In this document: piece by piece, positions 1-64,000 of the stretch
Layout: each line of letters opens with the position of its first letter
Numbering within the stretch: position 1 is the stretch's first letter
Notes under the pieces: model-generated
Told to the model about the DNA's origin: nothing
Seen by the model: the letters and a program-made list of their open reading frames with translations, nothing else
The model's database searches: none
Translations under genes and position numbers: made by a program
Assembly: GCA_001244265.2 (NCBI GenBank)
Contig: CDLV01000009.1
Span: 434,001-498,000 of the forward strand
DNA: 64,000 nucleotides
Direction: 5' to 3'
Source: Microbotryum violaceum
Taxonomy: Eukaryota

Positions 1-916
1 GGAAGTGGCTGCGGTTTGACAGTCGGCGGTGGAAATTGAGAGACCTCGAGCGACTGTGAGTGCTGTTACCTGCTAGGTCTCGGATTGTTTGTGATCTTGG
101 TGAGAAGCGCGCCAGATAGTCGAGTCGAGCGCGTCGCAATTCGTCGCACTGACCCGCTGTGAACGCGGCTACGCGGGCAAACAACGACCGGACCGTCTGG
201 CCCGTCGCATCTTCCCAGCCGAATCATTCCTCCCACGTGGGGGGTTGTCATAGTTTTGGAAACTAACAGGAGTAGCTCACAGAACCGGATCTTCTGTACG
301 ACACGCCTCACTACGGTGGTGCATAAAGGAGTCTGGACGACCCGATTATTGGAAAGGGGCTGGTGAGGTCAGAGCGCACAGTCGCCGAGCGCGCGGCGCG
401 GGCCGTCGCGCCGGGCTAGAGAGAAATGATGATTGTTCGTTGCAAAGCGCCACGACTTACGAGAGAGTAGTAGCTCATTACTCTTTCCGACGAGCTGCTT
501 CCCATCTTTTCCGATTCGCACCCCGCTGTTCTTTCGTGGAACTCCTGCTTCTGCCCCGGACTGTCTCGGGTGGTTTTTCCGACTTCTCTAGTACTTTGGC
601 GGGGTCTGATTTTCGAGCGTGGGGTCCAAAGCTGCAGCTCCGTCGTTGCCCGACAACTTTCTGGGGTTCGCGTACCTGCTCCACGGTCCACCTCGGAGAC
701 AACCGCTATACCCACAGCGGTCGCACCCACCTCACCACTCGTGTTGATAGCCGACGGGCTGGGGTGTAGTGTGTCGTGTTTAAGTGTGACTACATACTTT
801 CAGACGAGTGCGCGGCCACGTCTCTCTCAGCTCCACGCCCTCTCGACGACAAGTCCCAGCGTCGCGGCTCGACACTTGCTACGCCCGGCGTGGCCAGCAG
901 CTGCCCGTAGCCCGTC

Positions 917-3899
917 ATGTCCTCCACCTCAGCGACGACCCAGCGCAAGATCGCACCCTCGACTACGCCTTCAAGCGCCATAGCCGCGGCCAATGCAGCC
1001 AAAGCGGCCAAGGAGACGATGCGCTCAGCTAGGGCCTGTGTAGCTTGTCGCAAGCTGTGAGTAGTGGTCGCACGCTCGACTACCATGTGCTCTGGCCCCA
1101 GAGTTGGCGACAGCTCGGGTGCCTCGCCCCACCTCCGCTTTCGGGTACTCGTCCCTTAGCGAACCATCGTGTTGCTCGTACAGGAAAACCAAATGCATTA
1201 CAAACGACAACCCAGACCTGCCCTGCAAGGTGAGCTCGCAGGCGGCAGCGGCAATCCTCGTCTCGAGGAAGGCGTGATTGAGAGGATCCCCACATGAGCT
1301 ATCGCCCCGCGCCCGCTGCGGCCGAACTGATCGCAACGAGCTCTGTACCACAGCGATGCACCGCCAATAACCTTGAATGCGTGTTCGAGGAGATCATGCC
1401 CAGTGTCTCGACTATCAAGTAAGTAGCTCTCGTGGTCATCGTTTGAAACTCGGGGTTCATTCACCCCCTGTGCCGACTCGGGAGAGTCCGAGACCCATCG
1501 ATGACCATCGATGACCTGCGGAGGCGCCCCTGCGCGAGGGCGGAACACCCCGTCATGCCGCAGCAAAACTGATCTTTTCCCTTGCGCGTCCGCTCATTTT
1601 TGAACAGCGCTCGAGTTGAACAACTTGAACGGGAATTTCAAGTCGTCCAGGCCGAGTTGCAACGCCTCCGTCAACTCGAATCCGAGGTCGGCGCAATCAA
1701 GCTCTTAATCCCGAGAGCGTTCGGCATCCCCGGCGCAGGGGATCAAAAATCGCTGGCCATGTCCGGAATGATCCCTTCCCCACCGGCACTTCCAGGGTAT
1801 TTTGCGGGTGGCAACACAAATGGATCTGTTGCCGGATCTACCACCTCCCACGCCGCCTCGAACCCGAGTCCCGTCGGACTGTCGCAGAGTTTGGGCGCTT
1901 CTGTGCGCTCGTTCGGTGGTGAGACGGGAATACGGTCCTCACTGCCCTTGAGAACACCAGCGGACGACCCGGTCGCTTCGACAAACGTTTCCGATGACGA
2001 AGGCGACCGAGACGATGGCGAGGACGAGGACCATTTGCCGCGGTCGGTGTTTGTCGCGCCCGTCGAAACGCTCAATCGATTGGCCGAAGAACAGGCGCAG
2101 GCGCAGAGGCGAGCGGCGGACGGGAGTTGGATCAAGCCTCCAAATCGGAAGAAGCCAAGAAGGGCATACGAACCTGCCACTCCGCCGGACCGTATTCCAG
2201 ACATCATCGATAAGGGTGTGCTGGACGAGATCATGGCGAGAGATCTGCACGCAGTGTCAGTTTTCTCGCTCAGTCAGTGATTAGCGATGCGGAGCACCTG
2301 ACTTTTTGTATTGCGATCTTCATGGGCTCATAGGTACTTCTCGGGATCGCACCGAGTACTCGCTTGCTTCGACCCACGGTACGACACGTACGACTCGATC
2401 CGCAAACGCTCGCCGTTCCTGCTTGCTGCGATTTGCGCTGTCGGTTCCCGAGTCCAGGATGGCGGGGGGGCCATCTCACCGCTCTCGATCCGATTACGGG
2501 CCGAAGTCGAATACCTGGCAAAGGAGACGCTGTTCCACAAGGTTGAAGGGCTGGAAATGATCCAGGCGATGGTCGTCACTTCGGGGTGGTCTTCTGAGGG
2601 TTAGTCTTTGGAGTGCATCGAGGTTTTTGTCTGTAGAGCTAATTGTTGTGGTTACTTCGAGACGACAGGCTTCTTGAGCGGTGGGTTGGCACTTCGTATG
2701 GCTGTTGAGCTCGATGTGCACAAAGTTTTCCGACGCCTCGCGGCGAGGCGAGCGCAACATGCCGATCCGAACGAGGAGCGGTCGCTCGTCGCCGCTGCAC
2801 GTCTCTACGCGTCCCTCTTTGTCCTCGATTTTCAGACCTCCATCGGAGCGGGTCGCCCCCCGATGCTTCGAGCCGAACAGGAGCACAGTCTTACCATGTT
2901 TCGCACGCTCTTGCTCGACCACCCATTGTCGGTCAAGACCGACGCTCGCGTTGTTTCAACCGCTGAGATGCTGATGCATCAAGCGAGAATAACGGACGCG
3001 CTGCGGGAGCAGGACCCGAACAAAGGAGACGCGGCGTTAGATATGTTGCTCAAGGGGAGGAGCGATCTCGAGGGATGGTACAACGAATGGTGCGAGATCA
3101 TGCGGCAACGGCACCCCGAAGAACCGTTCTACCGGCTCTCGCTCGACATTCAGCTGCAATTTGCGACGCTATTCACGTCGACGATCGTGCTGCGAGGGTG
3201 TCAATCGTTCTCGCGGCTGACTCCAGCGATGCTCAGGGTCATCACTATGGCCGTGCACTCCGCCTTCCAAGTTGTACGCATCTGCACCGAGGAGGACGCC
3301 TACGTCCACGGCCTGCGCTTCGCGGTCGATTACACCGTCAGCGTCGTCGCCTTCGCCGGGGCCTTCCTCCTCCGCTTTGCGCGCCTCGTCCCAGCGGTCG
3401 TGGACATGCAACGATGTATCGACGTCGTCGACCGCTTCGCCTCAATACTTCTCGGCACGCCGTATCCTCGCTTCGCCCCGCCCCTTCAAAAGATGCTGAC
3501 CCAAGCTCGTACCCGTCTCGCGACTTCGTCTTTGCATCAACTCGCTTCGACATCCCTCCTCGCCGCCGCTGCGGCCCAAAACCCGAATCAAGCCGGGAGC
3601 AACCACAGCACCAGCTTTGCTACCTTCGATCCCGGCCCTCCATCGGTAGGGAGTGCCGACGACTTTGATTGGAATCGGTTCGTCAATAACGCGTTCAATG
3701 AGACGAGTGGGACACCCATTCAGACCGGTGGATCTCAGGCTTGGGCTTTGGGCTCGGATGGGCAGGATTTGGGCGGTTCGGTGAGTTGCTCTCGCTGACA
3801 CTTTGTTGTCTTTATATCGAGCGCTGATGATTCTTATTTTATTCATTTTTCCACTAGCAGGCCGCAATGTGGAGCTTCGATGTCGGAGGCATCCTGTAG
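917..3899 (+). CDS. Zn(II)2Cys6 fungal transcription factor with fungal-specific TF middle domain (multi-exon)
   Basis: ATG at 917. Spliced exons give CVACRKL-KTKCITNDNPDLPCK-RCTANNLEC (six Cys split by GT-AG introns). A coiled coil (RVEQLEREFQ) follows, then ORFs 1582-2280, 2311-2604 and 2608-3798 with IRKRSPFLLAAICAVGS and LALRMAVELDVH. The last exon 3861-3899 ends in TAG. Confidence 0.9.
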
Positions 3900-4125
3900 C
3901 TTGCTTTGAATCAGTGTGACACCCCTAGTACATGTTGTGATACTCCAAGAGCACTACCGTCAATCGTACCCCAGAACATGAAGAAACAGATTACCACATC
4001 GGATACGGAGTTACGAAAATAAGCGGCTACAGAGAGTGACTACACCCAAACGAAAAAGGAGACGTCCGAAGAACAGCAGAAAACTTAAAAGATGTTTTCG
4101 TTCAGAACCGAAAGGGCACGAGAGT

Positions 4126-6516
4126 CTAAAAAGGCCTCTTTTCCGGGATCGCAATGATGATGATGAGGAAGAGAATGGTGCAGATCGTACCAAAGATAAT
4201 GATCTCCTTCATCTGCTTGTCGTGGAGATCCTGGATCGAAGGGATGAGGCACAAGGTCGGCATTCTTTCATTGGTTGGAACAATGGGTGAAATCCTCTAC
4301 CTCCTCTGGACTCACTTTGATGTAGGGGTCCTCGACGACGCGCTCGGGACCGAACATGGGCACCCGCTTACCATCCTCGGTCTTAAGCGTCGCCCAGAAC
4401 CGACTGCGGAACTGCGCGATCCTCTTCCTCGTCGTCGTCGTATGCCCTTCCTTCTCCTCCGTCATCTGCTTCCCCGAAGGACTCGCCTTCTTCTCCACGG
4501 GCGACTCGGGTTCACCGAACAAGAATGGCAAAGACGCCTCGAGATCGGCTCGTTCCTTCGCAGCTCGAGCAGCGGCAGAGTCCGTGCCGAGTTCCTTGCT
4601 CGCCATGACAAAGGTCGAAGCCACCGTCGGCCTGGCGAATTCGTCGCCGGTCGAGAGCGCTTCTGTCAACTCCCAAGGGTACAATTGGCGAGCCGTTCGA
4701 CTGTGGACCTGAGAGCAAAAATATTTGATGGCCGAATACGTTTGCATCGAGCCTGAGAATGGAGGAAAGGAGAAGAAAAGGATGCTCGTCAGAAACAAGA
4801 GAATTGGCACCGCAGAGCCTCCAGACACACTCACCAAACCAGAAGAAGAAGAAAGCAAAGATACGCCACCACCTCGAGCGAGCAAAGTAGATGATGATGC
4901 ACGCGAACATGACCCCAAGCCCCATATCAAAGATTCCAACACCGGTCCAGAACAAACGCTTGGGCGTGTTGGTGTTGCCCTTGGCCCATTGAAGGTAATG
5001 GGGCAAGGAGCGCTCCATGAGCGTGTAGACGTGATCGGCGGCTTCCTTGAAGACCTCGGGGTGCGTCGTAATAGGCTCGCTTTTGGTACCGTCCTCAGAG
5101 ACGGGTTGTAGAGACTTGAGCACATGCTTGCGCAAGCGGGCGTCAATGTTGAGTTCCTAGAGAGAGGTAAAGGCCACATGTCAGCTCGTGCCTTCCTGCC
5201 CGTTTGACATTGCGCAAATTAAGATAGCTCGGACCAACCTTGCTTGCTCCCGGCAGGAAAAAGGTCGAGCGGATGAGCTTGATCTCCTCCAAGAACGGCA
5301 ATGGCGTGTCGATTGGCAACTCCTTCCGAGAGCGAATCGACATCAACGGAGCCAGATTGGCAAATCGAAGTCCGAAGCGTTGCTTCGCCTTCTCCGTATT
5401 GACCGACGAAGCGTCCGAAAAGCCTCCGGTTTGCGTTCGCTCGAGGTTCTTGTTGTGGATGCTGTTGGTGGTTGGGAACGTGCTCGCTTCGGCAAAGTTG
5501 GGCATGTCCGGGGCGATGGCTGAATGCAACGACAGGTTGTCGTCATCCTCCGAGGCCTTGGTTGCCGAGGGCTTCTCTCCGATACCGTTCATTTCCACAA
5601 TCGCGGCGTCGCCATTTCCTTCGGCAATCTTGGCCGACTCGCTAAAGTACTCGGACGAGTTCGCATTCGCAGCGATGTTGCCCTCGAGTGAGCGCACGGA
5701 TCGACCCGAGATGGAACGAGCCCGGCCTCGGAGCTTCTCCCACCAACCATCCTTCTCGTTAATGGACTGCGCCGTACGGATCGAGCCCGCGGGGGTGCTG
5801 AAATGGGTGTAGCGCTCGGCGGGGGGTTCGGAGAGCGCTTGGTATTCGGGCGGCAACGCGTTGAAGCGCTCGCAGTACGAGCGATACCAGACGACGAACT
5901 GGAGGCTGCGAGAAATGCGAGGAGGATCCCACTTGGTCAGCTTTGATTCTCCCTCCCACTTGGTGTTAGAAATCTGACGCGATCTGTGCAGGGCCGCACT
6001 GCCCCACGGTCACATAGACGGGACCGACGTCACTGAGCGTAGCCATGCACCGTGGAGTGGTCATGCATGGGCCGGCTGATGACCGTCGCGCCACTTCAAC
6101 GAACAGGCTCGCCGAGGGATCTTACTTTTCGACGGAACGTTCCTCCTGCGGGCAAGGACAAACAAGTGGTGCATAATCCGGTTCAGTGATCTCGAGTCGG
6201 TACTCTTGAAAAGAGGGCCGAGTCATCGACCTACATGAATGAGAAAGCCCTCAAACTCCTTGAGGGTCAACGGGGAGCAGCGTGTGCCACCGATGATTTC
6301 TTCCAGCGTTACACCGTTACGCTGCTCGTTCGTAGGGACGGCTGCAGCAAGGAGATCATTTACAACATCAGTGTACGGGTCGTCACGCTCGGGTTGGTGA
6401 GAAGGTCCTAGCCACAACTAACGAGCTTGGAACATTGCTCCGCCGGACTCCGTCGTGACCTCTTCAACAGGAACCCTGACTTCACCGACGTCATTGGATT
6501 CGACGTTCGTTGCCAT
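4126..6516 (-). CDS. RGS-domain membrane protein (Rax1-like architecture), multi-exon
   Basis: TLEEIIGGTRCSPLTLKEFEGFLIHV ... SLQFVVWYRSYCERF ... STFFLPGASK-ELN ... HPEVFKEAADHVYTLME form a split RGS fold. Hydrophobic segments follow (LFWTGVGIFDMGLGVMFACIII; IIIFGTICTILFLIIIIAIP). ATG at 6516, TAG at 4126-4128. Confidence 0.75.
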
Positions 6517-6773
6517 CGAATATTACGTTGATGATTGTAAAACGGCGCGTCGAGTAAATCAAGCTGCAAATGTGAGTGGATATGGGTACAGAGCCGCCAA
6601 ACAACAACTCGGGGGACTTGGGAAGGGGAGGTGGGTCTCTGAGGAAGCAGAGATCTGAGACCTGACGCGCAAGTTCCCAATGCGGACAGAGCCTGTCCGA
6701 TCACGGTTCGGCGCGGGCCGAATGCTTGTTTTAATTACGAACCGCCGTCGGCCGACTTGATCGGCTGAAAACT

Positions 6774-9009
6774 TTGTGATGAGTAAAGGTGCCGCTTGGG
6801 CCTCCTCCATGTTGGTCTATGCGTCTGCTGTTGCTCCACCCACATTTCTCTGGCAACGTAGTTGGCGGTGTCGGCTATGCCACTCGTTGCTGATTTATAA
6901 GTCGACATATTTCCCGGCCGATCTCAAGCAAGATACAAAGACTTTCAAGCGAGCTTCGACCTCTTCTTCGGGAAATATGCGTGAGCACAGAGTCCGCGTA
7001 CTGTGGACCGCTCGGACGAGAGCGCGCGGGCCGAACAGCTTCGATCACGTGATCAGCCATTGCAAACCCTCAGGTCAAGTACATCTCCTCTCGATCCAAT
7101 CAACCACATCCTTGTCCAGCGTCTCCCAATGCGACGCTGTTGCAAAATGAGGACCCCCTTGAATGACGAGGAGTTCGCTGTTGTCCGTTCCGATCGCCGA
7201 GCAAGTTCGTTCGTGATAATTGCGCTCGAATGGGTACTGCAGTCATAGCTAAATATGAGCCCGTAGTAAAATGAATGACGAAATGAAAGGACTAGCTGAC
7301 TCACAGCATTGTCATCCGTCCCGTGCACGACTAGCACGTTCGTCTTGCCGAGCGGACTGGGTCGACTCGCGAGCCGACCGATCAAGCCTCTTCGATGGTT
7401 CAGACAGCGATGGTTCATCTGTGCGAGAGATCGGGCCTAGTACCACGAAAAGGTCCTAAAATGGATCGCACATTCATCTACTGACTTTCATCGTCTCCCC
7501 GGCTTGCTTCCCTTCCAAGATGCCATCGTCATTCACGAGCGTTGCCTTGAGCGCATCCGCGATAACTTTTGTCCCCTGTTCCCTTGCCACAGCAAACAAA
7601 GGCTCCTCTGACTCGGTATATCCAGCTTTGCCCATGTTCGTGGCAAACTCGTCGATTAGTTGTGCGACTTGTTCGGGGGAAGTCGTGGCTCGGCATTTGG
7701 TCGCAAAGTCTTCGCCGTCCTGGGTATAGTCGACGACGAAGTCTGTGACGCCCATACCACAGAATCCAATATAAGGCTGAATATATGGCAACATGTCCAA
7801 ACGGGTTTTAGATGCGCACCTTCGCTCTCTTCCTCGGCACAGGTCCCAACGATGACGACGCCGACAATTCTTCGCTCCTTTCCCTCCTTGGTCACTCGTT
7901 CATGATCCCTCATGCCCAACCTCAAACCCGTATGAGCTCCCCCCATCGAATCACCATACGAAACGGCCTTCACCTCTCTTCCAAGCTCCTTTGATACATC
8001 GTCAAGAATATGCAAGATTGCTTCGGCCGCGAGATCAAAGGACCAGGCTGACCCCGCTGGAGAAGTGCGCGATTGGGCGAACCCGGGGGCGTCGACGGCG
8101 ATCTTGTGATAAGGTGCCAAAAGAGGGTTCTTGATTTGGGGTTGCCAGTATTCTCGGGAGGCGTTGAAGTCTGTTCCGTCGCAGAGAGGCAGAAGGGGAG
8201 ACGTGTCAGTGCCCGGGGGTTACGTTCCAGATCGGGCCCGCGGATTAGCTGATGGGTCGCTTTGCAGAACAAGAAGTATGGTATGCACCCCGGGATATAC
8301 CCTGAGTCATATTTCAAGTAGAAATGGACTCACGATGCAGCAGAACTAAGAAAGGCAGCTCCTTGCCTCCCTCCGACTTGACCGTAGGTTCATGGTGGGT
8401 GTACGAGATCGTATAGTCCTTGGTAGAAGACGTGAACGTTGGGTCTCGCTTGCTGATATCAAAGCTGACTGTTACGCTCTTCTCTGTCATGATGTCTCGT
8501 GAGCGCGGATATAAATTGAGAGAGCGAAAGGGAGAGCATCGATCGTGCCGATCGCTCGAACCGAAGAGCGCCGGCACTGCATACAATCGGCTTCACTGCA
8601 GCTTTCTTCCGTTCATAAAAATCATGCGCCAGACGGAAGAGGGGACGGTTTTGTTACTTTGAAGTCCCACTATTACGACTGCCAGTGCACAGACTCTATG
8701 ACTGCCTTTCTGTGTTCGTGTGCTATGATTGGAACGCAGTCGATTTTGCATCGATGGGTCCGTGCGGCGACGCGTTACGTCATGAGCCCGAGTGAGCAGT
8801 GCAGCGCGTCGCGTGGAGCCCAAGGTCCAACATTCTCAATTCTCAAGGTCGTTTCTATTTAACCACCCGGTACGAGTGCCAGTAATATGAAGGTATACTG
8901 AAGACACTGACAAAAATGTGAATCATACAGACACCAGGTGCGAGAAGAAATAATCAGTTCGGTTCAGGGGGCACTATGGCGCTTGGGCCCTTGTTTTCAG
9001 GGTTACGGT
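6774..9009. repeat. Left half of duplicated host cassette, copy 1 (hydrolase + part of shared promoter)
   Basis: Near-identical to 34210-36441 and 45670-47902. Identity starts at TTGTGATGAGTAAAGG and stops after CAGGGTTACGGT. Confidence 0.95.
7075..8490 (-). CDS. Alpha/beta-hydrolase, copy 1 (apparently intact)
   Basis: LVLLH, AVDAPGFAQS, nucleophile elbow GDSMGG, VVHGTDD (acid) and GGPHF (His), joined across GT-AG introns. TGA at 7075-7077. Confidence 0.85.
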
Positions 9010-9169
9010 CCGTCTTAGCCCAGAAAGCAAGATTGGGAACTCACTCTACAGTATCTGCTTTTGCGAGTCAGTCGCAAGTATTGACCCTCCAAGCGTGGGG
9101 TAGGTATGCTTTTATTTATAGACTTCAAAAGAACGCTCCTTGAATCAATTCGAAACTCTCCTGCATGCT

Positions 9170-11443
9170 AGCTGGGCCGGGGGGACATTCAAAGATTCAA
9201 AGGACCGAATTCGAAATGGCCGTGCAGGGTCTGCACCATCAAGGGCATCACAGGGCCCAAAGGCCGGAAGAACTATTACCCACTGAAAAACGTCACTGGA
9301 GTACCACCCGATCCCGATCGACCAGATCTTCAGGTCGATGATCTGCCGATGCGATCGGAAGAGTCCATCCGCAAAATTGCCTGGGAAGTCACTACGGGCC
9401 GCGCACGACTGTTCAAGGACCCGGACATGGGAATGAACGGCCTCGCCCGCATAGCTTTCATTCCTGGATTCACAAAGACGGAGCGTTGGACTTCATGCAT
9501 GCAGCGTTCGAGAACATTGCCAAGCGACTTGTCAACCTATGGCACCCCTCAAAAGAAGATACCGCTGCTCGAGTCGCGCAGGGCTTGGAACCTGATCCCT
9601 GGGTCATTGGCGATAAAGTCTGGGAGGAAATCGGGCTCGAGATGAAGGCTTGTGCGGCAACGGCCCCGTACCAATTTTTTCGAGCCATGCCCAATATTGC
9701 TCGGACCCAATCTCAGATGGCCGCCGAGGACTGGTCGAACTGGATCTTGTTCGTTGGCCCTAGCGTTCTCTATGGTCGTCTCCCGGCCATTTACTTCGAG
9801 CACTTCAAACATCTTTCAAGTTGGGTCAGCGCGTGCATGGCGCTGGAGATCCAGAAAGCCGATGTCCTGTCCGGAGGCAAGCTCCGGGGCGAGATCAACG
9901 AGTGGTACCTGGAAAATTTGAAAGGTGAGCAGGCGGAGCAGATTTCTATGCCACCGAACCAGTCGAGCCCTTTCTGAGCTGCTCAAGGTCTTATATGACA
10001 GGCTTTACTACAACGGACGGCCGGCTCATCTGAAGATATTTCCGTATTCCTCTCATGCCGTCCTGCACATTGCGGATTTTATTTTGTGGCATGGTCCACC
10101 ATGTTCGACTTGGTGCTTCGTGATCGAGCGATACAATCAACACGTCAAGAGAACAATCAACACGTCAAGAGACAATCAACACGTCAAGAGAAACACGTCA
10201 AGAGACTGACTTCTACCAGGAAATTACCCTACTCCGCTATCATGCGTGGTAAGTGACCTCTCCCGCTGGTTGAGCAGATGCGAACTCGCCGAGGCTGATG
10301 AATTCAATCTTTCTCACAAATGGACGTGCGGTAGGCATCATGGTGGATAACGCAATGAAGTCAATCGCTGCGTGGTACCCGGCAGTGTTCTATCCCGCTT
10401 CCAAGAGGAAAGTACCCTCTGGGAACAAATTGGAGCAACCTGGCCCCCAGGTCGAACAGTCACTTGGTGACGGGCAGGCTGAGCCTGAGGCGGTGGAAGG
10501 CTGCGAGCTTATCGGCGCCAAAACAATTCAGGAAGAGAAACTGAGTGTGCATGTCAAGAAGCTTCTGATCACCTACATCAATTGTACATATGCCGTTGAG
10601 CCCAACGAAAGGACGGTATGTACCAAATTCTTGTCTGAAGGGCTTCTCATCAGGTGCTTTCATAATGGCATTCTCATTGATATGATGGCCCATGTCACAG
10701 CTCGCCGCGGCCAGAAAACTGCTACCAAAGGAGTTGACGATTGCCTACACTGCCATATTGAATGGAAGCCGGATCGTCGGATCTAGCCAACCGTCGCCCC
10801 GGGGCCCATCTCGCCGAGAGGCTTTCACGGTGCGCACTACCAGGCGCGATTGCTCGTGGATATCGGTTAGTGGATCGTCAGGATCATCAGGAAACTCGTT
10901 GCGATTGCTGAGCTGTGTGCCCCGCTTGCCCCGGGTAGTATACTCTCTTTGTGGACGAAGATGCGCGTCGCAGTCGCAATCGCAGTCGGCCATTCGTTGG
11001 GGTCGAGCACAAATTTTACGGAGAAGCACTGGAGTTTTATCGGTTCAATCTAGCGCACCCGGTGCATGGAGAAACAGAGGTAAATATGCTTCCCCGTCTC
11101 GCCCGAAACATGACTTTGGCTGACCAGCGTGCCCGACTCCAAACTTACAATTCTTGGGAATCAGCACACCGTCGTTGTGGTGCGGCAGGCGGTCGGCTTG
11201 GTCGCGGTCGGACCGGAAAATGCCCAGCACTTCCACAACATTTACCGCTACAAAAAACAAGGTCCACTGGAGGCAGTGCCTGTTCAACAGGTGCTGACAG
11301 TCGCTGGCCGACTGCACCGAAAGCTAGATTCTAGTTTCACGACCGGTGCGGACGTCGGGCCCGCCAACGTTTGGTACTTCTGCTTTGATCGACCGATTGG
11401 CATCGCACAAGCCGTGTTTGACGACGGTGATGATAGCATGTGA
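9170..11443 (+). pseudogene. CACTA/EnSpm-type (Transposase_21/tnp2, DUF4218-like) transposase remnant, 5'-truncated and frameshifted
   Basis: GDIQRFKGPNSKWPCRVCTIKG; DFMHAAFENIAKRLVNLW; AEDWSNWILFVGPSVLYGRLPAIYFEHF; HAVLHIADFILWHGPPCSTWCFVIERYN. Possible right terminus ...CTTTGTGTG at 11819. Confidence 0.75.
10133..10205 (+). repeat. Tandem repeat, ~19-20-bp unit ACAATCAACACGTCAAGAG(A), about 3.7 copies
   Basis: Read directly; it disrupts the transposase frame just after the ERYN motif. Confidence 0.9.
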
Positions 11444-12690
11444 CATCATTGCGGTTGTCTTTTAACAATGTAATATAATGAAGACGTTTGAATCACCCAA
11501 AGGTGTACATAATCTCAACACTGGCAGACACGATGGTTTTATGACAATTGTGAGGGAAAATGATCGCCGTCTTGGGTAAAAAACCCTCTGGTCTCATAAA
11601 ACCTCGATCGGACCTCGCGGGGGTTTTACGACAGCGGCGGGGAAAACGGCGGCGCGTCTTAAAACCCGACATGCGCGGCTGGGTTTTGTGGCGCTCGTGA
11701 TTGGCACAACGGGGTAAAACTGCCCCAATCGCAGGAAATACCCTCCCGCGCGTGCCTCAAGTGGCGGGTACCTTGCGAAGTTCCCAAAATGTCGCAATTG
11801 CACCTCCTTTCTTTGTGTGATTTGTGTGATTAGTTGATGAAGCACCCTCTGGCAGCAAAAACGTCTGAAGGCCTCAGCTCCGAGTCCTAAATTGGCCCGT
11901 CGGCAAGCCGTGCCGCCTCACCGGCAAAAACATGGGCATTGAGCCGAATACGATTTGAATCAACGCGCCGCCGAAGGGGGCGACCGGTCCCTGAACCTCT
12001 GACGGAGTAGTAACACCGACTGACAGGGTCAGCTAGTTTTACTAAGAACCTGCCATGGATCGGGTATGCAGCACCGAGTTCCCGAGTCAGCCTGTTCGCT
12101 CATATGAATGGGGCGTGTAAATGGGCCAAACGTTAATGAACATTGCAGACAACGAGATCGAGCCAGAGCCGGGGTGTAACTGCATCAGTTAAGATCACTC
12201 GACATCGCCCATGTTACAGTCCGCGTCTGGACGAGTTTGTGTTCGCATGTGGTCGTCAGCGCCGGGGACCCACATCGCGCGATCACCGAAGTCAGCTGTA
12301 GCAGTGGTCTCAGTTGACGTTGAGAGATCGGGACTACCGGGAGCGACTTGGGCGCGAGACAGCCTGGCTAGGCGTGGTGAATGTGTCCACTGCTGAGGGA
12401 CATGATGGGAATCAAATGGCATGGAGTGTCAGTATTCCCCCACAGATCTTTCACAGTGGGAAAAGCGTTGCAACCCCATAGCAAGAAAGGCCAAAAAGAG
12501 GCGACCGTTTAGACCGGTGTCGCACCTGGCCGGGAGGTTCGCCATGGTTCGGCACGCGCGCGCGAAGTTTTTCACGGTGTGGGACCTCGAGGAGCGTCCA
12601 TGACGGTGTGGGCGCTTGAGGTGAGGCTGGTTACCGTGCATTCACTCGGTCCAAAGGTGGCAACTTGGTGCTCAGGTTTTTCGGATTGTG

Positions 12691-12809
12691 CCGAGGTTCT
12701 CCAACTTCAGTATGAGGTTCTCCAACTTCGGCGTCAGGTTCTACAACCTCGGTGGTAGGTTCGGTAACTTCGGCGTCAACTTCTCCAACTCCTTGCCGAG
12801 GTTGCCAAT
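12691..12809 (+). repeat. Degenerate ~21-bp subterminal tandem array (AGGTTCTCCAACTTCGGCGTC-like)
   Basis: Periodic AGGTTC..CAAC(T/C)TC units just inside the left TIR. Confidence 0.8.
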
Positions 12810-14430
12810 GGTTCAAGATCAGGGGTCGGATTGCGCATGGTTCGCTTCGTTTACCAAGGGTGAAAGACCGGTCGAGAAAAATTGCACTCCTGAAACCTCC
12901 TTGATGCGTTGGACACGTTCATAGTACACTGTACTGTTGAATCTTTTTCAACTGGCCGTAGCATAGGATTTCTGGGTATGCAAAACTGTGTAGTAAAACC
13001 GAAGAACTACTGAGATACAGTGGGCAGTAGGCACACAGAAGGGACGTCCGTTCGTCTTTGACTGATAAGCATCTGTGTACAGGATCGAGTGGCTCTAAGC
13101 TCTTCATAGGGTCCACGGCACAGTACAGTGCTGGGGCGGCTGAGATAATGTTTCTTCTGTTGGCGATGGACCACTCTCGGATGTCAGAAAATCGAGCTGT
13201 TTTGCTGCTAGATTCGGAAGAACGTGTGGTGGCACCCTGCATTCAAATGAGCGCGTTCCCTTGGGAGTCAACTGCAGTACGCAAGAGCCAAACCCAGCAG
13301 GTGTCGACTCGAAAATTGACATCGCGCCAGCGCTGCGCCCGCGACAGCTCGCGACTGACTGGTTTCGGCAGCATCAAATCCTGGCAATCCTGAGGCGAAG
13401 GGAACAGATCTTTGTAAAGCATCTTCTCCGTCCACCTGGTCCACCTGGCCTCCGGCTTCAGAGTCCATTCCTTGCGCCAGAGCAGCTCGACGGCGTGCGG
13501 GAGAAGTATGACTCGGTCATCGAGCCGCCCCTTGGGTCCGAACATCGCGACCATCCTCCGAGTCTCCCAGTAAGCCGCAGCCGATTCGCCATCCTCAAGG
13601 CGCCAGCTGAGGTGTCATTTGATATATTTTTGTGCCTGTGGTATCTGCGCGGTTGCGCGTATGTTAGTCATTAGTCATTTTGGTATTGGAGTTTGCTCTG
13701 TTTAAGTTGGGAGCGCGCGGGGCTTCCTTCCCGCGCGGCTGTCTACTCTCTCCTCTGTCGGAAAGCTATCTTCCGCGCTCGCACCGTTCCTGCGACAGTG
13801 ACGACCTCGATCAAAGACCGGTCAGTATGCCCGATAACGATTTATTGCGCAGGACGGCCATGATGGTTAACCCGTGCTTGAGTTAATTCAAAAGAAATAC
13901 CTAAGGCCGTTGCATTGTACTTTGATGATTTGTGATTAGTTGTGAAATGCTAATCTTACCTCCTAATAGCTGGTTCTCTGCGAAATGCATTGCAGTGCAG
14001 CCCTGAAAAATATGCGTAAACTTCCTAAATCTGATACAAAGGATAAGGACTACCTAAGGAAAAAATAGATCGCTTTCTGGGTCCTTGTTGTTTCTCACTA
14101 ACGCAAAGAGATCCACCTTATTCACTAGCCAACCCAAAGAGCTCGCCCTTATTCTCTCAAAAGACAATTTTACTGCTCGCTCGTTAGCGTATTGCCCGAA
14201 ATCTAATAAAAATATCAACTGAAAGAGCATGTAGTTTACCTGGTGTTAAATCGTAAAGTGTACGATCGAGAAGCTGTAAGCTATCGAGGTTTAATTGGAT
14301 TTTATAATGAGTCTGAAGAAATTAATTCCGAGGGTTTATGTTATGTTTACCATTACATGGCTAATACTTTTGGGAGCTCGCCTTAGCCAATAGGACATGT
14401 TGGAGGTTAATGATACCCCCCAACATCTTC

Positions 14431-14484
14431 ATTCATGCTGCTACTCTAGTAACTGCCGGAGTTTACTTACTACTAAGATCATCC
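14431..14484 (+). other. Nuclear mitochondrial insertion (nad5 fragment) within an AT-rich tract ~13930-14660
   Basis: ATTCATGCTGCTACTCTAGTAACTGCCGGAGTTTACTTACTACTAAGATCATCC translates to IHAATLVTAGVYLLLRSS, the conserved ND5 motif, with A/T-ending codons. Confidence 0.8.
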
Positions 14485-15836
14485 TACTAATTTGCCAAGA
14501 GAGTTGAAAGAATTGGATTTAGATAACACAGTAGTCATATCACTACCTAACGCCTGAGATTTACTCTGTAACTCTACATTGGTGTCAAAATCCTTTTCAG
14601 GTTTTTACCTTCGAATAAAAGTTAAGCGCTTTTTTATTTTTTATTTATTTGTCTTTTTTAACCGGAGCTTTATCATTGATTGGACCGACTCTCCTCTCCT
14701 TTCCAAATAACCAGTGTAGAAAGGGTTCGTCTTATGAGTCGTCTCGACAGGAAGCAAATCCGTGCGTTCGGCCTGGAAGTCACGCTCGCGGCGACCGATA
14801 AGTTGCCAAGTGGCCCAACAGATCCGAGGTGTCCGCCGCTCATCGAAAGCCTTCTGGCGTCGAATTTCCAGCGTGGTATTCGAAAAAACGGGATCGCATC
14901 TTGTACCACTCGAAAGTACGGTATGACGATCGGATCCGAGCTCGACTGGTCACCGTGCGCGTCGGTGATTTTGTCGTTCTTGGTGCTCCACCGGATTCAA
15001 GGGACCGTGTCGTATTCGCCCAAGTCGAAGCTATAGTTAGCGTCGGACGAGACGAGTAGGTTCACTTTGCTCCTCGTCACCTGGATGGACGAGAGTCAGA
15101 CGCGTAAATTAGGCTTGGCCAGGTTAGAGTGCTCAAGCCTTTCCGTGCTGGGACTTCAGAGCGACCGAGAGTCATCGGGCTCGATGCCATCTCGAGCGAG
15201 CAAGGTGTGCCGATTCTGAGAGATTACACAGAGCTGGGACTGCACATCATAATCCCTTACCAAGTTTCGACAATCTGATGGAGTGTTCATGTGATCTAGG
15301 GTCATTTGCAATGACGTCGCATGAAAATTGCTCCAGTCTTCAAAGCGCTCTTCCTGCCGTCGGCCTTGTCGGAGGCACGGACACTTCGATGAAATCGATG
15401 CAGCAACCTTGCTCCAACCTCGTCAATGCATTTTTTTCTCTCGATGCCACCTGTTGATGAGAGAGGGACTTCGCTTGGGAGCGTGATTGTGAAGCTTTGG
15501 GGTAGTTCATCTGTCTGCGGAAATTCGACTGCGGGGACTATAGATAGGCACCCTGTCGTCGGTCCGCTCTTCTCCTTTGGCCAATCACTCGCCGCTCGCT
15601 CGAGTTAGACCTCTCACTCGGACTTGCGCGCGACACACGTTCGTTGATCACCAGGTCACCGAAGTCTGCATGTAGCACACAAGTCCCATTTTGAAGAACG
15701 TTGCGTCGTCGTCACCACCGCCAACTCGCTGCCTATTCCGTCGCACCAACTTGTTCCAGCTCGGCTGTGCGCACGAGGTCATACCTACCGGAAGCCGCGT
15801 GACATACCATTCGCAAGGCTAAAGGCTCTAAGATTT

Positions 15837-15890
15837 GTCGTCGTCGTCGTCGTCGTCATCATCATCGTTGTCATCGTCGTCATCGTCATC
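15837..15890. repeat. (GTC/ATC)n trinucleotide repeat
   Basis: Read directly; it would encode poly-Asp on the minus strand. Confidence 0.85.
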
Positions 15891-17177
15891 TCGCCGACGA
15901 TTACGTCGCACCACCTTGCTCTCTACGTCGGCATTTCGATCCACGTTTTGCGTACATTCGTTTCAAGCCTACAGTATTTGATCACTCGTTGCAAATCAGT
16001 CGTCGTCTTCTTCCGATTCTCACCCGCCATTCGAACACCTGTGGACGCTCGTTCAAGCCTGCTTGAGGCCATGACTCGATTCGCTCCTACCCATGTGCTG
16101 CAGTGCAAACGCCCACGTCCCCATGCCCACAAACATATCTTCGCACGAACCATCACCTCCTTGTAAGTGCTTCACCGCTCTGGCTACTCCTCGTATGATC
16201 CTGGCGATACCAGCTTGTGCGACCACGTCGAGACTCGCTGTGGTGATGGCTCTGGGGGAGCTGCACTTGCGCTGACGCTTTCGCTCGTGTCTTAGTTCCT
16301 CAACAGCGATGTTACAGGTGAAGAACTTTCTGTTTCGAGCCCATCTACGACAGTCCCGGCCTTTATTCGTGCAGGTTGGGAGGGCCGAGCGATCAAGCTC
16401 CTAGCCAGAAGCATGACGTCATCGCCTGGCTAAGCTTGATCAACAATCACCTTGATCTCATGTAGATCATAAGCCTTCTCGCCCATGCCATCGCCAACAA
16501 AGGTGAGTACATCCCATCAAAATACCGGTGCGCTTTTACGTTCCTTCCGAGCCCTGGGATCGTGCTTGTTGCGTCGCACCATCACCTGCTTACCGTGACG
16601 GTCTTCTCAATCGATGACACCGTGTGAGTGAGCTTGTGGTGGCATACTGCCCTGCTGATTTGGCTTGCTTCACAGCACTGGATTGGCTTGGGATGGTGGA
16701 ACGTTCAAGTCCGATTCATATAATCGACCTCGCTGTCGGAGCTTCACACCCCCTCTCGTCACGCTCAAGCTCCTTGCTTCGAAACACCCGAAGGACTGGC
16801 CCTCCTCGATTTCTGTCCTTGTTCAAGATAATATACTGACGCACTATCATGACCCAACCCAACCCATTCCTGTCCCAAGCCCAGTCCAGACCTAGTCAAA
16901 GATTTGGCCTTGCACAGCTGTTTCTGATGATGATCAAAGTCGGTGAGTCCACTCAAGTTCATGGCACTATCGCTCGTGGTAGAGTTGTGGGCTGGATTTG
17001 CTAGTTCCTGTGCAAGACGATCGATGCCTCTCTCGATTTGAAGAAGACCGTGCGAGTCCCACTGCTGCGGTTTGAGAGCCTGAGCCGAAGTGAAAACTTC
17101 CGCCGCAAAGTCGTGAACTAGTGAATAAAGTTTAGCACTACGAAATCAAGTTCTAGACCTTCGCTCAAAAGTCCCTC

Positions 17178-17345
17178 GCCCAAGCCCCAAGTCCCAAACT
17201 TTATCTTTCAAGTCCTAAAACCTTGCCCCAAGTGTCAAACCTCGAGTCAAAGTTCCGAACCTTGAGGCAAAGTTTTCAATCTCAGACCCAAGTTGAGAAC
17301 CTCGCGCCCCAAGTTGAAACTTGAGCCCCAAGTTTGAAACTTCGC
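17178..17345 (+). repeat. Degenerate ~20-21-bp subterminal tandem array (CCCAAGTT.(G)AAAC.T..)
   Basis: Periodic CCCAAGT...AAC(C/T)T units just inside the right TIR. Confidence 0.75.
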
Positions 17346-17612
17346 CTCCCGAGTTCAGGACTACGAACACGGTTCCGGAACCTTGGGCTCAAATTATACC
17401 CGGTTCCCAACTCTGGTACCTGGTGCCACATGGTGTAGGGGTTGCCAACTTCGGGCGGTGGTGCGGAACCGTACGGCACCGGTCTAAAAGGTCGCCTCGT
17501 TTTGGCCTTTCTTGCTATGCCACGATTAGATGACTTTTTGTCGTTGGCCTAAACGGTATCTGCTTGGTCGAGAAACTTGTCCTTGATGCGCCCAAGGCTG
17601 TGAGATACCTCG

Positions 17613-19868
17613 TCATCGCAACGGTGAGTGTAACTCTGCCGGGTTAACGGCGACGAAGAGGGTGTACATACCGAACGCGTTGACGTATCCGCCGATCTCA
17701 TTCCTCATGTCGAGCATCTGCGCAGTTGAGCCGTGAATTTTGTCTCCGGCACTTTGCAATTCCGCCAGAATACGGTTGATATGATTCTCTGCTTCTGTTG
17801 TTGCCTTGTACTTTTTCGTGTCCTTGGATTTTATGATCATTTCGGACACAACATCCATGTCGATTTCGAGCAGTGCTGCTGCGATTCGGGCCACCTTCTC
17901 TTTGGGGACCCGAAAAGCGAGTTGGCGAAACACTTCTCGTCGGCGGACCATGTTCGAGACGATGAATGGGAAAGACGGGTCGCATCAAAATCGCTGTCGT
18001 ATAGATTGAGCAAATGTTTGACTTGCTCGTCCAGAGAAACCTTGAGGTCGCGCTCGACACAGAAACCGACGAGACCAAATGAATTGAGGTGTGGCCACAG
18101 CTTTGAGAGCACGTGCTCGTTCGAAGGTTCCCATAACGGGGCGTCGCCTGTCGGAATAACCTAGTTGGCTTGTCCTGGTTGAGATAACGGAGAGCGTCCT
18201 CAAAGAGCAGCCATGAGTGAATCGGTTCGTCGGTAGGGGGTGGCGACAGATGGACGTGTTCGATTACTGGTTCATCAGAGTCGGTATGCGTTGTTGCGTA
18301 GCCGTCAAAGAGCGATGAGGTTGCTTCCACTGTCTCTGCGGTTACCACATTCGCCAAAACAACGTCGGGCACGAGACCGTCTCCATCCGCGATTTGTCGA
18401 TCCGATACTTGGGGAGCAACCCAGACGGAAGCCAAAGTCGAAGTGGAAGCTGAAACCGCCGTAGAAGCTGGAGAGGTCGGGTTGAGCGCACCCGGGCCGG
18501 AACCAGTGCGTCGAACGAGCAGTGCAGTCCCATCAAAGGAAACGGCAGAGTGCGCCGAATTCTTGCTTTCGTTGATCAACCACCTGAGCATCTTTTGGAT
18601 CCGACTCTGCTTCACGATCATGGGCCGACACTTGTCCAGCTCCGCAAGGTTGGGGCTCCCTCCGCAGAATGCAAACACTGTCAGCGAGCTCCTCGACTGA
18701 CATGGGCAGTACATCGGTGAACGAAGCGGTGTATTGGCTGAAGAGGAGGGTGTTTCCGCGCGTGAGGTCTTGTTGAGCTTTCGGGATATCCAAAACGAGT
18801 TAGCTTGTACACGATCTTGTAGGCTCTGGCGCGCGCAGTGACGAGGTGCTCAAGCTGACTCGCGTTGGAGAAGCAATCTCGGACATCAGCGGAGACGTGA
18901 TCCAGTGCGGGATAAAATCCGTTGCTCAACGACCGAGGGGGCTTAGCCGGTGGCCCTGTGGTAGGGAACAACCGTTTGAAGCAGTCTGGACAGAGTGAGC
19001 ACTGAAGCGTGTTGTTCGTGGGCGAGTACGCGATCTGATCGATTAAATCGCTCTGTCAACGGAGACATCGGGGATGGATGAGTGCGCCCCGCCAAGCTGA
19101 AAAATCGTAAGTCGGAGGTCCGTCCATAGTGTAGAGTTGGTCAATCCCCTCCAAATCCCTGATTCCTCACGCTTGATGTCATCTTCGGGCACCGATCGTA
19201 TGTTATGCCCGAAGACTCTCTCGGAACACACCAGGCAGCAGAAGAGACGGGAACGAGCGTCGGTGAAGTAAATTATTCCATTCAGAACGGTTCTCGGTCT
19301 TCAACTGATCGGATGCTGGCGCAAAATGCGATGTCACTTTACAGGGATCTTCTTGTGCGGGTTCGGGATGCAGCGGTGGACGTCTGTGCAGCGTTACTTT
19401 AGAGTCAGTCGCTGAGACGGTCTCGCGATTCCTCTGGACTTCCTCGTTCAGTCAGGCTCGAAGCACGTCAACAGGTTTTGATGCGTATGCTCTGTGGTCG
19501 GAGAAGCAATGACGACGTGGCGGAGTCACGGGACTCGCAGCTTGTTGCCTTCTGAAAACATACCCATTTGAACAAGCATTACAGTTGGGATCGCACGACC
19601 AAAGGAGCGCTTGTAGGGATAGCTCTTTCGCAAGCGGGTTCCTCCTGTAGTGTCCTTCCACGTGGTGCGCCCGAAAAAGCTCCTTCAGGAGATCCATGCT
19701 GAAGTTGATGCTGCTGCACACGAGCTGCCCAAGACTGCATTTGACAACCACATCATCGAGTGCTGACACTGGACTGTTGCGTAAGAGCGGACCGGAATGC
19801 ACATATTGTGCTTGATCGGTGCGGCGGGAGGATCGGCTGTCGCTAGTGGTGGACGCGAGGCTTAACAC
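17613..19868 (-). pseudogene. Helitron2/Helentron-type Rep protein N-terminal remnant (DUF6570-like region + start of Rep)
   Basis: CPDC...SLSNGFYP...LEHLVTARAR, QQDLTRGNTLLFSQ, then IHGSTAQMLDMRNEIGGYVNAFGMYTLFVAVNPAELHSP, which matches the GS...R.EI...G...LF...NPAD.HSP pattern. Multiple frameshifts; truncated before the HUH motif and helicase. Confidence 0.7.
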
Positions 19869-20227
19869 GTTGTCGAGATTCGAGAGTTGTAGTCAATGAT
19901 GCGGAGGTGTACAAGATCAGAAAGCAGTGACATGACGGCGGTTCTGCGATAGCCTGCCTTAAGAGATGCGAGGAAACTCGGTCCAAGTTAGTGAAGTAAA
20001 AGTGCACCACCTATAGAGGTGGCAGCAGTAGGACAATACGCAGCAGTGTCAGAACCGATAGTTGAGGAACAAGTGATTAAAGAAAAGCTAAACAAGGGAG
20101 TCCGCATTGCGAAGGCATAGGCCCACGCGCAAGAATATAATCCACTCAGACACTAAGTTTAATCCACTGCCTTAAAACCAATCGAGCCCTGGGCGCGCGC
20201 CGCGCCTCGTTACCGATGGCCTACCAC

Positions 20228-22942
20228 CTAGACAACACTCCCCCTGGTCGAGGTAGCGAGAGAAGCCATACCAAGTCCAGCGCGATGCTTGAGAAAGAGT
20301 GCTTTAGGCAGTGCCTTTGTGAACATGTCGGCCGTGTTGAGAGCGGTCGGACAGTATTGAAGGGTGATGTCACCGAATTCAACGCGTTCACGTACGTAGA
20401 AATGGTGCACGTTCCAGTGACGAGTGCGACCACGATGAGCGGGATTGCGGGCGATAGCGATACAAGCTTCGTTGTCTTCATGTAGAACAGTCGACGAGGT
20501 TTGATCGATGCCCAATTCGAGAGCGAGAGAGCGAAGTCCAACTGCCTCTTTGGAAGCAGCAGACGCAGCAAGAGTTTCAGCCTCGGTTGTGGACGTAGCG
20601 ACGATAGATTGCTGTTTGCATTGCCAGGAGACGGGACCACCTGCGCACATGGCAACATAGCCGCCGGTTGATTTAACGTTGTCCCAGTCGTCGGCCCAAG
20701 ACGCATCAGAGTAGATCTCGAACTTGGTAGAAGCGCCAAAACGAAAGACAAGACCGAGGTCGACAGACGTAGAGAGATAACGAAGGATACGTTTGATAGC
20801 GATCCAGTTCGTCATGGTAGGCGCAGCGACGTGCTTAGCGACAGAACGAACAGCATTGGCGATCTCCGGACGAGTGCGATGAGCCGCATATTGCAAAGCA
20901 CCGACGGCCGATTGATAAAGTTTGACATCCGTGAAAGGTTCATTCGATTCGACGACGTTCCGATCTTCCATTGGAGATGAGACCGGACGGTTCGAGACAG
21001 AATCGAACGCATAAGTCTCAAGGAGACCACGAACATACGTACTCTGGTGTACCATGATGTATTCGGAAGTGCGATGGAACTCTAGGCCGAGGAAAGTTTT
21101 GACAGGACCGAGTCGTTTAAGCGAGTATACCGAATTGAATGCAGATAGTTCATCATTGAGAAACTGTTGGTCGTTCGAAGCAGCGAGTCCATCGTCGACG
21201 TAAAGTGATACGAAAATGAACCGGCAACCTTTGCGTTTGATGTAGAGACAAGCGCCCGACGTAGAGCGATGGAAGCCACGAGTCTTCATGAGGTCATCGA
21301 CCGCGGCATACCATTGACGAGGAGCTTGCTTTGTTCCATACACCGACTTGAGGAGTTTGAGGACTGAACCGGGCTTGTGTGCAAGCGGCCAGCCATCAGG
21401 AACCTTGATATAAACATCTTCCGTCATCGTGCCATTGAGAAAGGCTGAATCATAGTCGAACTGTTCAAGGACGAGGCCTTGGGCAGCGGCGATAGCGATG
21501 AGGAATAGGATGGTAGAAAGTGAAGCAACGGGAGCAAAGTTGTCGATGAAATCGATACCGTACGTTTGTGAATAGCCTTGAACAACAAGACGAGCCTTGT
21601 ACTTGGTGGTATTTCCTTGTGCATCTTCTTTACGTGTGTAGATCCAACGAACACCATGAGCGCGCATACCAGTTGGAAGAGTAGCGGAAGCGAAAACCTT
21701 GAGTTCGACGAATTTCGCAATCTCGGCGACATCGGCGGCTTTCCAGAAAGGAGCTTCGATGGAGGCCATAGCTTCTTCATGAGTACGAGGTAGTGCGAGG
21801 TTGGTGGGTGAAACACGGGCAACAAGTTCAGGAGGATCGAGATAGATGTGATTCGTATCGATGACCGAGTAAGCAGCGAGGCGACGTTGACGGCGGGAAC
21901 CAGCGGGCAAGATATTATCCTCGTTGATGTTTTCTAGAGGACCCGGATTGCGACCGACGTTGTAAGGACGATATTCATGGCCATCATTAGGGTAAGCAAG
22001 ATTGTCAGCTTCATTATCGGACCCAGGATCAGGTGTCACTGGCCTAGAAGCATGATCATCATCATCTCCAGCTAGAGTGCTAGGAGCGAGACTAACCGGT
22101 GTTACTGGGCGAGGTGCAACAGCAGGACCAGGTACATCTGCGCGACGTGCTACAGGAAGGTGGACATCGTCCTCAAGTTCGATGAAGTTTTGATCAGGTC
22201 GAAGTTGAGGAACCATTTCGTACTCGTAAAGATGTTCAACGACGAAATCACGAGGATCAGACTGAATGTCAATGATCGGAGTAGACGAGGTCGATGGAAT
22301 GTCCGAAAAAGTCACATCTCGAGTGATCATGACCTTGGGTGTAGTGTTTCGATCAACAAGGATGAGATAGTTGTATTCACCGCTGTAGCCGAGAAAGATG
22401 CCCTTTTGTGAATGATCACTCAACTTCTTGCGAAGTGCCCTAGGTAGTAGTGCATAGGCGGTAGAACCGAAGGTACGAAGATGCGAAACGTCGGGCTTGT
22501 GACCAGTGTAGAGTTCATACGGCGTCTTGCGCTTAGAAGGATGAAGCGAGCGGTTGAGAGCAAACGTGGCCGATGCGAGAGCGTAGGACCAGTATTTTCC
22601 GGGAAGACCAGCGTACTTGAGCATTGCACGAACGAGATCAAAGAGGGTGCGATTAGCTCGTTCGGCTTGACCATGTTGTTGCGGGGTGTAACGTGCGGTA
22701 GTTTCGTGTGTGATACCAAGACGACGGAACTCATCACCGAGAAGTCGATTGACAAACTCAGTACCATTGTCGGAACGAACAAACTTGACCTTTTGACCAG
22801 TCAGGCGTTCGGCGTAGGTGATGAAAGAGTTCCATGCTTCGAGTACGACGGCGGCTGTCTTGGAGACAAGCGGATATGTGAACTCTTCGCGTGTGAGAAC
22901 TGATCGACGATAACAAGATCGATCGGCTTTGGAAGTCTTCAT
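20228..22942 (-). CDS. Copia pol fragment (integrase-RT-RNase H), 904-aa open frame
   Basis: VRSDNGTEF, YTPQQHGQAERANRTL, YKARLVVQG, YGTKQAPRQW, LYVDDGL, YSDASWA, STTEAE, ADMFTKAL. Confidence 0.95.
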   Translation of the reverse strand: MKTSKADRSCYRRSVLTREEFTYPLVSKTAAVVLEAWNSFITYAERLTGQKVKFVRSDNGTEFVNRLLGDEFRRLGITHETTARYTPQQHGQAERANRTLFDLVRAMLKYAGLPGKYWSYALASATFALNRSLHPSKRKTPYELYTGHKPDVSHLRTFGSTAYALLPRALRKKLSDHSQKGIFLGYSGEYNYLILVDRNTTPKVMITRDVTFSDIPSTSSTPIIDIQSDPRDFVVEHLYEYEMVPQLRPDQNFIELEDDVHLPVARRADVPGPAVAPRPVTPVSLAPSTLAGDDDDHASRPVTPDPGSDNEADNLAYPNDGHEYRPYNVGRNPGPLENINEDNILPAGSRRQRRLAAYSVIDTNHIYLDPPELVARVSPTNLALPRTHEEAMASIEAPFWKAADVAEIAKFVELKVFASATLPTGMRAHGVRWIYTRKEDAQGNTTKYKARLVVQGYSQTYGIDFIDNFAPVASLSTILFLIAIAAAQGLVLEQFDYDSAFLNGTMTEDVYIKVPDGWPLAHKPGSVLKLLKSVYGTKQAPRQWYAAVDDLMKTRGFHRSTSGACLYIKRKGCRFIFVSLYVDDGLAASNDQQFLNDELSAFNSVYSLKRLGPVKTFLGLEFHRTSEYIMVHQSTYVRGLLETYAFDSVSNRPVSSPMEDRNVVESNEPFTDVKLYQSAVGALQYAAHRTRPEIANAVRSVAKHVAAPTMTNWIAIKRILRYLSTSVDLGLVFRFGASTKFEIYSDASWADDWDNVKSTGGYVAMCAGGPVSWQCKQQSIVATSTTEAETLAASAASKEAVGLRSLALELGIDQTSSTVLHEDNEACIAIARNPAHRGRTRHWNVHHFYVRERVEFGDITLQYCPTALNTADMFTKALPKALFLKHRAGLGMASLATSTRGSVV

Positions 22943-23701
22943 AGTCGACGAATCTCAAATCCATAGAGATGCGATACAGAACGTGATCTGCCCCCCGGGA
23001 TTGTTGATTACGAGGAGTTGCCGTCATTCGAGTAAGGATGCACGATTCGCAGTCGACGACGGTTGTGTCAGTCAAGCGAAGGCCGGTGACCGCTCCCGCA
23101 CGATGCAGGGCGATGAGCGAAATTTGCGAAATATGGTTGAAAAACAAGTGCCAAGAATAGAGCGAAGCGCTAGTCGATGATCGAGTGACCGATTTCGGTG
23201 CTGGCAACAATGTTATTGCCAATATGCACGTTGATAGTCGAACCGTCATCTCCGAACGATAGTTTAGCTCCGGCGATACGGAGTGCCTTGAAAGAGACTA
23301 GACTTTGTCCAGCGCCGGGGAGATGATAAACCTTCTGAATGTTGAGCGTATGATTCTTGTTCGTGCGAACGGTAATGGAACCATAGCCTTTGCAGAGAAC
23401 CGGGGAACCATTTGCTACACGGACCATGACCGGGTCGAGAGTGAAGTTTCGCAAAAGTGAACGATCACCGACGAAGTGACGATGAGCGCCAGTATCGCCG
23501 ATCCACGTGTTCCGGAGCGGGGCGGCATCCGAAGGTTCACCGATGGAGTAAATGGTATAGTTTGTTGACATTTCAGTCACCGCGTTTGCATCGACGGCCG
23601 AACTACCTCGGCGCACTCAGCACACAGTTTGGGCGTCATCAGCCTCCCCGAGTCTCCGCGCCAGAGCCCACTACTAGCGCAGACAAGCGCAAGCTAGCGC
23701 A

Positions 23702-23966
23702 AGGACCCCCGAAAGCCCAACCTGAGGCGCGTAGGTAAAGAGTGGACAAATTTTTGGCCCTAGAAAAGCCAAAATCGCGATTTTTGGAGATGTTGTAGAG
23801 CATCTGAAGCAATTCTAGAGCTGTTGTTGGACGAGCGTAGATGGACTGGACATTTGAAGGCCATTTTTGGGCGAATACACCGAAAAAGGGTGGACAAATG
23901 AGGTGCAAAATCCGGGATTTTGGCCGATTTTACCTACGCGCCTCAGGCTGGGCTTTCATGGGTCCT
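23702..23966. mobile_element. 265-bp MITE with ~38-bp TIRs and 8-bp TSD, inserted in copia gag
   Basis: TIR AGGACCCCCGAAAGCCCAACCTGAGGCGCGTAGGTAAA vs reverse complement AGGACCCATGAAAGCCCAGCCTGAGGCGCGTAGGTAAA. TSD CTAGCGCA at 23694-23701 and 23967-23974. Confidence 0.92.
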
Positions 23967-24611
23967 CTAGCGCACTCAAGCTGGCCTCCGCTGGCAAGTT
24001 GCCACCGCCCGGCCCTCTCCTTTCCGTCTCTCTGTACTGCCTTGTTGTAGAGAGATCTTGTAAAGTAGTGAAGTGCTTCACAATCTCTTTTCCTTTTGAG
24101 AATTGGAGATTTCGAAGTTGGGCCGTCAAAAAACGAACTTGATCAGAGATCAATCCTACGTGGTTGTCGTGTAGACTCTTCCACATCTCATTTGAAGTCG
24201 TGCAGGCGCGAGCGGTGACAGGTGACAGCGTTGTCTGAGTCGAGGTAATTCAAGATGAGAGATTGAGCCTTGGCGTCTTGTTTAAGTAACGCCTTTTGGC
24301 GCGCGGTGAGCAGTTCAGGCGCCAAGAGCAGGTCGAAAATTGTAAGACGAGGGCCCGCACCGGTGCGAAGGCCAAGTCCCAAGGTGGAGGCTTCGGTTTT
24401 TGGAAAAACCGAGGCTGAGTATGCCCCATAAGTCGTGGTTGACGAGGACGAGTTTCAAACCACGTTCCCAGGCATGGTAGCGAAGCGCAAACCCGACTGC
24501 GTCTGTACTGCTTGCGGAGAAAACGGACATTGGTCCATCGACATGAAGTGCCCTCAACACAAACGACACTCCGAATGGAAATCCAGCCATTGATGATCGG
24601 CGCGCTTAGCC

Positions 24612-24750
24612 GGGGTCCTCCTATCCGGGGGAGCAATGTTCTAACCGATCGGCGCTGAAATCGGGCTCCCCTATTGCGCTCTTAGGCAGGGTCCTCCTAT
24701 CCGGGGTAGCATTGTTCGCACCAATCGGCGCTGAAATCGGGCTCTCCTAT
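24612..24750. repeat. ~76-bp imperfect tandem duplication
   Basis: GGGTCCTCCTATCCGGGG.AGCA.TGTTC..ACC.ATCGGCGCTGAAATCGGGCTC.CCTAT occurs twice. Confidence 0.85.
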
Positions 24751-25184
24751 GGAACTTCAACAGCGACGCGCGTGCGGGGTATTTCGGCCATTTCGTCCAA
24801 TAAATTCTCAGAATAGCATCATTTTCGAGGCTGGGACCCCCCCCCCCATTTTTCGAAACGAAATCTTCAGCTCTAACGAGCTTCAGGGAATTCGATGTCC
24901 TCGCTAGGGAGCAAGAACCTCCTTAGGGGAAACTACAACTTCTAGCGCAACAGGAGTCTGTACCAGACACCAAAAGAGTTAAGATATATAGAAATCTAAT
25001 GGGGAACTGCCGAATGCGCGAGCCGGGCTCCGAGGGCTTGTTTCACTCCCATCATACTGACCCTCAGAGGCTTACACACTCCTTTACACGTGCGACACGA
25101 GCCCTTGTTGACGAGCACCGCCCATTTGTTTGTTTGTATCGGTCATCTCACATTCCCCCAGCTTGCCTTCGCCTCCACTCCAAT

Positions 25185-27786
25185 ATGCGAACCCCCTCTA
25201 CGACGCGGGTGGCGACGACCTTCACGGCCGCGTTGCTCGCGACGCTCAGCTCCGCGGCGCCGGCGGACAACACGATCGAGATCGTTGGCAATTCGGGTGT
25301 CAGGTCAGTTCAACTTCATTGTCTGGTTGCTCTTTGACTCTTCTGGAACGTGTTTGGCTGGGACGACTTGGCTGTATCGCACCACACCACGGAACGAGGC
25401 CGTGCGAACTAAGACGCCAAGCACGTCCGGCCGGAGTGAATCGCTTTCGACGGATGGATGCGCACGCGCGTTTTCGCGCTATCGTCGTCACCCAACCTCG
25501 GCCTATGGAGCGCGGCCCAACAATGGGCGTGCGGCATTCTCGGCGCGAGGGACGTGCGAGCGTGCATGTGTACACCGTGTCCTTTTTGTGTTGTCACGTG
25601 ACGGCGAGCATTCACTCTCATGGACAGCTCTTCGCCTTGTACCTTGTGTGCGAACTGCGGTCGCCTCCGAGGCGTTGGCATTCCAAATCGGACTCGGCAG
25701 ATGCGATGCGATGCACCGCGCGGGCCCGCGCAGCGTCTACTTCCGACCGCCGATTGCCAACACCGCCGCCGGCTCGGCTTTTTCCAATTGATCGCCCCTA
25801 GCTAGCCTGGACCTCATGCTGGGGAGGACGGACGGTCGCTGAACATCCCATTTTCACCCCTCTTTTATGATCACAACAGTGCACAGCAACTTTTCCTCGG
25901 CCAGTCCAACAAGGTTTACATCGTCGACAAGACGGAACGCAACCCGGTCAACACCACCAGCGGCCACCCAGCATGGGCGACCGAGTACGACTACACCGAC
26001 AACACATTCCGCACCATGGACATAAAAACCAACTCGTTCTGCGCCGGTGGTAACGTGCTCGGCAACGGCACCTGGATCAACATTGGTGGCAATCAGCCCG
26101 TCGGTCCCGGTGGGCTCAACGCCAACGCTGTCCCTGACCCTTACGTCAACGGCGATGGTGGGAAGGCGACACGGTGAGTGGACCTACTCTTCGACTGTTT
26201 CTTCGAACAAGACAAGTGGGTGCTTAACACGTACCCTTGCCCCTCGATACTTATCATCAAAGGCGACTGAATGTGTGCACCGATAAAAAGTGTGACTGGA
26301 TCGACGATGGGTCCAACTACATGACGACGCGCCGATGGTATCCGACACTAGAAACGCTCGAAGATGGATCCATGATCGTCATCGGAGGCTGCGACTGGGG
26401 AGGATACGTCAACGACAAGTCGCAGAACAACCCGACGTACGAGTACTACCCGTCAAAGGGCGGTCCGATCGGCCTCAACATCCTCACCACGACCTTGCCG
26501 GCCAACCTATTCCCGCTGACGTGGCTGCTCCCTTCGGGTAACATCTTCATCAATGCCAACTTGGGTACCGAGATCTTTGACTACAAGAACAACGTCGAGT
26601 ACGCTGTCTCCGATATGCCTCACGCCGTCCGCACCTACCCCGGATCGGCTGCCACCGGCATGCTGCCGCTTACCCCGGCCAACAACTGGACCGCGACCAT
26701 CCTTTTCTGTGGTGGCACAAACTTGCAGCCCGACCAATGGGTCACCTCTTGGAACATCGCCGCTTACCCCGCCGACAGCACGTGCGTGTCCATGACCCCG
26801 ATGTCTCGACCAACTGGGTCGATGAGGATCCGTTGCCCGAGGGCCGAGTGATGGGTAACCTCATCAGTCTTCCCGACGGTCGCTTTGTCGTGATCAACGG
26901 TATCGGCAAGGGTACAGCCGGTTACGGAAACACGTCGTGGGCCATCGGTCAATCTTTCGGTGACGATCCCGTTCACTCCATTCGCTACTACGACCCCTAC
27001 GCCGCCTCGGGCAAGCGCTTCTCGAAGATCGTCGCCAGCTCGACCGTTGACCGCATGTACCACTCCTCAGCGACTCTCCTCCCCGACGGATCGCTCCTGT
27101 CATCGGGATCCAACCCCAATGCCGACTACGTCGCCCCCGGCACCCCTGGCTACACCTATCCTACCGAGTACCGCGTCGAGCGATTCTATCCCGACTACTT
27201 CACCGCGAACCGGCCGCAGCCGACCGGTCTCCCGACGACGCTCGGCTACGGTGGCTCGTACTTCAACGTTACTCTGTCCCAGACCGATGTCGGCAACGTC
27301 TCGAAGCTCGACAACACTAAGGTCGTGCTGATCCGACCTGGCTTTTCGACCCATGCGATGAATATGGGCCAACGTTTCGTCCAGCTCGACTCGACCTTCA
27401 GCGCCAACTCGGATGGCTCGGCCGTGCTGCACGTCTCCCCCGTCCCTCCCAACCCCGCGATCCTCGTCCCCGGCCCTTGCCTCATTTTTGTCGTCGTTGA
27501 CGGCATCCCCTCGATTGGCCAGTGGGTTACCATCGGTAACGGCCAACTCGGAGCCCAGACCATCAGCCCCGTGCAGCGTCTTCCCGCTTCGACCGGTGGT
27601 GATGGCAAGCCATGGAACAGTGGCAACAGCACGTCGACGAGCACGACCTCTGCTGCCGGTTCCGCTGGCACGGGATCTTCGAGTTCCAACTCCAACAACA
27701 GTGCTGGCAGTGGGGCCATGTCGATCCTCGCACCTGTCTTTACTGTGCTCGGCGCCGTGATGGCCGCCTCGACTTTGTTGATCTAG
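25185..27786 (+). CDS. Copper radical oxidase / glyoxal oxidase (CAZy AA5_1), secreted with probable GPI anchor, copy 1 (one frameshift as read)
   Basis: Signal peptide MRTPSTTRVATTFTAALLATLSSA; NSGVSAQQLFL, NSFCAGG, RRWYPT, RTYPGSA, RMYHS, STHAMNMGQR; S/T-rich stalk and hydrophobic tail. C4 instead of C5 at 26796-26799. Confidence 0.9.
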
Positions 27787-29076
27787 ACGAGGATGAACGA
27801 TGACGAACGATGTTTGGACGATTTGTCGTTGGTCCCCATATTATGGCACAGACCTTGGACACAATGGACGCTGTCGTCCTCACTTTTCCCTCTCGGTCAG
27901 GTGCCGATGAGTAAACCCCTTTAACCCCCACTCAGCTGTCTTTCTGGCCTCCCTCTTTCTATTTGTTAGACGAAGCTTATTCCCCTCCCCCCCCCCCCCC
28001 CTCTCCCCTTCGCTACGCACCCAATCGCCACCTGAACACTTGTGCGATTTGGCATGCTCTTCCCCTCCCCAATTCGTCGTTTTCCTCTTGTTCGCATTTT
28101 TCATTCGCCCCCCGTCTTTACCCTTCCTCTTTACCTCTCTTGGCCCTGATTAGACACATCGCCTCTTTCTTGTTCCTAGTATCATATGACATACCGCATT
28201 TTTCTACATGACAAATCGTTCTCGGTTCAGCGAGCCATGTTTTGAAAAAAGGGATGAACACCAAAGCTCCAAAGCGAGCAGAATCCAGAAGAAATCGACA
28301 ATAGAATGTACACCGTTCGTCTTCAACGCCTCTCCCGTCTCCTAAGCCCATCTCATCATCTCTTTTCACATCCCCACACCCCAGGAAAAGGTGCAAGAGA
28401 CGTTCAAAGAAGCCTCTTCCTTCCTGCTCCCTTCTCGTTACCCTAACTAGTAAAAAAGAAGTGTCGATCCGCGACCATGTACCTAAAATCGCTGTTTTTG
28501 ACTGTGTTGTGGTGAGTGTACCAGTGCAGTATTGCGTCTGCCGCACCTGTCTGTGATATTGGCGTCCCGATCAGAAGTCATGTACAACCTCTGCCGCATT
28601 TTCTGCACCATAAAAGTCGAGCTACAGCCCGAGGACAATTTTTGTTGATTTTTGGTGGGGTGCGCAACTATATAGCAAGCGCGTGGGTTTGCATGATACT
28701 TCTTCTACAGAGCTCAGGCGTGGTCTCGCTGTCGTTGACACGTTGACGCGCGGACGCGCGGACGCGGGCGCCGCTACGCTGCGGGATGCGGGATGCCCCG
28801 TCGATCACGTGACGAATTTCTGGCATCCCGATACCAGTTTTAGGGGCTCAACAACAACATGAGGTTCCAGGCGCTGTGAATACTCCCGCGCTACTCTCTC
28901 CAATTTTCGCCTTTTCCTTCCCACTCTCATCGAATTTGCGTGACAACCGCGCCGAGTCTTTGGCGCGAGGGTAGCGCCGTACGTTATACGATAGCGTCCT
29001 ACCGTACCAAGTAAACGATTTGGCTCCGAGGTTATTAAATTCCTCGGCCGGGCTAATCTTTCTCCGTACAGGATCC

Positions 29077-29103
29077 AGGACCCCCGAAAGCCCAGCGGGA
29101 GGC

Positions 29104-29135
<32 letters not shown>

Positions 29136-31133
29136 GACATTTTGAGGACCCAAAATCCTGAAAATCGTCGAGGCGCATTGCAAAAAATTGACATTTTGGA
29201 CGAAACACACGTTTCGCCCCCGAGGCGCATGTCTAGATTTTGACATTTTCCCGTGAGTCTGCCCAATTTTGGCCTACCCTGAGCAGCCTACGGCATGACT
29301 TTGGGCCCGTTTGCCTTCGCTTCGAGACGCGTTTCGCGATGCTCGCGCTTGAACAAGTCACTTAGTACTAGCCCTCTTCGGTAATCACTTGAGTTAAGTG
29401 GCAGTGAGGGATTAGGCCGATTAGATATTGAAAGGGCGCAGGTTCCGTTCCGCTTCACTTCGGTCCGAGATTGGAGCATAGCACGACAACATCATCCCAT
29501 GCAGGCCTTGAACGATGCCTTCGATTGATCATTGCCACTCACCAACATGAACATGACGATCGCCGAGCTCCTCACCTTTGATGTCGCTCCCGCCGACGCG
29601 TCTCTTCACATCGAGTTGTCCAAAGACGAGCTCACCCACTACTCGACCTTATCATCTACTCGAGGCCGTTGAGAAGGCAAACAGCTTCTCACGACCAATC
29701 GTGCGTCTACCAAGCTCAACTATCGAAATTTTGGTCTAAGCTCACGCGTGTTTGGTTCTACACAGCCCACACACCTGAAACTTCCGCCTCAAGTTGTCGA
29801 TGCTCGCGATACCAATTTCTCGCTGAACTGGCCAACCTGATTGCCCATCAAGCTGCTCATAAGTGTAACCACCTCAAGCTGTTCTACTCAAGGGAGGCCG
29901 GTGGAATCGAGCTACCCAACTCGCGGAGAGGCAGGCGTAGGGGTTAGCAATACAGAGGAAGGACGCAGTACAACACACTCATGCGTCTTGAAAGGGTTGG
30001 TACAGTCCATGGGACCATCTCGCTGCGAAGACATGGCGGGCACGACAAGGAGCTTTCGCTGGACTAGAGGTGACCAGATGGACCGAGCGTTCACAACACA
30101 CGAGGATCCAGAAGAATGTCTATACTGAGGATGGCCGCATTCAAGTGAGTTGTTGCTGAATTTAGGAACGAAGGCAACTGGATCTAATGTTTTGCCGGTC
30201 CTATACTTTTAGGAAAAGCTCCCTGAGAGAGACAAGCAGTATGGAGCGCTAGCACAACGCTATCCTCATTTTGGATCGCTTGACGGAGCTGTAACCGCTG
30301 CCACACCATTGGAGATTGGATCTCTGATCTGCTTTGGCCTCAAGCGTGGCATGCATTCACTCAGCTGCGATCAAACTATTTATGCAGAAGAAGCGCTGTC
30401 TATCGGAATTGGTGCGTTGTTTTGAGTGGCAGTTAAGGAAGTTCTCGTTCGACACAAGTCTTGTGTGTGTCCTACAGTGCGACACATCTACAGCAAAGTG
30501 ACAACAAACCACTGCAACCAAGACACGCTCGCCTCGTTGGTTCTACTCTCAAATGTCGTCGTACAGGAGCTTCGCCTCATCAAGAAAACATGCTATTCCA
30601 CACACCTCATTGATGGCACTATGCCGTTCCGCATGATTGATGGTCGACAGGTCATCGAGTCATTAGGCCCGTCAACGACTACATATCGTTCAACCACGGA
30701 CCTTACCTCATGTTACCCGGACGAGCGCCTAATCAGCACGAGCGCACATGCCGAGCAAAGGTTTGCCGCCTTCGGAGCGTGCCCGGCCTGCGAGATGCCG
30801 CCGGCAGAACGTCTACAAGCCGCACAAATGCCACCGCGGAAACAAGGAGCTCAACTTCATCAAAAACGAAGTCTGACCACGAAGCAGCGAGCCAGCCAGC
30901 AAAGCAAGGAAGGCTTGTTTGAAGCCTGGAGCCACGCGCAACACCAGCCGAAGCGACGCGCGCCGCAAGCCACTTTCGATAGGCCGCCGCGCGCCCGCAA
31001 ACGCTCGGAATGCCTTTTCGAGAACTTTTGAGCGATTTTTGGAGCATGTAGAACACATTTTGATGATATTTTCGAGGCGCATGCGAAATTTTGACATTTT
31101 GGGGCCAAAATAGGGTAAAAAACTTTGACAAAA
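29077..31133 (+). mobile_element. Truncated TIR element of the same family as the 23702 MITE, carrying a decayed spliced ORF (~29547-31031); second copy 40540-42595
   Basis: Begins AGGACCCCCGAAAGCCCA, identical to the MITE TIR start. CGAGGCGCAT...TTGACATTTT repeats at 29169, 29221 and 31073. CGATTTTTGGAG is shared with the MITE interior. GT-AG intron-like segments lie at ~30145-30212 and ~30413-30477. Confidence 0.55.
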
Positions 31134-33682
31134 CCAGTGGGAACCCGTTAAATTAACGGGAGGATGTAATTCAAAAAATAGCGGGATAATCGAACAGTCT
31201 ACATGATATCAGCGCAGAGGTTAAGAAAACACAATACGAAATACAGCAAAGAAACAAAATCCATTCATCTTACATTCATTGCCGAAACAGCCTGCATGTC
31301 GCTTGTTGCCGGACTTGGCTTCAAACACTCGTGCAATGAGATCCGGACGGTTGCATGCTTTATCGGCCCCAGTGCAGCCTTGATTTCCGGTGAGTCGGGG
31401 TCGTACGTCATCGTGATCAGCAGCGGAGGCTTTCCCTCTTTGACAACACACGCCATCGCATCCTGGTATCGCTGCGTGATGTCGCGATTTGGTTCGGGGT
31501 CAAGCCGTTGATGCCTTGGGTCGTGGTGAGGCGTAGGTTCTCTTGATGCAATCGGATGTGTTGAGTCGATCGGTCTCGACTTGGGAGGATATCCGTAAAT
31601 CACAAACTCCAGGAAGGGACGTTGGGTGCAATGCGGGATTGAGAAGTACTCGTCGCGTTTGGCAAGTAGTGCACAAAGAATGGTGAACGCGAGACTCGCC
31701 ACCTCGACCCCTTTACTTGACCTTCGTCCTAGGTGTTCAAAAGTTCAATGTCAGTCTGTGCTTGCGCCTTAGACAGAATGGAACATCAGAGAAAGAGCTG
31801 AAGAAGCGTACGTTCGCCATCACCATCCTCTTCGTCCCCTTCCTCGCCGTCTTCATCCTCATTGTCGCGGTCTTCGTCCTCCTGTTCGTCTTCGTCATCC
31901 AGACCAAGACCGGCAAGTACCTCGCGCAATTGGACACCATTGTCGATCTGCTCTCGGTTTCTGGCGATTGGCGGCCCGGCTTGGTGGAACCCGCAAAGAG
32001 GAATGTTGGGGTGGAAGCCATCTTCCCCTGCAGGAAAAAGTAGTGGGTAACGAAGAGGCATCGCGGACGGATGGAGCGAGCTAACGATTTGGTACTTGGG
32101 CCGACCATCGGGACATCGATCACCGTGCACCTGGAGAACAAGGTCTTGCGGTCCACGATCTCCCGTGTTGGTGTCGGAATCGCAGATAAGCATCGCCATT
32201 TCTGTGCTTGATGTAGGAGGGTTGTGGGTGCGTCGGTCCCGGTCTGGCGGGAGGCAGAGGCGCAGGATCCACTCTTTGGCCGTATCCCAACCTGCGCGAG
32301 GTTTGGCCGATGCGAACTCCCTCACAAAGCGATTGCCGGTGCGCAGAATGGACTCGAGCTTGGTCAAAATAGATCGTTGCATGCGACTGTCTGCGCCGTC
32401 GGGTCCAAGTCGAGTGTCGGTGGCCTCGGCCGGGTCGATCAGCCATGTCTGGGCAAAGGCTGGGCGTTGATTCACGGCAGGGATCAGGGCACCGAGTCAA
32501 TGATAGAGGCGGCCGAACACACGAAACACGGGAGGTCCTAGAGTGCCCACTTGGGTTTGGTCCCAGTGGGCAGCGAGCGAAGTAAAGGACAACGCGTTAT
32601 TGTAAGACCGGGCATTCTCGCGGAATGCTTTAGCGTCTGTGTAGGTGCATCGCACAGTTCAGCATGTGGGCCATACTGCAGAGAGATGTTGTTGGACGGA
32701 GCAACTGACCGCTATCCGAGCCTTCAAGAAGCTGCCGATACTCGAGATTGGGCTGGGGAGGGGGAGGTAGCCGCACCTTGCCCTGCGAAAACGTGGGGCT
32801 TGAGGGGTTTGAGCGCGATTCGAGCCCGGCGCACTCGCCTTTGCGGAGGTGGTGGTGGGGCGAGCCCAGCGTCGAGTTGGCCATCGCGCTGACCACGCTG
32901 TCCGTTCTGCACAGCTGCACGGCGGGCTCGTATACGTGTCGCAATGCCAAGATCGGTTGAATTGTTGTCATGACTCGCCGGGGGGCTGATTCTGTTGATC
33001 GGTGCGGGACGAAGAGGAGGGTCGAGCCGCGGGGCGCCCAGCAGCGGGCGCTCGAGCTGGCCCATGGTACGGCGCTATCCTCGCGCCCAAGACTTGGCGA
33101 GGTTGCGATGGCCCTCCCTGGCGACCTTGGGACCGGGGCATTACACAGTAGCGAAGGTTTGTTCTTGAATGAGTGTCGGATGAGAGTGGAAGGGAGAAAG
33201 GAAAGGTTCGAGGGAGTGGCGCAGGATTATTCACGTGGTTTGATTTGTTGTTCAGCCCCTAATGCCGCTGGTCGACTGCCGGAATGACACTCCACCGCCG
33301 GCGCACCGCATCACGTGACAAACGCCAGCCCTCGCCTCGCACGTCAAGCAGAGCTCTGCTGTAGAAGCAATATCATGCAAAGCCACGCGCTTGCAATTCA
33401 TTAAATGCAATATGAGTGGAAGCATTGTTTTATGTGAGCGAAAAAAAGAAGGAAAATACTGGGAGCGCTGTAGCTTCGTTGGAACGGCGCGGAAAATACA
33501 AAAGTCACCATAGGGCTCGTACATGACTTCTGATCCGAACCCCAACACCACAGGCAGGTGCGGCAGACACAACAGTATGCTGGTACATCCACCACAGGCG
33601 GCCCTCCCGGCCGCAACCTAGTTAAAAATAGCGATTTTAGGTACATTCCTCAACTCACACTTTTTTTTTACTAGTTAGGGTA
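31134..33682 (-). mobile_element. Internally deleted Helitron1-type element with RepHel N-terminal pseudogene (ATG 33141), copy 1
   Basis: GKVRLPPPP; FRENARSYNNALSFTSL; GPPVFRVFGRLYH; PAFAQTWLID; HPSAMPLRYPLLFPAGEDGFH; YQDAMACVVKEGKPPLLITMT; NRPDLIARVFEAK. The 3' hairpin is at 31144-31160 and CTGG at 31134-31137. No HUH/Y2 motif or helicase. Confidence 0.9.
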
Positions 33683-33808
33683 ACTAGTTACTAGTTAGGG
33701 TAAAAAAAAAATGTGAGTTAAGGAATGTACCTAAAATCGCTGTTTTTAACTAGGTTGCGGCCGGGAGGGCCGCCTGTGGTGGATGTACCAGCATACTGTT
33801 GTGTCTGC
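33563..33808. repeat. Long palindrome: ~107-bp arms (about 3 differences), 33-nt spacer; second copy 45024-45268
   Basis: GCAGACACAACAGTATGCTGG...CACAC-T9 / A9-TGTGAG...CCAGCATACTGTTGTGTCTGC. Confidence 0.95.
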
Positions 33809-34209
33809 AACCGTCCGGATCTCATTGCACGAGTGTTTGAAGCCAAGTCCGGCAACAAGCGACATGCAGGCTGTTTCGGCAATGAATGTAAGATGAATGG
33901 ATCTTGATTCTTTGCTGTATTTCGTATTGTCTTAACCTCTGCGCTGATATCATGTAGACTGTTCGATTATCCTGCTATTTTTTGAATTACATCCTCCCGT
34001 CAATTTAACGGGTTCCCACTGTTTTTTTTTACTAGTTAGGGTAAAGCACGGGCAGGCTGTTTTGGCGATGAATGAAGGATAAATGGATTTTGTTTCTTTG
34101 CTGTACTTCGTATGGTGTTTTCTTAACCTCTGCGCTGAAATCATGCAGACTGTTGATTATCCTGCTATTTGCATTTCATCCTCCCGTTAATTTAACGGGT
34201 TCCCACTGG
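33690..34209 (+). mobile_element. Miniature Helitron derivative (to 34021) followed by a second, diverged Helitron 3' end (34044-34209); second copy 45151-45669
   Basis: The first ~120 bp equal the 5' end of the 31134-33682 element and 33809-34021 equals its 3' end. Hairpin-CTG(G) termini at 34021 and 34209. Confidence 0.85.
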
Positions 34210-34508
34210 TTGTGATGAGTAAAGGTGCCGCTTGGGCCTCCTCCATGTTGGTCTATGCGCCTGCTGTTGCTCCACCCACATTTCTCTGGCAACGTAGTTG
34301 GCGGTGTCGGCTATGCCACTCGTTGCTGATTCTTGTCGACATATTTCCCGGCCGATCTCAAGCAAGATACAAAGACTTTCAAGCGAGCTTCGACCTCTTC
34401 TTCGGGAAATATGCGTGAGCACAGAGTCCGCGTACTGTGGACCGCTCGGACGAGAGCGCGCGGGCCGAACAGCTTCGATCACGTGATCAGCCATTGCAAA
34501 CCCTCAGG

Positions 34509-35922
34509 TCAAGTACATCTCCTCTCGATCCAATCAACCACATCCTTGTCCAGCGTCTCCCAATGCGACGCTGTTGCAAAATGAGGACCCCCTTGAATGA
34601 CGAGGAGTTCGCTGTTGTCCGTTCCGATCGCCGAGCAAGTTCGTTCGTGATAATTGCGCTCGAATGGGTACTGCAGTCATAGCTAAATATGAGCCCGTAG
34701 TAAAATGAATGACGAAATGAAAGGACTAGCTGACTCACAGCATTGTCATCCGTCCCGTGCACGACTAGCACGTTCGTCTTGCCGAGCGGACTGGGTCGAC
34801 TCGCGAGCCGACCGATCAAGCCTCTTCGATGGTTCAGACAGCGATGGTTCATCTGTGCGAGAGATCGGGCCTAGTACCACGAAAAGGTCCTAAAATGGAT
34901 CGCACATTCATCTACTGACTTTCATCGTCTCCCCGGCTTGCTTCCCTTCCAAGATGCCATCGTCATTCACGAGCGTTGCCTTGAGCGCATCCGCGATAAC
35001 TTTTGTCCCCTGTTCCCTTGCCACAGCAAACAAAGGCTCCTCTGACTCGGTATATCCAGCTTTGCCCATGTTCGTGGCAAACTCGTCGATTAGTTGTGCG
35101 ACTTGTTCGGGGAAGTCGTGGCTCGGCATTTGGTCGCAAAGTCTTCGCCGTCCTGGGTATAGTCGACGACGAAGTCTGTGACGCCCATACCACAGAATCC
35201 AATATAAGGCTGAATATATGGCAACATGTCCAAACGGGTTTTAGATGCGCACCTTCGCTCTCTTCCTCGGCACAGGTCCCAACGATGACGACGCCGACAA
35301 TTCTTCGCTCCTTTCCCTCCTTGGTCACTCGTTCATGATCCCTCATGCCCAACCTCAAACCCGTATGAGCTCCCCCATCGAATCACCATACGAAACGGCC
35401 TTCACCTCTCTTCCAAGCTCCTTTGATACATCGTCAAGAATATGCAAGATTGCTTCGGCCGCGAGATCAAAGGACCAGGCTGACCCCGCTGGAGAAGTGC
35501 GCGATTGGGCGAACCCGGGGGCGTCGACGGCGATCTTGTGATAAGGTGCCAAAAGAGGGTTCTTGATTTGGGGTTGCCAGTATTCTCGGGAGGCGTTGAA
35601 GTCTGTTCCGTCGCAGAGAGGCAGAAGGGGAGACGTGTCAGTGCCCGGGGGTTACGTTCCAGATCGGGCCCGCGGATTAGCTGATGGGTCGCTTTGCAGA
35701 ACAAGAAGTATGGTATGCACCCCGGGATATACCCTGAGTCATATTTCAAGTAGAAATGGACTCACGATGCAGCAGAACTAAGAAAGGCAGCTCCTTGCCT
35801 CCCTCCGACTTGACCGTAGGTTCATGGTGGGTGTACGAGATCGTATAGTCCTTGGTAGAAGACGTGAACGTTGGGTCTCGCTTGCTGATATCAAAGCTGA
35901 CTGTTACGCTCTTCTCTGTCAT
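34509..35922 (-). pseudogene. Alpha/beta-hydrolase copy 2 (two 1-bp homopolymer deletions as read; may be sequencing error)
   Basis: Near-identical to copy 1. C5 vs C6 at 35372-35376 (GDSMG then ELIRV*) and G4 vs G5 at 35109-35112. Confidence 0.7.
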
Positions 35923-36644
35923 GATGTCTCGTGAGCGCGGATATAAATTGAGAGAGCGAAAGGGAGAGCATCGATCGTGCCGATCGCTCGAACCGAAGAG
36001 CGCCGGCACTGCATACAATCGGCTTCACTGCAGCTTTCTTCCGTTCATAAAAATCATGCGCCAGACGGAAGAGGGGACGGTTTTGTTACTTTGAAGTCCC
36101 ACTATTACGACTGCCAGTGCACAGACTCTATGACTGCCTTTCTGTGTTCGTGTGCTATGATTGGAACGCAGTCGATTTTGCATCGATGGGTCCGTGCGGC
36201 GACGCGTTACGTCATGAGCCCGAGTGAGCAGTGCAGCGCGTCGCGTGGAGCCCAAGGTCCAACATTCTCAATTCTCAAGGTCGTTTCTATTTAACCACCC
36301 GGTACGAGTGCCAGTAATATGAAGGTATACTGAAGACACTGACAAAAATGTGAATCATACAGACACCAGGTGCGAGAAGAAATAATCAGTTCGGTTCAGG
36401 GGGCACTATGGCGCTTGGGCCCTTGTTTTCAGGGTTACGGTGGGGAAATCGAAGCGCCTGCATCTCGCGCCGAATGCGCGAGCCGGGCTCCGAGGGCTTG
36501 TTTCACTCCCATCATACTGACCCTCAGAGGCTTACACACTCCTTTACACGTGCGACACGAGCCCTTGTTGACGAGCACCGCCCATTTGTTTGTTTGTATC
36601 GGTCATCTCACATTCCCCCAGCTTGCCTTCGCCTCCACTCCAAT
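35923..36644. promoter_or_regulatory. Uninterrupted ~720-bp divergent promoter between hydrolase and oxidase (also 47384-48106)
   Basis: Lies between divergent ATGs at 35922 and 36645; no specific sites assigned. Confidence 0.6.
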
Positions 36645-39247
36645 ATGCGAACCCCCTCTACGACGCGGGTGGCGACGACCTTCACGGCCGCGTTGCTCGC
36701 GACGCTCAGCTCCGCGGCGCCGGCGGACAACACGATCGAGATCGTTGGCAATTCGGGTGTCAGGTCAGTTCAACTTCATTGTCTGGTTGCTCTTTGACTC
36801 TTCTGGAACGTGTTTGGCTGGGACGACTTGGCTGTATCGCACCACACCACGGAACGAGGCCGTGCGAACTAAGACGCCAAGCACGTCCGGCCGGAGTGAA
36901 TCGCTTTCGACGGATGGATGCGCACGCGCGTTTTCGCGCTATCGTCGTCACCCAACCTCGGCCTATGGAGCGCGGCCCAACAATGGGCGTGCGGCATTCT
37001 CGGCGCGAGGGACGTGCGAGCGTGCATGTGTACACCGTGTCCTTTTTGTGTTGTCACGTGACGGCGAGCATTCACTCTCATGGACAGCTCTTCGCCTTGT
37101 ACCTTGTGTGCGAACTGCGGTCGCCTCCGAGGCGTTGGCATTCCAAATCGGACTCGGCAGATGCGATGCGATGCACCGCGCGGGCCCGCGCAGCGTCTAC
37201 TTCCGACCGCCGATTGCCAACACCGCCGCCGGCTCGGCTTTTTCCAATTGATCGCCCCTAGCTAGCCTGGACCTCATGCTGGGGAGGACGGACGGTCGCT
37301 GAACATCCCATTTTCACCCCTCTTTTATGATCACAACAGTGCACAGCAACTTTTCCTCGGCCAGTCCAACAAGGTTTACATCGTCGACAAGACGGAACGC
37401 AACCCGGTCAACACCACCAGCGGCCACCCAGCATGGGCGACCGAGTACGACTACACCGACAACACATTCCGCACCATGGACATAAAAACCAACTCGTTCT
37501 GCGCCGGTGGTAACGTGCTCGGCAACGGCACCTGGATCAACATTGGTGGCAATCAGCCCGTCGGTCCCGGTGGGCTCAACGCCAACGCTGTCCCTGACCC
37601 TTACGTCAACGGCGATGGTGGGAAGGCGACACGGTGAGTGGACCTACTCTTCGACTGTTTCTTCGAACAAGACAAGTGGGTGCTTAACACGTACCCTTGC
37701 CCCTCGATACTTATCATCAAAGGCGACTGAATGTGTGCACCGATAAAAAGTGTGACTGGATCGACGATGGGTCCAACTACATGACGACGCGCCGATGGTA
37801 TCCGACACTAGAAACGCTCGAAGATGGATCCATGATCGTCATCGGAGGCTGCGACTGGGGAGGATACGTCAACGACAAGTCGCAGAACAACCCGACGTAC
37901 GAGTACTACCCGTCAAAGGGCGGTCCGATCGGCCTCAACATCCTCACCACGACCTTGCCGGCCAACCTATTCCCGCTGACGTGGCTGCTCCCTTCGGGTA
38001 ACATCTTCATCAATGCCAACTTGGGTACCGAGATCTTTGACTACAAGAACAACGTCGAGTACGCTGTCTCCGATATGCCTCACGCCGTCCGCACCTACCC
38101 CGGATCGGCTGCCACCGGCATGCTGCCGCTTACCCCGGCCAACAACTGGACCGCGACCATCCTTTTCTGTGGTGGCACAAACTTGCAGCCCGACCAATGG
38201 GTCACCTCTTGGAACATCGCCGCTTACCCCGCCGACAGCACGTGCGTGTCCATGACCCCCGATGTCTCGACCAACTGGGTCGATGAGGATCCGTTGCCCG
38301 AGGGCCGAGTGATGGGTAACCTCATCAGTCTTCCCGACGGTCGCTTTGTCGTGATCAACGGTATCGGCAAGGGTACAGCCGGTTACGGAAACACGTCGTG
38401 GGCCATCGGTCAATCTTTCGGTGACGATCCCGTTCACTCCATTCGCTACTACGACCCCTACGCCGCCTCGGGCAAGCGCTTCTCGAAGATCGTCGCCAGC
38501 TCGACCGTTGACCGCATGTACCACTCCTCAGCGACTCTCCTCCCCGACGGATCGCTCCTGTCATCGGGATCCAACCCCAATGCCGACTACGTCGCCCCCG
38601 GCACCCCTGGCTACACCTATCCTACCGAGTACCGCGTCGAGCGATTCTATCCCGACTACTTCACCGCGAACCGGCCGCAGCCGACCGGTCTCCCGACGAC
38701 GCTCGGCTACGGTGGCTCGTACTTCAACGTTACTCTGTCCCAGACCGATGTCGGCAACGTCTCGAAGCTCGACAACACTAAGGTCGTGCTGATCCGACCT
38801 GGCTTTTCGACCCATGCGATGAATATGGGCCAACGTTTCGTCCAGCTCGACTCGACCTTCAGCGCCAACTCGGATGGCTCGGCCGTGCTGCACGTCTCCC
38901 CCGTCCCTCCCAACCCCGCGATCCTCGTCCCCGGCCCTTGCCTCATTTTTGTCGTCGTTGACGGCATCCCCTCGATTGGCCAGTGGGTTACCATCGGTAA
39001 CGGCCAACTCGGAGCCCAGACCATCAGCCCCGTGCAGCGTCTTCCCGCTTCGACCGGTGGTGATGGCAAGCCATGGAACAGTGGCAACAGCACGTCGACG
39101 AGCACGACCTCTGCTGCCGGTTCCGCTGGCACGGGATCTTCGAGTTCCAACTCCAACAACAGTGCTGGCAGTGGGGCCATGTCGATCCTCGCACCTGTCT
39201 TTACTGTGCTCGGCGCCGTGATGGCCGCCTCGACTTTGTTGATCTAG
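36645..39247 (+). CDS. Copper radical oxidase / glyoxal oxidase (AA5_1), copy 2 (intact)
   Basis: Same motifs as copy 1. The last exon lies in the uninterrupted 516-aa ORF 37697-39247. Confidence 0.93.
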
Positions 39248-39901
39248 ACGAGGATGAACGATGACGAACGATGTTTGGACGATTTGTCGTTGGTCCCCAT
39301 ATTATGGCACAGACCTTGGACACAATGGACGCTGTCGTCCTCACTTTTCCCTCTCGGTCAGGTGCCGATGAGTAAACCCCTTTAACCCCCACTCAGCTGT
39401 CTTTCTGGCCTCCCTCTTTCTATTTGTTAGACGAAGCTTATTCCCCTCCCCCCCCCCCCCCCCTCTCCCCTTCGCTACGCACCCAATCGCCACCTGAACA
39501 CTTGTGCGATTTGGCATGCTCTTCCCCTCCCCAATTCGTCGTTTTCCTCTTGTTCGCATTTTTCATTCGCCCCCCGTCTTTACCCTTCCTCTTTACCTCT
39601 CTTGGCCCTGATTAGACACATCGCCTCTTTCTTGTTCCTAGTATCATATGACATACCGCATTTTTCTACATGACAAATCGTTCTCGGTTCAGCGAGCCAT
39701 GTTTTGAAAAAAGGGATGAACACCAAAGCTCCAAAGCGAGCAGAATCCAGAAGAAATCGACAATAGAATGTACACCGTTCGTCTTCAACGCCTCTCCCGT
39801 CTCCTAAGCCCATCTCATCATCTCTTTTCACATCCCCACACCCCCAGGAAAAGGTGCAAGAGACGTTCAAAGAAGCCTCTTCCTTCCTGCTCCCTTCTCG
39901 T

Positions 39902-40565
39902 TACCCTAACTAGTAAAAAAGAAGTGTCGATCCGCGACCATGTACCTAAAATCGCTGTTTTTGACTGTGTTGTGGTGAGTGTACCAGTGCAGTATTGCGT
40001 CTGCCGCACCTGTCTGTGATATTGGCGTCCCGATCAGAAGTCATGTACAACCTCTGCCGCATTTTCTGCACCATAAAAGTCGAGCTACAGCCCGAGGACA
40101 ATTTTTGTTGATTTTTGGTGGGGTGCGCAACTATATAGCAAGCGCGTGGGTTTGCATGATACTTCTTCTACAGAGCTCAGGCGTGGTCTCGCTGTCGTTG
40201 ACACGTTGACGCGCGGACGCGCGGACGCGGGCGCCGCTACGCTGCGGGATGCGGGATGCCCCGTCGATCACGTGACGAATTTCTGGCATCCCGATACCAG
40301 TTTTAGGGGCTCAACAACAACATGAGGTTCCAGGCGCTGTGAATACTCCCGCGCTACTCTCTCCAATTTTCGCCTTTTCCTTCCCACTCTCATCGAATTT
40401 GCGTGACAACCGCGCCGAGTCTTTGGCGCGAGGGTAGCGCCGTACGTTATACGATAGCGTCCTACCGTACCAAGTAAACGATTTGGCTCCGAGGTTATTA
40501 AATTCCTCGGCCGGGCTAATCTTTCTCCGTACAGGATCCAGGACCCCGAAAGCCCAGCGGGAGGC

Positions 40566-40598
<33 letters not shown>

Positions 40599-43500
40599 GA
40601 CATTTTGAGGACCCAAAATCCTGAAAATCGTCGAGGCGCATTGCAAAAAATTGACATTTTGGACGAAACACACGTTTCGCCCCCGAGGCGCATGTCTAGA
40701 TTTTGACATTTTCCCGTGAGTCTGCCCAATTTTGGCCTACCCTGAGCAGCCTACGGCATGACTTTGGGCCCGTTTGCCTTCGCTTCGAGACGCGTTTCGC
40801 GATGCTCGCGCTTGAACAAGTCACTTAGTACTAGCCCTCTTCGGTAATCACTTGAGTTAAGTGGCAGTGAGGGATTAGGCCGATTAGATATTGAAAGGGC
40901 GCAGGTTCCGTTCCGCTTCACTTCGGTCCGAGATTGGAGCATAGCACGACAACATCATCCCATGCAGGCCTTGAACGATGCCTTCGATTGATCATTGCCA
41001 CTCACCAACATGAACATGACGATCGCCGAGCTCCTCACCTTTGATGTCGCTCCCGCCGACGCGTCTCTTCACATCGAGTTGTCCAAAGACGAGCTCACCC
41101 ACTACTCGACCTTATCATCTACTCGAGGCCGTTGAGAAGGCAAACAGCTTCTCACGACCAATCGTGCGTCTACCAAGCTCAACTATCGAAATTTTGGTCT
41201 AAGCTCACGCGTGTTTGGTTCTACACAGCCCACACACCTGAAACTTCCGCCTCAAGTTGTCGATGCTCGCGATACCAATTTCTCGCTGAACTGGCCAACC
41301 TGATTGCCCATCAAGCTGCTCATAAGTGTAACCACCTCAAGCTGTTCTACTCAAGGGAGGCCGGTGGAATCGAGCTACCCAACTCGCGGAGAGGCAGGCG
41401 TAGGGGTTAGCAATACAGAGGAAGGACGCAGTACAACACACTCATGCGTCTTGAAAGGGTTGGTACAGTCCATGGGACCATCTCGCTGCGAAGACATGGC
41501 GGGCACGACAAGGAGCTTTCGCTGGACTAGAGGTGACCAGATGGACGAGCGTTCACAACACACGAGGATCCAGAAGAATGTCTATACTGAGGATGGCCGC
41601 ATTCAAGTGAGTTGTTGCTGAATTTAGGAACGAAGGCAACTGGATCTAATGTTTTGCCGGTCCTATACTTTTAGGAAAAGCTCCCTGAGAGAGACAAGCA
41701 GTATGGAGCGCTAGCACAACGCTATCCTCATTTTGGATCGCTTGACGGAGCTGTAACCGCTGCCACACCATTGGAGATTGGATCTCTGATCTGCTTTGGC
41801 CTCAAGCGTGGCATGCATTCACTCAGCTGCGATCAAACTATTTATGCAGAAGAAGCGCTGTCTATCGGAATTGGTGCGTTGTTTTGAGTGGCAGTTAAGG
41901 AAGTTCTCGTTCGACACAAGTCTTGTGTGTGTCCTACAGTGCGACACATCTACAGCAAAGTGACAACAAACCACTGCAACCAAGACACGCTCGCCTCGTT
42001 GGTTCTACTCTCAAATGTCGTCGTACAGGAGCTTCGCCTCATCAAGAAAACATGCTATTCCACACACCTCATTGATGGCACTATGCCGTTCCGCATGATT
42101 GATGGTCGACAGGTCATCGAGTCATTAGGCCCGTCAACGACTACATATCGTTCAACCACGGACCTTACCTCATGTTACCCGGACGAGCGCCTAATCAGCA
42201 CGAGCGCACATGCCGAGCAAAGGTTTGCCGCCTTCGGAGCGTGCCCGGCCTGCGAGATGCCGCCGGCAGAACGTCTACAAGCCGCACAAATGCCACCGCG
42301 GAAACAAGGAGCTCAACTTCATCAAAAACGAAGTCTGACCACGAAGCAGCGAGCCAGCCAGCAAAGCAAGGAAGGCTTGTTTGAAGCCTGGAGCCACGCG
42401 CAACACCAGCCGAAGCGACGCGCGCCGCAAGCCACTTTCGATAGGCCGCCGCGCGCCCGCAAACGCTCGGAATGCCTTTTCGAGAACTTTTGAGCGATTT
42501 TTGGAGCATGTAGAACACATTTTGATGATATTTTCGAGGCGCATGCGAAATTTTGACATTTTGGGGCCAAAATAGGGTAAAAAACTTTGACAAAACCAGT
42601 GGGAACCCGTTAAATTAACGGGAGGATGTAATTCAAAAAATAGCGGGATAATCGAACAGTCTACATGATATCAGCGCAGAGGTTAAGAAAACACAATACG
42701 AAATACAGCAAAGAAACAAAATCCATTCATCTTACATTCATTGCCGAAACAGCCTGCATGTCGCTTGTTGCCGGACTTGGCTTCAAACACTCGTGCAATG
42801 AGATCCGGACGGTTGCATGCTTTATCGGCCCCAGTGCAGCCTTGATTTCCGGTGAGTCGGGGTCGTACGTCATCGTGATCAGCAGCGGAGGCTTTCCCTC
42901 TTTGACAACACACGCCATCGCATCCTGGTATCGCTGCGTGATGTCGCGATTTGGTTCGGGGTCAAGCCGTTGATGCCTTGGGTCGTGGTGAGGCGTAGGT
43001 TCTCTTGATGCAATCGGATGTGTTGAGTCGATCGGTCTCGACTTGGGAGGATATCCGTAAATCACAAACTCCAGGAAGGGACGTTGGGTGCAATGCGGGA
43101 TTGAGAAGTACTCGTCGCGTTTGGCAAGTAGTGCACAAAGAATGGTGAACGCGAGACTCGCCACCTCGACCCCTTTACTTGACCTTCGTCCTAGGTGTTC
43201 AAAAGTTCAATGTCAGTCTGTGCTTGCGCCTTAGACAGAATGGAACATCAGAGAAAGAGCTGAAGAAGCGTACGTTCGCCATCACCATCCTCTTCGTCCC
43301 CTTCCTCGCCGTCTTCATCCTCATTGTCGCGGTCTTCGTCCTCCTGTTCGTCTTCGTCATCCAGACCAAGACCGGCAAGTACCTCGCGCAATTGGACACC
43401 ATTGTCGATCTGCTCTCGGTTTCTGGCGATTGGCGGCCCGGCTTGGTGGAACCCGCAAAGAGGAATGTTGGGGTGGAAGCCATCTTCCCCTGCAGGAAAA

Positions 43501-45669
43501 AGTAGTGGGTAACGAAGAGGCATCGCGGACGGATGGAGCGAGCTAACGATTTGGTACTTGGGCCGACCATCGGGACATCGATCACCGTGCACCTGGAGAA
43601 CAAGGTCTTGCGGTCCACGATCTCCCGTGTTGGTGTCGGAATCGCAGATAAGCATCGCCATTTCTGTGCTTGATGTAGGAGGGTTGTGGGTGCGTCGGTC
43701 CCGGTCTGGCGGGAGGCAGAGGCGCAGGATCCACTCTTTGGCCGTATCCCAACCTGCGCGAGGTTTGGCCGATGCGAACTCCCTCACAAAGCGATTGCCG
43801 GTGCGCAGAATGGACTCGAGCTTGGTCAAAATAGATCGTTGCATGCGACTGTCTGCGCCGTCGGGTCCAAGTCGAGTGTCGGTGGCCTCGGCCGGGTCGA
43901 TCAGCCATGTCTGGGCAAAGGCTGGGCGTTGATTCACGGCAGGGATCAGGGCACCGAGTCAATGATAGAGGCGGCCGAACACACGAAACACGGGAGGTCC
44001 TAGAGTGCCCACTTGGGTTTGGTCCCAGTGGGCAGCGAGCGAAGTAAAGGACAACGCGTTATTGTAAGACCGGGCATTCTCGCGGAATGCTTTAGCGTCT
44101 GTGTAGGTGCATCGCACAGTTCAGCATGTGGGCCATACTGCAGAGAGATGTTGTTGGACGGAGCAACTGACCGCTATCCGAGCCTTCAAGAAGCTGCCGA
44201 TACTCGAGATTGGGCTGGGGAGGGGGAGGTAGCCGCACCTTGCCCTGCGAAAACGTGGGGCTTGAGGGGTTTGAGCGCGATTCGAGCCCGGCGCACTCGC
44301 CTTTGCGGAGGTGGTGGTGGGGCGAGCCCAGCGTCGAGTTGGCCATCGCGCTGACCACGCTGTCCGTTCTGCACAGCTGCACGGCGGGCTCGTATACGTG
44401 TCGCAATGCCAAGATCGGTTGAATTGTTGTCATGACTCGCCGGGGGGCTGATTCTGTTGATCGGTGCGGGACGAAGAGGAGGGTCGAGCCGCGGGGCGCC
44501 CAGCAGCGGGCGCTCGAGCTGGCCCATGGTACGGCGCTATCCTCGCGCCCAAGACTTGGCGAGGTTGCGATGGCCCTCCCTGGCGACCTTGGGACCGGGG
44601 CATTACACAGTAGCGAAGGTTTGTTCTTGAATGAGTGTCGGATGAGAGTGGAAGGGAGAAAGGAAAGGTTCGAGGGAGTGGCGCAGGATTATTCACGTGG
44701 TTTGATTTGTTGTTCAGCCCTAATGCCGCTGGTCGACTGCCGGAATGACACTCCACCGCCGGCGCACCGCATCACGTGACAAACGCCAGCCCTCGCCTCG
44801 CACGTCAAGCAGAGCTCTGCTGTAGAAGCAATATCATGCAAAGCCACGCGCTTGCAATTCATTAAATGCAATATGAGTGGAAGCATTGTTTTATGTGAGC
44901 GAAAAAAAGAAGGAAAATACTGGGAGCGCTGTAGCTTCGTTGGAACGGCGCGGAAAATACAAAAGTCACCATAGGGCTCGTACATGACTTCTGATCCGAA
45001 CCCCAACACCACAGGCAGGTGCGGCAGACACAACAGTATGCTGGTACATCCACCACAGGCGGCCCTCCCGGCCGCAACCTAGTTAAAAATAGCGATTTTA
45101 GGTACATTCCTCAACTCACACTTTTTTTTTACTAGTTAGGGTAACTAGTTACTAGTTAGGGTAAAAAAAAATGTGAGTTAAGGAATGTACCTAAAATCGC
45201 TGTTTTTAACTAGGTTGCGGCCGGGAGGGCCGCCTGTGGTGGATGTACCAGCATACTGTTGTGTCTGCAACCGTCCGGATCTCATTGCACGAGTGTTTGA
45301 AGCCAAGTCCGGCAACAAGCGACATGCAGGCTGTTTCGGCAATGAATGTAAGATGAATGGATCTTGATTCTTTGCTGTATTTCGTATTGTCTTAACCTCT
45401 GCGCTGATATCATGTAGACTGTTCGATTATCCTGCTATTTTTTGAATTACATCCTCCCGTCAATTTAACGGGTTCCCACTGTTTTTTTTTACTAGTTAGG
45501 GTAAAGCACGGGCAGGCTGTTTTGGCGATGAATGAAGGATAAATGGATTTTGTTTCTTTGCTGTACTTCGTATGGTGTTTTCTTAACCTCTGCGCTGAAA
45601 TCATGCAGACTGTTGATTATCCTGCTATTTGCATTTCATCCTCCCGTTAATTTAACGGGTTCCCACTGG
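39902..45669 (+). mobile_element. Composite Helitron spacer, copy 2
   Basis: Near-identical to 28439-34209 with identical junctions. Confidence 0.85.
42596..45143 (-). mobile_element. Internally deleted Helitron1-type element, copy 2
   Basis: Same RepHel fragments (ORFs 42727-43164, 43248-43937) and termini as copy 1. Confidence 0.9.
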
Positions 45670-45968
45670 TTGTGATGAGTAAAGGTGCCGCTTGGGCCTC
45701 CTCCATGTTGGTCTATGCGCCTGCTGTTGCTCCACCCACATTTCTCTGGCAACGTAGTTGGCGGTGTCGGCTATGCCACTCGTTGCTGATTCTTGTCGAC
45801 ATATTTCCCGGCCGATCTCAAGCAAGATACAAAGACTTTCAAGCGAGCTTCGACCTCTTCTTCGGGAAATATGCGTGAGCACAGAGTCCGCGTACTGTGG
45901 ACCGCTCGGACGAGAGCGCGCGGGCCGAACAGCTTCGATCACGTGATCAGCCATTGCAAACCCTCAGG

Positions 45969-47383
45969 TCAAGTACATCTCCTCTCGATCCAATCAACCA
46001 CATCCTTGTCCAGCGTCTCCCAATGCGACGCTGTTGCAAAATGAGGACCCCCTTGAATGACGAGGAGTTCGCTGTTGTCCGTTCCGATCGCCGAGCAAGT
46101 TCGTTCGTGATAATTGCGCTCGAATGGGTACTGCAGTCATAGCTAAATATGAGCCCGTAGTAAAATGAATGACGAAATGAAAGGACTAGCTGACTCACAG
46201 CATTGTCATCCGTCCCGTGCACGACTAGCACGTTCGTCTTGCCGAGCGGACTGGGTCGACTCGCGAGCCGACCGATCAAGCCTCTTCGATGGTTCAGACA
46301 GCGATGGTTCATCTGTGCGAGAGATCGGGCCTAGTACCACGAAAAGGTCCTAAAATGGATCGCACATTCATCTACTGACTTTCATCGTCTCCCCGGCTTG
46401 CTTCCCTTCCAAGATGCCATCGTCATTCACGAGCGTTGCCTTGAGCGCATCCGCGATAACTTTTGTCCCCTGTTCCCTTGCCACAGCAAACAAAGGCTCC
46501 TCTGACTCGGTATATCCAGCTTTGCCCATGTTCGTGGCAAACTCGTCGATTAGTTGTGCGACTTGTTCGGGGGAAGTCGTGGCTCGGCATTTGGTCGCAA
46601 AGTCTTCGCCGTCCTGGGTATAGTCGACGACGAAGTCTGTGACGCCCATACCACAGAATCCAATATAAGGCTGAATATATGGCAACATGTCCAAACGGGT
46701 TTTAGATGCGCACCTTCGCTCTCTTCCTCGGCACAGGTCCCAACGATGACGACGCCGACAATTCTTCGCTCCTTTCCCTCCTTGGTCACTCGTTCATGAT
46801 CCCTCATGCCCAACCTCAAACCCGTATGAGCTCCCCCATCGAATCACCATACGAAACGGCCTTCACCTCTCTTCCAAGCTCCTTTGATACATCGTCAAGA
46901 ATATGCAAGATTGCTTCGGCCGCGAGATCAAAGGACCAGGCTGACCCCGCTGGAGAAGTGCGCGATTGGGCGAACCCGGGGGCGTCGACGGCGATCTTGT
47001 GATAAGGTGCCAAAAGAGGGTTCTTGATTTGGGGTTGCCAGTATTCTCGGGAGGCGTTGAAGTCTGTTCCGTCGCAGAGAGGCAGAAGGGGAGACGTGTC
47101 AGTGCCCGGGGGTTACGTTCCAGATCGGGCCCGCGGATTAGCTGATGGGTCGCTTTGCAGAACAAGAAGTATGGTATGCACCCCGGGATATACCCTGAGT
47201 CATATTTCAAGTAGAAATGGACTCACGATGCAGCAGAACTAAGAAAGGCAGCTCCTTGCCTCCCTCCGACTTGACCGTAGGTTCATGGTGGGTGTACGAG
47301 ATCGTATAGTCCTTGGTAGAAGACGTGAACGTTGGGTCTCGCTTGCTGATATCAAAGCTGACTGTTACGCTCTTCTCTGTCAT
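45969..47383 (-). pseudogene. Alpha/beta-hydrolase copy 3 (one 1-bp homopolymer deletion as read; may be sequencing error)
   Basis: C5 vs C6 at 46833-46837, the same change as in copy 2. Confidence 0.7.
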
Positions 47384-48106
47384 GATGTCTCGTGAGCGCG
47401 GATATAAATTGAGAGAGCGAAAGGGAGAGCATCGATCGTGCCGATCGCTCGAACCGAAGAGCGCCGGCACTGCATACAATCGGCTTCACTGCAGCTTTCT
47501 TCCGTTCATAAAAATCATGCGCCAGACGGAAGAGGGGACGGTTTTGTTACTTTGAAGTCCCACTATTACGACTGCCAGTGCACAGACTCTATGACTGCCT
47601 TTCTGTGTTCGTGTGCTATGATTGGAACGCAGTCGATTTTGCATCGATGGGTCCGTGCGGCGACGCGTTACGTCATGAGCCCGAGTGAGCAGTGCAGCGC
47701 GTCGCGTGGAGCCCAAGGTCCAACATTCTCAATTCTCAAGGTCGTTTCTATTTAACCACCCGGTACGAGTGCCAGTAATATGAAGGTATACTGAAGACAC
47801 TGACAAAAATGTGAATCATACAGACACCAGGTGCGAGAAGAAATAATCAGTTCGGTTCAGGGGGCACTATGGCGCTTGGGCCCTTGTTTTCAGGGTTACG
47901 GTGGGGAAATCGAAGCGCCTGCATCTCGCGCCGAATGCGCGAGCCGGGCTCCGAGGGCTTGTTTCACTCCCATCATACTGACCCTCAGAGGCTTACACAC
48001 TCCTTTACACGTGCGACACGAGCCCTTGTTGACGAGCACCGCCCATTTGTTTGTTTGTATCGGTCATCTCACATTCCCCCCAGCTTGCCTTCGCCTCCAC
48101 TCCAAT

Positions 48107-50707
48107 ATGCGAACCCCCTCTACGACGCGGGTGGCGACGACCTTCACGGCCGCGTTGCTCGCGACGCTCAGCTCCGCGGCGCCGGCGGACAACACGATCG
48201 AGATCGTTGGCAATTCGGGTGTCAGGTCAGTTCAACTTCATTGTCTGGTTGCTCTTTGACTCTTCTGGAACGTGTTTGGCTGGGACGACTTGGCTGTATC
48301 GCACCACACCACGGAACGAGGCCGTGCGAACTAAGACGCCAAGCACGTCCGGCCGGAGTGAATCGCTTTCGACGGATGGATGCGCACGCGCGTTTTCGCG
48401 CTATCGTCGTCACCCAACCTCGGCCTATGGAGCGCGGCCCAACAATGGGCGTGCGGCATTCTCGGCGCGAGGGACGTGCGAGCGTGCATGTGTACACCGT
48501 GTCCTTTTTGTGTTGTCACGTGACGGCGAGCATTCACTCTCATGGACAGCTCTTCGCCTTGTACCTTGTGTGCGAACTGCGGTCGCCTCCGAGGCGTTGG
48601 CATTCCAAATCGGACTCGGCAGATGCGATGCGATGCACCGCGCGGGCCCGCGCAGCGTCTACTTCCGACCGCCGATTGCCAACACCGCCGCCGGCTCGGC
48701 TTTTTCCAATTGATCGCCCCTAGCTAGCCTGGACCTCATGCTGGGGAGGACGGACGGTCGCTGAACATCCCATTTTCACCCCTCTTTTATGATCACAACA
48801 GTGCACAGCAACTTTTCCTCGGCCAGTCCAACAAGGTTTACATCGTCGACAAGACGGAACGCAACCCGGTCAACACCACCAGCGGCCACCCAGCATGGGC
48901 GACCGAGTACGACTACACCGACAACACATTCCGCACCATGGACATAAAAACCAACTCGTTCTGCGCCGGTGGTAACGTGCTCGGCAACGGCACCTGGATC
49001 AACATTGGTGGCAATCAGCCCGTCGGTCCCGGTGGGCTCAACGCCAACGCTGTCCCTGACCCTTACGTCAACGGCGATGGTGGGAAGGCGACACGGTGAG
49101 TGGACCTACTCTTCGACTGTTTCTTCGAACAAGACAAGTGGGTGCTTAACACGTACCCTTGCCCCTCGATACTTATCATCAAAGGCGACTGAATGTGTGC
49201 ACCGATAAAAAGTGTGACTGGATCGACGATGGGTCCAACTACATGACGACGCGCCGATGGTATCCGACACTAGAAACGCTCGAAGATGGATCCATGATCG
49301 TCATCGGAGGCTGCGACTGGGGAGGATACGTCAACGACAAGTCGCAGAACAACCCGACGTACGAGTACTACCCGTCAAAGGGCGGTCCGATCGGCCTCAA
49401 CATCCTCACCACGACCTTGCCGGCCAACCTATTCCCGCTGACGTGGCTGCTCCCTTCGGGTAACATCTTCATCAATGCCAACTTGGGTACCGAGATCTTT
49501 GACTACAAGAACAACGTCGAGTACGCTGTCTCCGATATGCCTCACGCCGTCCGCACCTACCCCGGATCGGCTGCCACCGGCATGCTGCCGCTTACCCCGG
49601 CCAACAACTGGACCGCGACCATCCTTTTCTGTGGTGGCACAAACTTGCAGCCCGACCAATGGGTCACCTCTTGGAACATCGCCGCTTACCCCGCCGACAG
49701 CACGTGCGTGTCCATGACCCCGATGTCTCGACCAACTGGGTCGATGAGGATCCGTTGCCCGAGGGCCGAGTGATGGGTAACCTCATCAGTCTTCCCGACG
49801 GTCGCTTTGTCGTGATCAACGGTATCGGCAAGGGTACAGCCGGTTACGGAAACACGTCGTGGGCCATCGGTCAATCTTTCGGTGACGATCCCGTTCACTC
49901 CATTCGCTACTACGACCCCTACGCCGCCTCGGGCAAGCGCTTCTCGAAGATCGTCGCCAGCTCGACCGTTGACCGCATGTACCACTCCTCAGCGACTCTC
50001 CTCCCCGACGGATCGCTCCTGTCATCGGGATCCAACCCCAATGCCGACTACGTCGCCCCGGCACCCCTGGCTACACCTATCCTACCGAGTACCGCGTCGA
50101 GCGATTCTATCCCGACTACTTCACCGCGAACCGGCCGCAGCCGACCGGTCTCCCGACGACGCTCGGCTACGGTGGCTCGTACTTCAACGTTACTCTGTCC
50201 CAGACCGATGTCGGCAACGTCTCGAAGCTCGACAACACTAAGGTCGTGCTGATCCGACCTGGCTTTTCGACCCATGCGATGAATATGGGCCAACGTTTCG
50301 TCCAGCTCGACTCGACCTTCAGCGCCAACTCGGATGGCTCGGCCGTGCTGCACGTCTCCCCCGTCCCTCCCAACCCCGCGATCCTCGTCCCCGGCCCTTG
50401 CCTCATTTTTGTCGTCGTTGACGGCATCCCCTCGATTGGCCAGTGGGTTACCATCGGTAACGGCCAACTCGGAGCCCAGACCATCAGCCCCGTGCAGCGT
50501 CTTCCCGCTTCGACCGGTGGTGATGGCAAGCCATGGAACAGTGGCAACAGCACGTCGACGAGCACGACCTCTGCTGCCGGTTCCGCTGGCACGGGATCTT
50601 CGAGTTCCAACTCCAACAACAGTGCTGGCAGTGGGGCCATGTCGATCCTCGCACCTGTCTTTACTGTGCTCGGCGCCGTGATGGCCGCCTCGACTTTGTT
50701 GATCTAG
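48107..50707 (+). CDS. Copper radical oxidase / glyoxal oxidase (AA5_1), copy 3 (two frameshifts as read); continues into unique downstream DNA
   Basis: Same motifs. C4 vs C5 at 49718-49721 and 50056-50059. Homology to the other copies ends at 51359. Confidence 0.88.
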
Positions 50708-53599
50708 ACGAGGATGAACGATGACGAACGATGTTTGGACGATTTGTCGTTGGTCCCCATATTATGGCACAGACCTTGGACACAATGGACGCTGTCGTCC
50801 TCACTTTTCCCTCTCGGTCAGGTGCCGATGAGTAAACCCCTTTAAACCCCACTCAGCTGTCTTTCTGGCCTCCCTCTTTCTATTTGTTAGACGAAGCTTA
50901 TTCCCCTCCCCCCCCCCCTCTCCCCTTCGCTACGCACCCAATCGCCACCTGAACACTTGTGCGATTTGGCATGCTCTTCCCCTCCCCAATTCGTCGTTTT
51001 CCTCTTGTTCGCATTTTTCATTCGCCCCCCCGTCTTTACCCTTCCTCTTTACCTCTCTTGGCCCTGATTAGACACATCGCCTCTTTCTTGTTCCTAGTAT
51101 CATATGACATACCGCATTTTTCTACATGACAAATCGTTCTCGGTTCAGCGAGCCATGTTTTGAAAAAAGGGATGAATACCAAAGCTCCAAAGCGAGCAGA
51201 ATCCAGAAGAAATCGACAATAGAATGTACACCGTTCGTCTTCAACGCCTCTCCCGTCTCCTAAGCCCATCTCATCATCTCTTTTCACATCCCCACACCCC
51301 CAGGAAAAGGTGCAAGAGACGTTCAAAGAAGCCTCTTCCTTCCCTGTTCCCTTCTCGTTTGAAAAAAAAAGAAGTGAACATCAACCCTTGCTCGGTATTC
51401 CGAACCAACCTTCACCCTCGTAAAGATTTGCAAGAAACAAACACCTCGCAGTACGAGTCGAGTTGATGAAGGGGGTTTGGAAAGGTGAGTGTAGAGTTTC
51501 GAAGAAAGGAGGGGCATGAACGACGAGAGGACGATGGGAAAATGAACGTCCGTAGACGTGCGGTGAGGAAGGGGTTGCCCCGGTTAGGAGGAGAGATCGA
51601 AGTGAGGTGTGAAGGTTTGGTTTGGGCTTGTAATGACTCAGAACCCAGCAATGAATCCCCTGATAGAGGGATCGAGGATCGTGCATCCGAGCATCCCATC
51701 AGAACGAAACAGAAACGCCGTACAAGACCCAAAGCATCGAAAGAGACGATGACGATGGGCTCGAAATGCAGTAATTGGTTTCGTTGGGTTTCTGACTTGA
51801 AAGGGAGGAATGGTCACCTCTGCTGGGAGCCTTAAGACAAGCCGGTCGGTAAGGTCGGATCGGAGCGGAGCGAGGAGGGCCGAGTAAAGTGGGAGGAAAA
51901 GCAGCAGGAGTGCCCCGAAAGTCGTTGTAGAATGATCGCTGACAAGGCGGGACTGAAGGAGTAGATGGAAAGGGCAGTGATCGGGCGGCAGTGATGGGCG
52001 AGAGGGGTTTGGGAGTCGTGGGCCTGCGAAGGGTGGAGCAGCGACGGTTTTCCTTCCCCCCCTGAACGCAGCGCCTCGTCCTAGCAAGACGGTTCATACT
52101 GTGTCCTAAGTTATAGTGATCCCGAAGTAGAAACCAGTGGTCTATCGCTTTCGGCTAGTGTGAAAGTCAAACGTGATAGCGGTGGAGTGGGGTGTGGCAG
52201 AAACAGAGACAAGGAGAGCGGGGAAGAACGGACGACCGGTGTGAAGCACGCTCGGGTCGCTTCTTCAAGTACGGAAAATCAACGCTCGGCGGTGAAGTAT
52301 TATTGGGCAAAGCTTGCTCAGCTCAGTCGTCGGATGCGGCGTGGAAGAAAACTTCAGCGCCCGTGCGTTCGCAGTAAAGCCCTTGGATAGTAAAGAGCAA
52401 AAAGGAAAGCTGTGCAACAGATCCGGGTGCGATGCAGCCCTAACCGGCAAAACGTCGGATAACGTCACGCTCCAAGTGAAACTCAATACGACTCGGGTGA
52501 CCGAACACAGATACGGACCATGGACGACCAGGGACCAGGGTTGCCCTCCTTCCCTTCTTGTGATGGTAAGCTGGACAGGATAGTCGAGACCTAACTCTCC
52601 AACATCATTAGGTCCCACAAAAGGATCATCGTCGTCCGACTTTCATCAATCGCCCGTGCCTCCGAAAGAGAGACACGTCTTCACGAGCGCCGGCGCCAGC
52701 AGCTGCGAACTACGTCGTCTCTTCGGGTGGAGTACGTCGCGTCGCGGGCGCCGTTCGCCTCGGCTTTGGTGCTGATCGTCGTCGCGACTCGCGTAGTCTT
52801 GGAACGAGCAATTTTCAGGGAGCGCCGAGCAGGCCTGGCACTTGGGACAAGTATTACACCTCGAGCATCTCGGATTCGTTGGATCTTACCTTCCGCTCAT
52901 ACTTCGTCTGAGGGATCACGTAACGCCATCGTGAGTGCGACTACTTAGTACCCTACTCAGATGGGGCTTGAAGAGACTGACTCGGCAATAAAGCCAGGAG
53001 AAATCTATCAATAAAAGCTCCCGAGCCATCGTGCGACTTTCAAAACCCTTTCGGTCAAGCACAACATCTTCGCGCGCACACCGCATTCGGTACCGATAGA
53101 ACAAGACCAGATCCCATCATGGTCCGGAGAAGACAAAGCGCCCCCTCTCCGCTCCTCCTCCATCCGTCGATCAACAATCTCCTCCGTGACAGGATACCGC
53201 CCTCAACAATCGCCGTCGATCGCATCATGTTCACGATCCCGAGTCGGCCGCCACCTTCGCACGTCGAACCTGTTCGAATCAACAAGTCGAACGTTGGGGG
53301 TATCATTTGTCTCAAGTTGCCGAGTTTGGCGGGACTGTGTAGTAGTCGGGAGAGGGGGTCCGAGTCATCGACGTCGAGTCAGGACAAGTGAGGAAGTATG
53401 TGGGGAGGGGAATCGGTCGAGCTTCCCACATAGAAGCGTCATTCGCGAGCATTATAGCATTTCTGTTTGTTTGCTTTCTCAAAGTAGATCCTTTATTTTT
53501 ATGCATTTGCAACAGCATTCATCTCTGGGGGATCGAAGCCCCCAAAGCCGTTCCCATCTCGTGCCAAAGCTCGGCATCCTCCCGCAAGCTTTCCTCGTC

Positions 53600-56500
53600 T
53601 CAAGCTTCCGCATCATCATCCTTCATCTTCCTCGGCAACTGGTACCCCAATCTCCCGCTCAACGTACCCGCCGGCCCCGCAAATCCACCTTGATTCTGGA
53701 AACTCTCCAGGAAGTTCTTCACCAAGTTCAAATCCAAGGGACCTGGATCACGTTCGACGTCGGTCCCGCTCATTTGGTGGAAGAGCGTCGCGAGTTCGGC
53801 GTCCATCTCGCCTACGTCATCTTCGGAATCCATGTCGGAGTCCGAATCAATGACAATGCGTGAAGAGTCCTTCTCCTTTGAAGTGGTAGGACCAGCTTTG
53901 GGTTTGGGCGTCGGTTTCGTCTTGGGTGCTGACGATTCTGAAGGCCCGGTCGGTGTCTGTCGTTTGACTTTAGCGAGTTCGGAATCCATTTGTTGCATCA
54001 GGGCGTCAAAGTTGCTCAAGTTCGGATTGCGTAAAGCTGGGGTCGGGACAGTCAGTTTGGGCGCTTTGGTCTTTGAGGCGCCGTCTTTGGGAATCGAGGA
54101 GGCTCCCTCGGGTAATGAAGGGATGAGGTTGACTTTTTTGGCTTTACTCGGCCCCGGGACGAAGGCTGAGAGATAACAGACAGCAAAGGTAAGAGGTCAA
54201 CGACACGTCATGGCGCGGACCCCATACTTTCTGTCTCACTCACCTCCCCTCCCCTTTCGTTCCTTGAGGATATCCTCGTACTGCTCCGGAGTCAACCCCA
54301 ACGTCTCCGTCGCAAACTTGAGAAACTCGTCCATCTCCTCCTCCATATCCATCTCGACCGCTGGGGCATCCTCTCCCTGGTCTCCTTCCCGCCCCGTCAG
54401 ATCCTCATTCATACCCAGTAAAGATCCTCCCAGGCCTTCTTGCCCTTCCTCTTCGTCGTCGTCGGAGTCGTCGGACTCCGAAGCGCCGTCGTATTTGTTG
54501 CGCGTCAATTGAGGGGCTCGGGCGGCATTAGTCTTCGGTGGGACGTCGATAGTGTCCTTCGCCTTTGATCCTGCCTCAGCCTTCGATGGTGTCTCTTTTT
54601 CAATCGTCTTGGCCCCCCATTCACTCTCCTCCAAGCCCTTGACCAAACTCGCCAACCTCCTCTTCTTCTCTTCCTCACTCATAACCATCTCTTCTCCCTC
54701 GCCATCTTCGTCATCCTCATGCTCCCCATCGTCCTCATCCGATTCCTCATCTTCAAAAGTCGCCCCTTGGACGGACCCCTTGCCCTCCAGAAACTTCTCT
54801 ACCTGCCCGGCCATCCTCCCCAACTTCCGCGCCGCCTTCTTCGCCCTTCTCTGTTCCTCCTTATCTATCGACACCTCTCCAAAATCGACCTTCATCTTAC
54901 CCCCCTCCCTTTCCCCATCTTCCTCCTCCTCGTCGTCGTCATCATCAGACGATCCAAACATCTCTTCATCCTCCCCCTCAAAACCTGCTTTACCTCTCAA
55001 CAACTCCTCCAATCCATCCTGATCCAACCCCAACCAATGCTCACTATCTTCCAATCCCCAATCTCGCACAACATCCTCCTCAACGCGCTTACGAAGAACC
55101 TTCTTTTCGATCCGGGACGATCCGAAGCGTTGTATTCTCGATCGAGTACGTGAGATGGCTTCTTCAACGCGTTGGGCGAATGAAGTACGAAAGTCCGAAA
55201 TTTCGGAATCGAAGGAGGGATAAGACGTTCTTTTGGCTCGTGAATAAGCTTGTCGAGCTTGGGATTCAAGTAGTTCGTATTCCTCGCTACCCGGTGGATG
55301 GGGGTGGAAGAATCCTTGGGTTTGCAGCGAGGTGAGGTAGAGTTGAAACCTTCGGTCCGAGGGAGTAGGTTGTTCGAGTGTGGGGTTTAAGATGGGGTTG
55401 TGTTTGGAGGAAGCGGCGTAGAGTATTTCGAAACCACATGCCTGGGGGACGATGATCAAATGCAGGCCGAATCAGTTGCCTTTTCTCTTTCTACCCTCCA
55501 CACCTTTGAAAGGCACTCACGATCTTCATGCCCACATTCCTCCTCCTCTTATCCCCCTGCCCGAAGAAAGGTTCTCTTTCCCAACCGACCCTGTCAAAAG
55601 GTTTGGGAGGGAAGAACTTCTGCATCACCAATTGCGAATAGAGAGGTCTGGTCAGGGTTGTCGAGTAGAGGGTTGTGGAGGGGAGTGAGGTGGCGACAGA
55701 GATGGGCGTTTCTGTAGGGGAGGTTTCGAGGAATGCTTGAGTGGGTGAGGTCGGTGGGAATCGGTGCATGGTGTTGCATGGCTAAGGGAAGGGGAGATGA
55801 TTCAGTTGACATAGTGTCCTGTTCCTTTCGATCGCCATAGGAGAGCTCACCTTGAGCGTGTCAGGTTCCCTTTCGTAGAAAGCCGCGACGGCTTCCGCAA
55901 TCAAAGAAGGTGAATCCTCCAATGCGAGAACTATATCAAGGGGTAGGTACGCGAGTGACTTGTGCAAGTGTTGTTGAACCTTGTCCGGGTAGCTGGGATC
56001 GAAGAAAGAAGAGCATGGCAGATTCAGTTCTCCCGTGCGCTCAACAGACCCGACCGTAAGCTATTCGCAATGCCTACCCTTCTATTCTTGCCCAAACAAG
56101 CTCTTCGACCTCCTTTGGAGCTAGGGTATCGACGTTAGGATCCTGAACCAATTCGATGGCGGTGGTGTGGTCGATGAAGGCTTGAGATTCAGAATCGTCT
56201 TCCAATGAGGGTGTAGCCTTGGGATCGAACGGGATCGACGAGGTGTGTTGCAAGGGTACGAGGTGCAAGCGACCTTGATGGATCCAGGCCTGCAAAGAAG
56301 AGTCAGAGGTCAGTTGGGGGGTATCTCCACGTCAGCTAAACACTTTGGAGACTGACCCTGTTCAAAGCATTATCCGGTGTAATCCATTTGGGCAAGACCT
56401 GCGCGGCTTCGATCAACAGGAACTGCCCGTCATCATCCTCGACTTGAATGACGGCCTGGGGTACTTTGATGGATACTTGTCGTAGTATCCACACGAGGAA

Positions 56501-56794
56501 CCATTCGTCATCGATCGCATCCGTGACGTCGCTTGAACCGGACAGCGTCGAAAGGGAGGATGACGAGGTGCCTGGTTTGATCTGGGGCTCGAGGTTGAAG
56601 GGTTGTTTGTGCCAGATGTAGTTGTGCGTCAGGGTGTGGACGTAGGCAAGTATTTCGGCATGTACGGCTTGAAGACGCTCTAACGAAGAGCTCCAGCTTG
56701 GACTGGAGCTGGTCGAGCTCGAGGTGGAGAGGTGCAGTGCGTAGCGACATGTATCCGACGTTGCTTGCAGCGCTGCGTTCGCTGACGCGTCCAT
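53600..56794 (-). CDS. SGT1/ecdysoneless (Ecd) family protein, multi-exon
   Basis: YIWHKQPFNL, IDDEWFLVWILRQVS, DDDGQFLLIEAAQVLPKWITPDNALNR-WIHQGRLHLVP, acidic middle region, C-terminal DLNLVKNFLESFQNQGGFAGPAGTL. Confidence 0.88.
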
Positions 56795-57049
56795 GTTGGT
56801 GAGCTGTCCGCGATGTGGGCGGTGAGGAGCCGAGTGGCTCCCACGCAGCTCAGAGCACAGGGGCTTCTCTTCTGGCTGGGTCCGAGTCTGTTCTACTCGG
56901 TTCGACTCGGTTACTAATGACCAATTGGCGGTCCGTGCGAAATCAGGCGCGCGATCTCGGCCCTTCGCAGCAGCGGCTCCGCTCCACTTCGAAATTACGA
57001 TCCCACCGACGGTCCACACTGTCACACACACCCCGTGCAGCACTTCGCG

Positions 57050-60000
57050 ATGGGTGGTTCCCAGCTCACAGCGCTCAAATCGACCCTACGCGAGGCCGGT
57101 CTCTCGCGCACGTCGAACCCCAAAGACCAACGCAAGAAGCGACGACAAACCAAAGCGCTCTCGTCGACTTCCCTCGCGCACCGTCGATCCCAGCTCGATG
57201 CGATAGGCCAAAAGTTCAATCGGTTCGATCGGACAGATGAAAAGGTCAAATTCGAGGTCGTGACCAGGAAAGGACAGATCGAGAAAACGCCGGGAGGGGC
57301 ACCGACCAAGTCCAGGACGGCAGGCATCGAGTTGGTACGTTGCAGCGCAGGGGCAGCAGCGAGTTTGGGCGACACAGACTTGCTCAGCTCACATCCTTGC
57401 ACAATCATTCACAGAGGAAGAAAACGCTTCTCCCGCTCCTCGAAGCCCGATCCCACGTCTCGACTTTTGTCGACCGACGCTTCGGCGAACATTCGACCGA
57501 TCTGACCCCGGACGAAAAAGCCTTGACCCGCTTCACCGCCGAACGACAAGCGAGGTTGGACGAACCCTTACCTGCTTCCTCATCCAGGGAGAAAGGCAAA
57601 GGAAAGAAAGCGAGGTTCAACCTCGAGGAAGACGAGGATGCTTATTCGGGCGAGGAGGAAGGCGTCGAATTGACTCATGGAGGGCGAAAGTTGGGCTTTG
57701 GCGATGAGGAAGAATTGGAACATGGTGGATGGGGTGGCTTAGGAGCAGCAGTCGAAGGTGGCGCTTCTTCATCGAATCGAGAACCTCTCCTTCGTCGACG
57801 CATCGCAGCGAGCATGACCGACCACGACGGCGACAATGAGCAACGAGAAGGTGTTGATGAGGGAGGGAGAAAGTTGACTCACGCCGAGATTATGGAACAA
57901 GTCGTCGCCAAGAGCAAAATGTACAAACATGAACGACAGAGAATCAAGTCCGCCGATGACGAGATTAGGCACGAATTGGATCAAGAGTTGAAGGACCTTA
58001 GGGTACTCCTGGGAGGGACGGGCAGGATGCCGAAACCGACCGTCGTCAAGGAGGCCAATGCTGAAGGGAGGGACGATCAGCAGGACGATCAAGAAGATGA
58101 CGACGACGACGAAGAAGACGACGAAGAAGAGGACGACGACGAAGAAGACGACGACGAATCCGGTTCCGAGTCCGACGGCTTAACCTACTCGCTCAACGAT
58201 GAACAACTTGAAGCCGCCTTGGCCGCGTCCAAGAAACCCAGTGGCGTCGACCGCGAACTCTTGCGCAAACTCATCGGCGGCAAAAGTGACGAGTCCGAAT
58301 CCGAGACTGAGGAGGAAACTGCACATGCGGAGAAGGGTCGACTTGCTCCTGCACCCGTTTACGATTTTGGGGATGTCGACTCCTCCCGACCTGTTGCGGC
58401 CGCTCCGACGGAGAAGGATAATGCGGATCCTTACGACTCGTACGTGCGCATGTTGGCGCTCGAACCACGCGGTAAACCCAGTGATCGACTCAAGACGCCT
58501 TTGGAATTGGCTCAGGAAGCCGCGGACGAGTTGAAGAAGCGCGAAGATAAGCGGTTGAAGCGACAGCGCGGGGAAAACGATGAGAGTGATGAAGAGCAGG
58601 GTGGGGAGGGGAAAAAGAAGAAGGCGAACAAGAGGGTACCGCAGGCTGATGATCTGGAGGATGATTATCTGGGCGATATGGCTGATGGTGGTGGGTTCGA
58701 AGGCGATGAGACGGGGATTGGCAAAGGTCTTGGGGAGGAAGAGATGGTTGCTTTTAATATCAGCGACGATGAAGGTGAAGACGAGGACGAGGAAGAGGGC
58801 TCGAATGATGATGCTGAGGACGAAGAGGACGACGATGACGATGAAGATGAAGAAGTTCTCGACGCCGCCGACTTTGACGACGAGCCCGAATTTGACCAAG
58901 ACGACGACGAGAATAAGATCGAATCGCTGGTCAAGGCTCTCCCGCCCAAGCCAAAGCAGCGACCGGATGCCAACTCGGTCAAACGCGAGCTCCCCTTTGC
59001 CTTTCCTTGCCCTTCGACGCATGCAGAATTCGTCAAGCTGCTCGCATCGTCCGGTGTCGAGGAAGTCGAGACGTCGACCGTCGTCAAACGCATTCGAACC
59101 CTGTATCATCCCGGACTTAGTCCCTCAAACAAGGAGAAGCTTCAAGTCTTCACTCACGTCTTGATCGACCATGCGCTCTACCTCGCCTCAACTCCCTCCA
59201 AGACAGCCTTCACGACGATTAACTCGATCCTCCCTTCACTCCTGACCTTCTCCCACGCCTACCCTCTCACCACCGCCCCTTATTACATCAACAAGCTCAC
59301 GACGATGCAAAAGAACTTTGTTCGAGGCGTTAGTCGAGGACCTTTGGACCCGAATTCAGTGACCTGGCCTGGACCGACCGAGTTGACTCTCTTGCGTTTG
59401 ATCGGCATGACATGGTCAACATCGGATCTTTCGCATCCCGTCGCAGCACCAGCGATGCTCCTCATCTCGCAATACCTTGCTCAAGCCCGTATACGTTCCT
59501 TACGCGACATCGCGGCAGGTCTCTTCCTGTGCACGTTGGCGAACCAATACGAGGCGTTGAGTAAACGCTTGGTGCCGGAGGCGTTGAACTTTCTCCAGAC
59601 GACTTTGATCGTGTTGCTTCCTACGGGGTACACGGACAAGCATGTCCCGGGGACGTTCCCGCTACCTGATTTCGGCCAAGAGCACGTCAAGGGTTTACGA
59701 CTGAGTACCAAAGCGAGTGCGAAACTCTCCGAGGAGAGCAAGGCTTCACCCTCGTTGGACTTTTTCAAAACCCTGACAGAGATCGAGGACGATGACGCCC
59801 AAGCCAAGGCCGATCTTGTCTTGGTCGCGGTCGAATTGTTGACCTCTTTCGCGGAGATGTACGTTGTCGGACTGGAGGCTTTTATAGAATTGTTCGACCC
59901 GGTGCAGCAGATCGTTTCCAAGGCATTGGCCAAGCCGTTGCCTAAAGCACTAGAGGTGAGTCAGACCCATCGCACGGATACTATCGTCATGTTCTGACAC

Positions 60001-60445
60001 CTTTACACCTCTTCCCCCACAGACCTCTCTGACAACGCTACAAGGCTCCCTCAAGCGAATGCTCAACCTCTCCCGCTCCTCTCGTCAACCCCTCACCCTG
60101 CAACACCACAAGCCGATCCCGATCGCGACTTACATCCCCAAGTTCGACGAAGGCTTCAACCCGAACCGTCGCTTCGACCCCGACACCGAACGCAACGAAG
60201 CCAACAAACTTCGCAGCTTGGTCAAGAAAGAAAAGAAGGGCGCGATTCGGGAATTGCGAAAGGATAATCGGTTCTTGGCGGGAGAGGAGGCGAAGAAGAA
60301 GAGGGAGAAGGATGTGGCGTACGAGGCCAAGATTAAGAAGATTATGGTCGGGTTGGCGGACGAGAGGGCTGAGGAGAAGAAGGAGAAGGGGATCAAAGAA
60401 CATGGCAAGAAGATGGACAAGGCGAGGAGAGGGGGGAAGCGGTGA
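57050..60445 (+). CDS. NOP14: Nucleolar protein 14 (SSU processome)
   Basis: MGGSQLTALK, RKKTLL...FVDRRFGE...EKALTRFTAERQ, LTHGGRKL, EIMEQVVAKSKMYKHERQ, PSDRLKT, ELPFAFPCP, LQHHKPIPIATYIPKFDE, KKEKKGAIRELRKDNRFLA. Confidence 0.93.
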
Positions 60446-60720
60446 TCGAGTTGAACAGGAAGGTTGTTTCTTGATATTTTCAGAATGTCCCTTGCAGCTT
60501 GCATTGTCACGTATTGGTTTGCACACTTCTTCTCGCGCGCAAGTCACACCTTTAGTCTTAAGGAGACTACGATAGCAAAAGATTTAGAATCACTGAACAT
60601 GCAACATGTACAAACGAACGTCAGAAAAATGGGCGAGTGGCAAACAACGACACAATGAAAGGCTAACAGCGACGAAAAAAGAAATGTCCTTCCTTCCTCC
60701 TTGACCCCACCGACCCCGCA

Positions 60721-63700
60721 TCACCCCATCTCGACATCGGATTCACTCGGTGTCGCACTCCCCGGCGTCAGAGCCCCAGCACCACCATCCATCATGCCCC
60801 TCCCATCATCCTCATCCACTCCCCGATAATTCCCCCTCGTCAACGTCGCGCCCCGTGGTCTCGACCTCGTCGAAGGCGATGTCAAACTCACGTTCCCCAT
60901 CCCTTCATCCGCACTCGTCGAAGCCCTATTCATCGACGAGATGTCCAACCCCCTCAATCGATCCTGTTGCACCAAAGAAGAGTTCGACGTCGAAACTTGG
61001 GTCCGATCGCGTCCTCCATTCGTAGCCATCATCGAAGGACCTGCCGAACCCGCTCGGGTGAGGTTCGATGAACCAGCATGGAGGTACGAGCCCGTATTAC
61101 GGGACGCATCCCATGCCCATGCACCAATTTGAGCTCGATCAGGCGCACCGTTGTTGTTCGATGTCGAGGATAGAAGCGAATTCGCTCCATGAGGTGGCGT
61201 CGATGACGGTCGGCCGAGGAAAGCTTGGCCATTCATCATCATTGGGTGGGGTACTCCCCCTGCCGGCTGGGCGCCATTACTGCGCTGGGTTGAACCGTTT
61301 CGAGGTGGGATGGGTCCGACGTGAAAGGGCGGGGCGGGATGCAGTTGAAGTTGTTGAAGCTGTAGTGGCATCTGACCCGGCTGGGGCTGGTAATGCTGAT
61401 GTGGTTGCTGCAGGCGCTGCTGCTGATAGATATTAGGCAGCTGTTGCTGTTGCTGCTGTTGCTGCTGCTGTTGTTGTTGCTGCAATAGCCGAGCTTGTCG
61501 AGCAGCCGGGTTATGAGGTGGTATCTGCAAAGACCCAGGATTGAAAGCTATCCTCCTCGGCGCCGCCGCTTGAGCCCTCGGCATCCCAGCACCACCCGCA
61601 TTTCCAGGAGCTCCGACATTCATCCCCTGCCCATCATTAACGTGGGTCCCGTTTGTGAGGCCTTGATTCCAGACGGCGGCGGCCGCTTCTAATTCCATGT
61701 CGGCATGCATGTTGCGCAAGAATCGCCGGAGCTCGTGCACGCCTTTACCGGAGTAGACGCAGAAGGTGGTTCGTTGGTGCGAATTGAAAGTCTGCAGATG
61801 AAGAAAGTGCACCAAGAAAACCGTAAGAATCTGCTCTCCTAACTACCGTGGGAGGTCCCTCGTCACACTCACACTAGGAGGCATCCTGCACCAAGTCTGC
61901 AAATCCGCCCTTCGGAACGACGGCACGCCCGTCAAACTGAGATGGGTCAACCTCGGCAAACAGGACAACAGGTGGTGGATCGCCAACACGCTCAGATTCT
62001 CGCAGTAAGACAGATGGATCCGTTCGAGCGAGGTGCGTTGCAAGAGCGCTTGAATGCCTTCGTCGGTGATGTTCGCGACTCGGACGAGACCGATGCGTTT
62101 GAGGCGAGGGAGGTTCGTTGCGAGCTCAAAGACGGACAGGTCCGTCAACCGTGTGCAGCATGCCAGATCAATATATCGCAGTCGAGTGCACGACCGGGCC
62201 AAGGCGGTGACGGCGACGTCGGTGATGTTGGACACGTGACCGAGGTGGAGGTAGTGGAGGTGCTTGCCCAGCAGACTGATCGAATGAATGGCATCGTCGG
62301 TCAATCGACTGCACTTGGCGAGGATGAGGTTCCGGATGCGCGGCATATACTTGACGATCCCGGCAACCGCATCGTCGGTCAGCTGGGCAACACTGGTGAG
62401 GTCGAGGTATCGCAGATGTTCGAACGGCTTGAGGCGGGGCGAAGCATCTATCGGTAACGGCCGAGGTATGAGCGAGCCGTCCATGGCGACCAGGGGCGGT
62501 AAAGGAGAGGTCGATCGATCGGGGTCCTCGGGCATGTTGTACTCGCGCGTCGAGCCGAGCGAATGGATCATCGAGCTGGACGGGAAAGCATCCTCCGTGA
62601 TCTCGGCACACCCCTGCAGAGAAAGTTCACGTAGAGCGGGTGAAGTTCGGAATATTTGAAGTAATGAAAGCGACGTGAGTCTCGTGCAAGCAATGAGATC
62701 GACTTCGAGCAAGAGCGGACAGTTGATCGAGAGCAGAATGACCGAGCTGTCCGAAATGAGCGAAACCTGTCGCAGCTTAATCTGTCCATTATCAACCAGA
62801 AAGCAGATTGATGAGCCCAACCAGTTCTCGGCGTCCCGTTCGGGAAGAAACTGAACGTACCCTTCTGAGCGACTTGCACCGTTTCGCGATCGTCTCCATC
62901 CCGAGATCCGTCACCTCCTTGCACCCGCTTAGATTCAACCCCTGCAGCTTCGGACTGCTCTTCGCGATCGTCTGGCACACCGCGTCATTTACTTCAACGA
63001 CGTCACTCAAGTCCAACGCCGCCAGCCTCGTGCAATTGCTCAACAACGCGATCAAGCTCTCGGGTCCGAGCGTTCGGCATCCAGCTAGCGTAAGTCGCTC
63101 CAACCGTACGCACGGCAGCAATTTGCGCAACACCTTGTCCGTCATCTCCTCGTGTAGAGTCGAAAAATTGAGTCGCCGGATAAAGGTCGGGTATGGGAAT
63201 GTCTGGTCGGGCGAGTGGATGACCTGCAGCATCCCCGAGAGCGACGGTAACGAGGTGAACGAAGGTTTGTGCCATAGCAACTCGACACCGCACTGGCACC
63301 AGGCTTTGCACACGAGCAGGGCCGGAGACAGTGATGCAGCCGGTAGGAGGCGTAAAATGTGGAGCAGGATCTCGTGCGGAAGAGAGGAAGCGGGGATCGG
63401 CGCAGTCGTCGTAAGTGGGGCCGCTTCAGACGAGATGGTGACGGGTGCGCTCGAGGTCAAGACGGTCGGGTGCGAGATAGGTGCATAGCTCATCGTCGAC
63501 AGTGGTGAAGGACCATGACTACCCTGATTGAACGGCCACGGTGTGGACAGCGAGTTGGGTCGAGGTGTCGCGACAGCAGGGGAAGTGATGGCCAAGGAGA
63601 GGGACGAGCTATTGCCGCCGGCCTGATCGTCGTCGAGAAAGTCCGAGTCGTCGGCCGATTCCTCCTCGACGTCGGGATCGGCATCGCGGTCGCGGTCGCG

Positions 63701-63865
63701 TTCTTGTTCTTCGGATTCGAGCGAGGAGTTTCCTTCGTGCATGACCATGTCGCGGTCCGAGATGAGGCCCGAGCTCGAAGCGATCGAAGGCGAGCGGGAG
63801 GTTTGGGACTCGAGCGTGTGGGCGCTCGTGCTGGCCAACCCGAGGCTGTTTCCGTTGGAGACCAT
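60721..63865 (-). CDS. GRR1: F-box/LRR protein, SCF substrate adaptor Grr1
   Basis: F-box LPHEILLHILRLL...CKAWCQCGVELLWHKP, FIRRLNF, RLERLTLAGC, LRR array (IRNLILAKC, LHYLHLGH, LRYIDLACC, LKRIGLVRV, LTHLSLTGV), HQRTTFCVYSGKGV. Confidence 0.92.
61441..61482 (-). repeat. CAG/CAA poly-Gln tract in GRR1 C-terminus
   Basis: 14 consecutive Gln codons. Confidence 0.9.
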
Positions 63866-64000
63866 GGTGGTCGTAGTGTTGGGATCGAATAAAAGTCTAA
63901 AGAGAGGGTGGAAATAGAGTACGTCAGCTTGAAAGCCGTGGTTGAGTCATCCACGTAGGCGAGCGAACGAAAAATTGGTCTGACGGCGTTGACAGGAGCG

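Follow-up and report, generated by a model that had tools for sequence, protein, structure and literature searches.

The window analysed here, a stretch of 64,000 nucleotides from the anther-smut fungus Microbotryum lychnidis-dioicae, contains an array of a divergent gene pair that encodes an alpha/beta-hydrolase (A, MVLG_03776) and an AA5_1 copper radical oxidase (B, MVLG_03774). Self-BLAST and alignments recovered the head-to-tail order that an earlier note on this DNA had claimed, A-[16 kb]-B-X-A-B-X-A-B, where X is a composite Helitron present twice, and the claimed period of about 11.46 kb, which is 11,460 bp; the gene labels given there were also right. The duplicated segment is 5.69 kb of host DNA, and its copies are 99.7–99.9% identical. 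In copy 1, the A part (6774..9009) adjoins the native left flank, with the Helitron family target AAAACT|TTGTG at 6773/6774, and carries on the minus strand a gene of 5 exons and 346 aa (7075..8490) whose spliced product matches MVLG_03776 exactly; the B part (25009..28437, plus strand) has its ATG at 25185 and a shared promoter reduced to about 176 bp. Copy 2 (34210..39900) consists of A on the minus strand (34210-36441, ATG at 35922), a 27-bp spacer (36442-36468) and B from 36469, with a gene of 3 exons and 645 aa at 36645..39247 (plus strand) whose spliced product matches MVLG_03774 exactly. This copy is chimeric: its A end resembles copy 3 and its B end resembles copy 1. Copy 3 (45670..51357) has A at 45670-47902 (ATG at 47383) and B from 47930 (ATG at 48107), and is followed by the native right flank; this flank reads TTTGAAAA, and its positions 51358..51377 (plus strand) supply the 3', AT-rich half of the site that the 5' end of X used. 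Self-BLAST and alignments revealed no copy of the Helitron family at either outer flank of the array. In the 33.2 Mb genome no A or B was found elsewhere; the four near-identical matches all lie inside the window, and besides these the search gave two weak 122-bp paralogue matches. Gene B carries glyoxal oxidase N-terminal and GO-like E-set domains, and its motifs FC (93-94), RWY (162-164), MYHS (403-406) and THA (501-503) may represent the Cys-Tyr radical and copper-ligand residues of AA5_1. In PMC4469406, supplement file 10 assigns MVLG_03774 to AA5_1.

Copy 1 has in its shared promoter a block of 16 kb (9010..25008) that has replaced the 27-bp spacer and is not bordered by a TSD. Rather than the single element supposed earlier, fragments of at least five elements are nested here. 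A DNA-transposon-like piece lies at 9194-11763; a second family of repeats, with a DUF6570 match, covers 11952-24892, and an element whose inverted ends measure 49 bp occupies 12477-17519. A fragment of Copia-type pol is located at about 19992-23607, a TIR element of small size at about 23702-23966, and a portion of a further repeat at 24889-25007.

The read evidence comes from assembled contigs of four runs, with no long reads. The depth over A and B relative to unique flank is 2.87 and 2.60 in run X1, 2.24 and 2.35 in run X9, and about 1.9 (inferred) in run X13, which corresponds to about 3, 2 and 2 copies; run X12 fits one to two copies (the implied flank depth is 50, 43 or 37 for 1, 1.5 or 2 copies). 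The depth check proposed in the earlier note therefore supports multiple copies, and the difference between samples agrees with its notion of an expandable array. In 4/4 runs one contig stops precisely at position 45670, where A starts, which is the behaviour expected if A has two different neighbours on its left. That one locus was written three times by the assembly has next to no probability, and for the duplication itself this artefact is already refuted by the depth, the contig ends, a real SNP at 51177 and the duplicated tags of the sister species. In its favour, the copies differ mostly by homopolymer indels, and no contig piece crosses B/X or X/A among the 32 of 6,168 listed; the letters at the junctions are therefore those of the assembly, in which both junctions appear twice. 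Run X1 may be the source sample of the assembly. The C missing at 46832 and 49717 is present in 4/4 runs and that at 50055 in 3/4; the frameshifts at these three positions, considered as signs of pseudogenisation, are assembly errors, a verdict that does not extend to the G loss at 35108. The B3 difference at 50846 may be another such error, given that C is read in 3/3 covering runs.

The Helitron family to which X belongs is abundant, with 245 and 267 candidates for its two ends. It starts with 5'-TTAC and finishes with a hairpin and CTGG-3'; CTGG|T was observed in 52/61 ends read, and the 3' flanking base is T in 44/45 distinct flanks. Three empty-site comparisons and a head-to-tail junction place the 5' end at TT, not at the canonical TC. 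The lack of TSDs is evident at the empty sites CTCTGA|TGTG (75 matches) and GAGGACT|TTATG (18), and in element M. Among 32 parsed insertions, a few of them imperfectly parsed, the base on the 5' side is T in 15, A in 10, G in 5 and C in 2. Autonomous partners exist: L039, L040 and L042 are 5.7-5.8 kb long, share the same termini and have a frame of 890-893 aa; L039 shows the domains Helitron_like_N (8e-51), PIF1 (2e-40) and Pif1_2B (2e-19). L039 ends about 115 bp past its last frame; its two long frames gave no Pfam match for an endonuclease domain after the helicase, and no short subterminal inverted repeats are evident in its end sequences. Rep motif 2, IEYQKRGLPHAH in L039-L042 and L047, is of the Helitron-type L form, RGLPHxH, which is the Helitron signature of this motif (PMC4067079); 8/8 matches read GLPHAH, and none has the S form of Helentron/HLE2 (RGSPHxH). 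As described for canonical Helitrons (HLE1) such as Helraiser (PMC4778049, PMC11417382), the family combines an RGLPHAH RepHel with a hairpin plus CTRR and no TSD, and inserts before T with an AT-rich 3' target side. Unlike the canonical elements of those accounts, it starts with TT, often after tandem partial copies of its first 7-13 bases, and the base before the insertion is more often T than A.

X copy 1 (28438..34209, plus strand) is a composite non-autonomous member, 5'-TTACCCTAACTAG ... hairpin-TTCCCACTGG-3', and X copy 2 (39901..45669, plus strand) differs from it by five single-base indels and nothing else. The outer 5' part (28438..29075, plus strand) belongs to subfamily S2 and is followed by a TIR element, M, without its right end (29076..31133), and by an inner young Helitron of subfamily S1 on the minus strand (31134..33684) with a Rep fragment (Helitron_like_N, 31268-31744). 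Then come rearranged termini (33703..34044), namely a forward 5' piece of about 105 bp, a 3' piece of about 215 bp and a reversed 5' terminus that interrupts X's outer 3' part; this outer part (34045..34209, plus strand) includes the terminator hairpin (34183-34199) and CTGG. On aligned columns, the two outer parts are each 94.6% identical to their nearest fetched copy, and both have S2-type characters, so that a hybrid of two insertions is not demonstrable and a single element fits equally. Subfamily type was uninformative on hybrid origin, as 5' ends of S2 type occur with several kinds of 3' end. The inner copy is a near-perfect mosaic of L001 and L002, and its two flanks derive from different target sites; this internal flank swap was not adopted as the founding crossover, given that the inner copy is young whereas the gene model of the sister species represents an older type. 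Such exchanges occur elsewhere in the family: of eight elements that had both ends read and a flank at a repeat site whose empty state is known, five had matching flanks (L017, L019, L024, L046 and L058) and three did not (L011, L053 and the inner copy of X); L020 matched too, on a degenerate 5' end, and L026 lacked a 5' end.

Both breakpoints of the duplication are exact termini of this family joined at T target sites. The X/A junction is, as claimed before, an exact Helitron 3' terminus, in which the hairpin and TTCCCACTGG|TTGTGATGAG can be compared with the native site AAAACT|TTGTGATGAG; the hairpin folds with z = -3.78, and 0/200 shuffles were equally stable. The B/X junction is likewise a base-exact 5' terminus, but this end lies two bases earlier than had been claimed: since the family starts with TT, X occupies 28438-34209 and 39901-45669, and B ends at 28437, 39900 and 51357. 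A target profile built from 44 distinct 3' flanks of other family copies places the native B end first among 11,077 T positions and the native A start 787th; the score of the A start equals or exceeds that of 11% of family sites and falls below that of 6% of background. No terminator is hidden at the B end, which has neither a hairpin (z +0.78 and +1.22) nor CTRR, its last bases being CTCG. The best-scoring target and the missing terminator identify B/X as an integration junction, which counts against a circle that ended at B and against a landing of X in an older duplication. The view that the Helitron made the duplication and did not merely land in it is thus upheld by the target rank and by the two base-exact ends.

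In M. silenes-dioicae, the gene tags and proteins follow the order A (g02652), B (g02665), Helitron family (g02669), A (g02673) and B (g02674), as in M. lychnidis-dioicae, whereas in the outgroups M. saponariae and M. intermedium the gene tags show a single adjacent A/B pair each. The tags of the two outgroups would fit the empty A-B locus that the earlier note sought in relatives; those of the sister species repeat the duplicated order. The duplication is old and apparently common to M. silenes-dioicae and M. lychnidis-dioicae. Within each species the copies are homogenised, as indicated by species-specific residues common to all copies (A18, A258 and B518 here, A42 in the sister). Nevertheless, g02669 is closer to L024 (333/353 residues) than to the inner copy of X (266), and the family is common in the sister species, so that an independent origin there is conceivable, if less likely. 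No single-insertion haplotype was seen in the four runs (run X12 is ambiguous).

Taken together, it is very probable that Helitron ends made the junctions and that the later expansion was passive. The founding route is a more even matter: a crossover between two separate insertions has about as much for it as against it, and a single split or read-through transposition is a serious possibility that falls short of an even chance. In the crossover route, one haplotype would have carried a family copy just after B and another a copy in the same direction just before A, and a crossover inside these copies would have given A-B-X-A-B with native outer flanks. The transposase would no longer have been needed, while X and the copy 1 promoter would have gathered nested insertions, and gene conversion or repeated unequal exchange would have kept the copies alike within species. 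One recent unequal crossover inside A-B then very probably produced the third copy, with X copied passively; A1 differs from A2, which equals A3, B3 differs from B1, which equals B2, and the two X copies match apart from their indels. For Fusarium, PMC13342296 proposes that deletions arose when Helitron copies recombined with each other. On the other hand, autosomes are described as mostly homozygous via selfing (PMC5967549), and the heterozygote needed for this crossover would therefore be rare.

The array is not a routine product of transposition, given that direct-repeat flanks anchored at the junctions were found within 8 kb in 0/20 other copies (the positive control was found; longer units would escape); L069 and L070 have common direct repeats that are not anchored at junctions. 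A read-through local hop, in which RepHel, starting from the 5' end of a copy before A, bypassed the terminator, and the 5' end was joined to the strong target behind B, either on the homologue or on the sister, would need only one earlier insertion; the A-B tail would be finished by homologous repair, and the outer copy later lost by crossover with an empty allele. This accords with the terminator bypass reported for Helraiser (PMC4778049), with the logic of the model outlined for ToxB-HLE (10.1101/2025.11.13.688278), with the autonomous copies that have long open frames and with the two X ends, which look like one S2-type element, but it requires either that the outer copy was lost or that the event took place between homologues, and neither a haplotype with X before A1 nor any other copy with such flanks was seen, which makes it unlikely. 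Equally doubtful is a split integration, a single transposase event without earlier insertion that joined the 5' end of the element to a nick following B, and its 3' end to another nick preceding A on the sister chromatid. It involves the fewest events, accounts for the native outer flanks, the equal age of the ends and the weaker A-side target, could extend to the flank-swapped copies (L011 and the inner copy of X), and has a cut-and-paste analogue in the reversed-ends transposition described for Ac (PMC3744419). Nevertheless, no report of it for Helitrons was found in the literature searched, the A-side site still scores nearer to the family target than a random T, and recombination explains the flank swaps without a new reaction. 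The composite proposal that RepHel itself made the tandem duplication, by one transposition with ends joined to two nicks 5.7 kb apart or by read-through and repair, in a Helitron1-type family with a TT start, and that two sister pathogens have retained the array for about 400,000 years, is rather improbable.

Among the routes put forward in the earlier note, ectopic recombination between two insertions now leads, while an X-A-B circle that terminated at the B end and re-integrated at the native locus by homology is very improbable. Helraiser is reported to make circles and de novo 3' ends (PMC4778049, PMC5876387), and the head-to-tail junction CTGG|TTACCC of L041 indicates that this family joins its own ends, but the B end shows no trace of a terminator, and its coincidence with the best target would be left unexplained. 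It is just as improbable that microhomology made the duplication first and X landed later in its junction. The native B end and the native A start both carry TTTG; however, the empty sites fix the start at TT, and the rebuilt junction is then one T short; an exact landing on it is improbable, and the strong target half is found behind B3, where this scenario has no need of it.

This is a transposon-made gene amplification of a known kind, and its architecture has a precedent in the preprint on the ToxB-HLE arrays of Pyrenophora tritici-repentis (10.1101/2025.11.13.688278). As presented there, that fungal plant pathogen likewise has a unit-junction-unit order with junction sequence only between copies, at 1, 3 or 5 copies, and a Helitron and unequal crossing-over are proposed. 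However, the ToxB unit is itself read as a Helitron from weak features and its 251-bp junction is mostly retroelement-derived, whereas here the unit is plain host DNA that starts with host sequence and not with a Helitron left end, the junction element X contains both true termini, there are autonomous partners, and integration can be told from termination by the target-site test. In the KCS array of Populus trichocarpa, tandem genes each with a Helitron show copy-number variation, with the Helitron as proposed driver (PMC13253262); in that description every gene is accompanied by a Helitron of its own and capture is put forward, whereas here n copies come with n-1 Helitrons and native outer flanks. 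The FoHeli1 deletions and AVR1 loss of Fusarium oxysporum have breakpoints exactly at Helitron copies, with homologous recombination favoured, but these are deletions rather than duplications and involve a non-canonical HLE2-type family, according to PMC13342296. Direct tandem duplications with the element at the junction are also described for maize Ac reversed ends, made by the transposase (PMC3744419), and for IS-bounded amplification in Burkholderia thailandensis, made by RecA recombination (PMC9946442), so that these two systems parallel the two rival routes considered here. Ac is a cut-and-paste element whose 8-bp TSDs reveal the route, whereas Helitrons leave none; in the Burkholderia account both flanking IS elements persist, whereas here none is present at the outer flanks. 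Published cases of Helitron duplication rest on association or weak terminal features, which leaves the Helitron as either maker or supplier of homology. At this locus the routes are distinguishable because of the true termini at the breakpoints, the target preferences, the active-looking partners, the copy-number variation and the sister species.

No description of the locus was found in the literature, and MVLG_03774, MVLG_03776 and the sister tag are absent from the main texts searched (subscription journals and bioRxiv supplements were outside the search). In the published annotation (PMC4469406 supplement), MVLG_03774 appears as a single gene at a distance of 16.4 kb from a single hydrolase, and expression and selection analyses of it have therefore pooled the copies. 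MVLG_03774 is thus a multi-copy oxidase for which any benefit of extra copies is hypothetical; it is up late in infection, with a logFC of 1.18 versus mated cells and an FDR of 6.6e-4 (PMC5919739 supplement).

Self-comparison of the window placed three copies of the hydrolase gene part A (starting at 6774, 34210 and 45670), three of the oxidase gene part B (25009, 36469 and 47930) and two of the composite Helitron X, with a repeat period of 11,460 bp, as the earlier note had described. The gene assignments also held: A1, once spliced, encodes a product identical to MVLG_03776 (346 aa, alpha/beta hydrolase) of Microbotryum lychnidis-dioicae, and B2 one identical to MVLG_03774 (645 aa, AA5_1 copper radical oxidase) of that species. 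The two genes are divergent and have a common upstream region of approx. 720 bp. The A/B spacer is 27 bp in the second and third unit copies, and the first has 9010–25008 in its place. No further copies of A or B were found elsewhere in the genome (33.2 Mb, 20 contigs searched). To the right of the array, 54236–63946 contains ordinary single-copy genes (SGT1-like, Nop14 and F-box/LRR).

Read support was evaluated in four sequencing runs (X1, X9, X12 and X13) from three studies, as contigs over 39840–53000. Contig depth is a poor gauge of copy number; with this proviso, the depths of A, B and unique flank were 670, 608 and 234 in run X1, possibly the source sample, and 13.5, 14.2 and 6.0 in run X9, a single contig covering A or B in both runs. 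In run X13, A had a depth of 80 and the contig linking B to the flank 51.7, which implies approx. 1.9 copies provided that B equals A in depth; in run X12 a single contig passes from A into the flank at a depth of 50.4, which fits one to two copies. A contig ends exactly at the A start at 45670 in all four runs. No junction-crossing piece was present among the 32 listed of 6,168. The bases missing at 46832 and 49717 (present in 4/4 runs) and at 50055 (3/4) show that these frame-breaking losses are assembly errors; therefore, the gene copies of the array are probably intact. The amplification of the gene pair is real, and an unusually clean example.

The ends of X belong to a family with approx. 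250 candidates for each end, whose full-length copies (5.7–5.8 kb) carry, in the same direction, coding sequence for Rep and Pif1 domains. Their Rep motif, RGLPHAH, is of the type given as a Helitron signature in PMC4067079. The 3' end is a hairpin and CTGG followed by T in 52 of 61 ends. Empty sites at CTCTGA/TGTG (75 matches) and GAGGACT/TTATG (18 matches) fix the 5' end as TT, without TSD, in agreement with another in element M, a TIR element inside X; X is therefore 28438–34209. The family fails the canonical 5'-TC test, and despite its TT start it works like an HLE1 Helitron. At L041:3053 (G000:C2 ~465550) the 3' end of an autonomous copy is joined head-to-tail to the 5' end of the next (CTGG/TTACCC). 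The outer shell of X is S2-type at both ends, each at 94.6% to the nearest fetched copy; one end of M is missing, and the inner family copy (31134–33684), young and inverted, has two flanks derived from different sites. It reads as an almost perfect mosaic of L001 and L002, two mutually inverted family copies approx. 240 kb away on the same contig, suggesting local conversion.

Other family insertions supplied 44 distinct 3' flanks for a target profile, from which one head-to-tail junction and non-T flanks were excluded. When this profile was applied to 25 kb of host DNA (11,077 T positions), the native sequence following B ranked 1 at the exact base, and the A start ranked 787, weak yet inside the range of the family. 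Since the end of B also terminates in CTCG without a hairpin, B/X is an integration junction and no termination site. The strong target half is kept only after the last B copy, so X was not just inserted into a pre-existing duplication junction, in line with the argument of the earlier note.

Regarding the origin of the array, the reading that we favour, with about an even chance of being correct, is one of the routes already raised, ectopic recombination: two separate insertions with the same direction, carried by different haplotypes, would have crossed over, giving the observed structure and leaving the outer flanks native. A read-through hop out of a family copy sited before A, which we consider improbable, and a single split integration, to which we assign the same low likelihood, account no less well for the two ends of X being equally old and of a common type. 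The crossover is preferred to both because family copies with swapped flanks exist (3 of 8 testable), and none of 20 other family copies has junction-anchored direct-repeat flanks.

The step from two to three copies left its own trace. The substitutions are located at the ends of the unit: A1 differs from A2 and A3, which agree with each other, within 125 bp of the A start, and B3 from the likewise agreeing B1 and B2 within 190 bp of the B end, with a further, doubtful site at 516 bp; this unit-end zone, whose limit was set after the fact, comprises 11% of the weighted sites, and read support exists for the B differences only. The two X copies show zero substitutions. This pattern is characteristic of a single, recent unequal crossover involving two older copies, in which X would have been carried along passively.

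Arrays of this type have already been proposed elsewhere: for ToxB of Pyrenophora, by a Helitron and unequal crossing-over and with a similar unit-junction-unit architecture (10.1101/2025.11.13.688278), and for the Populus KCS genes, as a Helitron-paired array (PMC13253262). Recombination between Helitron copies was invoked for deletions in Fusarium (PMC13342296), and Ac (PMC3744419) and IS (PMC9946442) cases were also compared; the background literature comprised PMC4778049, PMC5876387, PMC11417382, PMC4469406, PMC5919739, PMC5967549 and PMC6831777. No account of the Microbotryum locus was found in the literature searched; it is a new example.

In M. silenes-dioicae, one contig carries A (g02652), B (g02665), a Helitron-family gene (g02669), A (g02673) and B (g02674), an order known from gene tags alone that mirrors A-[long insert]-B-X-A-B; g02669 is closer to another family copy than to the inner copy of X. 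M. saponariae and M. intermedium each have a single adjacent A/B pair. The split of M. lychnidis-dioicae from M. silenes-dioicae was taken as 400,000 years, following PMC3002987. Private residues are common to all copies of a species (A18, A258 and B518 in the window species, A42 in its sister), and one copy-specific change, B614, was seen among the compared copies; if the duplication is shared, this means that copies were homogenised within species. In Leucosporidium, orthologues of both A and B (P0003 and P0122) are each recorded with a longest contig of 115,818 bp, hinting at a possibly old linkage.

The 16 kb block (9010–25008), previously taken as one transposable element, is a nest of elements: it matches at least five repeat families, contains a Copia-type pol fragment, has no terminal repeats of its own and goes with a 27-bp deletion. 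It leaves B1 a promoter of approx. 176 bp. The block is indicated in runs X1, X9 and X13, not in X12, by contigs that end at 47902 or 47930. The nest includes an AT-rich stretch (~13860–14660; GC 0.42 in the 14001–15000 bin), with no match elsewhere among those listed, and tandem repeats of 76 bp (two copies, 24600–24750) and 19–20 bp (three copies, 10133–10205).

Other loci of the Helitron family showed additional features. Near-identical RepHel copies on three contigs (L039, L040 and L042) have open frames of 890–893 aa; the family may still be active. Tandem copies of the first 7–13 bases, up to 8 units, are frequent at its 5' ends (L039:1328-1440, L042:8850-8970, L005, L022). These are exact prefixes of the 5' end that tend to stop at an internal CTAG, and may come from abortive start-and-stop cycles; within the unit lies CCCTAA, which is the common telomere repeat in reverse. 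A second 5' terminus, TTACTAC followed by an AT-rich run, occurs on the same family body (L003, L013, L049, L053, L058). Different subfamilies lie at the identical base of three other repeats, which are target hot spots (L019, L046, L024, L053, L058, L017, L020). A 54-kb span of G000:C9 (1669498-1723120) holds three Pif1 matches of identical score; these, and inverted pairs on G000:C13 (937090-973619), are possible further segmental duplications involving Helitrons.
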